In this document: positions 1 to 64,000 of the stretch, in pieces | Layout of the letters: every line of letters begins with the position of its first letter | How positions within the stretch are numbered: the stretch's first letter is position 1 | Virus record (IMG/VR): IMGVR_UViG_3300044641_007991 | Coordinates: 10,281-74,280 of that record | DNA: 64,000 nt | Reading direction: 5' to 3' (one strand) | From: a virus | Position numbers and translations under genes: made by a program | The notes under the pieces: model-generated | What the model saw: the letters and a program-made list of their open reading frames with translations, nothing else | Database searches by the model: none | What the model was told of the DNA's origin: nothing

Positions 1-639
1 CTTATAATTCCGTTTAGCGTACAATCTGTATATCAATATGAAACATGGTTTTTAAACGAATATAATTGTGCAACTTCGCCTGATTGGTATAATAAACATA
101 ATAATGAGGGAATGGTATTTGGAACCTCAGAATTTTATGACAAATCTAAAACAACATGTTTAGAAAAATATGGTTACGAATATTGTTTACAAGCTCCAGA
201 AATACAGGAAAAGTCTAAACAAACTTTATTAGATAATTATGGAGTAGATTCTCCTGCAAAAAATGAAGAAATTTTAAATAGAATGAAAGACACCAATATA
301 AAAAAATATGGTGTAGAATTTCCCTTACAATCTGACGTAATAAAAGAAAATACTAAATTAACTAATTTAGAAAGATATGGTTATGAATATGGGTTGCAAT
401 CGCCGATAATAAAAGAAAAATCGAAACAGACTTGTTTGGAAGTATATGGAGTAGACCATCCATCAAAAGATCCAGAAATAAAAGAACGAATATTTAATAC
501 ATTTAAAAAAACTAATTTAGAAAAATATGGCGTGGAATTTCATGTTAATATACAAGTTACTTGTCCATATTGTAATAAAATTGGCAATAAACCAATTATG
601 ATGCGATGGCATTTTAATAATTGTAAATTAAAAACATAA
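1..639 (+). CDS. Homing endonuclease-like protein, 5'-truncated by the window edge
   Basis: Frame 1 is open from base 1 (..YQYETWFLNEYNCATSPDWYNKHNN..). Tandem K.T.LEKYG.E/D repeats and a C-terminal CPYC...RWHFNNC zinc ribbon like those of the HEG at 22112. Confidence 0.65.
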   Translation, partial: LIIPFSVQSVYQYETWFLNEYNCATSPDWYNKHNNEGMVFGTSEFYDKSKTTCLEKYGYEYCLQAPEIQEKSKQTLLDNYGVDSPAKNEEILNRMKDTNIKKYGVEFPLQSDVIKENTKLTNLERYGYEYGLQSPIIKEKSKQTCLEVYGVDHPSKDPEIKERIFNTFKKTNLEKYGVEFHVNIQVTCPYCNKIGNKPIMMRWHFNNCKLKT

Positions 640-651
640 TATGGACATAAT

Positions 652-948
652 ATGGACATTACAGAAATAGGCGAGTTAATCTCAAAATACGGTTTTCCGA
701 CAGTTTCATCATTTTTTATGCTCAGAATGGTTCGTTACGTTTGGGATTTTACAATCAATGAGATTAACCCAGTTTTAGGTGAAGCTAATAAAGAGTTAAT
801 TGCTCTTATTGATAGAATACGTCTTTGTGATAACGATCTTTTGAGATTAACTGCTAAATTAAATACAGTTCTTCAAATTCGTGAAAAGGCTTTATTACAA
901 CAAGATCAAGAAGAACCGCCAAAACCAAAACGTCCAAGATCAGGATAA
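652..948 (+). CDS. Small membrane protein (N-terminal hydrophobic helix, coiled-coil tail)
   Basis: ISKYGFPTVSSFFM..VW then LIALIDRIRL.DNDLLRL; GGA RBS upstream. Confidence 0.7.
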   Translation: MDITEIGELISKYGFPTVSSFFMLRMVRYVWDFTINEINPVLGEANKELIALIDRIRLCDNDLLRLTAKLNTVLQIREKALLQQDQEEPPKPKRPRSG

Positions 949-952
949 TTAT

Positions 953-1399
953 ATGAGAAAACACCTATTAAAGTTGTTTTTTATTATGTGTTTTTCAATT
1001 GATGTTAACGCCTCTAATCTAGTTTATGAATTCAATAATCCATCATTTTCGGGAAATGGTTGGTCAACTCAAGTAATAACTCTAGAACAAATAGAATCCG
1101 CTCGAAAGCAAAAAATAAAAGATGATGCAGCAGCTGGCATAGCCAAAGCTGCAGCTGATGCTAAAAATAGCAATTTATCTAAATTTTTAGTTAATGTTGA
1201 GTCCAGGATTTACGCTCAATTATCCAAACAATTAGCTGATCAAATGTTTACTGATAGTGGAGCAACATCAGGTACAATGGATTTTCAGGGAACATCTATT
1301 AATTGGGTTAAAGGTGCAACTGATGTATCGTTAACAATTACAGAATCTAATGGTAATACCACTGATATTATAGTTCCTATTGGTCAGTTTGGATTTTAA
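953..1399 (+). CDS. csgF: Curli assembly protein CsgF-like
   Basis: Signal peptide followed by LVYEFNNPSFSGNG and ESRIYAQLSKQL..., directly upstream of csgG. Start moved to the ATG at 953. Confidence 0.8.
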   Translation: MRKHLLKLFFIMCFSIDVNASNLVYEFNNPSFSGNGWSTQVITLEQIESARKQKIKDDAAAGIAKAAADAKNSNLSKFLVNVESRIYAQLSKQLADQMFTDSGATSGTMDFQGTSINWVKGATDVSLTITESNGNTTDIIVPIGQFGF

Positions 1400-1400
1400 T

Positions 1401-2177
1401 ATGAAATATATGATTTTATCCATATTATTGCTTACAGGGTGTTCTCAAATTGCTTTGGATATTATGAGAGAAGATCCCGTTCCTATAACATCAAGAATCA
1501 CATTAAGTAATAAATTACCGGAATTGGAAGGACCAGCAATACCAATTTCTATTTACGATTTTACTGATAAAACTGGGCAACGTAAACCATCAGACAAATT
1601 AGCTCAATTATCAACAGCTGTTCCACAGGGAGCAGAATCGTTTGTTATCAAAGCATTACAAGATTCAAAAAATTGGTTTAAGGTTGTTGAACGAGTTGGT
1701 TTAGATAATTTAGTTAAAGAGCGACAATTAATTCGCAATCAACGAGATGTTTACGAAGGAAAAGAATCTAAACCATTACCTCCATTATTAGTTAGTGGAT
1801 TAATGGTAACAGGTAGCATTAGTGGATACGATTCTGATATTCGTACGGGTGGAATAGGGTTAAGGTTATTTAAACTTGGATTCACCCAAGAATATAGAGT
1901 TGATCAAATTACTATCTCGATGAGATTAATTTCTGTTTCATCTGGGGAAGTATTAGTATCAGTGGCAACAACTAAAACGATTTATAGTTTTGCTAGTGAT
2001 GCTGGTGTTATGATGTTTATTGGAACTGGTAATGTAACTGCTCTAGAAGCAGAAGTTGGAAATAGCGTCAACGAACCTATTACTGAAGGTGTTAGAGTTG
2101 CTATTGAAGACAGTGTTTATTCTATGATAATTGAAGGGGAAAAACGAGGTCTTTGGAAATTTAAAAAGGAAAAATAG
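1401..2177 (+). CDS. csgG: Curli secretion channel CsgG-like lipoprotein
   Basis: Lipobox LTGC; IYDFTDKTGQRKP, STAVPQGA, WFKVVERVGLDNLVKERQLIR, GSISGYD motifs. Confidence 0.9.
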   Translation: MKYMILSILLLTGCSQIALDIMREDPVPITSRITLSNKLPELEGPAIPISIYDFTDKTGQRKPSDKLAQLSTAVPQGAESFVIKALQDSKNWFKVVERVGLDNLVKERQLIRNQRDVYEGKESKPLPPLLVSGLMVTGSISGYDSDIRTGGIGLRLFKLGFTQEYRVDQITISMRLISVSSGEVLVSVATTKTIYSFASDAGVMMFIGTGNVTALEAEVGNSVNEPITEGVRVAIEDSVYSMIIEGEKRGLWKFKKEK

Positions 2178-2768
2178 ATGAAAATCTTACAAACATATTT
2201 GATTATGTTTGTTATGCTCTTTGCTACTACTACATTTGCTAATGATATTTTTATTGAACAGGTTGGGAGTTTATCTGATATTACATTAACACAACAGGGT
2301 GTTGATAATCGTATTGGGACAGCTCTTAATCCTTCATTTTTTGGTGGAAGTAGTGATGTGTCGACTATTGAACAAATTGGTTCTAGAAATGAATTAGATT
2401 TGATCGTAAATGGTGATAATACAACTGTTACATTAAGTACAACAGGTAATGATAATAAAGAAACAATTAATTGTGGAGTCAAAACTGCTGTGACATGTAA
2501 CAATACTACAATCAATCATACTATATCGGGTGATAATAATACTATTGACACTACAATTGGTGCTACAACTAATAGTAAAATGACTGTAACTGGTGATAGT
2601 AATGCTATTACTCATACAAGTACAAGTTCTGGTATTGTATCTGCTGATTTAACTTTAACTGGTAACAGTAATACAATTGATTTAACTCAAAGCGGAACTT
2701 TGGATAAGAGTATAAAAATTGAAAGTACTGGTTCTAACAATAATATTACTGTTAATCAATCCAATTAA
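2178..2768 (+). CDS. Secreted curlin-like repeat protein (CsgA/CsgB-like)
   Basis: Signal peptide and repeated Q/T-x-G-x-x-N-x-I units (IEQVG, TQQGVDN, EQIGSRN, TGDSN, TGNSN, TGSNN); follows csgG. Confidence 0.7.
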   Translation: MKILQTYLIMFVMLFATTTFANDIFIEQVGSLSDITLTQQGVDNRIGTALNPSFFGGSSDVSTIEQIGSRNELDLIVNGDNTTVTLSTTGNDNKETINCGVKTAVTCNNTTINHTISGDNNTIDTTIGATTNSKMTVTGDSNAITHTSTSSGIVSADLTLTGNSNTIDLTQSGTLDKSIKIESTGSNNNITVNQSN

Positions 2769-2854
2769 TATAAATAGACGGTAGTCGCGGATCCCCCGAT
2801 CCCACTACCTCTAAACATTTTTACACTTAATCAAGAGGATTAACAATGTCCAGC
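2769..2854 (+). promoter_or_regulatory. Late promoter plus conserved HEG leader RNA, copy A
   Basis: TATAAATA 2769-2776; GGTAGT-CGC-GGATC-loop-GATCC-C-ACTACC-TCTAAACATT...AATGTCCAGC. Confidence 0.8.
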
Positions 2855-3694
2855 GCAAATATTTATATTATCACAGAACAACAGCGTTTAAATTTTAAAC
2901 CAACATATCTTTATATCAAACAACATTCAGTTACTGGATTAAAATATTTCGGAAAAACGATTAAATCTGATCCAATAAAATATAAAGGATCTGGTATTAG
3001 GTGGTCAAAACATATAAAAAAACACGGAACTAAATTTGTTACCACTTTATGGTATAAATTATATACAGATATAGATGAATTATTATCCGTTGCTATAACT
3101 CTATCTGAAATTTATGATATCGTGGATTCTGATTTTTGGGCGAATATTGTGCCAGAAAATGGGTTAACTGGCGGAGATTCTGAAACTGTTAGAAGGCAAC
3201 AAAAAGAGAAAGTTGCAGAAGGAACCCATAATTTTTTAGGTGGGGAGATTGGGGGGAGTTTTTCAAGAGAACGAGTTTTAAATGGAACCCATAATTTTTT
3301 AGGTCCAGAATCAAATAGAAAGCGAATAGCTGATGGAACACATCCATTTTTAAATTCCGATTTTCAAAGAAATGTTCAATTAAAATTATTATCTGAAGGG
3401 ACTCATATATTCCTTAATCCAGAATTTCGAGAAAATCAATCTAATAGAGTTAAAGAAATGAATGCAACAAACGTCTCTAATGGTACGCACCCTTTTTTAG
3501 GACCGGAGTTGAATAAAAAACGAATAGCTGATGGGACACATCCTTTACTCACTTTATCCAAACAAAGATCTAATAGAAAAATATATCTTGACATAAAAGA
3601 ATTAGCTAAAACATTAAAGATTAAATTACCACCTGGGCTAAATATGAAATCTGATGAATTTTTATTGAAATTTAAAGACAAATATTTGACTTAA
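2846..3694 (+). CDS. Free-standing GIY-YIG-type (Seg-like) homing endonuclease
   Basis: PTYLYIKQHSVTGLKYFGKT..YKGSG..W..HIKKHG; C-terminal GTH(N/P)FL repeats. Confidence 0.8.
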   Translation: MSSANIYIITEQQRLNFKPTYLYIKQHSVTGLKYFGKTIKSDPIKYKGSGIRWSKHIKKHGTKFVTTLWYKLYTDIDELLSVAITLSEIYDIVDSDFWANIVPENGLTGGDSETVRRQQKEKVAEGTHNFLGGEIGGSFSRERVLNGTHNFLGPESNRKRIADGTHPFLNSDFQRNVQLKLLSEGTHIFLNPEFRENQSNRVKEMNATNVSNGTHPFLGPELNKKRIADGTHPLLTLSKQRSNRKIYLDIKELAKTLKIKLPPGLNMKSDEFLLKFKDKYLT

Positions 3695-3695
3695 T

Positions 3696-4754
3696 ATGCA
3701 ATTTTGTGTATTTGTATTTTTAACATTTATATCAGTGAATGTTTTATCTGATATAGGGAAAATCGAATACCAAACAGGATTAGCTGAAATTAATAGGAAT
3801 AATAGATCCTATGCAACTAAAGAGCAATTTCCAGTAGAATCTAAAGATTCTATTATTACAGCTAATTCTAAACTTAATATTAAATTTGAAGATAATACAC
3901 GAGTTGCTGTGTCTGAACAAAGTAAACTTATTATTGATGATTTTATATACGACCCTAAAAAAACAGCAGGGAAATTAGCTTTAAAGTTTGCTTTAGGAAC
4001 TGTTAGATATACTTCAGGACAAATTGCTAAACATAATCCTCAAACAGTATCTATTAATACGCCGACTTCCGTAATTTCAATTCGGGGCACTGATTTTAGC
4101 GCCACTGTTGATGAATTAGGTAAAAGTACAATTATTTTATTACCCAGTTGTGATATTACTGGTTGTGTTACAGGTGCTATTGAAGTTTCTACTGATGCAG
4201 GGTTTGTTTTAATGAACCAAGCATTCCAGACAACAGTTGTATCAGATAAAAATTCTGCTCCAACAAAACCTGTTATCATATCAATCGATGCAGCTAATAT
4301 AGATAATACATTAATTGTATCTCCTCCTGTAAAATCTACAGATAATTCAACAAAAGTAGAACAAATAAAAACTGATTTAGATATTAATTTTCTTGATCAA
4401 GATTTTTTATCATACAAACAATTAGATTTAAATGTTTTAGATTTAAGCAGCGAATTAGATAAAAATTATCTTGAGGTTGCTTTAATGGAAGATATGTTGA
4501 ACGCTACTAATCAAGTCGGCAGCGATTTATTAGCTGTTGGGGTAATGTTGCCTGGATATAATGAGGCTAGTAATTTAAAATATTATATTAATTCTATTGA
4601 ACAATTAGTATTAAACAAATCATCAAAACACCAATTTGAATTAAAAATTGATAAAAATTCAGATGCAACATTAAATTTAAATCAAGAAGGTGTTCCATTA
4701 TCTCAAAGAATTAATATGGGTGTTGCAACAAAAATTACTATTATTCAAAAATAA
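3696..4754 (+). CDS. FecR-domain periplasmic protein
   Basis: Signal peptide; DSIIT..IKFEDNTRVAVSEQSKLIIDDFIYD..GTVRYTSG..TPTSVISIRGTDF. Confidence 0.8.
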   Translation: MQFCVFVFLTFISVNVLSDIGKIEYQTGLAEINRNNRSYATKEQFPVESKDSIITANSKLNIKFEDNTRVAVSEQSKLIIDDFIYDPKKTAGKLALKFALGTVRYTSGQIAKHNPQTVSINTPTSVISIRGTDFSATVDELGKSTIILLPSCDITGCVTGAIEVSTDAGFVLMNQAFQTTVVSDKNSAPTKPVIISIDAANIDNTLIVSPPVKSTDNSTKVEQIKTDLDINFLDQDFLSYKQLDLNVLDLSSELDKNYLEVALMEDMLNATNQVGSDLLAVGVMLPGYNEASNLKYYINSIEQLVLNKSSKHQFELKIDKNSDATLNLNQEGVPLSQRINMGVATKITIIQK

Positions 4755-4785
4755 ATAGTTTTTTTAAATATAACGTGAGGTAATC

Positions 4786-5499
4786 ATGAAAAAACTTGTT
4801 TTAGCACTATGTTTAGCGTTTTCTACTGCTGTATTTGCAGGAACTATTAACGAACAATGTCCGCAATTAACTGTAAACGGAACTCCACAATATGAATCTC
4901 AGCAAGGCGATCAAGAAATTTGTCATGCAAATTATGCAGTAATTCATAGATGCGGAGTAAAGGCTCCAGTTGCAGTATTTGAACATTTAACCAAAGAAGA
5001 TATTACTGGTCCAGCTAAACGAAAAGATAATTTTCACCCTGATTCTGATGTTTCCCCGCAATGTTCAGCTACTTTAGCCGATTATGCTACTGTTGGTAAA
5101 ACTCATGATAGAGGACATTTATCTCCAGCTGGAAACAATACTCAAAGTGCTGATATTATGAGCGAAAGTTTTGATTTGAGTAACATGGTAGCTCAGGTAG
5201 CAAACAATAATCGTGGGATCTGGAAACAATTAGAAACTAAAGAACGCGAAATGATTTCAACTGCAGGAACAGATTATTATATTATTTCTGGTGGCATTTT
5301 TGATCCTGGATACTCTGTAACTGGTAATGGTTTGGGTATTCCAACTAGATTGTATAAAATAATTGTCGAGAAAAATAATAAATCCGTGCAAGCATATTTA
5401 ATGCCAAATGCTGCGTTACCTGTGACAGATTTACCGAAATATCAAGTGTCGCTAGAAGAAGTTGAGCAAGCAACGCAAATGAAATTTAATTTAAAATGA
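4786..5499 (+). CDS. Secreted DNA/RNA non-specific endonuclease (NucA family)
   Basis: Signal peptide; DRGHLSPA, SFDLSNMVAQ..NNRGIWKQLE, IPTRLYKI. Confidence 0.9.
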   Translation: MKKLVLALCLAFSTAVFAGTINEQCPQLTVNGTPQYESQQGDQEICHANYAVIHRCGVKAPVAVFEHLTKEDITGPAKRKDNFHPDSDVSPQCSATLADYATVGKTHDRGHLSPAGNNTQSADIMSESFDLSNMVAQVANNNRGIWKQLETKEREMISTAGTDYYIISGGIFDPGYSVTGNGLGIPTRLYKIIVEKNNKSVQAYLMPNAALPVTDLPKYQVSLEEVEQATQMKFNLK

Positions 5500-7244
5500 G
5501 AAAAGTTTTATTATCTCCATGGTTTTCGTTGGTAACTCTAGCATTAGTAATAGTGCTACGGGTTGCTGACCCTAGTTTCATAGAATCGATTCGACTTCGA
5601 TATTTCGACACAATTATAACAAGTCAGCAAGTTAAACCTTCTGAACAAATTCGTGTTGTTAATATTGATGATGAAACGATCAAACGCTATGGTCAATTCC
5701 CATTTCCGCGTGACAAATATGCTGAGATAATCCAGACATTATTTGACCATCAAGCTGGATTAGTTGTTTTTAACGTATTCATGCCAGAATCTGATAGGTT
5801 TGGAAAGGACAATGAACTCAAAAAAATTATTGACACCTATCCAGTTATCTTACCTGAAGTTGGGGTTAATGATTCTACTGCTAGTGTTGCCCCTAAAATT
5901 GGCGTATCCGAAATCGGTGAATCTGCCAGACCTTGGGCGCCACAGTACAAGGGAATACAATCTAACATCCCAGAATATCAGGGTGCAGCAGGCATTGGAG
6001 TCGTTAATACCCTCCCAGAAATTGATGGAGTCACCAGAAGAATACCCATGGTTGTATCAGCCACAGATACTCTCTACCCGTCCATCTCGATGGAAACGCT
6101 TAGAGTTGCAGCTGGAGACCCTAGCTTTCAAATTAAGTCTAATGAATCGGGGATCGAAGCAGTTAGAATCCCTCAGTTTGGAAAAATTGATACTGATGAA
6201 TTTGGAAGAATCTGGATCGATTGGTCGAACATACCGATGGAATATTCCTTCAATAGATTACCCGATAGTTTTGATGGTGGAATTGTTATTGTCGGGCTTA
6301 CTGGACGAGGACTCAATAATCCTGTCGCAACAGCTAGAGGGAACGTCTATCCGCATCAACTTCAATCTACGGTATTAGATACAATTTTAAAAGGTACTAA
6401 TATTTCTAGACCAGATTGGGCAACAGTTGTTGAATTATTATCAACATTATTATTGAGTATTGTTTCTATATTATTAGTGCGGTGGAAATATGGATTTATT
6501 CCTGTTATTACAGCTATTACCTCTATACATTTTGGTGTTAGTTATATTTTTAACAATTATCATTACCTTTTGGACGCTACGATTCCTGTTCTGGGCATTT
6601 TTCTGGTGTATGCTCATAGTTTCACTGTTAAATTTATTACTGAACTAAACGCTAAATTGCAAATTAAACGACAATTTGGAACTTATTTAAGTCCTGCATT
6701 GGTAGAAAAGTTGCAAAAAAATCCTGAGTTGTTAACTCTTGGTGGAGAATCTAGAGAATTGACAATTTATTTTTCTGATATTAGGTCATTTACAACGCTG
6801 TCTGAGCATTATAAAACTGATCCCATGGGGTTAACCAATTTAATAACCCGATATATGGATAAAATGTTACCTATTATAATGAAAAATGAAGGTACTGTTG
6901 GAAAACTTATTGGTGATGCTATTATGGCATGGTGGGGTGCTCCATTAGATGTAGAAAATCACGCATCAATGGCTATTAAAACTGCAAAAGAAATGGAAAT
7001 AGCATTAGCAGAATTAAATGAAGAATTAATATCTGAAGGTAAACCTCCATTACATGTTGGTGCTGGTATTAGTACTGGAACTGTATTTGTTGGTAATATG
7101 GGATCTTCTGAAAGATTTAGTTATGATATATTAGGGGATGAGGTTAATCTTGCAGCAAGATTAGAAGGACAAACTAAAGGATACGGAGTATCTTTAATAT
7201 TGAGTGAAAACGCATTAAATAGATTAAAGTTTGAAAATGTATAA
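5496..7244 (+). CDS. CHASE2-domain class III adenylate/guanylate cyclase, N-terminal fragment
   Basis: VVNIDDETI..YGQFPFPR (CHASE2), TM helices, FSDIRSFT, KLIGDAIMAWWGAP, GDEVNLAARLEG. Stops before the VKGK motif. Confidence 0.9.
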   Translation: MRKVLLSPWFSLVTLALVIVLRVADPSFIESIRLRYFDTIITSQQVKPSEQIRVVNIDDETIKRYGQFPFPRDKYAEIIQTLFDHQAGLVVFNVFMPESDRFGKDNELKKIIDTYPVILPEVGVNDSTASVAPKIGVSEIGESARPWAPQYKGIQSNIPEYQGAAGIGVVNTLPEIDGVTRRIPMVVSATDTLYPSISMETLRVAAGDPSFQIKSNESGIEAVRIPQFGKIDTDEFGRIWIDWSNIPMEYSFNRLPDSFDGGIVIVGLTGRGLNNPVATARGNVYPHQLQSTVLDTILKGTNISRPDWATVVELLSTLLLSIVSILLVRWKYGFIPVITAITSIHFGVSYIFNNYHYLLDATIPVLGIFLVYAHSFTVKFITELNAKLQIKRQFGTYLSPALVEKLQKNPELLTLGGESRELTIYFSDIRSFTTLSEHYKTDPMGLTNLITRYMDKMLPIIMKNEGTVGKLIGDAIMAWWGAPLDVENHASMAIKTAKEMEIALAELNEELISEGKPPLHVGAGISTGTVFVGNMGSSERFSYDILGDEVNLAARLEGQTKGYGVSLILSENALNRLKFENV

Positions 7245-7328
7245 ATAATGTGTAGATCGCGATACTACTAATATCCATCTACTCTAAACATATTCTTAAC
7301 ACTATTACGAGGAACAGTTATGTCCAGC
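7240..7328 (+). promoter_or_regulatory. Late promoter plus conserved HEG leader RNA, copy B
   Basis: TATAAATA 7240-7247 (contains the cyclase stop codon); GTAGAT-CGC-GATA-loop-TATC-C-ATCTAC-TCTAAACATA...TATGTCCAGC. Confidence 0.8.
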
Positions 7329-8231
7329 GAAAATATTTATACACATACAATATCAGAATCACAACGATTAGAATTTAAACCTACTTGGTTATACATTAAA
7401 TATCACCCAGTAACAGGCTTATCTTATTTTGGTAAGACGATTAAAAATCCATACAAATATAAAGGATCTGGTCCATATTGGAAAAACCATATAAAAAAGT
7501 ATAATAGTAAATTTGTAGAAACTTTATGGTGTCATTTATTTGTGAATATTGATGAATTGGTTGAATATGCTTTATGGTTTTCTAGTGTGAACGATATTGT
7601 AGAATCCACATTATGGGCTAATATGGTATTTGAAGATGGATTAGGTGGAAGAGGAGTAAGTGGTGCCGGTAATGGTATGTACAATAAACAGCACACAGAA
7701 GAAACGAAAAAATTAATTTCTGAAATAAAAACAGCTAATCCGGTAAAACTGTTTGCAGAAGATAATCCACGATTTGGGAAACCTGGAACATTTAAAAATA
7801 AAACCCACACTAAAGAATCTAAATTGAAAATTTCAAATTCTAAAAAGAATAAAACTTATGAAGAAATTTATGGCTCGGTTGAAAAAGCTCAAATAATGAG
7901 AGAAAAACGATCAACCGAATCTAAAAATAGATCTGTATCTGAAATTACTAGAAAAAAATTAAGTTTAGCCAATATAGGAAAGACTAGAACTGAACAACAA
8001 AGATTAAATAATTCAAAAGCTCAAAAAGGATTACAAGCAGGATCCAATAACCCAAGAGCTTTAAAAATTAAAGCGATATCTCCAGAAGGCGAAATATTCC
8101 ATATTCATGGAGAATTTAGAATATTTTGCGAATCTAAATCATTATCTCAATCAATAGCAGGAAAAATATTGAAACATAACCATAAACCAAAATCCGGTAA
8201 TTGTATTGGGTGGAGTTTTTCTTATGAATGA
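7320..8231 (+). CDS. GIY-YIG-type homing endonuclease with NUMOD3-like repeats
   Basis: PTWLYIKYHPVTGLSYFGKT..YKGSG; HTEETKKLIS and HTKESKLKIS repeats. Confidence 0.8.
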   Translation: MSSENIYTHTISESQRLEFKPTWLYIKYHPVTGLSYFGKTIKNPYKYKGSGPYWKNHIKKYNSKFVETLWCHLFVNIDELVEYALWFSSVNDIVESTLWANMVFEDGLGGRGVSGAGNGMYNKQHTEETKKLISEIKTANPVKLFAEDNPRFGKPGTFKNKTHTKESKLKISNSKKNKTYEEIYGSVEKAQIMREKRSTESKNRSVSEITRKKLSLANIGKTRTEQQRLNNSKAQKGLQAGSNNPRALKIKAISPEGEIFHIHGEFRIFCESKSLSQSIAGKILKHNHKPKSGNCIGWSFSYE

Positions 8232-8490
8232 TTTTGTTGAACTCGATACAGTAGCAGTCAAGGGAAAAAAAGAAGGGATTAAGATTTTCACGGTAGCAAA
8301 TCCACCACCAGAACATCAATTATATCTAGAAGCATATTATGCTGGGGATTGGAAATCTGCTGCGATTATTTGTAAACATTTATCCGAACAACCAGGAGAT
8401 CTTCAACATTATTATGAATTAATGTTAGAACGTATTTCTGGAGAATGTCCAGATAACTGGACTGGTACATATCACGCAACTTCCAAATGA
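8224..8490 (+). CDS. C-terminal fragment of the CHASE2 cyclase
   Basis: MNDFVELDTVAVKGKKEGIKIFTV...AYYAGDW...W.G.Y.ATSK is the usual tail of these cyclases. Own GGAG RBS at 8212-8215. Confidence 0.8.
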   Translation: MNDFVELDTVAVKGKKEGIKIFTVANPPPEHQLYLEAYYAGDWKSAAIICKHLSEQPGDLQHYYELMLERISGECPDNWTGTYHATSK

Positions 8491-8519
8491 AAAAAGGGAG
8501 CCGAAGCTCCCTTTATCTT

Positions 8520-8520
<1 letters not shown>
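8490..8520. terminator. Bidirectional intrinsic terminator
   Basis: AAAAAAGGGAGC-CGAA-GCTCCCTTT between convergent genes (UUCG loop on the - strand). Confidence 0.85.
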
Positions 8521-10151
<1,631 letters not shown>

Positions 10152-10183
10152 TTATTGTGTAAATATAATTATTTAAATCTATA

Positions 10184-10519
10184 TTAACATCCATTGTTGT
10201 TATCTGAATCCATATCTCGTTCGACGATAGGACTGATTACTTGTTGATAAGTTTCCTCAAAGATGTCTGGCTTACATGCATAGAATTCTCCTTGGACACC
10301 ACGAATAATATAATCACCTTCAGATGCAATATGATACGAATCACTTCTGTCTTCTAGAGTTTTGATTTCTAACCAAGCTTCATTCTCATCAGTATCGTAC
10401 ATTCCAGCATCACGATAAGCATCACCAAGCCAGTTTTTCAAAAATAATAAACATTCTGATGTATATTCAAATACAACAGCTTCAATTACAACTGGTCGTT
10501 TTTTGTATTTTTTAATCAT
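10184..10519 (-). CDS. Conserved phage protein (KKRPVVIEAV...IKTLE...GDYIIRGVQGEFYACKPDIFEETY family)
   Basis: Recognisable phage motif; start set at MIKKYKK. Confidence 0.75.
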   Translation of the reverse strand: MIKKYKKRPVVIEAVVFEYTSECLLFLKNWLGDAYRDAGMYDTDENEAWLEIKTLEDRSDSYHIASEGDYIIRGVQGEFYACKPDIFEETYQQVISPIVERDMDSDNNNGC

Positions 10520-10754
10520 CTTCGCCGTAGATTGCAATAATATGCTCTGATTTAATTACATACAAATCATTTTTAATTTTCTTAGCTTCATTCCAATCAA
10601 TCATGATTGTATCTTCCAATTTTAAATCTTCAACCCACCCGCCAAATCCTAAGACTTTGGCTTTAATTGCATCATCACTCTCAACTCCTTGAATAAGACC
10701 TTGATACTCATCTTTTTGTTTCTTAACGATAACATAATCATTTAATACTTGCAT
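10512..10754 (-). CDS. groES: GroES-like co-chaperonin (short, divergent)
   Basis: MQVLNDYVIVKK..KAKVLGFG..LKLEDTIM..IKSEHIIAI pattern, close to groEL. Confidence 0.7.
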   Translation of the reverse strand: MQVLNDYVIVKKQKDEYQGLIQGVESDDAIKAKVLGFGGWVEDLKLEDTIMIDWNEAKKIKNDLYVIKSEHIIAIYGEDD

Positions 10755-10782
10755 AAGTTTCCTCTTTTAGTTAAAACAATAC

Positions 10783-10989
10783 TTATATTGCTGTTGATGG
10801 GATTAATTTTGGAATAGTTAATTCCGGTTTTTGTTCTGGTTGAACAAATTCTGGTTGTGGTTTTGGATGCGCTGCTTTAAATGCCGCAACTAATTGCTCA
10901 TTAATCTGAGCGGCAAATATGAATAATAGAACAAATACGATAGGAAAAAATACGATTTTTAATAATGTTTCTATATGTTTCATGATCAC
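10783..10989 (-). CDS. Small membrane protein
   Basis: One hydrophobic helix and a Pro-rich tail. Confidence 0.6.
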   Translation of the reverse strand: MIMKHIETLLKIVFFPIVFVLLFIFAAQINEQLVAAFKAAHPKPQPEFVQPEQKPELTIPKLIPSTAI

Positions 10990-11009
10990 CTAATGAATTA
11001 TAAATGTAA

Positions 11010-11357
11010 GAAAACGGTTTATTCTGTTTCGAGGAAAACCGCAAAAACCCAACTATAATTTTAAGCTGCTAGAGCAGTAGAATTATAGAAAGCGTCGTTT
11101 TTAGCTTCGCCATTTACTTATTTTATGCTGATTACGTCAGTCATCTCTCGATTCTCCAGTGTTCTTTGATCTCAACGTCGAATCTGTTCACCCCCATCAG
11201 AAACACACTTAAACTGGTCCGGCAGAATTTTTTCATTCCAGTTCGTTTATGTGACCGTCGTCACTACTTAGCTGCGGCAAAAGTATGTTTCTGGTGGAGG
11301 TGGGGGAATAATGCTATCCCCGTCCGCCAAAACTATTATAACACCTTCAACGAATAC
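11010..11357 (-). ncRNA. ssrA: tmRNA, circularly permuted (two-piece)
   Basis: Acceptor piece ends ...CACCTCCACCA at 11292, upstream of the coding piece starting GGGGGTGAACAGATTCGAC at 11195. Acceptor stem has G3.U70. Tag ORF 11111-11061 = GEAKNDAFYNSTALAA*. Outer ends are approximate. Confidence 0.9.
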
Positions 11358-11615
11358 TTTAAAATCACACTGCATAAGGACATAACGGACTCAAACCGAG
11401 TTCTTTGATACTATCTTACCTTATCGAACCTGAACACCTAGTGTGATTTTAAAAAGAGCAATACATTTAACAGAAAGAGTGAGTCGTACCAATCTGCCAC
11501 CCAACAGAAACGTCAATATAACGGCATTGTCACTTTATCTAATAGACAGGGATATTTCCGGTTATATCATACGTCCCGTTCTCGCGATGCCCGAGGGTAA
11601 ATGTATTAAATTTAT

Positions 11616-12197
11616 TTATTCTGGATATAAAAGTTGCAGTGCATCTAGTACAATGTCATCCAGAGGATTGTGTTTTATCACAACATTTCTATCCCATGTT
11701 CCTGGATATTTACTTGCATCAATATCACAATATCCGCGTTTTGGATTTGTAGCAACTAAATCTACATAAGTTCGCATATCACGATAATTGCTGTATCGCA
11801 CTAATAAATCAACACCAACAGCTTTACACAAACTATCAATAGATATTTGATCAAGACCACCTCTAGTCCAGATTAATGTATTCTCTGGATCACAATGTTG
11901 ATTGATATAATTTCGCAGGATTTCAATTCCGTGTTTAGCTGGAAGATCGTCTTTCTTAGGAAAGAAACTCTGTTGTTTTACAAGATCACATTGTTTATTC
12001 CACCAAGCAATTGTATCTTTATCAACAGTTCTACCATAATTTTCAATTTGATCTTTTACTGAAAATTTTACAAACAGCGCATCAGAATATAATGATTCCC
12101 AGGTATTTGGTTTTGTGATATCGATATAAACAATAGCTGCAGATAAAATAACAGTTGTAGATTCAACACCCATGGTTTCTACGTCAAAAATTAACAC
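11616..12197 (-). CDS. DEDD 3'-5' exonuclease (T4 DexA-like)
   Basis: IFDVETMG, TIAWWNKQ, IWTRG, RDMRT, HNPLDDIVLD. Confidence 0.85.
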   Translation of the reverse strand: MLIFDVETMGVESTTVILSAAIVYIDITKPNTWESLYSDALFVKFSVKDQIENYGRTVDKDTIAWWNKQCDLVKQQSFFPKKDDLPAKHGIEILRNYINQHCDPENTLIWTRGGLDQISIDSLCKAVGVDLLVRYSNYRDMRTYVDLVATNPKRGYCDIDASKYPGTWDRNVVIKHNPLDDIVLDALQLLYPE

Positions 12198-12349
12198 ATA
12201 TCACCTCACTAATTAAAATACTATTGTACTATAAATTTTCCTGGGAGTCAAGCACTTTTTTCTGTTTTAACAGTGCAACGTACTCTTTTCGTTGCGCATC
12301 CGTTAATTTATCTTGATCAGCCAATTTTTTTAAGTATTCAAAACGATAT

Positions 12350-12583
12350 TCATTCATTGGATCTGTTTAAATTAGCAGCAGTATCCATTAGATTTTGTTT
12401 TTTCATTTTAACATTATCTTGAATTAAATTGTCTATTAAAGCTTTACTGAGCATAATCAATTCTTCTTGTTGGTCAGCAGTAATCTTACCTGTTTGTTTT
12501 AATGTTTGTAGAGTTTTATATCTAGCATAAACTCGTTTTAATTTTGGATTAATATAATTTGATTTCATGTTATTGCCTGACAA
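12350..12583 (-). CDS. Hypothetical protein
   Basis: ORF in a tightly packed - strand operon. Confidence 0.55.
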   Translation of the reverse strand: MSGNNMKSNYINPKLKRVYARYKTLQTLKQTGKITADQQEELIMLSKALIDNLIQDNVKMKKQNLMDTAANLNRSNE

Positions 12584-12815
12584 CTAATCTAATATAATAT
12601 TTAGACGGATATTTTTGGATATCAATCGGCAATCCGTATCTATCCCAGTGTACGGGCATTAATGTAAATTTATCTTTTAAGTTAATTCTAATTAACCCAG
12701 TAATAGTTTCTCCTCGTAAACCCATGAAAATAAATTTATGGTTGCCGCCACATGCGATTGCAAGATCGTTAGAAAATTTAACATCAGATTGTAGCTCTTT
12801 TATTAAGTCTAGCAT
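12570..12815 (-). CDS. Hypothetical protein
   Basis: Start at MLDLIKE with GGAG RBS. Confidence 0.55.
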   Translation of the reverse strand: MLDLIKELQSDVKFSNDLAIACGGNHKFIFMGLRGETITGLIRINLKDKFTLMPVHWDRYGLPIDIQKYPSKYYIRLVVRQ

Positions 12816-13206
12816 TTTTAATGCTCTCCGGTTGTTTGATGTCAACAATAATAGAATCATCATCAACTAATTGCTGGAACAAATATTTTCTATCTTCTTT
12901 ATAGATTAAATTTAATTTGGTAGCAATTTCTGTGGCTAATTTCCATTTACGGAAATATCCAGGTTCATCTGTTAATAAGATATTATAGACACCATATCTA
13001 AATGATACCATATCATCATCTGGATAACTATCGCCGCATTTATTATCTAATTGGTGCTGTTGTTCAAATTGCTCAATGTCATCTACTAATAACATAATAT
13101 CAATATCATTGTGTTCTTGAGATGGACAAATATATTTTGAACCTGTTAATAATACAGCATTAGATGCTGCCATTAATTTACATACATATTCAGGAAAATC
13201 GCTCAT
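12784..13206 (-). CDS. Minimal nucleotidyltransferase-like protein
   Basis: LLTGSKY...DIDIMLLV (GS..DxD motif). Confidence 0.6.
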   Translation of the reverse strand: MSDFPEYVCKLMAASNAVLLTGSKYICPSQEHNDIDIMLLVDDIEQFEQQHQLDNKCGDSYPDDDMVSFRYGVYNILLTDEPGYFRKWKLATEIATKLNLIYKEDRKYLFQQLVDDDSIIVDIKQPESIKNARLNKRATI

Positions 13207-13655
13207 CGTTGCCACTCCACAATTGTATAATCAACCATACCTTCTAAATTATTTTTAATAATATCTCGAATAATGTTCCAGTCACCACCTGCTAAACCAG
13301 CACCAATTAATGGTAACCCAATTTTTTTACCTTTAAAATCCGTAGCAATTAATCGCATAGAATCATTGATTGCTTGATAATTTTGCTTTAGGTCATTATA
13401 TCCAGGCATGTATTGAGTGTACGCATTTACAATTGTTAAACCCTTATCCATATAGGTATGTGCGCTATATGAACCCAATTTTGTTATATCACCCTGTTCT
13501 GTTGATTTGTCTGACAAATACGCTTCTGGATATCTATTCCTAATTTGTAGAGCAATCCCTGCGCCCATAGCGCAAAAACAATTACAACCATGAACGATAA
13601 CATCGAACTCGCCAGCATCAAATAAATCTAATAAATCACCTTTAATAATTTTCAT
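13203..13655 (-). CDS. Macro domain (ADP-ribose binding/hydrolase) protein
   Basis: IIKGDLL, IVHGCNCFCAMGAGIA, IVNAYTQ, LPLIGAGLAGGDW. Confidence 0.9.
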   Translation of the reverse strand: MKIIKGDLLDLFDAGEFDVIVHGCNCFCAMGAGIALQIRNRYPEAYLSDKSTEQGDITKLGSYSAHTYMDKGLTIVNAYTQYMPGYNDLKQNYQAINDSMRLIATDFKGKKIGLPLIGAGLAGGDWNIIRDIIKNNLEGMVDYTIVEWQR

Positions 13656-14602
13656 TCTATATCCTCTAAAGTATTAGCAACAGTTTTATCATCCCTAACG
13701 CGAGAAAAAATTGGTAGGAATAAAGATTTAATATCTGAATCTCGGTTTGAAATAATACAATTATATTTTACCTCGATAATTTTACCAACATAAGATTCTG
13801 GGTTATCTCGCTCACCTCGTTTATGTTTAAATCCAGAACCAACATTTACTCGCAATCGACCACAAGCAGTTTCACAAATTAATGATCCCAACATACCTTC
13901 AAATTGAGTTCCTGGAGTACCATATTCAAAACCAACAACCAATAGATCCATAGGGTCTTCTGCTTTTAATTTTAATTGGTATTTAGATCGTTTGGCTTCC
14001 CATACACCATCCATTGCTTTAAGAATTCCGCCTTCTTCGCCTCGTTCTAGATTACGCTGATATTTTTGCATAACTTCTTCGCGAGAATTTACAATCTCGG
14101 ATTCAACAATTTGTAATTTAGTTTGATTTTCTGGAACTGCTAGCCCAACAAATTTAAATCTTGTAGCATAACCAACTGAACAATATTCGTTTAAAAAATC
14201 ATCATAAGGAATATAATCCCAGAGAACAACATACAACCCCTTAGCTTCTTCTGAGGTAATTGTTCCACGAACAGCTTTTGTTACATAACCATTAGATACT
14301 TTGCGTTCTGCTACTCGACCATCAGGATAGCGCCACATTAATTCGCCATCTAGAATACATCTTTCATGTGTTGCAATTTCAATATCATCAAAACATGAGA
14401 TATCTAGAATATTACCATTTCTGGTTGTAGCCGATACGAATTTTCCACCATCAAACTCTAGATTAATTCTAGAACTATCCATTTTACAATTATGGACCAG
14501 AATATTGTCAGCAAAAAAATTATTAGTATTTTCGACCGTTATATCGTATAACAAATTATCACACTCTATCTCAACTACATTTTCTATTTTCATAGTTCTC
14601 AT
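13652..14602 (-). CDS. lig: ATP-dependent DNA ligase, C-terminal half, fused to a split-intein C part (14489-14602)
   Basis: YDITVENTNNFFADNILVHN|CKMDSSR; ligase motifs DGELM, LWDYI, EGGILK, KLK, FLPIF..RDDK. Confidence 0.92.
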   Translation of the reverse strand: MRTMKIENVVEIECDNLLYDITVENTNNFFADNILVHNCKMDSSRINLEFDGGKFVSATTRNGNILDISCFDDIEIATHERCILDGELMWRYPDGRVAERKVSNGYVTKAVRGTITSEEAKGLYVVLWDYIPYDDFLNEYCSVGYATRFKFVGLAVPENQTKLQIVESEIVNSREEVMQKYQRNLERGEEGGILKAMDGVWEAKRSKYQLKLKAEDPMDLLVVGFEYGTPGTQFEGMLGSLICETACGRLRVNVGSGFKHKRGERDNPESYVGKIIEVKYNCIISNRDSDIKSLFLPIFSRVRDDKTVANTLEDIE

Positions 14603-14634
14603 AATAAATTTCCAATTTAAAGCTGTATATTGAT

Positions 14635-14743
14635 AATAAATAGTTGACCGTTTAAATGAATATTAAACGATGCTTATCGCGGAATAGCAGTTCCCATAAG
14701 CACTAATCATCAACTATCAAATATAGGAATCGATATGACCAGC
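14635..14743 (+). promoter_or_regulatory. Late-promoter variant plus conserved HEG leader RNA, copy C
   Basis: AATAAATA 14635-14642; GCTTAT-CGC-GGAA-loop-TTCC-C-ATAAGC-ACTAATCAT...ATGACCAGC. Confidence 0.75.
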
Positions 14744-15823
14744 AATAATATTTATACTATTACCGAACAACAACGATTAAATTTTAAACCGACTTATTTA
14801 ATGATTAAACAACATTCAATAACAGGTAAAAAATATTTTTGTAAAACTGTAACATCCAACCCTTTAAAATATTCTGGGTCAGGGGATTATTGGTTAAAAC
14901 ATATAAAAAAGCACGGAGTTCAATTTGTCGAGACAATATGGTATAAATTGTATACTGATATAGACGAATTAGTAAACTATGCTTTACAATTTTCTATCGA
15001 AAATGATATTATTAAATCTAAACTCTGGGCGAATAAAATGTTAGAAAACGGGTTATCTGGCGGGTTATCTAAAGATTTGTTATCAGAACAGACCATATTA
15101 AATATGGTTAATGCTCAATTAAATAGATCCCCAGAAGCTAAATTTATCTCTAAAACAAAATATAAAAATACTATACAGAATAGATCAGAGTTTAAAAAAT
15201 TAGAACTATCTAATAAAATTAGAAAAACAAAATTAGCTATGACTTCTGAACAAAAAGCAGAACAAAAACGTAAAGAATACGAAACAAAAGCAAATAGATC
15301 CCCTGAACAAAAAGCAGAACAAAAACGTAAACAAAGCGAGTCTTATTTAAAGACATTTAATTCTAAATCTGATGACAGTAAACGCGAACAATATACAAAA
15401 AGAGCAAAAACAATGTCACTAAAATCTGAAGAAGAATTAGCTTCTATCTACGCAAAAATAAGTCGCCCAGGTAAATTAAATCCTATGTACGGTAAACCTC
15501 GCCCAGATTTAATTGAAAATAATAAAAATCCTATAAAACGACAAAAACAAATACAAACGCGCAAAAAATTAGATCTTGAGAGAAAATTACGTAGATTTAA
15601 AATTGAAACTGAGATTAAATTTTACGAGAAAATATTAGAATTATCTTCAATCCACTCAACGTACACTAAATCCGGAAAAATAAATTTTAATACATTAGCT
15701 AAATATTTTCCTGAGTATAATGGTTCAACTCAAGCAACAACAGCAGCTCTGCGTAGATTTTATGAATATTACACATCAACTAAAATAATATCGGATGACG
15801 ATAATTCATCTACTCTAATATAG
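14735..15823 (+). CDS. GIY-YIG-type homing endonuclease between the two ligase halves, opposite strand
   Basis: PTYLMIKQHSITGKKYFCKT..YSGSG.YW..HIKKHG; N-terminus nearly the same as the HEG at 2846. Confidence 0.8.
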   Translation: MTSNNIYTITEQQRLNFKPTYLMIKQHSITGKKYFCKTVTSNPLKYSGSGDYWLKHIKKHGVQFVETIWYKLYTDIDELVNYALQFSIENDIIKSKLWANKMLENGLSGGLSKDLLSEQTILNMVNAQLNRSPEAKFISKTKYKNTIQNRSEFKKLELSNKIRKTKLAMTSEQKAEQKRKEYETKANRSPEQKAEQKRKQSESYLKTFNSKSDDSKREQYTKRAKTMSLKSEEELASIYAKISRPGKLNPMYGKPRPDLIENNKNPIKRQKQIQTRKKLDLERKLRRFKIETEIKFYEKILELSSIHSTYTKSGKINFNTLAKYFPEYNGSTQATTAALRRFYEYYTSTKIISDDDNSSTLI

Positions 15824-16539
15824 GCGTCTTTATTGATACACCAAATTAAATGATTTCCAGTTAAAGGTTTGGTGTATTCTCCGTTTTCCATTTTAAGTTT
15901 ATACCATTTATGGTGTATAGTTTGTTTATTAACAAATTTATCTAATACCGTATTATATTCAACTTTATTTGTATGGTGATTAAATGATTTAACTTTAATA
16001 TCTTTAATATCAGATTCAATTAATTGTTTTATCGTCATATTACCCTCTGTTGTATTAAGAACCCAATCTTCCGATAAACACTGAAAAATAGCTGGATATT
16101 TAATATTCTTTTCGGTTTTCTCATTGAATTTGCCGCACAATAAAACTGGATATTCTGGAATTAAATCTTTCCAAATTTTATTTACAGTTTTTGCGCTAAC
16201 GCCACATTTTAAATCGCGTTCGATAATACGATATAAAACTTCTTGATCATCTACTGGCAATTTACCTAGTATCATAGATACATATTCGATAGCTTCATTA
16301 CCAGTAAGCTCTCTATTACAAATATTAACTTTAATGCTGGATAAAGCGCCAATCAAATCTACGGTAATACCGTTATTTGGAGAAACTGGAGGACGTTTTT
16401 TAATCCAATATTTAATTCTTGGGTTATAAGCAAATAAAAATACAGCTCGCACAACCGGATTATCAACATATGATTTTAATAGAGCGATTTTGTCGTTAGT
16501 GCCTGATGTTGCTGCTAGTTGATTCAATAAATTTAACAT
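15769..16539 (-). CDS. lig: DNA ligase N-terminal half fused to a split-intein N part (15769-16080)
   Basis: RIIERDLKCGVSAKTVNKIW..IKYPAIFQ|CLSEDWVL...LTGNHLIW...IRVDELSSSDII (intein block A and block B TxxH). Confidence 0.92.
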   Translation of the reverse strand: MLNLLNQLAATSGTNDKIALLKSYVDNPVVRAVFLFAYNPRIKYWIKKRPPVSPNNGITVDLIGALSSIKVNICNRELTGNEAIEYVSMILGKLPVDDQEVLYRIIERDLKCGVSAKTVNKIWKDLIPEYPVLLCGKFNEKTEKNIKYPAIFQCLSEDWVLNTTEGNMTIKQLIESDIKDIKVKSFNHHTNKVEYNTVLDKFVNKQTIHHKWYKLKMENGEYTKPLTGNHLIWCINKDAYIRVDELSSSDIILVDV

Positions 16540-16570
16540 AATTTTTTCCGTAGTATACAGTTATTGTACT

Positions 16571-17596
16571 CTATTGTGCGCTAGAAGTCAAGCACTTTTT
16601 TGATAATTGCTGTACAGCTAAATTCTTGGCTTTACTTTCGCACATCATGTCTGCCCAGCTAAGGTGCGATAATGCCCAATCGTTGACGGCAGTGTTCCAG
16701 TAGAAATCTGAATGCGCACGCAATTTACTTTTAGTATGACCTGCGGCTATAAGAGCTGCGAGATCTGGTAGAGTATGGGGACAATGATTGGCGAGAGTAT
16801 CTTCTCGGCTAATAGAATAATGAATAACAGGGCGAACGCCTCGCCAACTTTGAATAACCTGAGCAATCCTCGGGTCATCTGGCGAGATGTATTCTCCAGT
16901 TTTAATAAAATGATGGTGAATATCCAGAACGACAGGAATCCTGTCAGAAATACTAAGACAAGCATCAAGTCCATGAGCGAACTCCTCATTTTCAATAGTT
17001 ATACAATTTTTAGCGACATCGCTGAGTCGGTCGTAGGCAAGTAAAAAACCTGCTGGACCAAGTTTACCCGAGATATGTACATTGATTTTCATATCTTGAA
17101 ACACACGACCATAACCCATCCAACGAGCCATATCTGCATGGTATTCGAACTCGGCTATGCTATTTTCTACTACATCTGGACGATCACTGGCTAACACGCA
17201 AAATTGACCAGGATGAAAAGACAAGCGCACACCACGAGCACGAGCAACGGATCCGATAGAGTCAAAGCCTGTTTGTAATAATTCTTTAACATGTGGTTGC
17301 TGATAAAAATAACTATAATCAGCATGAGTGTATACTGGAAGAATATCGCTGGATAAACGTACCATCCTTAATTTGTCATCAAGTGTTCCTACTTTTTCGA
17401 CTAATCTGCGAGCGGCTGTAATATTTTGTTTGACCAAAGATAATAATTTAGCTTCAGCAGTTGATTTGATTTGACGGTTAAGCCAAGCAACGGTGGTGGT
17501 TCCGGTATTATATTTCTTGCAATCGTCAGTTGATTTAATACCATCAACTTGATCAGGGCGATCGATCCATTTACAAGCAAAACCTAGACGAGACAT
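16571..17596 (-). CDS. uvsE: UV damage endonuclease UvsE
   Basis: RLGFACK, RLSSDILP, RLSFHPGQF, INVHISG, ITIENEE, LDIHHH, LRAHSDF, MCESKAKNLA. Confidence 0.93.
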   Translation of the reverse strand: MSRLGFACKWIDRPDQVDGIKSTDDCKKYNTGTTTVAWLNRQIKSTAEAKLLSLVKQNITAARRLVEKVGTLDDKLRMVRLSSDILPVYTHADYSYFYQQPHVKELLQTGFDSIGSVARARGVRLSFHPGQFCVLASDRPDVVENSIAEFEYHADMARWMGYGRVFQDMKINVHISGKLGPAGFLLAYDRLSDVAKNCITIENEEFAHGLDACLSISDRIPVVLDIHHHFIKTGEYISPDDPRIAQVIQSWRGVRPVIHYSISREDTLANHCPHTLPDLAALIAAGHTKSKLRAHSDFYWNTAVNDWALSHLSWADMMCESKAKNLAVQQLSKKCLTSSAQ

Positions 17597-17667
17597 AACA
17601 AACTCCATAAAAAAGGGTATAGAGTTATTTTACTCTATACCCCTGTAGAAGTCAAGCACTTGTTAAA

Positions 17668-17934
17668 CTATTTTACAAATTCTTCTAACTTTTCTTTATT
17701 TAACATACCAACGGTGCGTTTTTCTTCTTTACCGTTGTTGAAAATAATCAACGTAGGCACTCCACGGACGTTATAGGAATGTGCCAACTCTGCATGCTCA
17801 TCAATATCTACCTCAACAACATTAATTGCTGGTGGGTGTTCCTCGATGATTTTCGATAACATAGCACAAGGTGCACACCACGAAGCTCCAAGTTTAACCA
17901 ACACTCTACCCTTAGACGGGATAATATCACTCAT
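17668..17934 (-). CDS. Thioredoxin
   Basis: ASWCAPC, VRGVPTLIIF. Confidence 0.9.
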   Translation of the reverse strand: MSDIIPSKGRVLVKLGASWCAPCAMLSKIIEEHPPAINVVEVDIDEHAELAHSYNVRGVPTLIIFNNGKEEKRTVGMLNKEKLEEFVK

Positions 17935-18271
17935 TTTCTTTTTCCTTTAATAATTTCTTTAAATGTTTAATTTCACGTTTTAAATTACCCATTTCATACA
18001 CACTCCAACCAAGTTCTTCTGCTTGTTTACGAATATTAGCAAGGTAATCGTGATCGGATCTGCTTAGATCTTCTGTGGGATACAACATCAATTTGTTATT
18101 ATCCCAATCAAAACCTAGATGCACAGATTCAACGTCAATACACGGAGTTCCGCCAATTGCTGATGGAGTTTTAATTGGAATACAAACTCGAATATCTTCA
18201 GGGTTTCTGTTTCTTGATTGTTGCGATTCTACAATATAATTTATGCGTTGTTGAAATTCAAATAGATTCAT
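17927..18271 (-). CDS. Hypothetical phage protein
   Basis: GGTPCIDV..GFDWD; overlaps its neighbours. Confidence 0.7.
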   Translation of the reverse strand: MNLFEFQQRINYIVESQQSRNRNPEDIRVCIPIKTPSAIGGTPCIDVESVHLGFDWDNNKLMLYPTEDLSRSDHDYLANIRKQAEELGWSVYEMGNLKREIKHLKKLLKEKENE

Positions 18272-18518
18272 GTTCTAGGTGTGTGATAAATGCATCAATT
18301 TCTGAACGTAATAATTTTAATTTATCTATGAAAGCTGGCATATCTAAATTAGCATCATAGTGAATTCGAGATTTTCCATGACAATCTGCTAACTCTAAAA
18401 ATGTATATCGTTCAGCTGGTTTACCTCTATTAGAGACAACTCCATCATGGCAACATACACTTCCTGTATAATGAGAATCCTCAGAATTTAACCACGTTCT
18501 TTTGTTATAAGTTTCCAT
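18258..18518 (-). CDS. Hypothetical phage protein
   Basis: Start at METYNKRTWLN. Confidence 0.65.
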   Translation of the reverse strand: METYNKRTWLNSEDSHYTGSVCCHDGVVSNRGKPAERYTFLELADCHGKSRIHYDANLDMPAFIDKLKLLRSEIDAFITHLEHESI

Positions 18519-18887
18519 AAACAATAATTTAATGTTAAAACTACTATTTATTTTATTGTAATACAAAATGATATGCGATTGAAACAATAACAATTAATGC
18601 TGCGGCTAAAATAGAGCCAATAAACAGTCCATCGATAAATCGTTTTATTTTATCCATTTACAGGTTTTGAACCAAAAAGTTGATGTAACTTATATTTAGC
18701 ATCAAGCCCTTCTTGTTGAGATTTAACGGGGATATAAATCTCACAACCATTACCGATTTGCACATATTGTACACGTTCTGCTTGTGAAAATAAACAAGGA
18801 TTAATACCAATATCTTCTAATTTCATAGAGTCTCCAGGATTTGTTGTAATTAGTTACCAAAAGTGTTTACATATTCACCCGTTTTAG

Positions 18888-19070
18888 TTACAACTTTCCA
18901 ACCTCCAAATGTAGATATTCAATAAGTGATTCTCGACTTTCTTTGTATTGTTTATACAATTCTTGAAATTTTGGATCAGGAATCTTTGAATAATCAGCAT
19001 AATAATTCAAAGCATTATCAAATCCTTCGCACTCAATATCTTCAATTAATTCATCAATCGTTGTTCTCAT
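18888..19070 (-). CDS. Hypothetical protein
   Basis: Packed operon, RBS present. Confidence 0.6.
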   Translation of the reverse strand: MRTTIDELIEDIECEGFDNALNYYADYSKIPDPKFQELYKQYKESRESLIEYLHLEVGKL

Positions 19071-19072
19071 AT

Positions 19073-19531
19073 TTAATCCTCAAATTCAATTCTAAAACAA
19101 GTTTTATCTTTAAACGTACGCCAAGCAGTAATAACGAAACTTGGTTTTTTCTCGACTTTTTTGTAGTTATTTTTTACAAATTCATCGTAAAATTTTTGAC
19201 GTTTAAGTTCTCTGCGGTCAGCAAGCCAATCAGAAACTAAAAACCAAACATAAATCAAAAGTAACCCAACATCAAGAACTAAACCAACTGCAACTTCTTT
19301 TGGTGGCTCAAAAAATTGATATTGTAGCCCTACAGCTAAATATAGCAACGGTGCTACTACAAGAATAAATAGACACATAGTGATCATTGCTAACATTAGC
19401 AGCAAAATACTACCGCTAATAATAACATCCCAGAAATAACCACAGAAATTATCCGATATATGCCATTCATCTTTTACGGCTCGAACTAATTGATAATGCC
19501 AACTATTTTTGTTAAATTTTAGAGTATTCAT
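19073..19531 (-). CDS. Membrane protein with two TM helices
   Basis: NSWHY..NFCGYFW followed by hydrophobic segments. Confidence 0.7.
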   Translation of the reverse strand: MNTLKFNKNSWHYQLVRAVKDEWHISDNFCGYFWDVIISGSILLLMLAMITMCLFILVVAPLLYLAVGLQYQFFEPPKEVAVGLVLDVGLLLIYVWFLVSDWLADRRELKRQKFYDEFVKNNYKKVEKKPSFVITAWRTFKDKTCFRIEFED

Positions 19532-19532
19532 G

Positions 19533-19769
19533 TTAATTAATGCAAATTGCGTTAGCGATTAACTCTTCACCGTAGTCTTCTTGATGCTCTTCAAAATACG
19601 AATCAGCAGTAAACTCTCCACGATCAAAAAATCCTAGAGTTGGAGTATAATGAACTTTTCGATATCCATTACCCTCATCATCTGCAGCATACACAACATC
19701 TAAGTTACCAAGACCTGGACGTTCGTATAACATTGTATTTAATGTGTCAACGTATTCTTTAAATGTCAT
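19533..19769 (-). CDS. Hypothetical phage protein (DDEGNGY motif)
   Basis: VVYAADDEGNGY; GAGG RBS. Confidence 0.7.
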   Translation of the reverse strand: MTFKEYVDTLNTMLYERPGLGNLDVVYAADDEGNGYRKVHYTPTLGFFDRGEFTADSYFEEHQEDYGEELIANAICIN

Positions 19770-19771
19770 AA

Positions 19772-20011
19772 TTAACCTCGTGCTCTAGGAGCTGATTTTT
19801 CTGTGATAGTAATATAAGATTTTTGTTTAATCTCATCAATTGCTAAGGGTAAAGATTCGCGCATTTCTGCCACCTGAGCAGCAGAAATTTCGTCTAACAG
19901 ATTTAATTCAACATGAAATCCATGATTAAATAAAAAATCATGCAATAAAATAGCAACTCGAGATTTTCCAGTTCCAGAAGTTCCTTCAATTGTAATATTT
20001 AAATTATTCAT
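19772..20011 (-). CDS. Small protein with a P-loop-like motif
   Basis: ITIEGTSGTGKS. Confidence 0.6.
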   Translation of the reverse strand: MNNLNITIEGTSGTGKSRVAILLHDFLFNHGFHVELNLLDEISAAQVAEMRESLPLAIDEIKQKSYITITEKSAPRARG

Positions 20012-20013
20012 AA

Positions 20014-21717
20014 TTAAACCTTGTCAGTAATAGCTCTAATTTCCGCCAATGTTGTTGTTTTAACTAATTGACTATCTTTAAATACAGTTTCTAAACAACC
20101 GTGGCGTTCTTGATCAACAGATACTTGATCAACTAATTTATAAACACCATCTGTTTGGGTAACCATTAATAACCCTTTAGCCGATTTCTTAATACCATTA
20201 TCAGTTTTTGGATCTTTAAAGATTTCTACACCTGCACCATTAATCTCAGCATAGGTAGATTTCATGGCCATACCGTGAGTATCTCTGGTAACATATTGGA
20301 AACTGAATGAACCAATACCCAGCACAACATTACTTGATGCAAAACCTTTTTGTTCTAATCTACGGAAAATTTCCTCAGCACGTTTGTATGTGATAGAATC
20401 ACCGTAAATAGCACCAATATGAGTATCTAATACTTTGTAACCGTTTTCAGTTAAAGTGCCACCGAAAATATCCCATAAACATTCAATTAAACCTTTTTGT
20501 TCAGGCGAAATCTCAACTTCTTCAAATTCAAGCACCCTACTGTTATCAACATAATAGTATTGTTTATCATAACGATTCCACTCAATTTCTACTTTAGCTT
20601 TATAATATTTGTCGCCAGCTTTATAAATTCTGGTTACAATATCTTCACCGCATTCGCCATGAGGAGTATCATTACGAATTTCGGATTCTATATCGTTTAA
20701 CATATAGTTTTTAATCGAATCCAAACAGTCAATAGCAACATATTTTGCCGGCACAACTGGAATATCAATACCACACAGAATTTCAACTGGATCACCAGAA
20801 TCTGGACGAATAATAACACGACCATCTCTAGCCATAATATCAGATTTTAATCGCACCAAATAATCGGTAATAACTTGCCAGAAATCCCATGTATCACTAA
20901 CAATAGATACCATACCGCTTGGATAAATTTCGGTAATTAATCGTTTATAAGTATCAAATTCATCTTCTTTAGTACCGCTGCACATAACACTGTGTTCTGT
21001 AGCAGGAACCGAAACGCCAACAATTTCTGTATCGCTATCAGCAAAATAATAATCCTCAGCCAAATCAATTGCTGGGATATTATCTGTACCATAAGCGCCA
21101 GCTGCTAATACAGCAAAACCAGACGATGCAGCTGCGTGGCGACCTGCCATACCGCGAAAACCAAAATCATGGAACTGATACCGAACAAACTCTTTATCGG
21201 CTCCAGTAAGCTCTGCATAACGCAAACCCAATTTCTTGTAAGCCATATAAGTTGTGGCTGATGTAATTGGTTGCCATAATTCAGCTGATAATACCGATTC
21301 TAACATATTAGTTACCCAGAAAAATTCTGGTTTAGTATTAACCACAGTTAACATTGGAACGCCATATGGAACCATAGAACCTTCTGGTAAGGCTTTAATC
21401 TCAATTGGTAAATAACCCAATTTATGCAGCGCACGAATATGATCTACATTAACCTTATAACCAACGATATTTGAAACGCGACGTTGATATGAATTAACCA
21501 CGCGATCAATTGATCGAGTAAAGAATGAATAATCCCAATCTTCAATCAAGTAATCTAAGATAAAATGTTGTAGACCAACAAAACAAATACCATCGGTTGG
21601 TACGTTTTGATTTTTACCTGAACGAGCGGTAAAGTTAGAATAAATTTTAGTTGTACCAGGAGCATACTGATCTTTATGGTTTACTTTATAGCTGTCTTTT
21701 TGGTGTAATGCGCTCAT
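20014..21717 (-). CDS. Nicotinamide phosphoribosyltransferase-family protein (NadV/Namat-like)
   Basis: DSYKVNH, HDFGFRG, VPATEHSVM, SIVSDTWD, IRPDSGDP, IYGDSIT, KDPKTD..KKSAKG. Confidence 0.93.
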   Translation of the reverse strand: MSALHQKDSYKVNHKDQYAPGTTKIYSNFTARSGKNQNVPTDGICFVGLQHFILDYLIEDWDYSFFTRSIDRVVNSYQRRVSNIVGYKVNVDHIRALHKLGYLPIEIKALPEGSMVPYGVPMLTVVNTKPEFFWVTNMLESVLSAELWQPITSATTYMAYKKLGLRYAELTGADKEFVRYQFHDFGFRGMAGRHAAASSGFAVLAAGAYGTDNIPAIDLAEDYYFADSDTEIVGVSVPATEHSVMCSGTKEDEFDTYKRLITEIYPSGMVSIVSDTWDFWQVITDYLVRLKSDIMARDGRVIIRPDSGDPVEILCGIDIPVVPAKYVAIDCLDSIKNYMLNDIESEIRNDTPHGECGEDIVTRIYKAGDKYYKAKVEIEWNRYDKQYYYVDNSRVLEFEEVEISPEQKGLIECLWDIFGGTLTENGYKVLDTHIGAIYGDSITYKRAEEIFRRLEQKGFASSNVVLGIGSFSFQYVTRDTHGMAMKSTYAEINGAGVEIFKDPKTDNGIKKSAKGLLMVTQTDGVYKLVDQVSVDQERHGCLETVFKDSQLVKTTTLAEIRAITDKV

Positions 21718-21786
21718 TTCAAAATTCCTATCAAGTTAAGGTATAGAGTTATTGTACTCTAATTCAAGTCAAATGTCAAGCACTTT

Positions 21787-22020
21787 TTACAGATGCTTTA
21801 AAAATTGCATTTCTTGTTCTGTTGGGAAAAATTTATGGATAATTTCTACTCTAGGATCTGTTTGTTCAAAGGAATCTGTGGTGTAGATAGCATCAACACC
21901 ACCTTCAAATAATGGATCTAATCCACGCGAGAAAATACCATGAGTAACAAATAATCCAATTTTTCCTGCACCACGGTCTATTAACACTTTTGCCAATTCA
22001 GTGAAAGTAGCTCCGCCATC
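21787..22020 (-). pseudogene. Orphan 3' end of a second PRS-like allele
   Basis: DGGATFTELAKVLIDRGAGKIGLFVTHGIF...IYTTDSFEQTDPRV duplicates the C-terminus of 23089-23931. No ATG. Confidence 0.85.
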
Positions 22021-22034
22021 AGAAAAGTAAATTT

Positions 22035-22120
22035 TATAAATATATTATGCTAGTCGCGGTGCTACCAACACCCACTAGCTCTAAACATTTTCATTCAGAT
22101 AAGGATTACCTATGTTCAGC
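22035..22120 (+). promoter_or_regulatory. Late promoter plus conserved HEG leader RNA, copy D
   Basis: TATAAATA 22035-22042; GCTAGT-CGC-GGTG-loop-CACC-C-ACTAGC-TCTAAACAT...ATGTTCAGC. Confidence 0.8.
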
Positions 22121-23092
22121 ACAGATATTTATACCATACTATCATCAAAACCTCATAATCAACATTATTTAAAACGATACGTTAAATTCATAGAATATTG
22201 TAACAATATTAATGCGCATTATACTGGTTATGTAGAATATCATCACATATTACCAAAAGCTAAGACGCTATTCCCTGAATATAAAAATTTTAAACAAAAC
22301 CCCTGGAATAAAATAAAACTAACTCCAAGGCAACACTTTATAGCTCATTGGATGTTGTGGAAAATATTCGGCGGTTTTATGGCTTACGCATTTTCTATAA
22401 TGCGTAGAAAATCTAAAGTTCAATCAGAAAGATATTTTCGATTAAATAGCAAATCGTATGGAGAATTGAAAATAGCAGTTAGCAAATCTCAATCAACCAG
22501 AATCATATCAAAAAAAACGATAGAGAAAATGAAAAAATCTCAAAAAAATAAACCTAAAATTCGATGCCCTCATTGCGATAAAATCGGGGATGAATCTAAC
22601 ATGAGAAGGTGGCATTTCGATAATTGTAAAGTTTTTACTGATAAATCTGTACACGAAGTAAAACAAAAATCTGATATTGTAACTTGCCCTCATTGTGGAA
22701 AAACCGGAAAAGAACAAGGTATGTTGGCTAACCATTTCTCAAATTGTAGTGTTATTAGAGGAGATTACCGAAAAGTAAAAGATAAGATAACATGTCCACA
22801 TTGTAAAAAAGAAGGCGCGAACACATATGGGTTTAAGGTTTATCATTTCGATAATTGTAAAATTTTAACGGGAAAGATTATACGCGCAGTAGAATATGAT
22901 TTATCTATAGTTAAGTGTCCGCATTGCGATAAAGAAGGGACAATGCACGGAATGAAATCAAGTCATTTCGAACACTGTCCTACACTCAAACCAGAATTAC
23001 CGAAAATACAATGCCCGCACTGCAAAAAAGAAGGTAATAACAACGGCTATTTTAAATCTCATCATTTTGATAAGTGTAAACAAAAAATTTAA
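22112..23092 (+). CDS. HNH homing endonuclease with five CPHC zinc-ribbon repeats
   Basis: YVEYHHILPK..NKIKLTPRQHFIAHWML; five CPHC.K.G...HF..C units. Confidence 0.85.
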   Translation: MFSTDIYTILSSKPHNQHYLKRYVKFIEYCNNINAHYTGYVEYHHILPKAKTLFPEYKNFKQNPWNKIKLTPRQHFIAHWMLWKIFGGFMAYAFSIMRRKSKVQSERYFRLNSKSYGELKIAVSKSQSTRIISKKTIEKMKKSQKNKPKIRCPHCDKIGDESNMRRWHFDNCKVFTDKSVHEVKQKSDIVTCPHCGKTGKEQGMLANHFSNCSVIRGDYRKVKDKITCPHCKKEGANTYGFKVYHFDNCKILTGKIIRAVEYDLSIVKCPHCDKEGTMHGMKSSHFEHCPTLKPELPKIQCPHCKKEGNNNGYFKSHHFDKCKQKI

Positions 23093-23931
23093 TTAAAAAA
23101 GTTATAAATTACCTGAACTCTTGGATCTGTTTGTTCAAACGAATCTGTGGTGTAGATGTGATCAATATTATCGTTAAATAATACATCTACACCATAATCA
23201 AAAATTCCATGGGTAATAAACAACCCAATTTTACCTGCACCCCTAGCTTTTAATTCCCTAGCCAATAATCGGAATGTCATACCGCCTGAACAAATATCAT
23301 CGACGATCAAACAATCTGCGCCATCCAAGTTATCCGATAACAATTCTGTTTTAGTAATGTTACCAGTTGCAGGATCTCGTACTTTAAGAGCCTGCAGAAC
23401 ATCAATTTTTGATGATAAATTATACCCTCGAGCAAAATCAACTGCTTTTTTACTGGCACCTGCATCCGGAGCAACGATATAACTGTAATTAGCTAATCCA
23501 AGAATTCCTAATCTAGAAGCCAATGGGAATGCAAAAGTAGATTGAGCTCGTTCTACAACATTATCTAATAATGCAGTAGCAACTGTGCTATGAGCATCTG
23601 TTACATGTACTCGAGAATAACCCTGGGAATTAATTAAATTTGCAAAAATTTTAAGTGAAAATGAATCGCCTAGATTACAAACTCTATCCTGACGAGCATA
23701 TGGAATATAAGGTAACACCAATTCAATTGTTTTAATTCCCAGTCGTTTTAATGCATCAGTTACTAACAACAACCGCATTAATTCGCTAGAACTATCAATT
23801 CTTGCTAGAATTTCTACTGAGGAACTAACAATAGCTGGCGAGGGTAATACAACATTAACATGTTCTTCTCCACCAGAGAACGTATGAAATTTAATTTCTA
23901 CAAAATTTTCTTGCTGTTTTACAATAATCAT
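23089..23931 (-). CDS. Ribose-phosphate pyrophosphokinase-family protein (Prs/Adps-like)
   Basis: FSGGEEHV, LPYIPYARQDR, DAHS, VAPDAGA, LIVDDICSGG.TF, THGIF. Confidence 0.93.
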   Translation of the reverse strand: MIIVKQQENFVEIKFHTFSGGEEHVNVVLPSPAIVSSSVEILARIDSSSELMRLLLVTDALKRLGIKTIELVLPYIPYARQDRVCNLGDSFSLKIFANLINSQGYSRVHVTDAHSTVATALLDNVVERAQSTFAFPLASRLGILGLANYSYIVAPDAGASKKAVDFARGYNLSSKIDVLQALKVRDPATGNITKTELLSDNLDGADCLIVDDICSGGMTFRLLARELKARGAGKIGLFITHGIFDYGVDVLFNDNIDHIYTTDSFEQTDPRVQVIYNFFN

Positions 23932-23933
23932 TA

Positions 23934-24998
23934 TTAATCCTCGAATTTCATTAAAAATTTATTAGAAATTGCTTTAAAGTGGACGCGTGTATCGGTAATA
24001 CATTTAAATACCAAACCTTCTCGTTCAGTTTTAACATTTAATTCACTTTTGCTTTCAGCTAATTGTAATAGACTATCAATAGTTTGATTTTCAAGAGTCA
24101 TTGTACCTAGAACTGGAACGTGTTTCAAACCTAATTTCTCACACAATTCTAATCGTTCTGCTGATGATAGATATTCACCCTTATCAATATCATAAATGGT
24201 AAACACATAGAAATCAATATCATTTAATTTATATTTGTTACCTTGAATTCCCACGCCACACAATTCACCTTGAATTGCAATATTTCTATCTAGAGCAGTT
24301 AATTTTTCTTCAAGAGTATATTTTCTAGCAGCACCCCAAAAAGAATTACCTTCAGTTTCTTTTAATTGTAGGTTACGAGAACAAACGCCAAATTCAGCAA
24401 TAAAATCATCTGCGTCAGTCATAGCATTATTTCTAAAGAATACAGTCATAGATGAGCCATCTAATTTTTCAGAAATTTCCCATTGATCATCCGATTGTGA
24501 CCATTTACCTAAATTTTTTGATAAATTTTGAACACGTTCTTCGTCAGTTTTTGGAATAAAACTTGGGAAATTACCTTTAGCTTGACCAGCTAATTGTGCT
24601 GGCAATGGTCGTTCGTATTTCAAGATACCCAATAATTCAGTAACGTCGTCATCTTCATTCCAATCGGATGATGTTGCTTCGCCAACATAGTTTGACATCA
24701 CAACACCAAATGGTAACAACAAACCTTGGCTACAAGTTCCGCGCAATTTAATTGTACGCAATCGTTCACCTTTAACACCTTCAAACTCTCTTGGTTCTTT
24801 ACCATTGGATAAGAATGGAGCTAACTCGTGCGGGATCCATGAATCAATAGAAAAATATACTGCTAATTGTCCAGTATTAAATTCACCCAATTTAGTTACA
24901 ACTTTCCACCCACCAATAGTACAAATATCCAATGCATCAGCATTAGGATGTTTCTCAACATTATCAATTCTAGCAATCCACGCCATTTTTCTACTCAT
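23934..24998 (-). CDS. RNA ligase, DRB0094 family
   Basis: HPNADAL, LRTIKLRG..SQGLL, FPSFIPKTDEER, SEKLDGSS, QGELCG.GIQGN, REGLVFK, FKAISNKFL. Confidence 0.9.
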   Translation of the reverse strand: MSRKMAWIARIDNVEKHPNADALDICTIGGWKVVTKLGEFNTGQLAVYFSIDSWIPHELAPFLSNGKEPREFEGVKGERLRTIKLRGTCSQGLLLPFGVVMSNYVGEATSSDWNEDDDVTELLGILKYERPLPAQLAGQAKGNFPSFIPKTDEERVQNLSKNLGKWSQSDDQWEISEKLDGSSMTVFFRNNAMTDADDFIAEFGVCSRNLQLKETEGNSFWGAARKYTLEEKLTALDRNIAIQGELCGVGIQGNKYKLNDIDFYVFTIYDIDKGEYLSSAERLELCEKLGLKHVPVLGTMTLENQTIDSLLQLAESKSELNVKTEREGLVFKCITDTRVHFKAISNKFLMKFED

Positions 24999-25024
24999 AA
25001 TACAACACCTCAAGTTTCAATTTA

Positions 25025-25125
25025 TATAAATAAAGTATAGATTAAAAATGTCTATACAACACAAAAAAAGCCAATCGCGATACTGGTAATATCCATTGGC
25101 ACTAATACTAATCAGGAGTATCAGC
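25025..25125 (+). promoter_or_regulatory. Late promoter plus conserved HEG leader RNA, copy E
   Basis: TATAAATA 25025-25032; GCCAAT-CGC-GATA-loop-TATC-C-ATTGGC-ACTAATACT-AATCAGG-AGTATCAGC-ATG. Confidence 0.8.
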
Positions 25126-26346
25126 ATGAATATTTATTACGTTTACGTTTATCGCCATCCAACAACAAATATACCATTTTATGTCGGCATGGGTAAAAAA
25201 GATAGATATCTTTCGCATTTAAAAGAAGCAATTAAGCATCCAACCCCAGTCCGCAGTCAAGGAAAATTAAATACTATCAGAAAAATTATTCGAGAAGGTT
25301 CACAACCAGTTATACAGTTAATAGACACAAAATTATCAAAAGAGGATGCTATTGAACTAGAAATATTTTTGATAGAATTGATAGGAAGAAAAGATTTAAA
25401 AAACGGGTCACTTACCAATCTAACGTCTGGCGGAGACGGGTATTCTGGGTGGTCTGACTTCCACCGAGAAGAACAATCTAATAGAATGAAAACTACAATA
25501 GCAGTAAAAAATCCAGTTACCGGAGAAAAATTTCGTGTTTCTGATAATGATCCTAGATGGTTGTCCGGAGAACTTGTTGGACAAAACCTTGGAGAATGTA
25601 ATAGTAACATAAATGGTAAATTAGACGGTTATATACAAGCAAAAGATAAAAACGGTAATATTTTTAGAATAAAACCGACCGATCCTAGATGGTTGTCCGG
25701 AGAACTTGTTGGGATTAATAAAAATAGACCTGCACATGAAAACACTAAAATAGCTGCAAGTAAAACACATAAAGGTGTACCAAAATCAAAAGAACATAAT
25801 AAAAAAGTGTCTGAATCAACTAAAGGTTCAATATGGATCCATAACTTTGATACAGGAAAAACATCCAGACTAACGAAAATTAATCCAAATATACCAAACG
25901 GGTTTGTAATTGTTTGTGGGCCACATAAATTATTAACTTTAGAACAACGAGAAGAAGAACGTATAACAGTTAAAAATAACAAAAAACAAATACGATCAGA
26001 AACAGCTTTGTTAAGAAAGCAAAATAATTCTCTCGCCCAAAAACAATTTAGAAAAGATAATCCATTTTTCGGGTTAACAGAAAAACAAATCCAATTTTCA
26101 ATTGAAATAGTAGAATTATTTTCTACAAAACCTACAGTCCCATTAATAGGTAGAAGAGGAAACGGAATACGTCAACTCTCGTATATTAGAGCATTTTCCT
26201 TATTTGTATCAAAACAATATAATGTTACACTACATACAATACATTCTATTGTAAATGGAAAAAAGCCTAATTTAATTCACGAAATTATTAAAATTCGCCC
26301 AGATTTATCAGATATTTGTCAAGAAATATTGCAAAATTGCCACTAG
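25126..26346 (+). CDS. GIY-YIG-like homing endonuclease (different subfamily)
   Basis: YYVYVYRHP..PFYVGMGKKDRY..H..ELEIFLIELIGRKD..G.LTNLTSGGDG; duplicated DPRWLSGELVG. ATG at 25126 with AGGAG RBS. Confidence 0.8.
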   Translation: MNIYYVYVYRHPTTNIPFYVGMGKKDRYLSHLKEAIKHPTPVRSQGKLNTIRKIIREGSQPVIQLIDTKLSKEDAIELEIFLIELIGRKDLKNGSLTNLTSGGDGYSGWSDFHREEQSNRMKTTIAVKNPVTGEKFRVSDNDPRWLSGELVGQNLGECNSNINGKLDGYIQAKDKNGNIFRIKPTDPRWLSGELVGINKNRPAHENTKIAASKTHKGVPKSKEHNKKVSESTKGSIWIHNFDTGKTSRLTKINPNIPNGFVIVCGPHKLLTLEQREEERITVKNNKKQIRSETALLRKQNNSLAQKQFRKDNPFFGLTEKQIQFSIEIVELFSTKPTVPLIGRRGNGIRQLSYIRAFSLFVSKQYNVTLHTIHSIVNGKKPNLIHEIIKIRPDLSDICQEILQNCH

Positions 26347-26477
26347 AATAAACAATAATTTTAGTTACCAATTTTGTAAGAATATACGTTCTGTGTTAAT
26401 TAATATTAACTGTATTGAAATTTTATTTTTAACACAGAACATAATAAATAATATCTATATTTCCATTATGAACTCAA

Positions 26478-26621
26478 TCAATAGACGACTAAATCACCAA
26501 CGCTATATTTTTCTTTTTGGTCAACAATCCACCAACCATCTACTCTATACGCACAAATTAAATCTGCACCTTCGATCAATTTAATTTCTTGAATTCGTTT
26601 AATACTCGCTAATTTTCTCAC
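26478..26621 (-). pseudogene. Orphan 5' end of a second DRB0094-type RNA ligase allele
   Basis: GTG start with GAGG RBS: MRKLASIKRIQEIKLIEGADLICAYRVDGWWIVDQKEKYSVGDLVVY*, homologous to the N-terminus of 23934-24998. Confidence 0.85.
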
Positions 26622-26696
26622 AATCTACCTCTCATTGTTTAGTATAGAGTTATTGTAACCTATGCTACTCTAAAAGTCAAGCACTTTATAAAAAAG

Positions 26697-27953
26697 TTAA
26701 ACATAAGCATGCTCCGCCCAATCTCTAATAATAGTCAACCGTTCTTGTTCAGGAATTTCCAAAAATTGGTCCTTAGTATAATTTTTCTGTAAATATTCGC
26801 ATAAACTATAGAACTCTTCCTCAAAATGCTGTTTGTAATTTCTATCAAAAATTAAATCTAATTTTTTGGTTCTAGCAATAAATTTTGATGTCAAATAGTA
26901 TGGGGTTTTTAATTTCAATACAGTATCAGATTCTTGATCATACACAACATAGCCTTCTCGTTTATAAGTTTTAGCTTGTTCAAGTAAGTCTGAGAAACGA
27001 ATATATTCCCATTTTGGGCGAAACACACCAAAATCTAAGGCAATTGCATCTAAAAACACTTCAGATTGTTTTGCGGAACCTAATACTTTCTCACGAGCAC
27101 CAATAAGATAAACACCCTCATATTCCGGAATAATATGCGGATCATTTGGATGTACAATCTCAAAACAAAAAGATAAATTTTGATACGATTCTAATACAAG
27201 TTTCATACGGTCTAAAGGCAATATTTCTTTTGCCATATCAACATGTTCGCTGGTTAGAGAACCAGTTGTTGAAACTAAAATATCACCGTTATACCATGTA
27301 ACAGCCGCTAAAAATCCATTAATTTTATCTACTGCTATTACTTGATGGTCTAATGGAATATCTGTACCATTCTCGTGTCTGTTAAATATTTTGGTAAATG
27401 GATATTGTACGACATTACCATCTGCGTCTCTAATTAAACCCCGAGCATCAACTAATTCTGGATGCATATTCCATAAATTTTGGTAAAATACAGATCTCTT
27501 GTATTTGTGTACAAACAATCCGTTTTGTTCTTTAATCTGAACAAAATCTGTATACTCAACATCTGGCGCTAATTTAATTTCAAATCGATCAGTCATTTTC
27601 TTAATAGTTTCCGCTGGAACATTATGTACTGATTTAGAACCATGACGATTTTCTACGATTAAAGTTGTCACACGATAACCATATGTTTTAGCTAAATCAA
27701 AATAAGGTTGCATTTCCCGCTCTGTAGTAAAAGTATTATGTACAGCAACATTTTCTTCATACTCCATCCATTTCTCGGTTTGGGCTTGACACCATTCATG
27801 CGCTTGTTTGACATTCTCTGGTTTCCACGCATAATTACCTTTTTCATCAGTATGATAATCATCTGCTGCAACGCAAATATAATTGTCTAATGATTGTAAC
27901 AGAGTAGTTTTACCTGCACCTGGGATTCCCCTAATAAGAATAAGGTTTTTCAT
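26697..27953 (-). CDS. Polynucleotide kinase (P-loop) fused to an Rnl1-like RNA ligase
   Basis: RGIPGAGKTT..AADDY..VHNTFT..HNVP; ARGLI, PFTKIFN, DKINGFL, FEIVHP, EGYVV, KLKTPYY. Confidence 0.85.
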   Translation of the reverse strand: MKNLILIRGIPGAGKTTLLQSLDNYICVAADDYHTDEKGNYAWKPENVKQAHEWCQAQTEKWMEYEENVAVHNTFTTEREMQPYFDLAKTYGYRVTTLIVENRHGSKSVHNVPAETIKKMTDRFEIKLAPDVEYTDFVQIKEQNGLFVHKYKRSVFYQNLWNMHPELVDARGLIRDADGNVVQYPFTKIFNRHENGTDIPLDHQVIAVDKINGFLAAVTWYNGDILVSTTGSLTSEHVDMAKEILPLDRMKLVLESYQNLSFCFEIVHPNDPHIIPEYEGVYLIGAREKVLGSAKQSEVFLDAIALDFGVFRPKWEYIRFSDLLEQAKTYKREGYVVYDQESDTVLKLKTPYYLTSKFIARTKKLDLIFDRNYKQHFEEEFYSLCEYLQKNYTKDQFLEIPEQERLTIIRDWAEHAYV

Positions 27954-27954
27954 T

Positions 27955-28158
27955 TTACTCACCTGACCAACTAGAAATAAAAGAATCTCGATTTAAATAT
28001 CTTGGAGAAAGGACAGAATTTGATACATTAAATTCTGTACCATTATCCATCCAGATAGAATATTTTTCTGCATCACCCCAAGGTCTGGTTACATGCGAGA
28101 CTTTATCTAAGTCAATAGTTGCTGGAGTATAGTCCGGCATTTCGTATAATCTAGGCAT
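27955..28158 (-). CDS. Hypothetical protein
   Basis: Packed operon. Confidence 0.55.
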   Translation of the reverse strand: MPRLYEMPDYTPATIDLDKVSHVTRPWGDAEKYSIWMDNGTEFNVSNSVLSPRYLNRDSFISSWSGE

Positions 28159-28177
28159 AATATAATTCTCAAGTTGT

Positions 28178-28381
28178 TTAGCGTTTCATTCCAAGGTAAT
28201 TCTCATACGAGAGTTCCCGATCATTTTCATCATAAGTTTTGCGAATCCAAAATCCAGTGGAATCTTCGTGATACACAACATTACCACGATTATCGTATTC
28301 TTTGCGCCACCAAAAACCTAATTCATTTCCATAAAATATTAGATGACCATTTGAATCGTATTCTATTTTGTATGTGTCCAT
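28178..28381 (-). CDS. Small YD-like repeat protein
   Basis: Three (E/T)YD.NG....Y...G.W units. Confidence 0.65.
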   Translation of the reverse strand: MDTYKIEYDSNGHLIFYGNELGFWWRKEYDNRGNVVYHEDSTGFWIRKTYDENDRELSYENYLGMKR

Positions 28382-28383
28382 GT

Positions 28384-28566
28384 TTATACTTTTAAAGTTT
28401 TGAAAGTTCTGCCACGAGTATCAAATTGTAATGGAGTTTTAAATATATGAGCACGCTCTTCACCATATTTGATATAACCTAGTGTTTTAAATTTATCGTC
28501 TGTGACCAGATATGTGTGACGTTGAGTTTCAGGAAAAGATTTGGTTGTTTCTTGTAATACTATCAT
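28384..28566 (-). CDS. Hypothetical phage protein (..FDTRGRTF)
   Basis: LQETT..HTY..GYIK..FDTRGRTF pattern. Confidence 0.65.
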   Translation of the reverse strand: MIVLQETTKSFPETQRHTYLVTDDKFKTLGYIKYGEERAHIFKTPLQFDTRGRTFKTLKV

Positions 28567-29239
28567 GTTGATCCATTAATTCGCTATATTTTTGCCAATA
28601 TTGTCTATTAATACCAAAATCGCAAATAACAGGATAACCTTTATTTGTATTTGGATTATAGAAAATTCCCATATTTTTTAAAATTAAATCATTAGCTTCA
28701 AAATCAACTAATTTCATCCAAGAAATAAAATTGGCTACCCAAGGATGGGTAATAACAACCTCATATTCGCTGTCAGAGATTTGATTTGGATACACCGTAT
28801 CTTCTGGGTGAATAATACCATGTATTTCTCTATACTTTTTTTGAGCCGAAAATACAAAATCATTAAACGATATTCCATCTGGATAAGTATCGGTTATTGT
28901 TAAACAAGTAAATAAAAAATCAGTTAATTTAGAAACAAAACCCATTTCTAACCATTCAAACTCAGCATCAAAATCAAATATTGGAGCTAAGCAGCCGATC
29001 TCATTGAGAGAATAAAAACCATGGTTATCTTTTATTAAGATAGAATAATCATTATTTCTTGGGTCGCATTCAATTTTATTTTGCATTAAACCAAATGAAC
29101 CTGTGGTTAAATAATGATCAAATTTATTTGTAATTCTAGATTTAATAATTGTATTAACTTGAGTTAATACTCCATCTAAACTAATATAGTGTTGATTTAA
29201 ACCTTTAATTTCTCGGGAAGAACCTTTTGCTATAATCAT
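28529..29239 (-). CDS. Protein-kinase-like fold protein
   Basis: KGSSR, G.MQN..E, DLILKNMG (catalytic-loop-like) and PVICDFG. Confidence 0.6.
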   Translation of the reverse strand: MIIAKGSSREIKGLNQHYISLDGVLTQVNTIIKSRITNKFDHYLTTGSFGLMQNKIECDPRNNDYSILIKDNHGFYSLNEIGCLAPIFDFDAEFEWLEMGFVSKLTDFLFTCLTITDTYPDGISFNDFVFSAQKKYREIHGIIHPEDTVYPNQISDSEYEVVITHPWVANFISWMKLVDFEANDLILKNMGIFYNPNTNKGYPVICDFGINRQYWQKYSELMDQHDSITRNNQIFS

Positions 29240-29421
29240 CGTTTAAAATCAGCTGAAACAATAATTGATTTAGAATTATCATACTTTACAACAGCAATAG
29301 TTTTATTATCTTGACTTAAATAAGTCACTTCATCGGAAACTGAAAAATAACGACCACGCCAACCAAGGTCAGTTAATTTTCGAGTTAAATCAAAATCAGA
29401 AAATTTACGAGATTTAATCAT
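29236..29421 (-). CDS. Hypothetical protein
   Basis: GGAGG RBS, first gene behind a promoter copy. Confidence 0.6.
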   Translation of the reverse strand: MIKSRKFSDFDLTRKLTDLGWRGRYFSVSDEVTYLSQDNKTIAVVKYDNSKSIIVSADFKR

Positions 29422-29485
29422 GTTTCCTCCACAAAGTAGATACAATTATATTATACTAGGTTTTTGGTGCAGTGTCAAGCACTTT

Positions 29486-29857
29486 TTAAGTGATAACAAA
29501 AATTATCCCAAGATAGGTCAGATAGTGCAGATATTGATCCCCGCCAAGTTGAATCCAGTACCGTTTTTCTTGCATGTCTTTTTCACCAAAACGCATCTTA
29601 CACCAGTCAATCACATAATGAATGTGTGTTTCGAGAACGCCAATAGCGACAGCAAGGCGAAAATCTACCCAGAATACCAGTATAGCAGCTGTCCAAATCC
29701 CTTGCTCTAGACTGTGAGAGAAGCCTACAGGATGACCCCAGATACCTTTTGTTCGTACTTGAGGCATTGTTTGTAGAATAAAATCTACGATATAATGTTT
29801 GGTAAATAGCAGTAAAAATAAAATTAAAACATCATTAATTGTCATAATGTTTCCCAA
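29486..29857 (-). CDS. DUF3307-like membrane protein
   Basis: KHYIVDFILQ..K..HSL..HYVIDWCK..GGDQYLH. Confidence 0.75.
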   Translation of the reverse strand: MGNIMTINDVLILFLLLFTKHYIVDFILQTMPQVRTKGIWGHPVGFSHSLEQGIWTAAILVFWVDFRLAVAIGVLETHIHYVIDWCKMRFGEKDMQEKRYWIQLGGDQYLHYLTYLGIIFVIT

Positions 29858-30066
29858 TTAATCCATTTTGTTAATCTAAACGAAGTTTCCTCGCGAATTA
29901 ACTCACCATCAATATCATATGAATTCGGAATATCTATTCTTATTCCTTCAACCATCGCTCCCCACTCAGACATTTGAACATCAACATCTATTTCGGCATC
30001 ATATTTTTTTAGTAATGTTTTTAAATCTTGTTTAAAATTTTTCCTTACAATATCGGCTGTTTGCAT
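29842..30066 (-). CDS. Hypothetical protein
   Basis: ORF with RBS. Confidence 0.55.
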   Translation of the reverse strand: MQTADIVRKNFKQDLKTLLKKYDAEIDVDVQMSEWGAMVEGIRIDIPNSYDIDGELIREETSFRLTKWINWETL

Positions 30067-30175
30067 AATAACCTTAAAAGAAGAACCCCAGATTTCCTGG
30101 GGGTTTTAATAAAAGCGACATCAACGAAAATCGCCTATAATACTCCATTAATTATTTTCATTATTGGAGTTGAAC

Positions 30176-30499
30176 CTAAATCAGGACAGTAGCTTCGTCC
30201 ATATAAAAATTTCGTTCTTTACCTTCAGGTAGATCATCAGTAAAGAAGCCAAGGTATTTAGTACCAAATACAATTTCTTTGTAATTATCTTGTAAAAATT
30301 TACTTGCAAATTCAGGATAATTTAATTCCGCATTTTTATCAATTTTGTAATAATATTCAACACATCTTTCAATTCTAGCAGCTTCAGCGTCAATGTTTTC
30401 GTTATCTAATGGTTCATTGTTTTCTTTTAAAGAAGCAAATGCAATAATAGTAAATGCTTTTTGTAAGCCTTCAACAGATGGTGATTTAATTTTAGTCAT
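30176..30499 (-). CDS. Hypothetical protein
   Basis: Own promoter (30637) and downstream hairpins. Confidence 0.65.
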   Translation of the reverse strand: MTKIKSPSVEGLQKAFTIIAFASLKENNEPLDNENIDAEAARIERCVEYYYKIDKNAELNYPEFASKFLQDNYKEIVFGTKYLGFFTDDLPEGKERNFYMDEATVLI

Positions 30500-30855
30500 A
30501 ATATAATTTATTTAGAATTTATTAGCGGGAACCGAAACTCCCGCGCAATTAACAAAAGCTCTAGAATTACCTAGACAATTCTAGATTACCGTTTTCAACA
30601 ACAGACAATACAATTATAACGTATTTTGTCTGGAAGGTCAAGCACTTCTATGGTTTTTCAGTAATAAATTCAGCAAGTTCTGGGTGATTGTCTACGAAAT
30701 TTTGATCAAGCGTTATCCCCAATGAAGATAAGATAAAACTCAATTCCTCAAGAGTTGTTACTCTATCAAATGCAAATTCGTATAATTTCATTTCTAACGG
30801 TTTAGTTTCTTCTAACATTTTTACCTCATTTTAGTTTAAATTAATCGTGTTAATA

Positions 30856-31371
30856 TTAGTCATGACTATACTCTTCTACATCAAAACCATCACGGGTTGC
30901 GATAACTTTACTGTGGTTATCGAACATTGCTAACATAACATCCTCAAATTCCGAACTCTGAATCATGCTAGAGAATAAATCACATGATTCTACATCAACT
31001 GCAGGACCAGCTAAGATTTTTCGTCTATCTGATTCATAATAATCTCGATCGCTGTTTAATGCATATTTTAAATTATCTACAGCCCAAATATCATCGTTAT
31101 CTCCGTCATATTCACCATAACCAGTAACATCACGTAAATCGTCGCCTGTAGCATTGGTAAATGTTGGATCATTAACGTTAAACACACACTCTTCGCCATC
31201 GTTCCAATAAGGTGTATACTGAGTCCAAACAACAGCATTAATACCTGGATTCAAATTAAAAAATTCTGTAGTGGTTTCTTTAAACAAAGCCTGAGCTTGT
31301 TCTTGGAATTGACGTTGTAATTCACGTTGATCCGCAATTAATTTATTATATTTTTGTTGTAATTCGCTCAT
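30856..31371 (-). CDS. Conserved phage protein (WTQYTPYWNDGEEC...EEYSHD)
   Basis: Recognisable large-phage motif. Confidence 0.75.
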   Translation of the reverse strand: MSELQQKYNKLIADQRELQRQFQEQAQALFKETTTEFFNLNPGINAVVWTQYTPYWNDGEECVFNVNDPTFTNATGDDLRDVTGYGEYDGDNDDIWAVDNLKYALNSDRDYYESDRRKILAGPAVDVESCDLFSSMIQSSEFEDVMLAMFDNHSKVIATRDGFDVEEYSHD

Positions 31372-31459
31372 ATTATTTTACCCTTTTAAATTTAAAAATT
31401 GTTAACCAAACAGCAGTTGATATAAGAATACCTGCTAACATAGCAATAAAGATCATGTG

Positions 31460-31768
31460 TTACTCCAATTGAGATTCATCAAATTCCGGAAATGAAAGTT
31501 CAGCTCTATCATATTTCACGAGACCGTTTTTAAAATACTTCCGCCAAATATCACCCGATTCCTCACCTTCACCAGTTAAAATAAACAGAATATCCGGATA
31601 TTCCTGAGAAATAACTTCCATATGGTGGTCATGCTCATACCATTTAACATCAGGTAAGGTTAAATCATCGTCCCAACCATACCCCGAAACTTCTGATAAT
31701 CTTGCAACTAAAGTTTCTTGATCTAAATCGCCTTTATATCCTAATTTGTAGTGCGTGTAATATCCCAT
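31460..31768 (-). CDS. Conserved phage protein (KWYEHD..S..YPD..F.L.GEGEE.GDIWR.YF.NG)
   Basis: Motif and RBS. Confidence 0.75.
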   Translation of the reverse strand: MGYYTHYKLGYKGDLDQETLVARLSEVSGYGWDDDLTLPDVKWYEHDHHMEVISQEYPDILFILTGEGEESGDIWRKYFKNGLVKYDRAELSFPEFDESQLE

Positions 31769-31771
31769 GTT

Positions 31772-32125
31772 TTAATCCACCAATTTAATATGTTTTCTGT
31801 TATGTTTAACCGAGCCACTCATCCATGGCTGAATTTCCATGTTATTCAAATAATGTTCCATTGTGGGAAGGAAGCCAAGGTCGGCAATAATATGCAGTTC
31901 TGCAACATCTCTAGGGCTATATTCTTTTCCATCACTATTAATTCTAGTCCTACCAAATACTTGTTCAACAATAAAACAACCAAAAGCAGAGTGTAGGATA
32001 GCTCTGTGACGAACATCCGCTACTGCAGCTTTAGATGAATCAATAAAATCATCAATATCAGCGTAATCCGCAGGAACACCTCCGAATTTTTTCGCCGCGA
32101 TTTTGCTGTGTAAGTACGGTTTCAT
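31772..32125 (-). CDS. His-rich conserved phage protein (DUF6915-like)
   Basis: PYLHS..KKFGG..DY..IDSSK..RHRAILHS.FG..ELHI..DLG. Confidence 0.75.
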   Translation of the reverse strand: MKPYLHSKIAAKKFGGVPADYADIDDFIDSSKAAVADVRHRAILHSAFGCFIVEQVFGRTRINSDGKEYSPRDVAELHIIADLGFLPTMEHYLNNMEIQPWMSGSVKHNRKHIKLVD

Positions 32126-32799
32126 TTTCTGCGACTCGAACTAGAAAAACTGCTAGAACTACGAGATAATGCACTCATATTCATTGAAGAACTACGACTA
32201 GAACTCAAACTGGTGCTAGGTTTATACGAACTAGACTGACTGAGTTTATTCATGTCCATATAATTAGGTTTCGGAGCCGTTGCAATCGGTGCTGCAGGTG
32301 TTACTGGAGCCGCTTGATTAATGGTTACATTTTTGGTTACATTAGTTGTGCTACGAGTAGAATTGTATCTGCTATCGTACCCAGATGGTCTGCTATCATA
32401 ATAATGATTGTTGTTACCACCAGAGTTATTACTCATAGCACTACCAAGTGCATGTCCCACCAAACCACCAACCAACATATCAGTTACAGCTGAATGTCCG
32501 CTAGGTTGTTGAACTACCACAGGCTGTTGCGCAACTGCAGGCTGTTGAACGATAACTGGAGCTTGACCCTGAATTACAGGTTGTTGCGAATATTGCTGTT
32601 GTGCATATTGTTGCTGCTGACCCTGTTGTTGAATATAAGCATTTTGCTGCTCAATTTCTTGCTGTTGTTGAGCTTGCTGAGCCAAGATTTGTTGCTGCTG
32701 TTGTAGAATTTGCTGCTCACGTTTTTTCTGAGCTTCTTCAGGACTATCACCACAACCAACCAATGAAATTAAAGTCAATACCAAAATAATTTTTTTCAT
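32122..32799 (-). CDS. Gln/Ser-rich lipoprotein
   Basis: Lipobox LVGC, poly-Q, GGLVGHALG, SSR-rich tail. Confidence 0.75.
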   Translation of the reverse strand: MKKIILVLTLISLVGCGDSPEEAQKKREQQILQQQQQILAQQAQQQQEIEQQNAYIQQQGQQQQYAQQQYSQQPVIQGQAPVIVQQPAVAQQPVVVQQPSGHSAVTDMLVGGLVGHALGSAMSNNSGGNNNHYYDSRPSGYDSRYNSTRSTTNVTKNVTINQAAPVTPAAPIATAPKPNYMDMNKLSQSSSYKPSTSLSSSRSSSMNMSALSRSSSSFSSSSRRK

Positions 32800-32975
32800 G
32801 TTTATCCCTCAATTAAAATATGTACACATTCTGCACGGTGCATATGTTTGTATGCACCATTATCAATTTGTTCTAACAACTCAGCTCGACAGGTTGCTAG
32901 ATCAGGCATTTGTTTGTATGATACCTGTCCACTAAAAAATACAATCGCTAATACATAACCCATAATTTTCTCCAA

Positions 32976-33830
32976 TTAGAAAACTATCCCATCACATACA
33001 CCAATGACAAATAATCTCTTACATCTAATCTTGCCTTCTTGTACTGCTATAATATCATCAACTGATACCTTACAAAATAATATCTTTTCACCAGACTTAT
33101 TATTCCAATATTGAGCATTTGATACATGTAATCCATTGGCGCATGATTTAGTTTCATCTAAATCAACATCACCCACGGATACATAATCACCAATGACATA
33201 TTTAAAATTGGCATCATGTAATGAACTTAAATCTGCTCTGACATGTTTATAACAATAAATTTCGTTATTAAATGATTTTAATCCTGTTTGAGCCTCGATA
33301 TTCTCTAATATATTATCTTTATTAGTTAAATTATTGATTACCCTATTAAATGCTATATGCTGTTTTTGCGCTATTTTAGCATTGCCAGAGACACTTGCAT
33401 TGCCAGAGACACTTGCATTGTCAGATACCCAAGCATTACCAGATACATGTGCATTGCCAGAGACACTTGCATTGTCAGAGACACTTGCATTGCCAGAGAC
33501 ACTTGCATTGTCAGATACCCAAGCATTACCAGATACATGTGCATTGCCAGAGACACTTGCATTGTCAGAGACACTTGCATTGCCAGAGACACTTGCATTG
33601 CCATAGACACTTGCATTGTCAGATACCCAAGCATTGCCATAGACCCTTGCATTGCCATAGACCCTTGCATTGCCATAGACCCAAGCATTGTCATCATGGT
33701 TTAAATTAGATTCGGTTTCAACCCAGCCGCCAACATCACCAGCTTTTATATCGCCAAAATCTTTAAGTGCTTGAATTTGATATAAAGTTACGTTATTGAC
33801 TTCGATAGTAGTTGTTAATTTGTATTTCAT
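32976..33830 (-). CDS. Hexapeptide-repeat (left-handed beta-helix) phage protein
   Basis: IQALKDFGDIKAGDVGGWVE followed by about 17 (V)(Y/S)(G/D)NA(x) repeats; C-terminal CANGLH..GKIRC. Confidence 0.85.
   Translation of the reverse strand: MKYKLTTTIEVNNVTLYQIQALKDFGDIKAGDVGGWVETESNLNHDDNAWVYGNARVYGNARVYGNAWVSDNASVYGNASVSGNASVSDNASVSGNAHVSGNAWVSDNASVSGNASVSDNASVSGNAHVSGNAWVSDNASVSGNASVSGNAKIAQKQHIAFNRVINNLTNKDNILENIEAQTGLKSFNNEIYCYKHVRADLSSLHDANFKYVIGDYVSVGDVDLDETKSCANGLHVSNAQYWNNKSGEKILFCKVSVDDIIAVQEGKIRCKRLFVIGVCDGIVF
33376..33690. repeat. 18-bp coding tandem repeat
   Basis: Units such as GCATTGCCAGAGACACTT; includes a 90-bp higher-order duplication. Confidence 0.9.
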
Positions 33831-33865
33831 AATAAAATTCCTCATCAATTAAGTACAGTTATATT

Positions 33866-34390
33866 TTAACTGTTTTCTGATTGTAAGTCAAGCACTTTTT
33901 GCTGCTCTATAGCATCTCGTAAAATAGAATCTGTTAACTCATCAAGGGTAATCGCCTGTGCAGCAGCAATTTCTTCCAGAAGATCTAGAGATTTATCGGG
34001 CAAATTAACTGGAACCATGATTCTAGTATCGTATTCTCTACCAGCATAGATATGTGTAATCTTCTCAACGATATCTTCTAAGATAACATCTGTATAGGTT
34101 TGATCATCAAATGCTACTGTAAAATCAAAACCGCGATTTGCGTTTTCCGCTATAACTGCATCTAATTTATTTTCAGCAATCCAGCGATAAAAATGCCCAC
34201 GTTCGTAATCATATAATTCCAGAGAATATAATTCTTCAGTTTCTGTATCGAAAACACAAACAACATTCATGTTACTAGCGGGCGTATCTAGATCTAGGAA
34301 TCTAACATTTGAACCAAAACATTCCCACTCATAAGGAGTAGATTCAATAATTTGGTATTTTGCTACTTTTAACAATTCATCAATTTTCAT
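33866..34390 (-). CDS. Conserved T4-like hypothetical protein
   Basis: YQI.E...Y.W.CFG.N..LD..VFDTET..YRWI..YDTRIMVP. Confidence 0.7.
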   Translation of the reverse strand: MKIDELLKVAKYQIIESTPYEWECFGSNVRFLDLDTPASNMNVVCVFDTETEELYSLELYDYERGHFYRWIAENKLDAVIAENANRGFDFTVAFDDQTYTDVILEDIVEKITHIYAGREYDTRIMVPVNLPDKSLDLLEEIAAAQAITLDELTDSILRDAIEQQKVLDLQSENS

Positions 34391-34604
34391 AAAATTCTGC
34401 AACCCCAATAATAATATTAATACAACCACCAATCCAGTTTGAATAATATAAAAGTTTAAACACTACTGGATCATATCCATCTTTATTTTCGCGCATGTAC
34501 TCACACGTCCATGCGTTTAAACCTGCAATCAAAAAATTCATAATTTCACCTCAAGGTTATTATACCTTATTCCATGTTAGATGTCAAGCACTTTATCCCA
34601 CATA

Positions 34605-34628
34605 AAAAAAACCCGCCGAAGCGGGTTT
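34605..34628 (-). terminator. Intrinsic terminator
   Basis: AAACCCGC-TTCG-GCGGGTTTTTTTT on the - strand. Confidence 0.9.
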
Positions 34629-34629
34629 C

Positions 34630-34929
34630 ATATGTCCACTGGGGGAGGGGTTGCCCGCAAGTCCGGTGGCACGCAACAATAACAAATCAAAGAAAAGTCA
34701 GCAATTGACATGACAAAATACAACAAACAGCCATATAATTGGATCAAAAGACAAACAACAAAAGCCCACATATACCCTGAGAACAAATGACAGGTTTAGC
34801 AATTAAGCGATACTCAGGAGCACGTCAGGCAAATAACTGTATCTGGTAGCAAGTTTCCACTCGCTTCCAAAAAAATTCGTCAATTCTGGTTCTTTTCTTT
34901 AATCTGGGAAGAGTTTTCTAACCCTTGCC
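34630..34929 (-). ncRNA. Candidate structured 3' RNA
   Basis: ORF-free 300 nt between stop and terminator; AGCGAGT-GGAA-ACTTGCT hairpin, CCTGAG/CTCAGG stem, UUG-rich tract. Confidence 0.5.
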
Positions 34930-35496
34930 TTAAATAATTCCTTCCGATGTTAAGGTGGTTACATCACTATCGCTTAACTCAATCTCAGTTTTAAAGTTTA
35001 ACTCTAAGATTTTATCCTGAAGTTTTTGTTTATCTTTTTTCAAATCTTTAATTGATTTGGTATAAAAGTCAATATCTACTTGAGATAAAATACCTGTTGT
35101 AACTTCAGTTTTTGAGTAATATGAATCTTTTACTGCGCTATTTTTAATTTTATTTAACTGACCATTAATAACAGTTAAATCCGCTTGTAGATGAGTTGGA
35201 GCAATAAATGCTGATAATAAATTGATTTCTTTATCAAGCCAAGCTAATGTCGCTAAACAAGCATTAATATCAGAGGTTTCGTTAGCTGCTCCAACTTTAG
35301 TTCTAATTTCAACCAACGCTTCTAATAATGATAATTTACGAGAAACTCCAGTCATAAATGCGTCTTTGGCAGAGCGCAATACAGTTTCTGGATCTTGAAA
35401 TTCATTAATATTAATCTGAGCTTTCGTCTCGATTGATTTTAATACTTCATTAATAGAAGTTTGAATAGCATTTGCTTTTCTTAGTGTAATTTTCAT
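34930..35496 (-). CDS. Coiled-coil protein (MKITLRKANAIQ...K..LQDKILELNFKTEIEL)
   Basis: Helical heptad pattern, GAGG RBS. Confidence 0.8.
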   Translation of the reverse strand: MKITLRKANAIQTSINEVLKSIETKAQININEFQDPETVLRSAKDAFMTGVSRKLSLLEALVEIRTKVGAANETSDINACLATLAWLDKEINLLSAFIAPTHLQADLTVINGQLNKIKNSAVKDSYYSKTEVTTGILSQVDIDFYTKSIKDLKKDKQKLQDKILELNFKTEIELSDSDVTTLTSEGII

Positions 35497-35525
35497 TTTA
35501 ACCTCAACAATTTATAATAAAATTA

Positions 35526-35599
35526 GAATAATGCTGCCTGGGATTCGAACCCATATTTTCGTTAGTTTTCCGCACGATTTTCGCGTGGCAACATTATTC
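35526..35599 (-). ncRNA. tRNA-like leader element (not a complete tRNA)
   Basis: 13-bp closing stem, CACG/CGTG hairpin and T-arm TGGG-TTCGAAT-CCCA. No anticodon stem and no CCA. Confidence 0.55.
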
Positions 35600-35637
35600 C
35601 AAATACACAGTTATTGTACTATACTTAGGTAAAAAAG

Positions 35638-35958
35638 TCAAGCACTTTTTAAAAATTCTTCAGCAGCGACAATTCTAATCTCACCTTTACCTGCAGCAGA
35701 ATCCTCGAATTGTTGATAAATTTCGCTCATGTACATAGTCATGCCTTCATTTTCAGTAAAACCAACGTATTTGCTGCCGCTTTCATTAACAAAAGCATAT
35801 CCACTTTCCCATGTATCGCTATCAACAATTGCTGAACTTAATCTCCAGGAATCTCCTGAGGTAAATCCACCACGCCAACCAGCCAATATTTTATAGACAC
35901 ATTCTGCGGATGTTTTAATTTCTAGGATAACCCAGCGATCAGGAGTATAAGTGTTCAC
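35638..35958 (-). CDS. Conserved phage protein (YTPDRWV..YKILAGW.GG...DSWRLSS)
   Basis: Motif; the stop codon lies in a promoter repeat. Confidence 0.75.
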   Translation of the reverse strand: MNTYTPDRWVILEIKTSAECVYKILAGWRGGFTSGDSWRLSSAIVDSDTWESGYAFVNESGSKYVGFTENEGMTMYMSEIYQQFEDSAAGKGEIRIVAAEEFLKSA

Positions 35959-36322
35959 GATATTTAATTTCCTCTAAAATGGTATCAACAATTGCTGGTC
36001 TAACATAACCTAAATCTAATAGGGCATTCATATGAGCATCGGTCATTTCCGCAACTGAAATTACATGATAAGAGTCATCACCGTTTTTACCATAAGTTCC
36101 CCAAACAGGAATTTCTCTTTTAATTTCATGAGGATCATCAGTATAAACAGTGATATTTGTTGCTGGAACTCGATTAACAGAACTTCTAAAATAATCATAA
36201 CCGCCATCAATCATATAAGTTTCGCCATTTGCGTCTGTATATGTTTTATAATCGTGACGATGCTGACTACGCAAAATTGTACCATCTGGAGTTTTAATTT
36301 GACTCGCGTAAATAGTTCTCAT
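35939..36322 (-). CDS. Conserved phage protein (TPDGT.L.S.HRHDY..YMIDGG)
   Basis: Motif and RBS. Confidence 0.75.
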   Translation of the reverse strand: MRTIYASQIKTPDGTILRSQHRHDYKTYTDANGETYMIDGGYDYFRSSVNRVPATNITVYTDDPHEIKREIPVWGTYGKNGDDSYHVISVAEMTDAHMNALLDLGYVRPAIVDTILEEIKYREHLYS

Positions 36323-36657
36323 TATTCTACCTCAAATTCGTAATAAGATTTAACCAATTCCAAAAAATCATCCAGCGTTTTAATTGTAATTTCTGTATCA
36401 TTTTGAACAGCTATTGACCCAGTTTCCCGATTAACTTCATACAAGAACCAATCAATATCATACAACAATGTTGCGGGAATTAATTGTTCTTTTAAAAATC
36501 CAATTTCTCGACACAAAGAATTTACATAAGTATTCTCGAAAAATGCTGCATTAATTTCGCTAGGAACCGTATCAATCCAGGTATCACGGATTTGATTTTG
36601 TTTATCTAAAACCGTCAAAATTTTAACAAAATCGCTGTATTTCATATTCATCTCCAA
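36322..36657 (-). CDS. Hypothetical protein
   Basis: First gene behind promoter 36701. Confidence 0.65.
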   Translation of the reverse strand: MEMNMKYSDFVKILTVLDKQNQIRDTWIDTVPSEINAAFFENTYVNSLCREIGFLKEQLIPATLLYDIDWFLYEVNRETGSIAVQNDTEITIKTLDDFLELVKSYYEFEVE

Positions 36658-36714
36658 AAATTCAAATTATACAACTATTGTACTATACAACAGGTAAAAA
36701 GTCAAGCACTTTGC

Positions 36715-36744
36715 AAAAAAAAGCCCATCTATAGATGGGCTTTT
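36715..36744. terminator. Intrinsic terminator
   Basis: AAAAAAAAGCCCATC-TATA-GATGGGCTTTT. Confidence 0.85.
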
Positions 36745-36765
36745 CAGAGTTATAATAAAATTTTA

Positions 36766-37779
36766 TTATGCATCTGGGAATGTTAAATCATCAACTGCGT
36801 CAGTTGTAATAGAACCAGTTGCAACCAATGTTTCGTATTGAATACGACCAGCACGACCACCAGTTCCTACAGTTTTCTTAACCCAACCAGCATGAGCTAA
36901 TTTGCTCTTAGCAGTTGATGCATTACCAACACCTAATGAAGCAACAGCAGTAGCAGCACCACTGGTTAAAGTTACTTTATGAGCAGCACCAACACCAGCA
37001 CCTGTAATATCAGTTTGAACATTAGCAGTAGCATTTGCTAATGATTCTGCTAGAGCGAAAGCATTGTTCGTAAATTTAATAATATAATATGTATTACCAG
37101 TTGTTAAACCTGTTACAGAAGTTCCACCACCATTAGTATAAACAGCAGCATCACCTGTAGCAAATAAATGACCAGTATAATTGATTGTGTTTGAAATAGC
37201 ATTTGCAGCAGTTGCACCATTAAACGTAATATAAGGTGCACCGATTGTAACAGTTGGTGCGCTTGAATACGAATTACCAGTTGCAGTTAATGTTACATTA
37301 GCAACAGCACCACCGCTTACATAAGCAGTTGCTGCAGCTGCACCTGTTGAGAAAGTTACAGCAGGAGCTTCTACATATTTTGAACCAGCTGACTGAATCA
37401 ATACAGCAGTTACATTTGCGCTACCAGCATCAATTTCGCTAGTATCGACCCCATAAACAGTTTGAATTGAATCAAAACCGCTTACATTATCACCGTCTTG
37501 ATAAACATATTTTGGTTGTTGATTATGTTTTACAAACGAAATCGGTAAAGTTGTATTTGAAGTTCCTGTAAAAAGATCTGCCAAAGTTAAAATTGTGTTA
37601 TTAGAAATAGCAGCAATTCTATTTTTAGTAAATAAATCTGAGTGAATACCTAAAACATCACCAATAACTAAATTAGCTGTAAACTGTGTACCCACACCAA
37701 TAACTGTGTTCGAACCATTTGTAACGGAAACACTTGTTCCGTAAATAGTTTTTGCGTCGTAAATACCCCATTCTGACAT
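36766..37779 (-). CDS. Virion structural/fibre-like protein (late)
   Basis: Gly/Ala/Thr-rich beta repeats, C-terminal AHAGWV..GGRAGRIQYETLVA; TATAAATA upstream and terminator downstream. Confidence 0.7.
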   Translation of the reverse strand: MSEWGIYDAKTIYGTSVSVTNGSNTVIGVGTQFTANLVIGDVLGIHSDLFTKNRIAAISNNTILTLADLFTGTSNTTLPISFVKHNQQPKYVYQDGDNVSGFDSIQTVYGVDTSEIDAGSANVTAVLIQSAGSKYVEAPAVTFSTGAAAATAYVSGGAVANVTLTATGNSYSSAPTVTIGAPYITFNGATAANAISNTINYTGHLFATGDAAVYTNGGGTSVTGLTTGNTYYIIKFTNNAFALAESLANATANVQTDITGAGVGAAHKVTLTSGAATAVASLGVGNASTAKSKLAHAGWVKKTVGTGGRAGRIQYETLVATGSITTDAVDDLTFPDA

Positions 37780-37817
37780 TATTATTTCTCCTTATGAAAA
37801 AGACTGATTTTATAAAC

Positions 37818-37825
37818 TATTTATA
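37818..37825 (-). promoter_or_regulatory. T4-type late promoter
   Basis: TATAAATA on the - strand, 39 nt before the ATG at 37779; AAGGAG RBS. Confidence 0.8.
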
Positions 37826-37860
37826 GTTATAAGTGATTGTCTTTCATAGGAGACATAATA

Positions 37861-38298
37861 TCAAAAATTGCCTAAATCATACGACTCAGTTTTTGTTGGT
37901 GCAGGATAGAACACTAATTTATTTCTACCAATTTTTTCTGCATAATCGTGTGTATACCAAGTCCCACCACGAGTTTGGTGTTGCATCTGATATGGAACCA
38001 CAAACAACAAATCTACGGCTTGTACGATCGCTCTGTTACGTGCAAAATTGGTATTTGATTCAAGTATCACATCACTTGTATGCCATGCTCTAAGATCCTC
38101 TCCCACTGAAGGATACGCGATTGTTTTATAACCTAATTCCTGAGCAATTTCTGCTGCTTGAACATCAACGCCAACACAATCCCCATGATGAAATTCTGAA
38201 TCTGGATATTGTTCTATAAAATAACGTAAATTATTTTGTACTGTATTAAATTGGAAAACAGTCATTCCCGATCGAGTTCCGGTGATACCAATTTTCAT
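37861..38298 (-). CDS. SLOG-superfamily (DprA/YspA-like) protein
   Basis: IGITGTR, HHGDCVGVD, ARNRAIV, GGTWYT..YA. Confidence 0.7.
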   Translation of the reverse strand: MKIGITGTRSGMTVFQFNTVQNNLRYFIEQYPDSEFHHGDCVGVDVQAAEIAQELGYKTIAYPSVGEDLRAWHTSDVILESNTNFARNRAIVQAVDLLFVVPYQMQHQTRGGTWYTHDYAEKIGRNKLVFYPAPTKTESYDLGNF

Positions 38299-38480
38299 GT
38301 TGTTTCCTCTAATAAATCTCGTTCATCAATTACATAAAGATTTCTGGTATAACCCTCAACAAGGACTAATTGACGCCAGAGGTCTATGGGATACACAGCG
38401 TTGGTTACTCGCGCCTTGCCAGCGGGTTCGTGTCCGTACCATTTTTCCCAATAAGATTCATAAATTAATAAAGTTTTCAT
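38295..38480 (-). CDS. Hypothetical protein
   Basis: Overlapping operon ORF. Confidence 0.5.
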   Translation of the reverse strand: MKTLLIYESYWEKWYGHEPAGKARVTNAVYPIDLWRQLVLVEGYTRNLYVIDERDLLEETT

Positions 38481-38658
38481 GAGATTTAACTGTTAAAATT
38501 GTTCTAGACAGTTCAGGTAATGCTGCCAAATCATTTTCGCTAAATGTTTGTACAATATTATTAGCAAATTCGTTACGTTCGGTTTCAGTCATGTATCTCC
38601 AAATTAATTGGATTAATTGATAATCAAATTCAGTTGGTTCGGTTAAATTTTGAAACAT
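38458..38658 (-). CDS. Hypothetical protein
   Basis: Operon ORF. Confidence 0.5.
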   Translation of the reverse strand: MFQNLTEPTEFDYQLIQLIWRYMTETERNEFANNIVQTFSENDLAALPELSRTILTVKSHENFINL

Positions 38659-38915
38659 TATGTTTTCCAGCAATGATTAGTATAATCCCAATCTTGTTCG
38701 GTGTAAAAATCTAAACCAATAGAATATCCAAATAAACCTAGATTAATACTTATTTCGTTGGCTAATTGAAACGACAATGCAACACTAATAATATCCGAAG
38801 ATTTGTAAATTCCGATATAACAATTTGTCGTTTTTGTTATAGGATATTTAAATTCTTTAAGCGTTTTCCATGCAGTTTTATATGGATTAATTAAGGTAAA
38901 ATTAAAAGTAAACAT
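38658..38915 (-). CDS. Hypothetical protein
   Basis: Operon ORF. Confidence 0.55.
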   Translation of the reverse strand: MFTFNFTLINPYKTAWKTLKEFKYPITKTTNCYIGIYKSSDIISVALSFQLANEISINLGLFGYSIGLDFYTEQDWDYTNHCWKT

Positions 38916-39147
38916 TATAACCCCCAAAAGGCATAACATAAAGCTGCAGCAACTGCTGTGATTATAATAATCTCAATCAATGGAGCCTCCTTCTATATGT
39001 TCTACGACACAAATTGTTTCGTCATATCCCATAAAAATTAATTCATCTCGTACCATTTCTGACGTAAAAGTATTATGGAAATATACAGTATCAATTAATT
39101 CTAAATCACCACTATTAACATGAGCATAGACATCAAATACTCGCATA

Positions 39148-39555
39148 TTAACTCCAGCTACGATGACGTTCATGAATCGATTCCATACCATCATAGTCGT
39201 CGATTTCAAATTCGATAGATTCAGGAATTTCTACGATTTTTAATTCAGCAAAAGGTCCATTAGCAGTTTCGCCCAATTCTTCGATTACACGAATTAATAT
39301 TGGATCATCTCGCGGAATATCATCTACACTAAAATATAGTGCATTAGAAGCTGTAAATCTACCTGGACCATTTGGTGTTTTACAGTCTTCAGCATAGACC
39401 GCTTCATATTCTTCAGGAGGACACAAATAATATGAATCACAAATTTTATCAGGTACGTGATATAAGGTAATTCCTTTTAATTCGCCATATCTAAGTACAG
39501 CTTCGTTAGATAAACCAAAACCACCATAACGACGATTAATCGCTACTTTTCTCAT
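39148..39555 (-). CDS. Conserved phage protein (INRRYGGFGLS..RDDP.L..V.EELG..LKIVEIP..I.DYDG.E)
   Basis: Recognisable motif. Confidence 0.8.
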   Translation of the reverse strand: MRKVAINRRYGGFGLSNEAVLRYGELKGITLYHVPDKICDSYYLCPPEEYEAVYAEDCKTPNGPGRFTASNALYFSVDDIPRDDPILIRVIEELGETANGPFAELKIVEIPESIEFEIDDYDGMESIHERHRSWS

Positions 39556-39773
39556 AATACACCCTCAAATTGCTCATCATCAAATATAAAACCGCACAAA
39601 TTTAAATCCAAACTAACAGGAAAATATAATGTTTCTGCTGGACTTCCTTCATTAGCATAAAAATCATCATCTTCTAATAAGCGTTCAACAATATTTAGAT
39701 TTCTAAACCAACACATAGAACCGCTACCATCGCCATTATCTCTAATCAAACCATAAATTACTTGTTGTGTCAT
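39552..39773 (-). CDS. Hypothetical protein (D.GDGS)
   Basis: GGAG RBS. Confidence 0.65.
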   Translation of the reverse strand: MTQQVIYGLIRDNGDGSGSMCWFRNLNIVERLLEDDDFYANEGSPAETLYFPVSLDLNLCGFIFDDEQFEGVL

Positions 39774-39774
39774 A

Positions 39775-40065
39775 TTATTTCTCCAGAGTAGTTGTTTCGT
39801 AACTGGTAATCAATTTGTAAAGTTCTACAGTATGATAATCTAATTTTTGCCGTAATTCTCGATCACCAACCCATGCAATTTTTCTATTCAATTTATCTAA
39901 TTTCTTTAGTAATTTTTCTTGCAAAATATCATCAATAAGTTTCATGTTTTTATCCGGTTCTAAATTTTGTTTGTAGCTTGGATCCCATAACTGTAGAGAA
40001 CGTTCATATGTTAAACCACGAAATCCGCGTTTTGATAAATGTAAAGACTGTTCAAATGTTAGCAT
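39775..40065 (-). CDS. Hypothetical protein
   Basis: Operon ORF; start uncertain. Confidence 0.5.
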   Translation of the reverse strand: MLTFEQSLHLSKRGFRGLTYERSLQLWDPSYKQNLEPDKNMKLIDDILQEKLLKKLDKLNRKIAWVGDRELRQKLDYHTVELYKLITSYETTTLEK

Positions 40066-40264
40066 CTGACCACGCTCCGCAGCAACATTCAGTTTCGCTA
40101 TGCGCAGCACAAATACAAACTCTGCTCAAATTACCAGTGGAAAGATCCAAATCGTATCCAATCGAACCGAATTCATCGCTACGCAAAACCAGAGTAGGGT
40201 ATCTAGGATCTTCATAGGATACCCATGCTTCTATACCTAACTGCTTATCAATAATCATAATCAA
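40052..40264 (-). CDS. Small Cys-rich protein
   Basis: RVCICAAHSETECCCGAW. Confidence 0.6.
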   Translation of the reverse strand: MIMIIDKQLGIEAWVSYEDPRYPTLVLRSDEFGSIGYDLDLSTGNLSRVCICAAHSETECCCGAWSDANI

Positions 40265-40302
40265 CCTCCATACAGCAATTATACTTTAGTTTGACTATAA
40301 AG

Positions 40303-40530
40303 TCAAGCACTTTTAACCGTTGCCGAAATTTCTGGTATACAAGGAACAGGAATATTTGCTGACAAAATTGAAATTTGCCAACTATGATACGCATCATCTT
40401 TGAGATTTTGTTTCCATTTTAAATATGTTTGATGACACTGAACATTATATGGTTCATAAGGAATACACTCAACCATTCCAATATCGCTGACGGCAACTGC
40501 TATTTTAACTTCTGTGGTGGGTAACGTCAT
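40303..40530 (-). CDS. Hypothetical protein
   Basis: Ends KSA* in a promoter repeat. Confidence 0.55.
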   Translation of the reverse strand: MTLPTTEVKIAVAVSDIGMVECIPYEPYNVQCHQTYLKWKQNLKDDAYHSWQISILSANIPVPCIPEISATVKSA

Positions 40531-40848
40531 ATCAATCATCCCAACCATTTTTACCCATACTATATTTCGGTTCAGGTTGTTTATTTACAGGTTTACCCAT
40601 CCAATCTCTACTAAAACTATCAGAAGTAGAAAATGAAGTTTCACCTTGAAACAATCCAGTTTTAGAATTATATTCTTTACGACCCCAACCATATCTTCGT
40701 TTATAAATTGCCATTAGTTTCCACCCGATTAATTTCAATTAATTCTTGTTCAACACGTTGAGGTTCAGGTACTGCTGGAGCATATTTAGTTGCCACAGTA
40801 TAAACTGCCCATGTTAAACAAATCATTACCACAACGCTATAAATTATT

Positions 40849-41070
40849 TCACTTATTTTCATTACCAGATTCCCACGCCCAATTTACAACAACCCAATCA
40901 TCAATACAATCATGTTCAGTATAATTTTGATTGACATATTCTGTGCCAAATTTATTACACATTTGAGTGTACCAATAAGACCAATATTGTGTAATAATTT
41001 CGCCTTCAGATAATGTTACTACAACTGGATTACCTAATTCATTAAACGGACTGTAACACCAATATTTCAT
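40849..41070 (-). CDS. Conserved phage protein (EI..QYW.YW..M..K..DCIDDWVVVNWAWE)
   Basis: Motif. Confidence 0.7.
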   Translation of the reverse strand: MKYWCYSPFNELGNPVVVTLSEGEIITQYWSYWYTQMCNKFGTEYVNQNYTEHDCIDDWVVVNWAWESGNENK

Positions 41071-41291
41071 GCATTTTCTCGTAAATAATCATACGCAAAA
41101 TCTCTGAACACGGTATCAGATAAACCCCAGCAAAACGCAATTCCCTGAATTTCTGGCGGCAATTGTTCAAATATTTCTTGTAGGGATTCTGGGGTATGAC
41201 TAATATCTGTTGCTAATACTACGCAATCATGGAAATTATCCACTGCATTATGCTCGTTGTCTAAATCAAATAATTGTTCAAGAGTAAACAT
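41067..41291 (-). CDS. Hypothetical protein (WGLSDTVFRD)
   Basis: Motif and operon position. Confidence 0.65.
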   Translation of the reverse strand: MFTLEQLFDLDNEHNAVDNFHDCVVLATDISHTPESLQEIFEQLPPEIQGIAFCWGLSDTVFRDFAYDYLRENA

Positions 41292-41293
41292 AA

Positions 41294-41575
41294 TTATAAC
41301 CTATATCCGTACATTTTGTTTATAATCGTTGGGTTAACAGGAGCTACGCCCATTTTAATTCTAAGTAAATTCATAGATCTAATTGGTCGTTTAGCGTAAA
41401 ATGGTAGAATTTCTTCGCTATATCTAGCACGTTTTTCTGCTAACCACAATTTAATTGGTTTAGAAACAAATGTTACAACTTCAAATGGTTCCCAACCCCA
41501 AGGTCTAATTCTGCGTTCGATTCTTTTTTTAACGCTATTATACATTTTCCAACGAATTCTAGCTTTAATTTTCAT
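41294..41575 (-). CDS. Basic hypothetical protein
   Basis: Operon ORF. Confidence 0.55.
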   Translation of the reverse strand: MKIKARIRWKMYNSVKKRIERRIRPWGWEPFEVVTFVSKPIKLWLAEKRARYSEEILPFYAKRPIRSMNLLRIKMGVAPVNPTIINKMYGYRL

Positions 41576-41930
41576 TTAACTGCCTCATTTGAAGTAATTG
41601 TTGTATTACTGCTGCATCTATTTCTGCTCGCATTTCATCTGCCATAACAGTAATCATCTCTCGTTCTTTAGCCATTCTAGATCTATGAGCTAGAATATCT
41701 CTATTATACGAACCTAGAAAATGATTACATAATAATTTGTTGCGTTGTTTAACAGTTCTAGCTGCAATTTTAAACTTAGGTTTTAATCGCTGTTTATCTC
41801 GTTTTGGGTAATACCCAAATAAACGTCTGGCATAATCTATAGAGTCAACTTCCCAAGTAGCTTTAAGCATCCTAGGAGGTGCAGATACCACCGACGAATC
41901 TATCATAATTTCTTTAAGCGTTTCTGTCAT
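41565..41930 (-). CDS. Hypothetical protein with short motifs recalling major-capsid segments (R.LKA.W; M..EID)
   Basis: PRMLKATWE and MADEMRAEIDAAVI. Confidence 0.55.
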   Translation of the reverse strand: MTETLKEIMIDSSVVSAPPRMLKATWEVDSIDYARRLFGYYPKRDKQRLKPKFKIAARTVKQRNKLLCNHFLGSYNRDILAHRSRMAKEREMITVMADEMRAEIDAAVIQQLLQMRQLNEN

Positions 41931-42105
41931 AAAATTCTCGTGCTGCTAAAAATTCCTCAAAAAATTCCTGTGCTGTAATTTCTATTCCATGTTTACCCAA
42001 CATATCCATTAATTGTTCAGGATCAAAAACTAATGTAAGTTCTACTGTTGGAGTGAAATATTCAGTTAATCCAGTTTTTACGTTTTTAATTTTTTGAATA
42101 ATCAT
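41914..42105 (-). CDS. Hypothetical protein
   Basis: Operon ORF. Confidence 0.5.
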   Translation of the reverse strand: MIIQKIKNVKTGLTEYFTPTVELTLVFDPEQLMDMLGKHGIEITAQEFFEEFLAAREFYDRNA

Positions 42106-42341
42106 TATTTAACCCCAAAATAACGGTTAATATCAGAGTTAATCCAAGCAGAATTTTCTAATACAGTTCGACCAAGATCTGCGGATTCATTAGAAGTTGC
42201 CTCTACTATATTCAAACATTCTTGAATAATCAACTGTGCGAATTTTTCCGTGTAGCATTGCAACAGAGTAGGCGAATAAATGCTATATTGTTCAGCGAAA
42301 ATATATGCTTCATCAGATAAAGTTTTAAGGTTTTCGTTCAT
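42105..42341 (-). CDS. MNE/EKFAELII family small protein
   Basis: EKFAQLIIQEC...YFGVK. Confidence 0.7.
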   Translation of the reverse strand: MNENLKTLSDEAYIFAEQYSIYSPTLLQCYTEKFAQLIIQECLNIVEATSNESADLGRTVLENSAWINSDINRYFGVK

Positions 42342-42344
42342 AAT

Positions 42345-42575
42345 TTAATCCCAAAATTTATGATAAATTTCTTCTGCTAATGCATCAGCTTTGTTATAGT
42401 TTGAACCGTATACCACACTAATACATTTTGTAACAATTAACTCAGCAAATTGATTAATTTCTTCTTCTGTCATACCATACAGTTTAGATGTTTCATATAT
42501 GGTAGTGGGTATAACTAATGGACTATAAGTTTCGCCTTTTATTTGCTGTAATAATCTTTTAATTTTCTCGTTCAT
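42345..42575 (-). CDS. MNE/EKFAELII family small protein
   Basis: MNEKIK..QFAELIVTKC. Confidence 0.65.
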   Translation of the reverse strand: MNEKIKRLLQQIKGETYSPLVIPTTIYETSKLYGMTEEEINQFAELIVTKCISVVYGSNYNKADALAEEIYHKFWD

Positions 42576-42802
42576 GATCTCCCCAAAAATAACCAAGGAA
42601 CGCCATTACCGTCATCTCCACCATAATCTACATTTTGTGTCGACCACCAATATTTACCGTCTTTCTTTTTCGCAGGAAGCTCTAATTCTTCAAATAAATT
42701 ATAGTCGCCTTGTCGGCCACCAACAACTCCGATATCCGTTTCTGGAGGTAGGGATTGCAAGTATTCAATCAATTCGGCTGCAGTGGTCATAATTTTCTCC
42801 AA
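42572..42802 (-). CDS. Hypothetical protein (ELIEYLQSLP)
   Basis: First gene behind promoter 42856. Confidence 0.65.
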   Translation of the reverse strand: MEKIMTTAAELIEYLQSLPPETDIGVVGGRQGDYNLFEELELPAKKKDGKYWWSTQNVDYGGDDGNGVPWLFLGRS

Positions 42803-42936
42803 TTAATCAAGATAAAGTTAAGTATAGATTCATTATACTTGAGTCGCATGTTAAAGTCAAGCACTTTTTTCAAAATATCTTGCATATGATTGTTCTGAAT
42901 ATTAATATTTTTTTCTGTCATCGCTGTTCTCCTAAT

Positions 42937-43575
42937 CTACTCCGCAATATAAGGTGTTGTAACATAACATACTGATTTACCATCAAAAGCGGATTTAAAT
43001 GTGATCTTACCATCGCGCTTAACAACTAATTCAAATTCTACTCCTGGGGCATCCATATGACTAAAATCCTCGAACATTTCTTGCCACTGATAACCAAATT
43101 TATAAACATAAGATTTAATTAATTTTTTGGTATTAAAAATCCATGTTTTAGATACAGTATGTTCATTGGCTAAGACAATTTGACGATCAACTGTAGGTAA
43201 AATTTTTTCCAGAGCAGTTTTTTCTGCTCGAGTTACCTGCGCATAATAATACCCAATCTCTGTATTATCCACTATCCAAGTTTTGCCTAGAGATCCGCGC
43301 ACAATTTCCTGTAATTGCGACTCAACTGTTTTCGCTATTTTAATTTTAAGAGAATAAGATTTTGCTGTATTTTCTTCATCTTCAGGTAAATATTGTCCAC
43401 CTAGATAACGATTACCATCAATCCAGATGTAATTATCGCAAGGAGCGTGCTGACGACCGCTACGATCAAGAGTTGGTTTACGGTCATAGTTGTCAACAAT
43501 CGCGCCTTGCACACGAGCTTCGTAAGCTGCATTAACAGCGTCAACACAGGTTTTGATATCAGCGATAGTAGTCAT
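42937..43575 (-). CDS. Hypothetical early protein
   Basis: GR.HAPCDNY.W...YLGGQYLP; GGAGAGA RBS after a cassette. Confidence 0.75.
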   Translation of the reverse strand: MTTIADIKTCVDAVNAAYEARVQGAIVDNYDRKPTLDRSGRQHAPCDNYIWIDGNRYLGGQYLPEDEENTAKSYSLKIKIAKTVESQLQEIVRGSLGKTWIVDNTEIGYYYAQVTRAEKTALEKILPTVDRQIVLANEHTVSKTWIFNTKKLIKSYVYKFGYQWQEMFEDFSHMDAPGVEFELVVKRDGKITFKSAFDGKSVCYVTTPYIAE

Positions 43576-43659
43576 AATATTCTCTCCAGAGTAGAAGGTC
43601 AGGACAAACCCAACCTATGCACCTATTGTACCGCAACTGAATCTAGAAGTCAAACACTT

Positions 43660-43857
43660 TCATCCGCTGGCGCTAAGTTTTATTTCAGAAATACAATTTC
43701 TAAGAACTTCCATAGAATGAACCGAACCATGTGTAAACCAAATCCTCACACTAGATTCCCCTGTATCAACTGCAATACAATGTTGACCGTGTAAATGAAA
43801 TAGTGGTTGTGCGGTACTTGGTTGATTTATCCAAGCTCTATACATTCTTTGAGTCAT
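43660..43857 (-). CDS. Conserved phage protein (AWINQPSTAQP.H..HG)
   Basis: Motif. Confidence 0.65.
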   Translation of the reverse strand: MTQRMYRAWINQPSTAQPLFHLHGQHCIAVDTGESSVRIWFTHGSVHSMEVLRNCISEIKLSASG

Positions 43858-44021
43858 AACTTATTCATCCAAATTAACAGATAACACTTCCCATTGAATA
43901 TCTTCATCGTCATCCATTAATTTAATAGCATTCAAACGAGCTAGAGCATAATTACTATATGCTCTATACACATCAATATAACCGTCTGCATCTGTTCTAG
44001 CAACAATATAAATTTTCATAA

Positions 44022-44372
44022 TTAATCCAACCTTGATTCAGCATAAGCATCAAAACCATAACCTTGTAACACAGCAGCATAAGCTGCAGCACCAGCATAT
44101 AAACAGTCTACGTTCTGTACAGGCATTGAAGCAGGATTCCATAAGTAGATACCTCGACTCCAAGATTTTTGAAAACCTACAGCAGCCATGGCTCGGCCAA
44201 TTTTGGTGTTTAATCGAACACCCTGTACAGTTACCCACGAAAATCCACAAGCATATTGATCTCGACCACCCAACTTTTCGGTAAAATATTTTTCAGCGGC
44301 TGCACGAGCAGCAGCAGTTGCTTCAGCATGGATCGTTTCAATACTATATTCACCAGATTTAATATCTAACAT
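44022..44372 (-). CDS. Conserved phage protein (CGFSWV...Q....AGA.AYA.VL..YG..AY.ESRLD)
   Basis: Motif; start set by the GGAG RBS. Confidence 0.75.
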   Translation of the reverse strand: MLDIKSGEYSIETIHAEATAAARAAAEKYFTEKLGGRDQYACGFSWVTVQGVRLNTKIGRAMAAVGFQKSWSRGIYLWNPASMPVQNVDCLYAGAAAYAAVLQGYGFDAYAESRLD

Positions 44373-44720
44373 CTTCATCTCCAATTTACATTTAATATTC
44401 TTTTTTGATTTTGGTTTAATATCGTCAATATTTTGCCACATATTATTTTGAAATCGCTCTGTAGAGATCATAATAATATCCTAAAGTAAATTTAATTTTC
44501 GTAATAAATGTTCAAAAGATTCGTGTAATGTTCGTTCTTGCGTACCCACATATTTTCCGTTATAACTCCGCCAATAATTTTCTCGCATTGATCTACGATA
44601 ACCATTCGTTTCAAGAGCTTTAACCATCATTTCTTCAGTAAAATTATACATCTTCATCTCCAAGTAAGTAGAAACGACTGTTTCAGTATAGAACAATTAT
44701 ACATGTATCAGCACCGCAGG

Positions 44721-44903
44721 TCAAGCACTTTTTTCTTGCGCTAAAAATTCTTGATACTGTTTAGGTGTACTGTAAAATCGGATAACCTGTTTTAATGCAG
44801 GACCAAAATCTGGATCATCATGATCAAATTTATAAGATTCAATCAAATCTTTACGAATAATTTCCGATACTTGTTCATTGTCTAGCTCTAATTCAATTTT
44901 CAT
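44721..44903 (-). CDS. Hypothetical protein
   Basis: Ends KSA* in a promoter repeat. Confidence 0.55.
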   Translation of the reverse strand: MKIELELDNEQVSEIIRKDLIESYKFDHDDPDFGPALKQVIRFYSTPKQYQEFLAQEKSA

Positions 44904-44905
44904 GT

Positions 44906-45109
44906 TTATTCCACCCTGCTGTTTGACATTTTCTCTAACAAATTTTCAATATATTTAATTCGATTTCTGTAATAGAGAATATCTGCTTCTCTATTTCCTT
45001 CTGACATACAATCCATAATTTCCATGTTACAGACACTAATTTCATCATGAATTAAGTGCATAACAGTTTCGGCTTCACGATCGTCTACTATAAAATCAAA
45101 ATGAATCAT
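44906..45109 (-). CDS. Hypothetical protein
   Basis: RBS AAGG. Confidence 0.55.
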   Translation of the reverse strand: MIHFDFIVDDREAETVMHLIHDEISVCNMEIMDCMSEGNREADILYYRNRIKYIENLLEKMSNSRVE

Positions 45110-45398
45110 GTTGCATACCTTATTCCTCTGTGATAATTAATTTCGGAACATATCTAAATCTATATACACCCGCTCCTATAATATCAGACAATTCTGATAC
45201 CGTAATATTACCAATATCGTTTACAGCTGTTGAGTCATCCCATATAGCACCTGAGTGTAAATTTATCAAACTGACGCCACCTACGCTACCGCGATCAAAA
45301 CTGCTAACATATAATATATATTTTCATATACAAAAACGTCACCAACAGTATATGAGTCTTTACCTAAAGGTTTATTTTGAAATAATTTTTGAGTCATA

Positions 45399-46190
45399 TT
45401 ACCAATCCCATTGTTGATCACACAAAATCCAACCACCAGCTGCATAAATTTCATGAATAGTATCAATTTCGTATGTTTTGCTACGAATACCAATATAAAC
45501 AAATTCACTATCGCTTAATGGCTCAGAACAACTTTTAAATCCATAACAAATACTCTGCATCTGTGAAGTTAATTCAACAGGTGCTTTTAATACCGGAAAT
45601 AATCTACTACCAAATAAATCGTCTTCAACGGTACATTCTGCAATTGCTCTATCAGCATCTGACCAGACTGCGCATTTACCTAATCCAACGATTGTATCTG
45701 CATGAAATTCATTTAACCACTCTTGAGGAACAATACTATCCCAGCTAGAAGTAGAAACATCAAATTCTAGTGGAAATTCAGCCCATCTACAAGTATTGAT
45801 ATAATCAATTTTATCTGGATCACCACCAAAATCGCCACCAAGTGTATAAGCCAACCCACCAGTAATAACTTGACGACATTTTTCTTTTACTGCAGGATCT
45901 GCTAGATATTCTGTTAAACTGGAATATTCTCGTGGATTAGATCTACCACCATTCATATGTTCCATAACAACGGTTTTAACTAATTTACCAGAAAAGGCTC
46001 GTCGTTGGAATTCCTCACCTGCAGCACCAAAATAATTTAGCGGAAATGGATTAGGAATATAACCTGCACCAATGCATTCGCTATCATCGTCATCGGTGTA
46101 AACACCTACCCAGATTCTAGATTGATCTGGAGTTTTAAAATCCGCGTTAGTTGGAGCATAATGTGCAACGTTAATTTCAATTTTATTCAT
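45399..46190 (-). CDS. Hypothetical protein
   Basis: 263-aa ORF with GAGG RBS. Confidence 0.75.
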   Translation of the reverse strand: MNKIEINVAHYAPTNADFKTPDQSRIWVGVYTDDDDSECIGAGYIPNPFPLNYFGAAGEEFQRRAFSGKLVKTVVMEHMNGGRSNPREYSSLTEYLADPAVKEKCRQVITGGLAYTLGGDFGGDPDKIDYINTCRWAEFPLEFDVSTSSWDSIVPQEWLNEFHADTIVGLGKCAVWSDADRAIAECTVEDDLFGSRLFPVLKAPVELTSQMQSICYGFKSCSEPLSDSEFVYIGIRSKTYEIDTIHEIYAAGGWILCDQQWDW

Positions 46191-46378
46191 ATTTTAATTT
46201 CCTCTAGGATTTCGTATTGCTCGTCAAATGTTTGCTGAGATAGCGGCTCTTCCCAACCAAATCTGTACCATTCACTTCGCCAATTTTTCCCATAATAGAT
46301 CAATTGTTTCATTATTTGAATTTGATTAAATTTTAATAATTTAACCTTGTAATATTTAATTGCCCAGTTTTGCGCCAT
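46187..46378 (-). CDS. Hypothetical protein
   Basis: Operon ORF. Confidence 0.5.
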   Translation of the reverse strand: MAQNWAIKYYKVKLLKFNQIQIMKQLIYYGKNWRSEWYRFGWEEPLSQQTFDEQYEILEEIKI

Positions 46379-46390
46379 ATATTTTTCCTA

Positions 46391-46879
46391 TTAAATTAAA
46401 CCGGATTCAGCAAAACTATATGTTGTATCACCAATAATAATATGATCCAACACGCGAATATCAAATAACTCTAGAGCGGATTTTAATTTATGAGTGATAT
46501 TTCTATCTGCGCTACTTGGAACCGAAATACCGGATGGGTGGTTATGAGCTAGAATAACCGCTGCAGCATTCAATTCCAGAGCCAGTTTCGCTACTTCTCG
46601 TGGATAAACCGCAGCCGAATCAATTGTTCCGCGAAACATTTCTGTATAGTCAATTAAATAATTTTGATTATCTAGGAATAATACAGAGAAAACCTCATGT
46701 TCTAATTGTTGTAATTTACATCTTACAAATTGTTTTGATTGATTAGGACTGGTAAAAGCAGTTGTTTTGGTGCGTAGACGCGATTCCAGGATACTCATTG
46801 CCTGGGCGATAACAGCGTCTTCAGCAACAGTTGAGGTTACAGCATAGGTTGCAGCAGATTCAGTTTTCACGGTATTCAT
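46391..46879 (-). CDS. radC: RadC-like JAB domain protein
   Basis: EHEVFSVLFLD, GTIDSAAVYPREV, ILAHNHPSG..PSSADRNIT, LDHIIIG. Confidence 0.92.
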   Translation of the reverse strand: MNTVKTESAATYAVTSTVAEDAVIAQAMSILESRLRTKTTAFTSPNQSKQFVRCKLQQLEHEVFSVLFLDNQNYLIDYTEMFRGTIDSAAVYPREVAKLALELNAAAVILAHNHPSGISVPSSADRNITHKLKSALELFDIRVLDHIIIGDTTYSFAESGLI

Positions 46880-46954
46880 AGATCTCTCCTCAGTTCAAAG
46901 TATAGATTCATTATACGCTTTTTTGGTTGGAGAGTCAAGCACTTTTTAAAAAAT

Positions 46955-47251
46955 TTACACTACATCGCCATTTTTATATCTATCATGCCAAATTGACATA
47001 AGATCCTGTTGACGTTTCTCCTCTTGTAAGCGCAGCATTCTAGCTTCATATTCAGCATCTGTTTCATATCGCCATGTTACGAGATCTAGATCTCCATCAC
47101 CGAAACATAAACAATGATCGTATCCTTCTGGTATCATATTTTGCAATTCTTCTAGATATTCAACTACCTCAGGAATAGTGTGCTCTTCAAATTTAACATA
47201 TAGATCAATAGAATGGAATTTTACGTCTCTTTGTCTTCTATTTTGCGTCAT
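46955..47251 (-). CDS. Hypothetical protein (R.ETD.EY.AR family)
   Basis: Shares its motif with 50348-50734. Confidence 0.65.
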   Translation of the reverse strand: MTQNRRQRDVKFHSIDLYVKFEEHTIPEVVEYLEELQNMIPEGYDHCLCFGDGDLDLVTWRYETDAEYEARMLRLQEEKRQQDLMSIWHDRYKNGDVV

Positions 47252-47484
47252 TATTTTACCTCAAAATGTTTTTTAACCCAACCAGTTATTTCTTTCGCAT
47301 AACCGCTTGAGAAGTTGTATTGAAGGTGATCATAGAATTCTTCTATAACATCTTGGATAATTAACTCGGCAAATTTTTCTTCATTTAATCGTGTTCCGCG
47401 ATTATTATCGCCATCACAATCACTGTAGGTATAAGTTTCCATTGCCTGTTTTCTAAGTTCTGCAATTCTATCGTTCATTTTCAA
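47251..47484 (-). CDS. MNE/EKFAELII family small protein
   Basis: EKFAELIIQD...KHFEVK. Confidence 0.7.
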   Translation of the reverse strand: MKMNDRIAELRKQAMETYTYSDCDGDNNRGTRLNEEKFAELIIQDVIEEFYDHLQYNFSSGYAKEITGWVKKHFEVK

Positions 47485-47719
47485 AATACTCTTTAAGTGC
47501 GGTTAATGAAGCAGCATGTACACAATAAGATCCTACAGGAGTATCTGGATACCATCTAATTTCCCATAATTCATCGGTTTGGACTGATAAGTTTTGTTGT
47601 TCAGTTGAGATAAATTCGCTACTATAATCTTTAAAATATTGCTCTACTGTTTCATAATAATCTTTATGTGGGTTGTGGGAAATATACAACCCACATTTAT
47701 GTTCTGGTAACCAATTCAT
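47468..47719 (-). CDS. Conserved phage protein (HN.HKDYYE..W...WYPDTPVG)
   Basis: Motif. Confidence 0.7.
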   Translation of the reverse strand: MNWLPEHKCGLYISHNPHKDYYETVEQYFKDYSSEFISTEQQNLSVQTDELWEIRWYPDTPVGSYCVHAASLTALKEYFENER

Positions 47720-47949
47720 TATTCAAGTCCAAAATGTTGTTTAATTGAATCATGAACTGCTCTAACACCGTTATAGTATTGATTTCTTTGGAGTTGAGAA
47801 TGTATATCACAAAGATGTAAACATTCCTGAATAATTAACTCAGCGAAATATTGATCTTCTGGATATATGTCCAACTCACAATTTTTATATTCTTCCCCAA
47901 AATATTCATACAATGCTCTATTGTACAATTGTTTAATTTTCTCGTTCAT
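47719..47949 (-). CDS. MNE/EKFAELII family small protein
   Basis: FAELIIQEC...IKQHFGLE. Confidence 0.7.
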   Translation of the reverse strand: MNEKIKQLYNRALYEYFGEEYKNCELDIYPEDQYFAELIIQECLHLCDIHSQLQRNQYYNGVRAVHDSIKQHFGLE

Positions 47950-48323
47950 TCTTTATCCTCAAAATGTTCTGATGCCCAACGAATTTTTGGATTAATCTTT
48001 TCATATTCTTCGACTAATTGATTCAAAGTCCACATTGTTTCTGTTTTAAATTTTCTTAACCATACCGAAAACCGTGCATAATCTTCGCCGTGCATAATTG
48101 GTAAACCAAGTTCATCACCATACGGTTCACCTGTACCATAAACGTCTATTCTACCACCTGACCAACGTTCAGTGATGTCTGTATAAGAAAATACATCACC
48201 TTTTTTCTTAGCAGTAAATGCACTATCTTCAGTTAAGGTTTTGGTGACAGTTTCGGTTAAACCACGTTCGTGATACCAGTTTATGTTGACTGGTCCCATC
48301 CAATTTGTACTATAACTGATCAT
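47946..48323 (-). CDS. Conserved phage protein (YSTNWMGP...GRIDV)
   Basis: Motif and operon position. Confidence 0.7.
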   Translation of the reverse strand: MISYSTNWMGPVNINWYHERGLTETVTKTLTEDSAFTAKKKGDVFSYTDITERWSGGRIDVYGTGEPYGDELGLPIMHGEDYARFSVWLRKFKTETMWTLNQLVEEYEKINPKIRWASEHFEDKE

Positions 48324-48550
48324 TATTCAAGTCCAAAATGTTGTTTGATATCATAAACGCAATGTAATCTTCCGGTATTGTAATCGCTATTACTAACACC
48401 ACCAGTTTTACAAACAATAACACATTCTTTAATAATTAACTCGGCAAATTTTTCCAATTCCTCTGAGAAATTATCATTTCCATACCCATCGGTTTTAACA
48501 TAAACATGGGATGTGCATTCTTCATACAATTCTTTAATTTTCTCATTCAT
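48323..48550 (-). CDS. MNE/EKFAELII family small protein
   Basis: DNFSEELEKFAELIIKEC...IKQHFGLE. Confidence 0.7.
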   Translation of the reverse strand: MNEKIKELYEECTSHVYVKTDGYGNDNFSEELEKFAELIIKECVIVCKTGGVSNSDYNTGRLHCVYDIKQHFGLE

Positions 48551-48759
48551 TATTCAACTCCAAAATGTTTTAAAATTCTATTGGCGGATTGTAATTCTAT
48601 ACTATCCCTAGGATCAGGATTTTCTTGAACGCATACTCTAGCGCATTCTTTAATAATCAACTCGGCAAATTTTTCTAATTCCTCTGAGAAATTATCATCA
48701 GAATCCGCACCCCATTCTATAAGTTTCGGTGATAACAATTCTTTAATTTTACTGTTCAT
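48550..48759 (-). CDS. MNE/EKFAELII family small protein
   Basis: DNFSEELEKFAELIIKEC...KHFGVE. Confidence 0.7.
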   Translation of the reverse strand: MNSKIKELLSPKLIEWGADSDDNFSEELEKFAELIIKECARVCVQENPDPRDSIELQSANRILKHFGVE

Positions 48760-48824
48760 TATTTAATCCTGTAATTTCGCTATAGGTTCTGCTCGTTTAA
48801 TTAATTCTGCAATTTTATCGTTCA

Positions 48825-49040
48825 TTAATTTTCCAGCGTAATAGTACCGTTAAATTCTTGAAAATCACCCATATTCCACTTAGTAGAATAATATCCAACA
48901 CTTGGAAGGAAATCCGTACCAGGACTTCTTAATACAGTTCCCATATTATCTGCATAAAATAACACTACAAAATTATGGGCATTAATTCCTAACCAAGGAT
49001 AAATGTGTTGTTTGGGTTTTGCGTTTGTTGTAATAATCAT
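48825..49040 (-). CDS. Hypothetical protein (IYP.LG..VVLF..W.MGDF..F.G.I.LEN family)
   Basis: Paralog of 51051-51269. Confidence 0.7.
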   Translation of the reverse strand: MIITTNAKPKQHIYPWLGINAHNFVVLFYADNMGTVLRSPGTDFLPSVGYYSTKWNMGDFQEFNGTITLEN

Positions 49041-49043
49041 AAT

Positions 49044-49367
49044 TTATAAGTTAATTGGTTTAAAATCATTGATAGATCGATGCCTGCCCCAACCTGAACG
49101 TTGGTTAACATAATAACGGTACTGTACATGACTGACTCTAACTGTAGAACCGATTCCTCGTTTGATAATGGCGAGTTTTAATGATTTTAGAGCAGGGAGA
49201 ATATCATTATATGCGGGAACTTTTGCATGGGAACTCTCGCCGCGATAATCCCATAAATGTGAACTATCATCATCAATATGTCCCCATTTAATTCTATTAA
49301 TTTTAGAAGACACTACCCAATATCCACTAGCAGTAATCCAATATTGTTCTTTAGTCGGTTTCATCAT
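49044..49367 (-). CDS. Hypothetical protein
   Basis: Start at MMKPTKEQ. Confidence 0.55.
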   Translation of the reverse strand: MMKPTKEQYWITASGYWVVSSKINRIKWGHIDDDSSHLWDYRGESSHAKVPAYNDILPALKSLKLAIIKRGIGSTVRVSHVQYRYYVNQRSGWGRHRSINDFKPINL

Positions 49368-49526
49368 AAAGTACCACCAATAAAATAATATGACTAAGTG
49401 CACCAAATATAAAACCATAAAGTGCCCAATAAGCTGGGTGAGTAATAATCTGATGTTCCTGTAAATGCATCCCACCAAAACTAAATGCTACGGCAAATGC
49501 TATTATCATAATCGCTTTTTTCATAA

Positions 49527-49733
49527 TTATTCCTCGACAATCCAACCCCAACATTCCCAACTTTCTGGATATGATAAAATAGAATATGCTTTAGCAGCCA
49601 CCAATTCTGGGCTAAGATCATTACAACGAACATACCATAAATTCTTATCGCTATCACGAAATGTCATTTCAGCGACCCAATGATTACTGTTGTGATATCG
49701 TTCGGTAATTATAATTTGTTCAACTCGGTTCAT
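49527..49733 (-). CDS. Hypothetical protein
   Basis: Operon ORF. Confidence 0.55.
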   Translation of the reverse strand: MNRVEQIIITERYHNSNHWVAEMTFRDSDKNLWYVRCNDLSPELVAAKAYSILSYPESWECWGWIVEE

Positions 49734-50252
49734 TTAATACCCCAAATCAATATAAATTCGCTCAGCATTATTTGCTGCAACCTTTTCCACCAAACTATCT
49801 GGAACAGTATCCATAATTACATCACTAGCATCCCAGCTCCATAAATATGGAAAATGTTTTCTGCTATAATACAATTCGTATATGTTAGATTTAAACTCTT
49901 CTTTACCGCCAATATACCCTAAAGATTTAGCAGCAATACTATTAACCCTAGCAACAGCGGTTTTTACTGGATGAGGAACTCTGATTAAGAATTCTTCATC
50001 TCGATTAAGAGCATTGTATTCTTCTTCAGGCAAATAAGCTATACCATCTACGCTATCCCAACTATACAAAATTAATGTAGGATCGTTGAATAATTCACGA
50101 TAATATTGGTCGTCGATAACCTCAACATCTATTTGTTGAATAAATTGATGTAAATGTTCGGGTAAAAATTCATATAATGTAATGTCGCTATTCAAATCAT
50201 CAATAGTTCGATCGCCGTTACCAAACTCAATTAAATCTGCACTAATTCCCAT
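49734..50252 (-). CDS. Acidic hypothetical protein
   Basis: GGAG RBS after a cassette. Confidence 0.7.
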   Translation of the reverse strand: MGISADLIEFGNGDRTIDDLNSDITLYEFLPEHLHQFIQQIDVEVIDDQYYRELFNDPTLILYSWDSVDGIAYLPEEEYNALNRDEEFLIRVPHPVKTAVARVNSIAAKSLGYIGGKEEFKSNIYELYYSRKHFPYLWSWDASDVIMDTVPDSLVEKVAANNAERIYIDLGY

Positions 50253-50347
50253 TATTATCTCCAGTAACAGAGTCAACCCCAGCGGTCAACCTATAGATCA
50301 ATTTTACACGTTTCTGTCTAGCATGTCAAGCACTTTTTACAATTTTT

Positions 50348-50734
50348 TTAGGATCCGTATTTTTCCCGTAACCTAGCATATTCAGCTCGTTCTGCAGCCT
50401 CCTCTACAGCTTGCTTAGCGAGTTTTTTCTCTAACTTAGCCAAACGTAACCGTTCTGATTTTTCGAGCTGCTCTCGCTCGCGTTCTAGTCTAGCAGAGTA
50501 TTCCTCATCCGTTTCTAGTCTATACAAAATCAAAGATAAATTATATCCGCCATCATAACCATAATTATTTCTATAAATTTCATGACGAGTATGATACTCT
50601 CGGATATATTTTTCTTTAATATCAGCAATATTTTTAGCAATACGGCACAAAAATTCATCTAGTGTTTCATCAGATTCTGGGGATAAATCATCAGTAATGT
50701 CAATGTATTCATCATATAGTACTTCTTGTTTCAT
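50348..50734 (-). CDS. Hypothetical protein (R.ETD.EY.AR family)
   Basis: GYDGG..YRLETDEEYSARLE..ERAEY.RL..KY. Confidence 0.7.
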   Translation of the reverse strand: MKQEVLYDEYIDITDDLSPESDETLDEFLCRIAKNIADIKEKYIREYHTRHEIYRNNYGYDGGYNLSLILYRLETDEEYSARLEREREQLEKSERLRLAKLEKKLAKQAVEEAAERAEYARLREKYGS

Positions 50735-51050
50735 AAATTAATCCAGTAAATATGGTGCAATTTCTAAGACAACCGGTTCTGATTCAAATTCGTGAATTTC
50801 GCAAGATTTATAAATTTTCCATTGCGCTTGACATCTATATTTTGATTGACGTTTTACACAATTAATATGAGCTTTTAATCCAGCTTCGGTCCAAGTTTTC
50901 CATTTTTAGTCCAAACATTATGTAATCCACCTGTGGAATATAATTTACTCACAGGATCATAAATTCTATAAACTTTCATAACCACCCTCATAACACCTAC
51001 ACAATAAAATAAAAGTGTCACATAATTCACATTTTTGTACGATAATCATA

Positions 51051-51269
51051 TTAATTCTCCAACACTATTCTACCAGCAAATCTACTAAAATCGCCCATTA
51101 CCCAATCTTTTCGGAATTGACCTAGATGATAAAGTTGGTCATTAGGTGTTGGGCTTATTGATACAACCATTCCTTGATTACGTTCAGTAAATAATACCAC
51201 AGGATAACCTGAATTAGCAACCCCAAGATATGGATAAATTGATGCATCGTATAATTTTGTACTTTTCAT
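51051..51269 (-). CDS. Hypothetical protein, paralog of 48825-49040
   Basis: IYPYLG..VVLF..GRIVLEN. Confidence 0.7.
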   Translation of the reverse strand: MKSTKLYDASIYPYLGVANSGYPVVLFTERNQGMVVSISPTPNDQLYHLGQFRKDWVMGDFSRFAGRIVLEN

Positions 51270-51437
51270 TATTTTCTCCGATTTAAACCTGGATTATAAA
51301 CCTGTGATTCTACCCAACAAGGGATTCCTAATGTACCAGCATAATTACATGCCTCATTATTTGTTGAGAATACTATAACAGCACCAGATGCATCGCGAAT
51401 AATTTCGTGAGTTTTTGTATTAACAAGATATAACATT

Positions 51438-51668
51438 TTAATTATCCATTCTGTGGTAAACAATACAAATCATTTGATTAGCGGATTTGCTAATTAAATC
51501 GAATCCGTCGGTAAAGGTTAATCCATAATCATAACAAAATTGGTTCTCAGCATATTCCTGAGCTGCACCATAATCCAGAAAACCATCATCTACGCCAGTT
51601 AAAAGGATATATGAATCTCTACCGTTAGATTGAATAATATCACCAATATGTGTATGGTTAATTTCCAT
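51438..51668 (-). CDS. Hypothetical protein
   Basis: GGAGAGA RBS after a cassette. Confidence 0.6.
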   Translation of the reverse strand: MEINHTHIGDIIQSNGRDSYILLTGVDDGFLDYGAAQEYAENQFCYDYGLTFTDGFDLISKSANQMICIVYHRMDN

Positions 51669-51874
51669 TTTTCTCTCCAAGAAGGGAGGTTGACCGCTGA
51701 GGGGTCAACCTATGATTCAATTTTACTAAAATCCCACCCAGAAGTCAAGCACTTCTTTCTCGCAGCAGGTTTTTCTAATTCAGTTTCTGTAAATAACACA
51801 CCATCGTGTCTACCCAACGCAATTACATCAAATACAGCACCAGCGGCTAATTGTTTAATCTTCTCGTTCATAAT

Positions 51875-52213
51875 CTAATCCTGTAATTTCGCTAAAGTTT
51901 CACGAGCTTGTTTAATTGCGCTATCAATTAAATCCTGAATTAAACCTGGATCATCTGTTAAAATATCTGAATAATCCGGATATAAATGTCCACCTGAATA
52001 TTCCGCACCTAATTCAATTCCGCAGCGTAACGCACGAACTCGTAACAAAAACCATTTTAAATTACCCGATTCAATATCAGCTAGAATCTGACCCATATTC
52101 TCACATTCAGCATATGTATCATTTGGCGGATAAATATCCCATGTATAATCAATAATGATATCGAAATTATCCTGAGTGCGGGTGGTTAAAACTGTGTACA
52201 TATCGTATGACAT
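51875..52213 (-). CDS. Hypothetical phage protein (I.SG.L.WF..RV..GIELG..Y.GG.LY)
   Basis: Motif and RBS. Confidence 0.7.
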   Translation of the reverse strand: MSYDMYTVLTTRTQDNFDIIIDYTWDIYPPNDTYAECENMGQILADIESGNLKWFLLRVRALRCGIELGAEYSGGHLYPDYSDILTDDPGLIQDLIDSAIKQARETLAKLQD

Positions 52214-52236
52214 ATTATATTTCTCCAGATTATATT

Positions 52237-52473
52237 TTAAGCACTTGTTGCTGTAGATTCTAAGATCTCATCAATTCTTCTCATAACAGCGTATTCGTAC
52301 CATTCTGCTCTAAATAAATCTCCAAAGAATTTAATTGCCAATAAACGATTTTGTCTGTAAACATATAATAATGTTTCTAAGCTCAATTGACCTTGCGAAT
52401 ATTCATATTCAGCACAGACAACATTTGAGATTAATGCATTAAACATTGATTGTCTTTTAGAATTTCTAGCCAT
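52237..52473 (-). CDS. Hypothetical protein
   Basis: GGAGAGA RBS after a cassette. Confidence 0.6.
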   Translation of the reverse strand: MARNSKRQSMFNALISNVVCAEYEYSQGQLSLETLLYVYRQNRLLAIKFFGDLFRAEWYEYAVMRRIDEILESTATSA

Positions 52474-52649
52474 TGCTCTCTCCAGTAATCTTCGATAAGG
52501 GTTGGTCAGGGAACCGTTCCCCAACCTATAGATCAATTTTACTCTAGACCGAGACTAATGTCAAGCACTTTTTTAAAATTTCAAAAAATTTTTACTCGTG
52601 CTAGCAGCGCGTTTTGGTAGGAGCGGGGGAATGGTATTAAAAAACGATT

Positions 52650-53155
52650 ATCGAGGCGCTCGCAAGAGCTAGAGCAGGAAAATAGACCTGCAGGGTACAA
52701 ACAGCAGGTCAGATGCCTTAGGAGAGCATAAACTAGAAGGACTCAACCTAAATGAGGAGAGAGTTCATTTAGGGAGTCCCGTATCAACCCTAGAGCCGGA
52801 GAGAGGAGGCTCTAGAGTCAGAATAGGGAGCTCAACGCGATTCGGCTGGAGAGTAACCTAATCGCGGAGCTAAAACGGTGCTAGCAAGAGGGAGAGAGCT
52901 CTAAGCGCCAGCACCGGAATAAGGTTTGGGCTTATTGTAAAGAATAAGCCCGATAATAACCATTTATCGTAAAGAAAATAAATGGTCTCAGTATGGCGGC
53001 CATATTGCAGTATGCATACTGGAGTAGAATTAGGTTGCTCAACTGAATATACCAATTAAAAACGCATGAAATTCGCAGTAACTTGTATTTTATAGGTTTG
53101 GTATATTCAGGAGCATACAGTCTATTAAGGTTGGGAGAGAGTCAACCTTAACGAG
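52650..53155 (+). ncRNA. Candidate multi-hairpin RNA with GGAGAG loops
   Basis: About 12 consecutive hairpins, six with GGAGAG(AG) in the loop; no credible ORF. Strand inferred from G.U pairing, a GCAA tetraloop and AA bulges. Confidence 0.7.
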
Positions 53156-53162
53156 TGTTCAA

Positions 53163-53579
53163 TTAAACCCAATCTATAGATCGCTTTACAGATAATCTAT
53201 ATTCACAATCCGGTCCTTCTTGGTATTGTTCAATATCAGAATAATCCTCACCCATACGGATATATTCAACATTTAAGTTTAATCTTAAAGCGCAGTGAAT
53301 CATGTGATTAAAGAAATCAGCACCAGATGTAATTTTTAACCAATAATCACCCCATCTAATGCTTTCACCGATAAATAAGAATTCATAACCATATTCTTCA
53401 GAGGTAAAAAATACATCTTTATTGAGAGTGATGTTATTTGATTTACATTCTAGAGCTAAGATTTCATTTTGAATATCCTGAGATAATGAATCAAAGGTAT
53501 TGGAATATAATTCACCAAACTCAAGCATTAAATCCTGATCACCATAAATTCTAATTGCAACATCTGAACGATAACTCAT
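53163..53579 (-). CDS. Conserved phage protein (MSYRSDVAI...EYIRMGED..DIE)
   Basis: Motif. Confidence 0.75.
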   Translation of the reverse strand: MSYRSDVAIRIYGDQDLMLEFGELYSNTFDSLSQDIQNEILALECKSNNITLNKDVFFTSEEYGYEFLFIGESIRWGDYWLKITSGADFFNHMIHCALRLNLNVEYIRMGEDYSDIEQYQEGPDCEYRLSVKRSIDWV

Positions 53580-54003
53580 ATTAACGATCTCTAAGTAATT
53601 TAGCAAGCATGTGCATTGCTACAATTGTTGCTGCAATAATCATAATACTAAAACAGAATCCATATACTGTTAAAATTAAATCATTAGTACACATATTAAT
53701 TACCCCAGAACAACTAATTTAATTGACATAACAACAACAGTCATTGTTACACAAATTGCCAATACTGATACACAACTCATGGTGATTTTAATAAAAATAT
53801 TTTCGTTCATATTATTTCTCCGGAACCGCAGTTAATACACAGTGTTGAGATCTAGTTAGATTTAATTCACATTGTGCGATAATAGGTAAATCAATAGTTT
53901 GATAACACCATAACCAACCTAGACCAAAACACGCAGCAGCAATAAGTACAGCAAATAATGTAAACGCTTGATTATCTGATATATTAATCATATTATTATC
54001 TCC

Positions 54004-54972
54004 TTAGCGTTTAATCATTACAGAGTTAGCCAAAGTAATCCATTTATCTGGGCTGGCCAAATATAATACAGCTAATTTCTCAACAGTTCTTAGGCTCAAT
54101 TCTTTTAAACGATCAACATTCTCGGTTAAATATTCCATTAATTTAGCTTCATCAGCTTTACTGATACCACGGTCACTAAGAATAGATGAACTCATAACAA
54201 CCTGTTTAATTCTAGTCATTAACTCACGGTTGGTATTAATTTGTAAATCAAAGTAAATAGAACGAGATTCTAGAGCTTGCAAGTGTGGAGCTAATTTGTT
54301 ACCGCGTGAGATTAAATCATTAAAATTTAAATTGGTTAAGAAGATAATTGTGCCTTCATAATCAAAATAACGTGGAATTTGTTCGCCGTCTTCAGAGATA
54401 AATTCCTTTTCTGATAACCAAGCAATTCTACGAGTTTTAGTTAATTCTAACGCACCTTTTAATAGATTTAAGCCTACTTCATCTTGGAATACAGCATCAG
54501 CGTCATCAAATACAATTGTTTGACCTTCGAATCTATTTTCCCAGAGTAATTTAAAGATACCAGTTGGTTTAACATAACCTTTGATAAAAGTAAAATCAGA
54601 GTTAATATTTTCTTCTAGGGTTTGACGAACTGTATATGATTTACCAATACCAGCGTGACCGCTAACAACCATAGATTTGGTTTGACCGTCAGCCACGGAA
54701 TTAACTAAGATTTCTAGATTGTCATAGGTATCAGCAATTCTAGCGTCTAATTCTTCATCAGTTTCTACAACAACTGGAACCGCAGGAATATTGGTATCCA
54801 TTTGAGCCGAGAAATTAAATACACCGCGACTAACATTATTATTTGGATTGGTAATGTGTACAGGATATTTAACCTTAAATTTGGCAACCACATCATTTAC
54901 CTGACGACGGGTGATAGTCGCAGAGGTCATTAATTCAGGGAACATTTCTACAGCAGCAGTTTCAAAATTCAT
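54004..54972 (-). CDS. P-loop (AAA+-like) ATPase
   Basis: VVSGHAGIGKS, IVFDDAD, LNLLKGAL, IIFLTN, ALESRS, LSLR. Confidence 0.85.
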   Translation of the reverse strand: MNFETAAVEMFPELMTSATITRRQVNDVVAKFKVKYPVHITNPNNNVSRGVFNFSAQMDTNIPAVPVVVETDEELDARIADTYDNLEILVNSVADGQTKSMVVSGHAGIGKSYTVRQTLEENINSDFTFIKGYVKPTGIFKLLWENRFEGQTIVFDDADAVFQDEVGLNLLKGALELTKTRRIAWLSEKEFISEDGEQIPRYFDYEGTIIFLTNLNFNDLISRGNKLAPHLQALESRSIYFDLQINTNRELMTRIKQVVMSSSILSDRGISKADEAKLMEYLTENVDRLKELSLRTVEKLAVLYLASPDKWITLANSVMIKR

Positions 54973-55051
54973 TTTTCTCTCTCCAGAAGGATTCTTTCGG
55001 AACCCAGAAATTCAAAGTATACAGTTATTATATGTTATTTTTGTTATTAAG

Positions 55052-55216
55052 TCAAGCACTTTGTTGAACTTTTAACCATTGTGAAAACTCTTTGAAACTC
55101 CAATAACCAGTTTTGACCCACTCATATGCTTGTTTCTCTGAAACATTTAGCACATTACATACATTACAGACTTTATCAACCCACAACCATTCGCCATCAA
55201 ATTTTTCAAGTTTCAT
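55052..55216 (-). CDS. Small protein (KQAYEWVK.GYWSFKEF family)
   Basis: Paralog of 56473-56637. Confidence 0.7.
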   Translation of the reverse strand: MKLEKFDGEWLWVDKVCNVCNVLNVSEKQAYEWVKTGYWSFKEFSQWLKVQQSA

Positions 55217-55907
55217 TTTATCTCTCCTAATCAAATATAGACTCATTATACCTAAACAACATCAACAAGTCAAGCACTTTTTAGCAACTTTCATCACAGG
55301 GAGCACTACCACAAGTTTTACATTCTACCGGACTATAATAACAACCTCTCATTGCGGTGCCGTCATCATCCACATCTTCGCCGCAATCTGGGCATTGTTT
55401 ACATTTATAATCGTTAGGATAATCTTTCCATAAATTCCAACCATCGCAACAGCTCATTTTTTCTCTCCGTTTATTTAAGTATGACTCATTATACCGTTAT
55501 ACTGACTAGAAGTCAAACACTTTTAAAACACTTCTCAATTAAATACGGTAAACTCAACACCAACCAACTTACAACCAAAGCGCCAACGGTATACACCCAA
55601 TCAATTAAACTCATTTTTCTCTCCTAGTTGGTCAGGGACAACCCCCAGCGAGGCACGAGCCTCAACCTATAGATCAATTTTACTAAAATTAGAGCGGCAA
55701 GTCAGTCGGTAGACAACCTAGCACTTTTTTACGTGGATTTGTTAATTCTTGTTCTAGGTCCTGGATTTGTTCAGTGAGCTGTTGTACAGTTTTAACCGCC
55801 CATGGCTCACCACTCATTAAACTGCGCAGAGATTTTAATCTAGCGATATTATCTTGGATACTCATCATTGTAATTCCACCTTAATATTTTCCATTATGCA
55901 TTGTTTT

Positions 55908-56102
55908 TTATGAGAAGGTTTCATAATCAACAGTAATGAGTTCAGCAAATAAATCAATGTAAATAGAATGGCTGTTACACAATTGAATATTAACAGAATT
56001 TGCTTCGTGCAATTCCAAAGCTTGTGCAGCTTGATACAAAGCTGCAATTAACTTTGATCGATCAATTTTAACTTCTGTTTCTTCTAATAAAGTAACCAAC
56101 AT
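55908..56102 (-). CDS. Hypothetical protein
   Basis: GGAG RBS after a cassette. Confidence 0.6.
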   Translation of the reverse strand: MLVTLLEETEVKIDRSKLIAALYQAAQALELHEANSVNIQLCNSHSIYIDLFAELITVDYETFS

Positions 56103-56472
56103 AATAATTCTCCAATAAAACCAGTTAGGATCAATTCCCAACCTATAGATCAATTTTACTCTAGTACGATTAACAAGTCAAGCACTTTTTAAAAAAGATA
56201 TAATAAAAATTAAGCTCGGGGATAACACACCCACAGATAAAACACCAGCAACGATCAACTCCATAATCACCTACAGTTAGATTCTATCATCCATTATCAA
56301 TACCCCAATAAAAAGCCAGAGAAAACTACAGTTAATACAACGACAACAAATACAGCTTGCAATACATTAAATACAACAGTCATTTTATTCTCCTAATATC
56401 AGTTAGGGACAATTCCCAGCGAGGCACGAGCCTCAACCTCAAGATCAATTGTACTAAAATCAGCCTAGAAAG

Positions 56473-56637
56473 TCAAGCACTTTCATTTTTCCAGCGAGAA
56501 AATTCTTTAAAAGACCAATAACCAGATTTTACCCACTCATAAGCCTGTTTGTCGGTAATAACATCAGCGATTAAATCATAGACCATACCGTTTTTATCAA
56601 CCCAATCCCATTTGCCCCAAATCTTTTTTAATTTCAT
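56473..56637 (-). CDS. Small protein (KQAYEWVK.GYWSFKEF family), not in the ORF track
   Basis: MKLKKIWGKWDWVDK...KQAYEWVKSGYWSFKEFSRWKNESA*. Confidence 0.7.
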   Translation of the reverse strand: MKLKKIWGKWDWVDKNGMVYDLIADVITDKQAYEWVKSGYWSFKEFSRWKNESA

Positions 56638-57016
56638 CGTTGTTACCAATTATGTGGTACAAGTACAATCCAGCACGCGATTTCTACACCTAGCACAATT
56701 GTCATGGCATATGTATAATATTCGGTGATTTTGCATAATACAGCTGTCATTTGATTATTCCCAGATAAATTCAACAGATAAAAATACAGCAGCAGTCATT
56801 ATGGCAATTACAAATAATTCAATCATTTCTCTCTCCGGTTTAAGAATCTTGTTCTAGCAGCTTTAGATAATTTCAACCCACGGTACGCGATAGAAAATTT
56901 ACCAGCTTTAACACGAGCAATTTTACGACTTAACATTTTAACTCTCCTAATCAAGTATAGATTCAATAGAACAGAGTTCATTATACCTAAATTAGAAGGG
57001 CAAGTCAAGCACTTCT

Positions 57017-57316
57017 TTAACAACCCGACCAAGAAATACCTGAAAAATGACCTGAAATAACATTACCGCGAGAAAAATTCTTAGCAGGAGCTTTATAACT
57101 AGAAGCTTTTAAAATATCGCCTGCCTTAAATTTAGGATTATCCTTCATAACAATAAAAGAATGCACAGAAGAATCTTTGATAATTTTAATGTAAACTTTT
57201 CCAATTTCAATCCGAATAGTTAAGGGTTTTTCTTTAAAACCCATCATTAGATTCCAAGCAGCGTAATCTTCTTGTAAATAATTTACATACCAGTTTAACA
57301 TTTGGTCAGTAATCAT
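57017..57316 (-). CDS. Conserved phage protein (SVHSFI..F..GDILKASSYKAPAKN..RGN)
   Basis: Motif. Confidence 0.75.
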   Translation of the reverse strand: MITDQMLNWYVNYLQEDYAAWNLMMGFKEKPLTIRIEIGKVYIKIIKDSSVHSFIVMKDNPKFKAGDILKASSYKAPAKNFSRGNVISGHFSGISWSGC

Positions 57317-57378
57317 TTTATTCTCCAGTAAGGTTTATCAAGTATAGATTCAATAGAACAGAGTTCATTATACCTAAA

Positions 57379-57621
57379 TTAGAGTGACAAGTCAAGCACT
57401 TTTGTAAATTTATCAACAGTGAAGAAACTTAAACCATCAAACGAAATCGCATACACAGTACATTTTGTTGGTGTATCATTACCGTCTAAGCTAACAAAAT
57501 AATCTTTACTGTAAGTAGATTTAACTGTGTCAACCAGCGGTTTAGCACCACCGAAATCATATTCAACAGTCAAACCAACTACAGAATTAACATCACGCTT
57601 CATCATTTCTAATACAGTCAT
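57379..57621 (-). CDS. Hypothetical protein
   Basis: GGAGAGA RBS after a cassette. Confidence 0.6.
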   Translation of the reverse strand: MTVLEMMKRDVNSVVGLTVEYDFGGAKPLVDTVKSTYSKDYFVSLDGNDTPTKCTVYAISFDGLSFFTVDKFTKVLDLSL

Positions 57622-57724
57622 GGTTCTCTCCAGAATTAGCAGTTAGGACCAGTTCCCAACCTATAGATCAATTGTACTAAAACTAGAGTGACAAGTCAAG
57701 CACTTTTTAGCGCCAGCGATAAAT

Positions 57725-57925
<201 letters not shown>

Positions 57926-57926
57926 A

Positions 57927-58175
57927 TTATTCTCCAATAGTTTCAGCGATAACATCATTGATTAATGCATCAACACAAATCAATAATCGTTCAACAGTAA
58001 AATTCTCAACTGGTTCCCAAACATAGATATCTGGATTAATACCAGAGAAATCAACATCTAACATATCAAATTCAGAATCTAAATCCATTAATAAATCATA
58101 AACCTGTTGTTCAAAACCGCGAACACCACCAAAATATTGTCTAATTGCAACCTTAACTGCTGTAGAAACTTTCAT
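57927..58175 (-). CDS. Hypothetical protein
   Basis: GGAGAGA RBS after a cassette. Confidence 0.6.
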   Translation of the reverse strand: MKVSTAVKVAIRQYFGGVRGFEQQVYDLLMDLDSEFDMLDVDFSGINPDIYVWEPVENFTVERLLICVDALINDVIAETIGE

Positions 58176-58528
58176 ATTATTCTCTCCAAAAAGGGAGGTC
58201 AACCCCAGCGGTCAACCTCAACCTATAGATCAATTTTACTAAAAAGCAGGTCAGAAGTCAAGCACTTGTTCAATAAAAACCGCAACGCCGAAATCGCCTG
58301 CCTTGCGAGTAGACCAAGAACTCCCAACATAATCAATAGAGCAGCCTTGTTCTACACATTCTCTTGCGAAATCAATAGCTTCTTTAGCAAGTTCAAATAC
58401 AAATTCTTCTTTGACCATTTCTCTCTCCAGAGTAAGAGGTCAGGGAACCGCTCCCCAACCTATAGATCAATTTTACTAAAGACCAGCTTAGAAGTCAAGC
58501 ACTTTAGAGCGCCAGCGATAAATTATTT

Positions 58529-58789
58529 TTACTGTTCTAAAAATTCTCGCTGTTTTCTTTCGTGTTCTAGGTCAATATCCGCGCTGTCTAAGAGTATGTT
58601 CAAGGCTAATTTTTCCAAGGCTGTAGGACGATCTCCACACGCCACTCGGATATTCAACCGTTCTATTTCGTCGATACACTGCGCGATAAAATCAGCGTGG
58701 AACATCCCTAGACCATTAATGTGTAGCTGTACAGCAGGAGCAGTTCCCTGTGGTTTGAGAGCGGCTCGTAATCGGTTAATGATACTCAT
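58529..58789 (-). CDS. Hypothetical protein (locally higher GC)
   Basis: Likely start MSIINRL; start uncertain. Confidence 0.5.
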   Translation of the reverse strand: MSIINRLRAALKPQGTAPAVQLHINGLGMFHADFIAQCIDEIERLNIRVACGDRPTALEKLALNILLDSADIDLEHERKQREFLEQ

Positions 58790-59021
58790 GTTATTCACCG
58801 CCAGTTGCAGCCATGTGAACCCAGTATTCGGCTTCATCGGTAGCAGCTGTTCGTAGTTCGCAGACCCAATCCTCAAATTCGCTTAGAGTCATACGACCAT
58901 CACGGACTGCTTCAAATACATCAGAGCTGAACATTATTTCCATTTTTATCTCCTAATCAAATATAGATTCATAGAACAGAGTTCATTATACAGTTAACAG
59001 TGAGCCAAGTCAAGCACTTTT

Positions 59022-59297
59022 TTAATAATATTCTCTGCGAGTATCATCGGTGTCTAGGAAACGTGTTTCAAACGGTAACACAGCGCCAGCAGCGTCTACT
59101 CTAACACCTGGAAGTTGAGCGTCACACACCACTTCATTTTGGTTAAGGTATCTGAACCCATCATAGGCGCCAGCCTCAAATAACACTGTTTCTAATGCGA
59201 AACACATTCCACGTCTAACATCTGGGGCGCAGGTGCTGTGTTTCAGTGATGAGTTGATTTGGGATTTGAAAGCTTCGATATCAAATGTTTTTCTCAT
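59022..59297 (-). CDS. Conserved phage protein (R.GM..LE.VL..AG.Y.GFRYL..DDTRR.Y)
   Basis: Motif and RBS. Confidence 0.75.
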   Translation of the reverse strand: MRKTFDIEAFKSQINSSLKHSTCAPDVRRGMCFALETVLFEAGAYDGFRYLNQNEVVCDAQLPGVRVDAAGAVLPFETRFLDTDDTRREYY

Positions 59298-59405
59298 AAT
59301 ATTCTCTCCAGAAATTAGTTAAGAACCAGTTCCTCAACCTATGATTCAATTTTACTAAAAAGCAGGAGAGAAGTCAAGCACTTTTCACACAGTTATCTAA
59401 AAATT

Positions 59406-59591
59406 TTATCGTTCTGGAAAGAACTCAGCACCACCCACCATATTACCGTTAGAGTCACGCAACCCATAATTTAAGGTGTCTGGGGAGGCTGCGATTTTAT
59501 CAGCTAATTCCCGCAGGATTTTAGCCACCTCAGCTGCGCGGTTATCTTCAAAAGCTGTGTTGTCACATTCAATTTCTGCTACAAATAACAT
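59406..59591 (-). CDS. Conserved phage protein (DN.AF..EVA.ILR.LA..LRD.NGN.VG)
   Basis: Motif and RBS. Confidence 0.75.
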   Translation of the reverse strand: MLFVAEIECDNTAFEDNRAAEVAKILRELADKIAASPDTLNYGLRDSNGNMVGGAEFFPER

Positions 59592-59709
59592 AATAAACTC
59601 CAGGATAAAAAATAATATTGTTAGTAAAAACGGGATTAGAAAATTATCTCCAGAAAACTAATCCCATTTAATAGAGCACACGCCCATATTCAATTGCAAA
59701 ACTTAAAAT

Positions 59710-59819
59710 TATAAATACTGTTTGTCTTAGCATAAAAAATGCCATTCGCGATATGTCCAGTATCCAATGGCTCTAGACATTCTATCAATTAAAACTTACG
59801 AGGATTAACTATGTCCAGC
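59710..59819 (+). promoter_or_regulatory. Late promoter plus conserved HEG leader RNA, copy F
   Basis: TATAAATA 59710-59717; GCCATT-CGC-GATAT-loop-GTATC-C-AATGGC-TCTAGACAT...ATGTCCAGC. Confidence 0.8.
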
Positions 59820-60752
59820 ACAAATACTTATACTGAACGAAAATACTGCGTCTATATTACCCATTATTCGGGTAATGCACTATCAACAAAAACCGAATCA
59901 ACAATACCCCCATCAAATTACATCGGATCAACTTCTGTTGATAAAATCCATAATGGATATAAAGGATCTGTATCCTCCAAAAAATATAAAATTATCTGGG
60001 AAACAGAATTAAAAAATAACCCACATTTATTCTCTGTGGAAATTATTTCGTATCACGACACCAGACCAGAAGCAACCTACAAAGAATTACAATTACAACG
60101 AATATTCAACGTTGTAACGAATCCATTATTTGTTAATATGTCTTATGCTAAACCAAAAGGGTATTTCGGAGTCAGCAATTCTACACAAGTAACATTAATG
60201 AATTTAAATAGAGTTATAAACGGAACTCATCCATTCCAACAACAAGATTTTAAATTTAACCACTCAAATAGATTAAAAGAGTTAGCTGAGATGGGAACTC
60301 ATCCATTCCAACAACAAGAATTACGCGAACGGATATCTAAGATAACTTCTGAATTACAAATTATTAAAATTCAAAATGGAACTCACGTATTCCAGACAGA
60401 AAAACATAAACAGATAATATCTAAAACAACTACAAATAGAAATAAACAATTATCTGAAGAAGGATTACACCCAGCTCAAATATGGTCACAAAAAGGTATT
60501 AACCCGTTCCAATCAAAGGAACATAAACAAAAAACTTCCATTCGAATGCAAGAATCTAATCCTAGCAAATTATCGCATAATAAAGAAAAAACTTCTAAAA
60601 GAAGTAAAGGATTAATCAACGAAAAATGTAAAAGACCATTATATCTCGAGGTTAAAACCTTATGCGAAGAGAGACAAATTAAAAAACCTAAATTTTTGCA
60701 TATGAAATCTGACGAGTTTTTATTAACTTTCAAACAAAGTATTTTAGCTTAA
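59811..60752 (+). CDS. GIY-YIG-like homing endonuclease
   Basis: YCVYITHYSG..YIGSTS..GYKGSVSS..KELQLQ..N; GTHPFQ repeats; MKSDEFLL.FK tail shared with the HEG at 2846. Confidence 0.75.
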   Translation: MSSTNTYTERKYCVYITHYSGNALSTKTESTIPPSNYIGSTSVDKIHNGYKGSVSSKKYKIIWETELKNNPHLFSVEIISYHDTRPEATYKELQLQRIFNVVTNPLFVNMSYAKPKGYFGVSNSTQVTLMNLNRVINGTHPFQQQDFKFNHSNRLKELAEMGTHPFQQQELRERISKITSELQIIKIQNGTHVFQTEKHKQIISKTTTNRNKQLSEEGLHPAQIWSQKGINPFQSKEHKQKTSIRMQESNPSKLSHNKEKTSKRSKGLINEKCKRPLYLEVKTLCEERQIKKPKFLHMKSDEFLLTFKQSILA

Positions 60753-61028
60753 CACTTTCCCGTATTCTATACAGAATAATGGCATATTGTTAGCTTTATC
60801 GACGATGAGTAAATTATATCCGTCATCGTCGATAACTTTGACCCTACCTTTAGAATGTTCAGATAACAATCCCAACTCATTTCGTACAAATTTAATTGTT
60901 TGACGATCTGATTTAAATGATTCAAATTGTTCAACTGAGATTTCCGCCACAGTATTCCAATAATTCCATTCCCACCAACCATCAGTTTTAACTGCTGAGA
61001 TATTTAATACACGGATATTTTCTCTCAT
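60744..61028 (-). CDS. Hypothetical protein (W.WN.W..DDGYN..PLF.IEYG)
   Basis: Motif and RBS. Confidence 0.7.
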   Translation of the reverse strand: MRENIRVLNISAVKTDGWWEWNYWNTVAEISVEQFESFKSDRQTIKFVRNELGLLSEHSKGRVKVIDDDGYNLLIVDKANNMPLFCIEYGKVLS

Positions 61029-61036
61029 AATTATTC

Positions 61037-61243
61037 CTAGGCTGAATAAACTTCAATTAATACAAATTGTTCAGGATAAGTGTAATCGTTATCTCTATTC
61101 CAATCTCTTAAGAAGGCTTGCATTGCACCAATTGCTGCTTCTCGATATTTAAATCCACATTCAGAATAGAGTAATTCCATATCTTCAGTAATATCAAACA
61201 TTTGATTGTTATTGAACAATTTCCAATAATACCTGATTTGCAT
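61037..61243 (-). CDS. Hypothetical protein
   Basis: GAGG RBS. Confidence 0.6.
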   Translation of the reverse strand: MQIRYYWKLFNNNQMFDITEDMELLYSECGFKYREAAIGAMQAFLRDWNRDNDYTYPEQFVLIEVYSA

Positions 61244-61364
61244 AATTATTCCTCAGTAAATAAATCAAATACAGCGTCTAAGATTTTATCCATAAACAAT
61301 AATAAAACAGCACCGATCGGCATTGCAATTAATACTAATCCAGCTTCAGTTCCATTTAACATTA

Positions 61365-61562
61365 TTATTCTCCGGTGTGATATAAACCAGAGATATTAAA
61401 TTTTGGAGCATCACCGCCAGTCATATAGGTATTAGATGTTCTACCTCTAACTTGGTGTTTGATTTTAACCTTAGCAGCGGGGATTTCTTGAATCGCGTTA
61501 CCACGCAATACATAAGCCAAGGTATCGTTTAAGAGTTGAGCGCGGATTTCTTTTTTAGTCAT
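61365..61562 (-). CDS. Hypothetical protein
   Basis: GGAGAGA RBS after a cassette. Confidence 0.6.
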   Translation of the reverse strand: MTKKEIRAQLLNDTLAYVLRGNAIQEIPAAKVKIKHQVRGRTSNTYMTGGDAPKFNISGLYHTGE

Positions 61563-61690
61563 AATATTCTCTCCAATAATCTTCGATAAAAGGAGGTCAG
61601 GGACAACCCTCAACCTATAGATCAATTTTACTAAAAACCCACCTAGAAGTCAAGCACTTTTCAACTTTTTTTAGCGCCAGCGATAAAAAA

Positions 61691-62161
61691 TTAATAATCA
61701 GTTTCATATTGAGATTCATAATCATCATAATTATAATCATGGTCGTCTAAATAACCTTCGTCATATTCTTCATCATATCCAGTCTCAATTAGAATACCAC
61801 CAAAATTAAATTTACCATGTTGAGCTGTTACGGTAAAATCTTCTGCGAAATCAATTACATGACCACCATTTAAATTAGGTAATTCTGATTCAGCAATATT
61901 TTCTACAGCGATAATACCTAAACTGCCAGAATCAACACCATATAATCTACCAACATTATCATTAAATCTGCCATCACCATATGCTGTTGAAGCTAGGAAT
62001 ATTCTTTTATTTTGTACAGTTAATTCGCCTTCAACCATATCATCTTCAGCGAACATAATAGAACATAATTCGCTCCATTCTGGGTGACAGACGTAGCAGA
62101 GATCTCCCACATAATATTGGCCAGCAGGGAATTGAGCAGTGTAAAAAGTATCACGAGCCAT
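61691..62161 (-). CDS. Conserved phage protein (YYVGDLCYV..TAYGDG..YGVDSG.LG)
   Basis: Motif; acidic tail. Confidence 0.8.
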   Translation of the reverse strand: MARDTFYTAQFPAGQYYVGDLCYVCHPEWSELCSIMFAEDDMVEGELTVQNKRIFLASTAYGDGRFNDNVGRLYGVDSGSLGIIAVENIAESELPNLNGGHVIDFAEDFTVTAQHGKFNFGGILIETGYDEEYDEGYLDDHDYNYDDYESQYETDY

Positions 62162-62531
62162 TAGAATTCTCCAAATAATTATTGTTTAATATATTCAACG
62201 TTGTTTAAATCGTTGGCATCAATATGATATAAGTAACCATTAATATAAACTAGAGCACAATTCTCAGGAATTAATACAGTTTCAACTTCATATAGAGTTA
62301 CAGCTAGGAATTTTTCAATATTGCTCATTTTAAACTCACTTTAGGTAGTCAGGATCAGTTCCCAACCTATAGATCAATTTTACTAAAGATCGGGGGAGAA
62401 AGCAAGCACTTTTGAAAATTATTTTGCTCCTGTAGATCGCGATCCTGTACGTTCCTAGAACGGCAGCTGTCGATAGCTACCTAACCAACAGCGCTGTAGA
62501 GGAGTTTTGCGATTGCAAGTTATTGATTTTA

Positions 62532-63047
62532 TTAGCCGACTAAACGGAATTTACAGCCCAGCAACGATTCTACCTCAGCAAACGTTAAATCGCGGATTTC
62601 CGGTTCGGTAGTTTCAATTGGATCTAATTGATCCGTTGGATCTAATTCTGTTAGATATTCAGTATATTCCGCTCTAGCATTTAATAAATACCAGCGATTA
62701 TGTTCAATAGAATAAAAATAATCATATTCCTCTGTAGAACGTTCTCGTGTAAATACTGTCCAATTGTTAAATACTCTGGCTGCAGTATTAGATTCACCGC
62801 GATCCCTGCCGTAATATACACAGCAATTTTCTTCCGGATCTTTAAAAGAATGTGTACCAACAGGATTAATATAATCTCCTAGAGCACTTAAATCACCATG
62901 TGAGATTAATTCCTGAGCTAATTCCGGTGTGGAATAGAATTGTTTGAGTATTCTACCATTATGTTCCGGATATGAATCCCAATGGGTATAGATTTGTTTA
63001 ATAGTTCCGTTAGGATATTGTACAGCAATTGTACCACGTGTAGCCAT
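62532..63047 (-). CDS. Conserved phage protein (MATRG.I..IYTHWDSYP..NG.IL..YYGRDRGE)
   Basis: Motif. Confidence 0.8.
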   Translation of the reverse strand: MATRGTIAVQYPNGTIKQIYTHWDSYPEHNGRILKQFYSTPELAQELISHGDLSALGDYINPVGTHSFKDPEENCCVYYGRDRGESNTAARVFNNWTVFTRERSTEEYDYFYSIEHNRWYLLNARAEYTEYLTELDPTDQLDPIETTEPEIRDLTFAEVESLLGCKFRLVG

Positions 63048-63060
63048 AAATTATTTCCTA

Positions 63061-63354
63061 TTAAAATTTTGAAAATAATGTTTTTGCTTGTTGTTTGAGT
63101 AACTCTTTGAGTATTCTATTAACTTTTGGCCAGAGACGGATTTTATCAAAAATCCCAAAATTACCCAGATATCTAGATTCATCATAGAAATTACAATACC
63201 AGAATCCACCAGCTGTCCAAATCTTAATACTAGTATTTGTTTCTTTAATCCAAAACGCACGACCGCTTAGTTGGCTAATTCCGGATATTACCCAGTTATC
63301 TGAATTATCTAACAATTGATTAATTTTGTTGAATGTAATTTTATCTAAACTCAT
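63061..63354 (-). CDS. Hypothetical protein
   Basis: AAGGAG RBS. Confidence 0.6.
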   Translation of the reverse strand: MSLDKITFNKINQLLDNSDNWVISGISQLSGRAFWIKETNTSIKIWTAGGFWYCNFYDESRYLGNFGIFDKIRLWPKVNRILKELLKQQAKTLFSKF

Positions 63355-63797
63355 TAGAAGATCTCCTTAACAATAATATCGTCTTCGTATAAATCATAAC
63401 CATTTGCTTCAACAGTATCACAGAGAATATCGTTATATTCGTCATAATAGTCAGCAACAAATGAATCAATAAACTCAACTTCCGTAGAATTTTCTTTTCT
63501 AATATAAATACCATATTTCATTTTTTCTCTCCAGAAAATTTAATTTATAACTTATTTTACTAAAATTTTAAGCTAAGGTCAAGCACTTTTTTAAAACCGT
63601 TTAACCTTAACTTCAGGATCAATTTTACTAAAAAGCGGGGTTGAAGTCAAGCACTTTTTACGCAGTTACCTAAAAAAGTTCTACGAAAGTGCTTGATTTC
63701 TTGTGTGAAAAGGAGTAGAACTGTGAACAGTTCAGAGAGCTCAATATAACGACTTGAATATTCTAGAATGGTTAAACATTCCTTCGGGATTAATCCT

Positions 63798-64000
63798 CTA
63801 CCAATCATTCTCGTCTGTTATAGTGATTACCATTTTAGTTTGGATATCTTTATTTTTTAAATCCTGTAGCTTTGTGGGGATTATTAAATTAGTTATCTTA
63901 CCAATTCCCGCTACATGCTCAACTGATATCTCACAATAATGCGCTTCTGGGAATAAGGAAAGGATATCCTGGATTTTTGAAAATTCTGCGCGCTCTAATA
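63798..64000 (-). CDS. 3' end of a hypothetical protein cut by the window edge
   Basis: ...PEAHYCEISVEHVAGIGKITNL...TITDENDW*. Confidence 0.55.
   Translation of the reverse strand, partial: LERAEFSKIQDILSLFPEAHYCEISVEHVAGIGKITNLIIPTKLQDLKNKDIQTKMVITITDENDW

Follow-up and report, generated by a model that had tools for sequence, protein, structure and literature searches.

Six homing endonuclease (HEG) genes of a T4-like lake phage were found to be headed by one portable cassette of about 100 bases. The cassette probably consists of two facing late promoters and encodes, opposite the HEG, a cis-antisense RNA of about 65-90 nt that covers the ribosome site and start codon of the nuclease gene. 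In silico, it is the antisense strand that suits the conserved fold; the inner promoter box is conserved as nucleotides, and the geometry of the cassette is fixed.

Copies and distribution of the cassette

The initial annotation had described six covarying RNA leaders in front of HEGs in the window, the 64,000-nt stretch of DNA that was analysed, and all six (A to F; Table 1) were recovered where it had placed them. A covariance model (R1), comprising the hairpin and CTAAACAT, was built as had been proposed and run against the entire 74,280-base contig. It gave eight matches of 48-58 bits, while the runner-up scored 12 bits. The two further copies, the seventh and eighth, are close to the window but outside it (G000:C1 9999, + strand, and 5912, - strand). 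The whole window was searched with Rfam 15, both with the gathering threshold and with E<=10, and none of the six cassette sites was matched. The sole Rfam 15 match in the window was a tmRNA at 11013-11403.

At least 95 distinct copies were present on contigs of uncultured T4-like phages, each 5' of a HEG from one of many families. The association with HEGs of different families, GIY-YIG types as well as the Mob-type HNH enzyme of copy D, was as first reported. Cassette C separates the halves of a DNA ligase gene of the split-intein type, which is encoded on the - strand; the adjacent ORF (13652-14602) contains Intein_splicing and DNA ligase domains, and the start codon of the ligase C-half is at 14602.

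Table 1. Positions of cassettes, HEGs and predicted antisense RNAs in the window.
Feature	Position (strand)	Length	Components and remarks
Cassette A	2769..2867 (+)		sense late box TATAAATA 2769-2776; hairpin 2780-2809; P3 5' strand 2811-2818, then SD; ATG 2846; CAGC 2851-2854; reverse-strand late box (TATTTATA) 2860-2867
Cassette B	7240..7341 (+)		sense box 7240-7247; hairpin 7252-7282; ATG 7320; CAGC 7325-7328; reverse-strand box 7334-7341
Cassette C	14635..14756 (+)		variant sense box AATAAATA 14635-14642; hairpin 14672-14701; ATG 14735; CAGC 14740-14743; reverse-strand box 14749-14756
Cassette D	22035..22133 (+)		sense box 22035-22042; hairpin 22049-22079; ATG 22112; CAGC 22117-22120; reverse-strand box 22126-22133
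Cassette E (short type)	25025..25138 (+)		sense box 25025-25032; hairpin 25070-25100; short P3 25102-25124; CAGC 25122-25125; ATG shifted to 25126; reverse-strand box AATAAATA (as TATTTATT) 25131-25138
Cassette F	59710..59832 (+)		sense box 59710-59717; hairpin 59741-59771; ATG 59811; CAGC 59816-59819; one-off reverse-strand box (TATAAGTA) 59825-59832
HEG A	2846..3694 (+)	282 aa	Seg-like GIY-YIG N-domain, also in B, C and eighth copy
HEG B	7320..8231 (+)	303 aa	NUMOD3 motif
HEG C	14735..15823 (+)	362 aa	
HEG D	22112..23092 (+)	326 aa	Mob-type HNH; phrog_655; 32% identity to T-even homing endonucleases
HEG E	25126..26346 (+)	406 aa	LEM-3-like GIY-YIG domain
HEG F	59811..60752 (+)	313 aa	phrog_10820 / phrog_314
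Predicted antisense RNA A	2771..2854 (-)	~84 nt	both ends predicted; 5' end would be G opposite 2854; SL1 = P3, anti-SD in apical loop; SL2 = P1/P2 hairpin; U-rich tail
Predicted antisense RNA B	7243..7328 (-)	~86 nt	
Predicted antisense RNA C	14663..14743 (-)	~81 nt	if unterminated, would enter ligase C-half gene
Predicted antisense RNA D	22040..22120 (-)	~81 nt	
Predicted antisense RNA E	25061..25125 (-)	~65 nt	would span SD, not AUG; canonical U7 after hairpin
Predicted antisense RNA F	59732..59819 (-)	~88 nt	U6 after hairpin

Layout of the cassette

The six copies share a fold composed of P1 (6 bp), a C, a G:C pair, a second C and the P2 hairpin, followed by one linker base, CTA and then CAGC. 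Sequence conservation extends past CAGC through HEG codons 4-8. In the sense strand the P1/P2 hairpin is situated 30-40 nt 5' of the Shine-Dalgarno sequence (SD). What had been taken for an invariant CGC/C internal loop is really a G:C pair between two single bulged C. Both bulged C are invariant and have no role in the antisense model, while the G:C pair becomes A:U in six other copies. CTA and CAGC had been regarded as unpaired; CTA and the CAG of CAGC make up the base of P3, in which they pair as C:G, U:A and A·C. Nor is CAGC strictly invariant, as the eighth copy has TAGC and further copies have CAGT. The near-constancy of CTA and CAGC, earlier read as a sign of a ligand site, can be attributed to pairing on the antisense strand together with the predicted antisense transcription start.

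A late promoter had been placed directly before each copy. The cassettes are indeed tied to late boxes, but the box abuts the hairpin in A, B and D only and is 23-37 nt upstream of it in C, E and F. Among 94 cassettes, the sense box was at most 5 nt before P1 in 34 and 8-29 nt upstream in the rest.

Strand preference of the fold

The strand on which the RNA folds was determined with 95 unique cassettes, gathered from pattern scans that applied no pairing criterion. On the HEG strand, the non-Watson-Crick pairs of P1 were A·C in five cases and G·U in none; in P3 the counts were 172 and 0. An A·C on the HEG strand is a G·U on the opposite strand. Standard pairs occupied 99.6% of the 1,793 cells of the antisense alignment, and the claimed covariation was borne out by 330 double-sided changes, compared with 91 in shuffles (0 of 500 shuffles reached that number).

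The antisense fold was the more stable one in 95 of 95 copies (-20.6 versus -13.4 kcal/mol for the sense fold), and the inner stem was stabler on the antisense strand in 84 of 95. On the mRNA strand P3 contains two near-invariant A·C mismatches among its 8 positions. The mean probability of the central P3 pair was 0.98 for the antisense strand and 0.30 for the mRNA strand, which does not support the earlier view of a folding mRNA leader whose P3 buries the AUG. In the antisense fold the anti-SD was mostly single-stranded within the apical loop (71% unpaired on average), and in the sense fold the SD was not consistently paired, about half of it being unpaired on average.

The P1/P2 hairpin is almost wholly Watson-Crick and should therefore fold equally in the mRNA. 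At the fourth P2 pair, G·U was as common on the mRNA strand as on the antisense strand (14 versus 8). The outer two P1 pairs were retained in 33 of the 34 cassettes with a sense box within 5 nt of P1; the predicted mRNA start of these 34 falls within P1. Judged by its pairing pattern, the alignment shows that the conserved fold belongs to a predicted opposite-strand RNA rather than to the HEG mRNA leader.

The inner promoter box

At +6 to +13 past CAG[C/T] the cassettes contain TA[T/C][T/A]TATA, the reverse complement of TATAAATA. This is a late-promoter box on the reverse strand, at a fixed distance and within HEG codons 5-8. Exact NATAAATA was present in 43 of 93 inner boxes, and most others, which are candidate promoters, were one-off, about half of all boxes being one base away from NATAAATA (TATAAGTA, TATATATA). 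Twelve amino acids are represented at codon 5 across the copies, yet its third base was T in 88 of 92 copies versus 53 expected (p=1e-16); ATT and TAT were over-used at codons 6 and 7. Codon usage indicates that the inner box is conserved as nucleotides, overriding codon choice. Only five reverse-strand TATAAATA boxes occur in the window, and four of these are inner boxes of cassettes. In copy E the AUG is displaced by three codons and the spacing from CAGC to the box is the same. T4 late boxes occupy -13 to -6 (PMC2988020), and the antisense +1 is therefore predicted on the C of CAGC.

Predicted antisense RNA and its possible function

In the proposed mechanism the outer late box would drive the HEG mRNA, and the inner box should start a short antisense RNA on the opposite strand, whose first base would be the G facing the final C of CAGC. 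The first stem-loop (SL1) would be formed by P3 and the inner stem, which can pair fully on the antisense strand only, and would display the anti-Shine-Dalgarno sequence in its apical loop. The second (SL2) would be the P1/P2 hairpin, and the U-rich tract downstream of it probably terminates the transcript at 65-90 nt. Such an RNA would be fully complementary to the HEG 5' UTR and ribosome site and, in the long type, also to the first three codons. Owing to this complementarity it would most likely lower translation or mRNA stability and would probably restrain the nuclease as IS10 RNA-OUT or type I antitoxins restrain their targets. Production of the RNA, its 3' end and repression are what we infer from the sequence. 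Repression is only one possible effect among others; antisense RNAs may also protect mRNAs, according to PMC3113571.

The 8 nt 5' of P1 are A-rich, which places a U-rich tract 3' of the hairpin on the antisense strand. Many copies have a perfect U6-U8 at this position. Where the sense box directly adjoins the hairpin, the tract is interrupted (ACNUAUUUAUA), and the cassette hairpins were not flagged by a simple terminator scan; the 3' end of the predicted RNA is accordingly uncertain. The 5' and 3' arms of the predicted RNAs are nearly identical across the eight copies in one genome, so that the RNAs could cross-regulate one another's HEGs. Quite possibly, aquatic T4-like phages possess a large undescribed family of late cis-antisense small RNAs, one per HEG, in portable two-promoter cassettes that move between nuclease families, and cross-regulation might turn these into a brake that acts on selfish nucleases throughout the genome.

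Among the selfish elements of T4-like phages, homing endonucleases predominate, and mRNA hairpins of a few coliphages have so far been the basis for understanding how they are controlled. The antisense RNA, should it exist, would represent a new control logic in which the brake is carried inside the mobile element and is common to GIY-YIG and HNH nucleases. With at least 95 distinct copies it would be among the largest phage small-RNA families. It would also account for the M-x-S-x-x-I-Y N-terminal peptide of unrelated HEGs, as a promoter read as protein, and for the hairpins of Dassa et al. (2009). Conserved hairpins with TATAAATA before HEGs (Dassa et al., 2009) and the S-PM2 antisense RNA CfrI were known previously.

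Alternative explanations

The fold might instead function in the HEG mRNA leader, with the bulged 5' hairpin binding a protein or ligand and P3 covering the AUG and so controlling translation. Both strands can form the hairpin with Watson-Crick pairs, the mRNA contains it at least in those cassettes that have their sense box 20-40 nt further upstream, and the two invariant bulged C are otherwise unaccounted for. Moreover, hairpins masking the ribosome-binding site are known in T-even HEGs, and similar hairpins are interpreted in this way by Dassa et al. (PMC2677866). We nevertheless consider this unlikely, given the two mismatches and the low pairing probability of the sense P3, the inconsistent pairing of the SD and the fact that every wobble-type exception suits the opposite strand. 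A leader function also gives the nucleotide conservation of codons 5-8 no role, and the ligand-binding, ribozyme or self-cleaving motif initially suggested found no counterpart among the Rfam riboswitch and ribozyme models at E<=10.

Another doubtful explanation is that the cassette provides an opposite-strand neighbour gene with a structured leader and with a late promoter directed outward, the hairpin being at most an attenuator. The upstream gene is on the antisense strand in 34 of 46 classifiable IMG/VR cassettes and at copies C-F, and at C the predicted antisense transcript would meet the ligase C-half start about 60 nt past the hairpin. This orientation bias may, however, just mirror the placement of late-strand HEGs in early-gene regions. 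The upstream gene is co-oriented in four of the eight contig copies (A, B and two outside the window) and in 12 of the 46 classifiable ones, yet the cassette is unchanged there and the transcript would merely be antisense to the 3' end of that gene. A stable hairpin followed by U-rich sequence, a perfect U6-U8 in many copies, also suggests that the RNA stops at this point. It is very improbable that the cassette is mainly a DNA-level recombination module, comparable to PeSL, which lets HEG bodies swap and whose RNA folds are incidental. The same or nearly the same cassette does occur on different HEG families, the leader '...cattccttacaatattcatggagaacattaATG' being found on five N-terminal families, and PeSL cassettes mediate comparable shuffling in T4-type phages, to judge from the titles of PMC2839356 and PMC4122927. 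Homology alone, however, would not yield compensatory changes in three helices (the 330 double changes), and the strand-specific G·U pattern is not expected from it. Shuffling is compatible with an RNA function and probably additional to it.

Comparison with known systems

IS10 RNA-OUT, which acts on RNA-IN, and type I antitoxins are short, stably folded cis-antisense RNAs with bulged stems; transcribed from within the 5' portion of a gene that is selfish or toxic, they can pair with the ribosome site and start codon of that gene. The predicted cassette RNA resembles them as a short stable cis-antisense RNA over the ribosome site and start codon with bulged stems. Like RNA-OUT and CfrI, the cassette has, in silico, an opposite-strand promoter in the 5' part of the target, and its predicted transcript has a stable and conserved fold whose loop could pair with the ribosome site. 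It differs from RNA-OUT and type I RNAs in using a lytic-phage late promoter; its RNA is a prediction, and a sequence relation was not found.

CfrI is an antisense RNA detected experimentally in cyanophage S-PM2 (Millard et al., 2010, as cited in PMC2984593). It is annotated at NC_006820 136544-136741 (-), and the ATG of the free-standing HEG F-CphI is at 136684. Like the predicted cassette RNA, it is an antisense RNA of a T4-like phage that starts in the 5' coding part of a HEG and crosses its start codon and ribosome site. CfrI, however, is about 200-225 nt long and continues into psbA, whereas the cassette RNA is predicted to be 65-90 nt long, with one fold common to the whole family and a late box at either side. 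R1 gave zero matches in S-PM2, S-CRM01, Syn9 and P-SSM2, and neither a TATAAATA box at -13 to -6 of the annotated CfrI 5' end nor the CAGC geometry was present. Membership of the cassette RNA in a CfrI sequence family was rejected.

The late promoter of T-even I-TevI has a hairpin that sequesters the ribosome-binding site, and the late start lies inside this hairpin. A late-promoter hairpin of the same sequestering kind at the HEG mobE of Aeh1 is summarised in PMC2677866. In these phages, as predicted for the cassette, a late promoter and a 5' RNA structure confine HEG expression to late infection. Their hairpin pairs with the ribosome site, whereas the promoter-side hairpin of the cassette contains no ribosome site and its AUG-contacting helix is stable on the opposite strand only. 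A translational mask of this type was rejected because of the P3 probability on the mRNA and the half-unpaired SD. With regard to the embedded late promoter of the T-even type, by which late transcripts lose the masking arm, 34 of 94 cassettes have a predicted start within P1, a helix that leaves the ribosome site unmasked, and the others have the box 8-29 nt upstream.

Dassa et al. (2009; PMC2677866) described 'fractured genes' of metagenomic T4-like phages with free-standing HEGs between the gene halves. At 15 of 16 loci a hairpin preceded the start codon, and ten of these had the late-promoter box TATAAATA and two complementary conserved motifs. Copy C is in just such a split-intein ligase locus, the comparison being one of arrangement. 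The hairpin was taken as a translational mask in the mRNA, and the text mentions neither a promoter for an antisense transcript nor a small RNA, nor does it compare the two strands.

The cassette also shares with PeSL the nature of a short promoter and stem-loop module that is repeated genome-wide and linked to modular shuffling. PeSL cassettes of T4-type phages reportedly consist of an early (sigma-70 type) promoter and a terminator stem-loop between genes, as name and titles indicate. The present cassette has two facing late boxes, takes in the ribosome site as well as codons 1-8, and is HEG-specific. With the features of PeSL taken from name and titles, membership was rejected, as the boxes are of the late type TATAAATA and the HEG start falls within the cassette.

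Downstream nucleases

The ORFs following cassettes A-F were all HEG-like in PHROGs. One N-terminal nuclease domain was common to A, B, C and the eighth copy (52-64% identity). The HEGs of E, F and the seventh copy each differed from this group and from D.

Cassette architecture and copies on the contig

One RNA leader in front of six homing endonuclease (HEG) genes had been reported in the initial annotation, and all six copies (cassettes A to F, at about 2780, 7252, 14672, 22049, 25070 and 59741) were found at the places reported and with the fold described. At each site helix P1 comprised 6 bp, and CGC on the 5' strand and C on the 3' strand separated it from helix P2, which comprised 4-5 bp with a loop of 4-7 nt. 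The hairpin was followed in all six sites by one linker base, CTA, a leader bearing the Shine-Dalgarno (SD) sequence, ATG and CAGC. The bases of the CGC/C internal loop were also as described, but the loop was not fully unpaired; ViennaRNA placed a G:C pair between two bulged C residues, flanked by P1 and P2, in 6/6 sites. An additional small AU-rich hairpin occurred between a distant sense box (the outer late promoter before the HEG) and P1 in cassettes C (stem GTTTAA...TTAAAC) and E (GTATAGA...TCTATAC).

A covariance model of the hairpin and the next 12 bases (R1) was used to search the whole 74,280-base contig with filters off and gave eight matches at 48-58 bits, while the runner-up reached only 12 bits. 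The seventh and eighth copies were located outside the window, which corresponds to contig positions 10281-74280, and a HEG-like ORF was present downstream of 8/8 copies according to PHROGs. The leader indeed heads differing nuclease families on the same contig, an HNH enzyme (D) as well as GIY-YIG types. HEGs A, B, C and that of the eighth copy had a common N-terminal nuclease domain (52-64% identity), HEG D was a Mob-type HNH enzyme with 32% identity to T-even HEGs over the full length, and HEG E carried a LEM-3-like GIY-YIG domain; HEG F and the HEG of the seventh copy were different again from these types. The leader was not a described Rfam family, as none of the six sites gave a match at the gathering threshold or at E<=10.

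Genes around the HEGs

The genes surrounding the HEGs are listed below. HEG C is located on the + strand between two ORFs, an arrangement consistent with a DNA ligase gene divided at a split intein, the free-standing HEG lying between the two parts; Dassa et al. 2009 use the term 'fractured gene' for such loci. The homologues of the cyclase ORF in Pelagibacter phage HTVC008M and Methylophilales phage Melnitz were longer and uninterrupted, and HEG B may have divided the cyclase gene with no intein involved. The genes around HEGs D and E are a NAD/PRPP salvage cluster with nuclease interruptions. ARAGORN reported neither tRNA nor tmRNA in the whole window.

Positions of genes and additional cassette elements (window coordinates unless stated otherwise)
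Feature	Position	Strand	Remarks
Eighth cassette	contig 5912	-	outside window
Seventh cassette	contig 9999	+	outside window
CHASE2 + class III cyclase ORF	5496-7244	+	ends at cassette B sense box; cyclase domain truncated (profile positions 7-156 of 183)
94-aa ORF after HEG B	8206-8490	+	
Circularly permuted two-piece tmRNA gene	11013-11403	-	Rfam tmRNA_permuted 85.5 bits, alpha_tmRNA 65.2 bits
Left ORF at HEG C	13652-14602	-	weak C-terminal intein splicing match (residues 5-38), then DNA ligase adenylation + OB domains
AU-rich hairpin, cassette C	14644-14671		
Right ORF at HEG C	15769-16539	-	no Pfam match
Nicotinamide phosphoribosyltransferase	20014-21717	-	flanks HEGs D, E
Ribose-phosphate pyrophosphokinase-like gene	23089-23931	-	flanks HEGs D, E
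RNA ligase	23934-25013	-	flanks HEGs D, E
AU-rich hairpin, cassette E	25033-25069		

The cassette family in IMG/VR

A search pattern with 14 fixed bases was dominated by chance matches in IMG/VR, R1 finding a true copy in about 22 of 80 loci; two 16-base patterns were more effective. The cassettes used for statistics were collected by three pattern scans followed by a scan on fixed bases only, without a pairing rule, and comprised at least 95 distinct cassettes in at least 88 loci. Although no pairing was demanded, at least five of the six P1 pairs were Watson-Crick in all 95 cassettes.

In PHROGs, the 85 complete distinct downstream ORFs matched numerous HEG families, of which phrog_314 (40 ORFs), phrog_655 (32), phrog_12434 (14) and phrog_3339 (11) were the largest, besides several smaller ones, and NUMOD3, DUF7487, SegE_GIY-YIG, GIY-YIG and HNH were found as Pfam domains. 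Almost the same leader, base for base, preceded HEGs of five N-terminal families, which means that the cassette is mobile as a unit.

Predicted folding of the antisense strand

The P1 pairs of the 95 cassettes, read on the HEG strand, were Watson-Crick in 565 cases and A·C in 5, without any G·U. In P3, the helix from CTA to CAGC, A·C was seen in 88 copies at position 3 (A:U in the other 7), in 73 at position 4 (22 Watson-Crick) and in 11 at position 5 (83 Watson-Crick, 1 other); G·U was absent from all three positions on this strand. An A·C mismatch on one strand corresponds to a G·U pair on the opposite strand. When the cassettes were aligned in antisense orientation, opposite to the HEG (alignment A4), standard pairs filled 99.6% of 1,793 cells, while slid controls paired to only 31-46%. 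The proposed covariation of the stems was borne out by 330 double-sided changes in A4 as compared to 91 in shuffles, and 0/500 shuffles attained 330.

The antisense RNA was predicted to be more stable than the sense RNA in 95/95 cassettes, with mean folding energies of -20.6 and -13.4 kcal/mol, respectively. The antisense strand formed the central P3 pair with a probability of 0.98, the sense strand with 0.30; the view of the initial annotation that the mRNA leader is the folding RNA was not supported. In 84/95 copies greater stability in antisense was also predicted for the inner stem, located between CAU and AUG, and the anti-Shine-Dalgarno bases were mostly located in its apical loop. Where the sense box lay within 5 nt of P1, the predicted mRNA start fell inside P1, and both outer P1 pairs were nevertheless kept in 33 of 34 such cassettes, an indication that selection acts on an RNA other than the late mRNA.

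Instead of G:C, the pair that separates the bulges was A:U in six other copies and, in a single copy, A·C, which is G·U in antisense. The two bulged bases were invariant, C on the mRNA strand and G on the antisense strand. Bulges in antisense stems such as that of CopA accelerate target pairing and confer resistance to RNase III; such a role would require no fixed bases. An outer helix UAUAAAUA/UAUUUAUA in a read-through mRNA was considered and dropped because the sense box is 8-29 nt away from the hairpin in one third of the cassettes. For the P2 loop, no signal of kissing with the leader or RBS, or of a repeat shared with them, was obtained against permuted pairs (z 0.8, 1.4 and 0.1).

Predicted inner promoter and antisense start

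Conservation continued downstream of the leader as ATG NNC AGC nnn AAT ATT TAT A, and TATTTATA in these codons is the reverse complement of TATAAATA. The occurrence of TATAAATA on the reverse strand of the N-I-Y codons (the inner box, HEG codons 5-8) was considered as a side effect of peptide conservation, and this explanation was overturned by box, codon and window-count tests. The consensus at +6 to +13 after CAG[C/T] was T A T/C T/A T A T A, and the reverse complement of the inner box read TATAAATA in 29 and NATAAATA in 43 of 93 copies, most others differing by one base. Codon 5 specified 12 different amino acids, yet its third base was T in 88/92 copies, while 53 were expected from the coding of these amino acids at other places in the ORFs (p=1.4e-16). 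ATT (against ATA) and TAT (against TAC) were favoured far more than the ORFs' own codon usage would predict.

Six exact TATAAATA boxes were present on the + strand of the 64-kb window, five being cassette sense boxes, and five on the - strand, four being inner boxes. The exact box was thus rarer than predicted from composition (about 9 per strand), and 9/11 occurrences were in HEG cassettes. Ordinary late genes of this phage must either use variant boxes, or exact TATAAATA is avoided elsewhere.

Late boxes of T4 extend from -13 to -6 and are followed by AT-rich sequence (PMC2988020), so that +1 of the antisense RNA is predicted at the final base of CAGC. This RNA would start with G-CUG, and CUG would pair with UAG (C:G, U:A and G·U). 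In cassette E the AUG was three codons further downstream, while the positions of CAGC, the 5-nt spacer and the inner box were unchanged; this geometry does not serve the reading frame.

3' end of the predicted antisense RNA

The eight HEG-strand bases before P1 were A-rich, with at least 5/8 A in 62/94 copies and runs of 5-8 A in 39 of 94, so the hairpin is followed by U-rich sequence on the antisense strand. Copies E and F had a clean U6-U7 tract; in cassettes with the sense box directly next to the hairpin, the antisense tail is ACNUAUUUAUA, a weaker terminator. The cassette hairpins were missed by a simple terminator scan of window positions 1-20000, an outcome of little weight because the scan pattern appears not to allow bulged stems. 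From the sequence, a length of 65-90 nt is predicted for the antisense RNA, with a deduced 3' end.

Proposed function and alternatives

The observations of the initial annotation thus stood and were extended, while its mechanism was supported only in part. The best reading of the sequences is a two-promoter cassette encoding a cis-antisense RNA. P3 would be the 5' stem-loop of this RNA with CTA and CAG at the base of the stem, the C that ends CAGC would be the complement of the antisense start, and P1/P2 would form its 3' hairpin; being Watson-Crick paired, P1/P2 forms a 5' hairpin in the mRNA too. The N-terminal peptide M-x-S-x-x-I-Y, present even on the HNH enzyme, would then largely be promoter and helix read as protein, and its position 2 was S, T, F, P, I or L, as the helix requires.

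Repression of the HEG is our best guess for the effect of the putative antisense RNA, which could also protect the mRNA, or the facing promoters could interfere with each other in transcription. A real rival is donation of the inner promoter and leader to the neighbouring gene upstream of the cassette, because this neighbour lay on the antisense strand in 34/46 classifiable cassettes and in copies C-F, and because a read-through antisense transcript of copy C would enter the C-terminal half of the split-intein DNA ligase. However, the upstream neighbour was co-oriented with the HEG in 4/8 copies of the contig.

Known systems and related sequences

Hairpins were described by Dassa et al. 2009 (PMC2677866) in 15/16 5' UTRs of gene-splitting HEGs from marine and lake metagenomes, ten with a TATAAATA box and two with complementary conserved motifs, and were interpreted as Aeh1-type translational masks. 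Judged by locus arrangement, the present cassette is probably the same element, since copy C is likewise located in a fractured gene. A full-text search for literature joining antisense RNA, homing endonuclease and late promoter yielded only papers on CfrI of S-PM2, a detected antisense RNA which starts within HEG F-CphI and crosses the F-CphI start. Unlike the present cassettes, the CfrI locus is without late box, cassette geometry and hairpin.

Neither megablast with a 4-kb stretch nor blastn with cassette A revealed a real match among 50,697 phage records, and R1 did not match HTVC008M, Melnitz, S-PM2, S-CRM01, Syn9 or P-SSM2. HTVC008M and Melnitz were the closest named relatives, with about 37% protein identity (cyclase ORF). 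Near-identical DNA was present in 18 lake or freshwater metagenome DNA runs, with no RNA run listed as containing the stretch, and the source is an uncultured freshwater T4-like myophage. Two wastewater runs labelled 'RNA?' (one data set, filed twice) contained low-depth contigs of a related strain, which carry no strand or end information; one covers window positions 2448-2885, while the bodies of HEGs A and B were not covered, a gap to which no meaning is attached. Five IMG/VR loci (L039:2889-2928, L080:4356-4397, L167, L102 and L123) contained orphan cassettes with intact hairpin and CTA, without ATG/CAGC or HEG, which look like remnants after HEG loss; one hairpin in a HEG-less locus was also noted by Dassa et al. 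2009 (PMC2677866).

Follow-up and report, generated by a model that had tools for sequence, protein, structure and literature searches.

The question raised by this locus is what a phage gains from a non-coding interval of ~506 nt (positions 52650-53155) that folds into about 12-13 back-to-back hairpins, six of which carry the same short motif in their loops, and whether the motif itself or its complement on the other strand is the active form. The window analysed is a stretch of 64,000 nt, bases 10281-74280 of the 74,280-base IMG/VR contig IMGVR_UViG_3300044641_007991, for which a completeness of 29% is estimated. The public runs containing the contig are lake-water metagenomes. One contig protein matches only Pelagibacter phage HTVC008M and Methylophilales phage Melnitz (~40% identity), both T4-like Kyanoviridae, and the contig, with a mean GC of 0.34, encodes GroEL, NAMPT and a CHASE2-cyclase as well as a permuted alpha-type tmRNA (11013-11403). 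The carrier of the array is a T4-like phage of lake water.

The stability of the array on both strands is striking. The minimum free energy (MFE) of the plus strand is -178.8 kcal/mol (z = -8.3) and that of the minus strand -173.7 kcal/mol (z = -10.0), in each case against 150 dinucleotide shuffles, which bears out a preliminary description, made from the letters of the DNA, of an array of hairpins with unrelated stems at this position. The six GGAGAG loops of that description are likewise real; GGAGAG occurs six times in the array, whereas 2000 shuffles averaged 0.5 copies and never exceeded 4, and all six copies lie inside hairpin loops. The array is purine-rich on the plus strand and has a GC content of 0.47-0.51, compared with the contig mean given above. 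It is non-coding: reading frames differ between relatives, indels of 1 nt and 13 nt occur, and a protein search with its 61-aa minus-strand frame gave no match. The plus-strand GGAGAGAG motifs were considered as real ribosome-binding sites and rejected as such, since no following small ORF has a start codon at the appropriate distance. No intrinsic terminator, i.e. a GC-rich stem followed by a U-tract, is present inside the array on either strand, a tRNA/tmRNA scan gave nothing in the array region, and an Rfam scan over 52300-53400, both at the gathering threshold and at E<=10, gave nothing relevant.

From left to right, the array begins with H1 (52658-52669), a 4-bp stem capped by a tetraloop, GCAA on plus and UUGC on minus. 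H2 (52685-52710) has a 7-bp stem and a motif-free loop of 12 nt; a substitution found in relatives, A52692>T, extends the stem to 9 bp. The short hairpin H3 (52713-52729) has a loop containing GGAGAG on plus and CUCUCCUAAG on minus. H4 (52739-52779) is bulged, with a CUC/GAG lower stem, a 2-nt bulge, a 9-bp upper stem and a loop that reads GGAGAGAGU on plus and ACUCUCUCC on minus; it is identical in the related contig L237 and is also present in spurious ORF translations of 2 further relatives. H5 (52790-52815) combines an 8-bp stem with the loop GGAGAGAGGA on plus, UCCUCUCUCC on minus. H6 (52829-52871) is again bulged, with a CUC-AA-C...G-GAG lower stem and the minus-strand loop ACUCUCC, and H7 (52876-52916) has an 11-bp stem on the minus strand only, where its loop reads CUCUCUCC.

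These are followed by H8 (52928-52951), with a 9-bp stem and the loop GTAAAG (GTCGAG in L237), and by H9 (52959-52986), with a 9-10-bp stem and a loop containing GTAAAG. The region 52992-53021 holds two small palindromic hairpins, H10a (52992-53004) and H10b (53008-53021), which are partly removed by the 13-nt deletion in one variant. H11 (53036-53115) is a long bulged hairpin, and H12 (53125-53151) consists of a 9-bp stem with the same loop as H4, i.e. GGAGAGAGU on plus and ACUCUCUCC on minus. The CUC-AA-C...G-GAG lower stem is common to H4, H6 and H11. Two GTAAAG loops, a GCAA tetraloop and a CTC-AA bulge in three hairpins had all been described beforehand, and all are present.

Comparison with relatives indicates what in this structure is maintained. 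Retrieval with a 20-mer of the neighbouring early cassette gave 5 metagenome contigs, of which only L237, an 8,183-nt contig colinear with window positions 52415-55280, covers the array; a distant relative fragment found with the same 20-mer (G001) has no array within its 44 kb. Identity between the window and L237 is 97.4% in the array, equal to that in the AAA-ATPase gene (97.4%), compared with 90.2% in the gene P0001 and 78% in the cassette leader. L237 lacks the two small ORFs (53581-53810) that adjoin P0001, which is itself intact. The array shows 13 differences, all of them in non-motif loops, spacers or inner H11; there are none in the robust stems, which make up ~45% of positions, and none in the six motif loops.

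A more divergent variant was seen by aligning contigs of 4 public runs to the region. Here, the place of H7 is taken by a 9-bp stem that is unrelated to it and carries a GGAGAGAG(G) loop, and the upper part of H11 (53044-53109; joint 53043>53110) has given way to a likewise unrelated stem of 11-12 bp with GGAGAGAGU as its loop. In H9 the pair 52965/52980 changes from T-A to A-T, a compensatory change, and the loop turns AGAGGG-like. A GGAGAGAG-type loop is thus retained through three independent hairpin replacements or changes, i.e. the two replacements, H7 and H11, and the compensatory pair of H9. The preliminary description had named a lack of loop conservation in relatives among the findings that would count against its proposal; the loops are conserved both as unchanged motif loops in L237 and as loops kept on replaced hairpins. 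Two more contigs carry spurious ORFs over the array (P0024 and P0025), in which the H2-H4 part is kept and then followed by a different hairpin set; the 'RRE' codons of these ORFs, as far as can be judged from protein letters alone, are consistent with another AGGAGAGAG loop.

Whole hairpins are exchanged in variants for ones with unrelated stems, and the GGAGAGAG loop stays; what is selected is therefore the loop as carried on a hairpin. Judged from these sequences, the object of selection is the hairpin presenting the loop, with stems interchangeable and hairpins gained or lost as modules. That the loops are selected and concern translation initiation is well supported. The array is real, conserved and under selection, and is neither coding, nor a set of ordinary terminators, nor represented in Rfam.

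Neither blastn nor tblastn searches of GenBank phages with the array, its 15-kb surroundings and P0001 gave a match; searches of IMG/VR with P0001, P0002 and the AAA protein gave no relatives, and a search of GTDB genomes with the P0001 alignment found none. Pattern scans of IMG/VR for two or three GGAGAGAG motifs gave low-complexity or coding matches only, with no hairpin arrays. The H8 sequence has no match in IMG/VR and metagenomes, and the 12 IMG/VR matches to the H4-type module are all unrelated. L251, from an unrelated phage, has one similar-looking hairpin, which was taken as chance. P0001 itself has 20 relatives (P0003-P0022), which are 71-93% identical to it and the contigs of which reach 199,772 nt.

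The genes and early-cassette copies around the array are all on the minus strand. P0001 (53163-53579, minus), a protein of 138 aa without assigned function, has its stop codon 8 nt before the array, and a terminator scan found no terminator between the two. A RegA-like or other RNA-binding role for P0001 was considered and set aside; apart from an Atlas feature score of 0.83 nothing hints at one, P0001 matches no Pfam family, and the contig lacks PF01818. At its other end the array stops ~85 nt before the next early cassette (-35 hexamer at 52564). Because it starts 8 nt past the P0001 stop and ends ~85 nt before the next cassette, the array can be read as the last part of an early minus-strand operon, and it is favoured as the 3' part of an early minus-strand transcript.

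The flanking cassette (52476-52572, minus) comprises TTGACA (52564-59), a 17-nt spacer, TAAAAT (52541-36), a leader hairpin, the Shine-Dalgarno sequence (SD) GGAGAGAG (52483-76) and an ATG (52473). In the general form of this arrangement TTGAC[AT] is separated by ~17 nt from TAAAAT, after which come a conserved start region TGATCTATAGGTTG, the leader hairpin, CTGGAGAGAG and ATG; the contig has ~16 copies or part-copies of it, every one on the minus strand. Promoters are joined to terminator stem-loops in the PeSL cassettes of T4-type phages (PMC2839356, PMC4122927), and the repeated cassette beside the array is of the same kind, with a sigma-70-like early promoter and a stem-loop repeated across a hyperplastic region. 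The flanking cassette is an early promoter cassette of PeSL type; the array itself is not a PeSL, in that it lacks promoter hexamers and its hairpins bear no relation to the cassette leader hairpin.

As a result of the repeated PeSL-type cassette, many early genes have one extended SD. In the window GGAGAGA occurs 20 times (3.5 expected), and 15 of the 20 copies are minus-strand ribosome-binding sites located 8-12 nt before start codons, in agreement with the previously noted use of GGAGAGA by many surrounding early genes. GGAGAG-type SDs are used by 16 minus-strand genes between 43 and 64 kb.

The minus-strand motif loops of H3, H4, H5, H6, H7 and H12 have 7-8 nt of complementarity to the cassette SD and exactly complement the GGAGAGAG/GGAGAGA SD of the cassette leader and of the 16 early genes. 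Predicted duplexes between loops and GGAGAG-type leaders have energies of -11 to -13 kcal/mol (best -18), those with GGAGA[AT] leaders -7 to -8 kcal/mol, and those formed by the non-motif loops of H2, H8 and H9 -2 to -5 kcal/mol. From such sequence considerations the array is probably a phage regulatory RNA acting on translation initiation, and there is about an even chance that it is, in particular, a structured non-coding anti-SD RNA made from the minus strand. This proposal takes as its observed basis the hairpins, the enrichment of the motif, the conservation of loops and stems, the turnover of stems with loops kept, the match to the early SD and the minus-strand context.

In mechanistic terms, transcription of an early operon would run from the AAA-ATPase gene through small ORFs and P0001 into the array as its tail, and RNase E may cut the resulting RNA at its U-rich spacers. 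Six pyrimidine loops, CUCUCUCC or near variants of it, would be displayed on freely changing stems, giving a stable multivalent RNA in which kissing between loop and SD competes with binding of the 30S subunit, so that cassette-driven translation of early genes might be turned down or timed. For an early RNA to silence early genes an added assumption is needed, i.e. that the stable RNA builds up while the mRNAs decay. T4-like phages shut off early translation by means of proteins, i.e. RegA and the SD-cutting RegB, and the array RNA would be a counterpart of their action in T4. The loop mutation that bears on the anti-SD reading is CUCUCUCC>GAGAGAGG.

Complementarity to the SD does not separate an anti-SD from an SD mimic. 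Summed hairpin energies are nearly symmetric, -152 kcal/mol on plus and -147 kcal/mol on minus, with H4, H8, H11 and H12 slightly better on the plus strand, and H6, H7 and H9 slightly better on the minus strand. The preliminary description held that G.U pairing favours the plus strand; the detailed pairing does not bear this out and leans the other way. The only plus-only wobbles within the array are the loop-closing pairs of H4 and H12, for which the unpaired state merely widens the loop, whereas minus-only wobbles are present inside the inner stem of H6, inside H7, and in one end pair each of H7 and H9, two positions of H7 being G.U on minus and A.C on plus. Further, with a population variant at 52948 (G>A) H8 retains a G.U pair on minus but acquires a C.A mismatch on plus. 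Strand-informative pairs are few, ~4 for minus and 2 for plus together with the one SNP, which comes from a low-depth contig.

Other features of the strands differ as well. The unpaired probability of CUCUCC is 0.97-1.0 in five of the six minus-strand loops, compared with 0.62-1.0 for GGAGAG on plus; together with the stronger z-score of the minus strand this is a slight lean in its favour. The minus-strand spacers are U-rich (AAUUC, CUUAUUC, GUUUUA, UAUUUU), which by eye gives them a weak resemblance to RNase E sites. The GCAA tetraloop of H1 favours the plus strand, as does a wobble of H0, a small hairpin followed by TTTT (52597-52615, plus) that lies outside the array, between it and the cassette; this wobble is internal and forms on the plus strand only. 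H0 was the only site returned by the intrinsic terminator scan (52597-52611) and looks like a terminator for plus-strand transcripts arriving from the left. No promoter of the array's own was found on the minus strand, nor a clear minus-strand terminator. One RNA library (run X21) yielded a 186-nt unstranded contig of L237 genotype, covering only 52626-52812 of the 2.2 kb compared and possibly due to DNA carry-over; it was retrieved through the array-region query itself and is not counted as expression evidence. Taking these features together with the surrounding genes and promoters, and if the element acts as an RNA, whether as an anti-SD or in a structural role, the minus strand is likely to be the functional one.

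The principal alternative of the preliminary description was a plus-strand RNA, the loops of which mimic the phage SD GGAGAGAG and act as a sponge or decoy for a CsrA/RsmA-type protein or the 30S anti-SD; a RegB-like SD-cutting nuclease is a further conceivable target. Six GGA loops on hairpins do resemble the CsrB/RsmZ design, the H1 tetraloop is of GNRA type on plus, closing G.U pairs are gained there in H4 and H12, the total MFE is slightly lower on that strand, and a weak extended -10-like element, TGGTATTAA, can be picked out by eye on plus at ~52632-40, just before H1. However, a promoter scan found no plus-strand promoter at the left edge of the array, confirming the earlier remark that none was clear, and no terminator follows H12. 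The nearest upstream plus-strand late promoter, TATAAATA, is at 25025, no plus-strand gene is present between 26346 and 58107, and neither a plus-strand gene nor TATAAATA occurs within 26 kb upstream; in addition, H0 with its T-run would halt plus-strand readthrough before the array. The internal A.C mismatches of H6 and H7 and the pair broken in H8 by the 52948 variant also count against a plus-strand RNA. The 74-kb contig, which represents only 29% of the phage genome, contains no CsrA (PF02599). Beyond the GGA loops, then, nothing supports a CsrA/RsmA or ribosome sponge, and a plus-strand decoy is considered quite unlikely. The anti-SD (minus) form is more likely than the SD-mimic (plus) form, and the brief earlier suggestion of minus-strand CUCUCC loops directed against the early ribosome-binding sites is the one that the evidence favours.

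It may instead be that the array is a structural 3' end or insulator of the early operon, which blocks 3' exonucleases, provides RNase III/E processing sites or separates transcription units, with loops that have no sequence-specific role in trans. Its position at an operon end, directly upstream of the next early promoter cassette, would suit such a role, as would the joining of promoters and terminator stem-loops in the PeSL cassettes of T4-type phages (PMC2839356, PMC4122927), the absence of the motif from six of ~13 hairpins, and the bulged lower stem of three hairpins as a possible nuclease or protein site. A purely structural tail would, however, leave unexplained why six loops have one 6-8-nt motif where 0.5 are expected, why this motif is the early SD or its complement, and why replaced hairpins regain an identical loop; moreover, none of the hairpins is followed by a U-tract and so none is an intrinsic terminator. 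We regard this explanation as unlikely. A DNA-level element, i.e. a replication origin, an ssDNA hairpin signal or a recombination hotspot arising from cassette shuffling, would be in keeping with the unusual composition (a GC and purine island), the module swaps of the hyperplastic early region, including the two adjoining ORFs missing in L237, and the presence of a 14-nt near-repeat, CCAAYCTATAGATC, at 52521-34 and 53169-82. Against it, the right copy of CCAAYCTATAGATC encodes the conserved C terminus of P0001 (KRSIDW) in all 21 relatives, for which reason the near-repeat was also rejected as an insertion scar; purifying selection on stems, the compensatory pair and the wobble-type variant are RNA-like; and there are no repeated protein-binding boxes outside the loops. 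T4-type origins consist of a promoter and an unwinding element, not of hairpin arrays. The ssDNA origin raised in the preliminary description thus gained no positive support, and a DNA-level role is very improbable. What probability remains falls to some other explanation.

With respect to known systems, the closest analogues of an anti-SD array are the cuckoo/CcsR RNAs, RNAIII together with LhrC, and c4 of P1; the array belongs to none of these groups. Cuckoo RNAs have neighbouring hairpins, variable in their stems and sharing one anti-SD loop motif, and are made on one transcript with an upstream gene (PMC4615179). Members of this family (alpha-r14, RF02344), including RSs0680a-d (CcsR1-4) of Rhodobacter and SmelC397/NfeR1 of Sinorhizobium, resemble the array in combining variable stems with a shared pyrimidine, anti-SD-like loop; their units are clustered, and the transcript of the CcsR cluster also includes a small gene upstream of it (PMC4615179, PMC8034643). 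By contrast, the loop motif of the array is CUCUCUCC rather than the CCUCCUCCC of cuckoo RNAs, its hairpins number ~13, of which six have the motif, compared with 2-4 in each cuckoo RNA, and its carrier is a phage, not the chromosome of an alphaproteobacterium. Unlike those of cuckoo RNAs, its loops match the phage's own early SD, and the contig has no DUF1127 gene, i.e. no analogue of CcaF1. The RF02344 covariance model gave no match in the contig at E<=10, nor in a scan of the region; membership of the cuckoo family was therefore rejected on both loop motif and covariance model.

Staphylococcus RNAIII and RsaE, and LhrC1-5 of Listeria, use several loops with a short pyrimidine motif (UCCC) to pair with the SD of many mRNAs (PMC4615179), and RNAIII is similar to the array in size, at ~500 nt with many hairpins. 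These are, however, bacterial genes with their own promoters and terminators and have no sequence or family relationship to the array, the targets of which would be the phage's own cassette leaders. The c4 RNA of P1/P7 is a phage RNA processed from the transcript that it regulates, the loops of which pair around a ribosome-binding site on the phage's own mRNA and block translation (PMC12197685). It differs in being a single RNA of ~77 nt with two specific loops directed at one operon (icd/ant), whereas the array would be multivalent toward a shared SD, and there is no homology between the two. The CsrB/CsrC/RsmX-Z RNAs are multi-hairpin, with GGA in many loops, and the plus strand of the array is similar, a resemblance of sequence only that holds whichever strand is transcribed; the array motif is the long GGAGAGAG, compared with the A(N)GGA of CsrA sponges. 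Rfam models of CsrB, CsrC and RsmX/Y/Z over 52300-53400 gave no match at gathering threshold or E<=10, and assignment to the CsrB/Rsm type was rejected given this result and the lack of a promoter or terminator on the GGA strand.

For the anti-SD reading we infer the strand, the existence of the transcript, and the pairing and its effect. If it is correct, shut-off by a battery of anti-SD loops on an RNA would add a new layer to gene timing in phages, the array would be the largest of its design, and it would provide a clear case in which a regulator and its target SD are both carried by mobile modules. Were the plus strand active instead, the array would be the first phage SD-mimic sponge. 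A more speculative extension, possible but doubtful, is that of a private SD/anti-SD code, in which mobile cassettes spread the extended SD GGAGAGAG while one RNA with six CUCUCUCC loops silences or protects the whole set; this would amount to an RNA-only switch of early translation, with hairpin modules gained and lost and the loop co-evolving with the cassette SD.

The lower stems of the bulged hairpins follow a different pattern from the interchangeable stems above them. In the divergent variant the base of H11, CUC-AA-C...G-GAG, is retained exactly, and the keeping of this bulged lower stem (H4, H6, H11) despite a swapped upper stem hints at a contact with a protein or nuclease.

The early promoter cassette of this T4-like phage, the repeated minus-strand unit that supplies early genes with the Shine-Dalgarno (SD) sequence GGAGAGA, is present in approximately 16 copies between window positions 50287 and 63660, e.g. 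at 52480-52572, 56137-56195, 58216-58273, 58444-58505, and 61571-61661. Its layout, in which ~17 nt separate TTGAC[AT] from TAAAAT and are followed, after the latter, by a conserved start region, then a leader hairpin and finally the SD sequence, is like that of the PeSL (promoter/stem-loop) cassettes of T4-type phages, and the TGCTTGA that it contains is similar to a T4 MotA box. In three cassettes, GGAGAG or GGAGAA lies on the opposite (plus) strand immediately next to the -35 hexamer (window 46929, 59365, and 62395), reading TTGACTCTCC or TTGACTTCTCTCC on the minus strand; thus, some cassette spacers also hold CUCUCC-like sequence, as do, in minus-strand reading, six loops of the non-coding hairpin array (window 52650-53155).

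In the interval that separates the array from the early cassette, a hairpin followed by TTTT (window 52597-52615) looks like a terminator on the plus strand; an internal wobble pair in this hairpin is possible on that strand only. At its other end the array adjoins the minus-strand gene P0001 (window 53163-53579; 138 residues), 20 relatives of which, with 71-93% identity, are present in lake metagenomes, and the C terminus of which, CEYRLSVKRSIDW, is strictly conserved. The differences between P0001 and its counterpart in L237, a metagenome contig spanning the array, are spread evenly across the three codon positions (13, 12, and 12), an unusual pattern where purifying selection acts on a gene. 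L237 is otherwise colinear with this part of the window, but in it a different ORF of 56 residues replaces two small minus-strand ORFs of 37 and 36 residues (window 53581-53810), a case of module swapping adjoining the array.

A single long hairpin with the layout 'CUC-AA-C ... GGAGAGAGU ... G-GAG', as in the array, occurs between two minus-strand genes of an unrelated IMG/VR phage (L251:7410-7490); since this region has neither an array nor any sequence relationship to that studied here, the likeness is probably due to chance.

Elsewhere in the window, a permuted (two-piece, alpha-type) tmRNA gene (11013-11403, minus strand) matches RF04321 (85.5 bits) and RF01849 (65.2 bits), and was not called by ARAGORN. 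The phage also encodes a CHASE2-adenylate/guanylate cyclase (5496-7244, plus strand), a GroEL-type chaperonin (8520-10139, minus strand), and a NAMPT-like nicotinamide phosphoribosyltransferase (20014-21717, minus strand).
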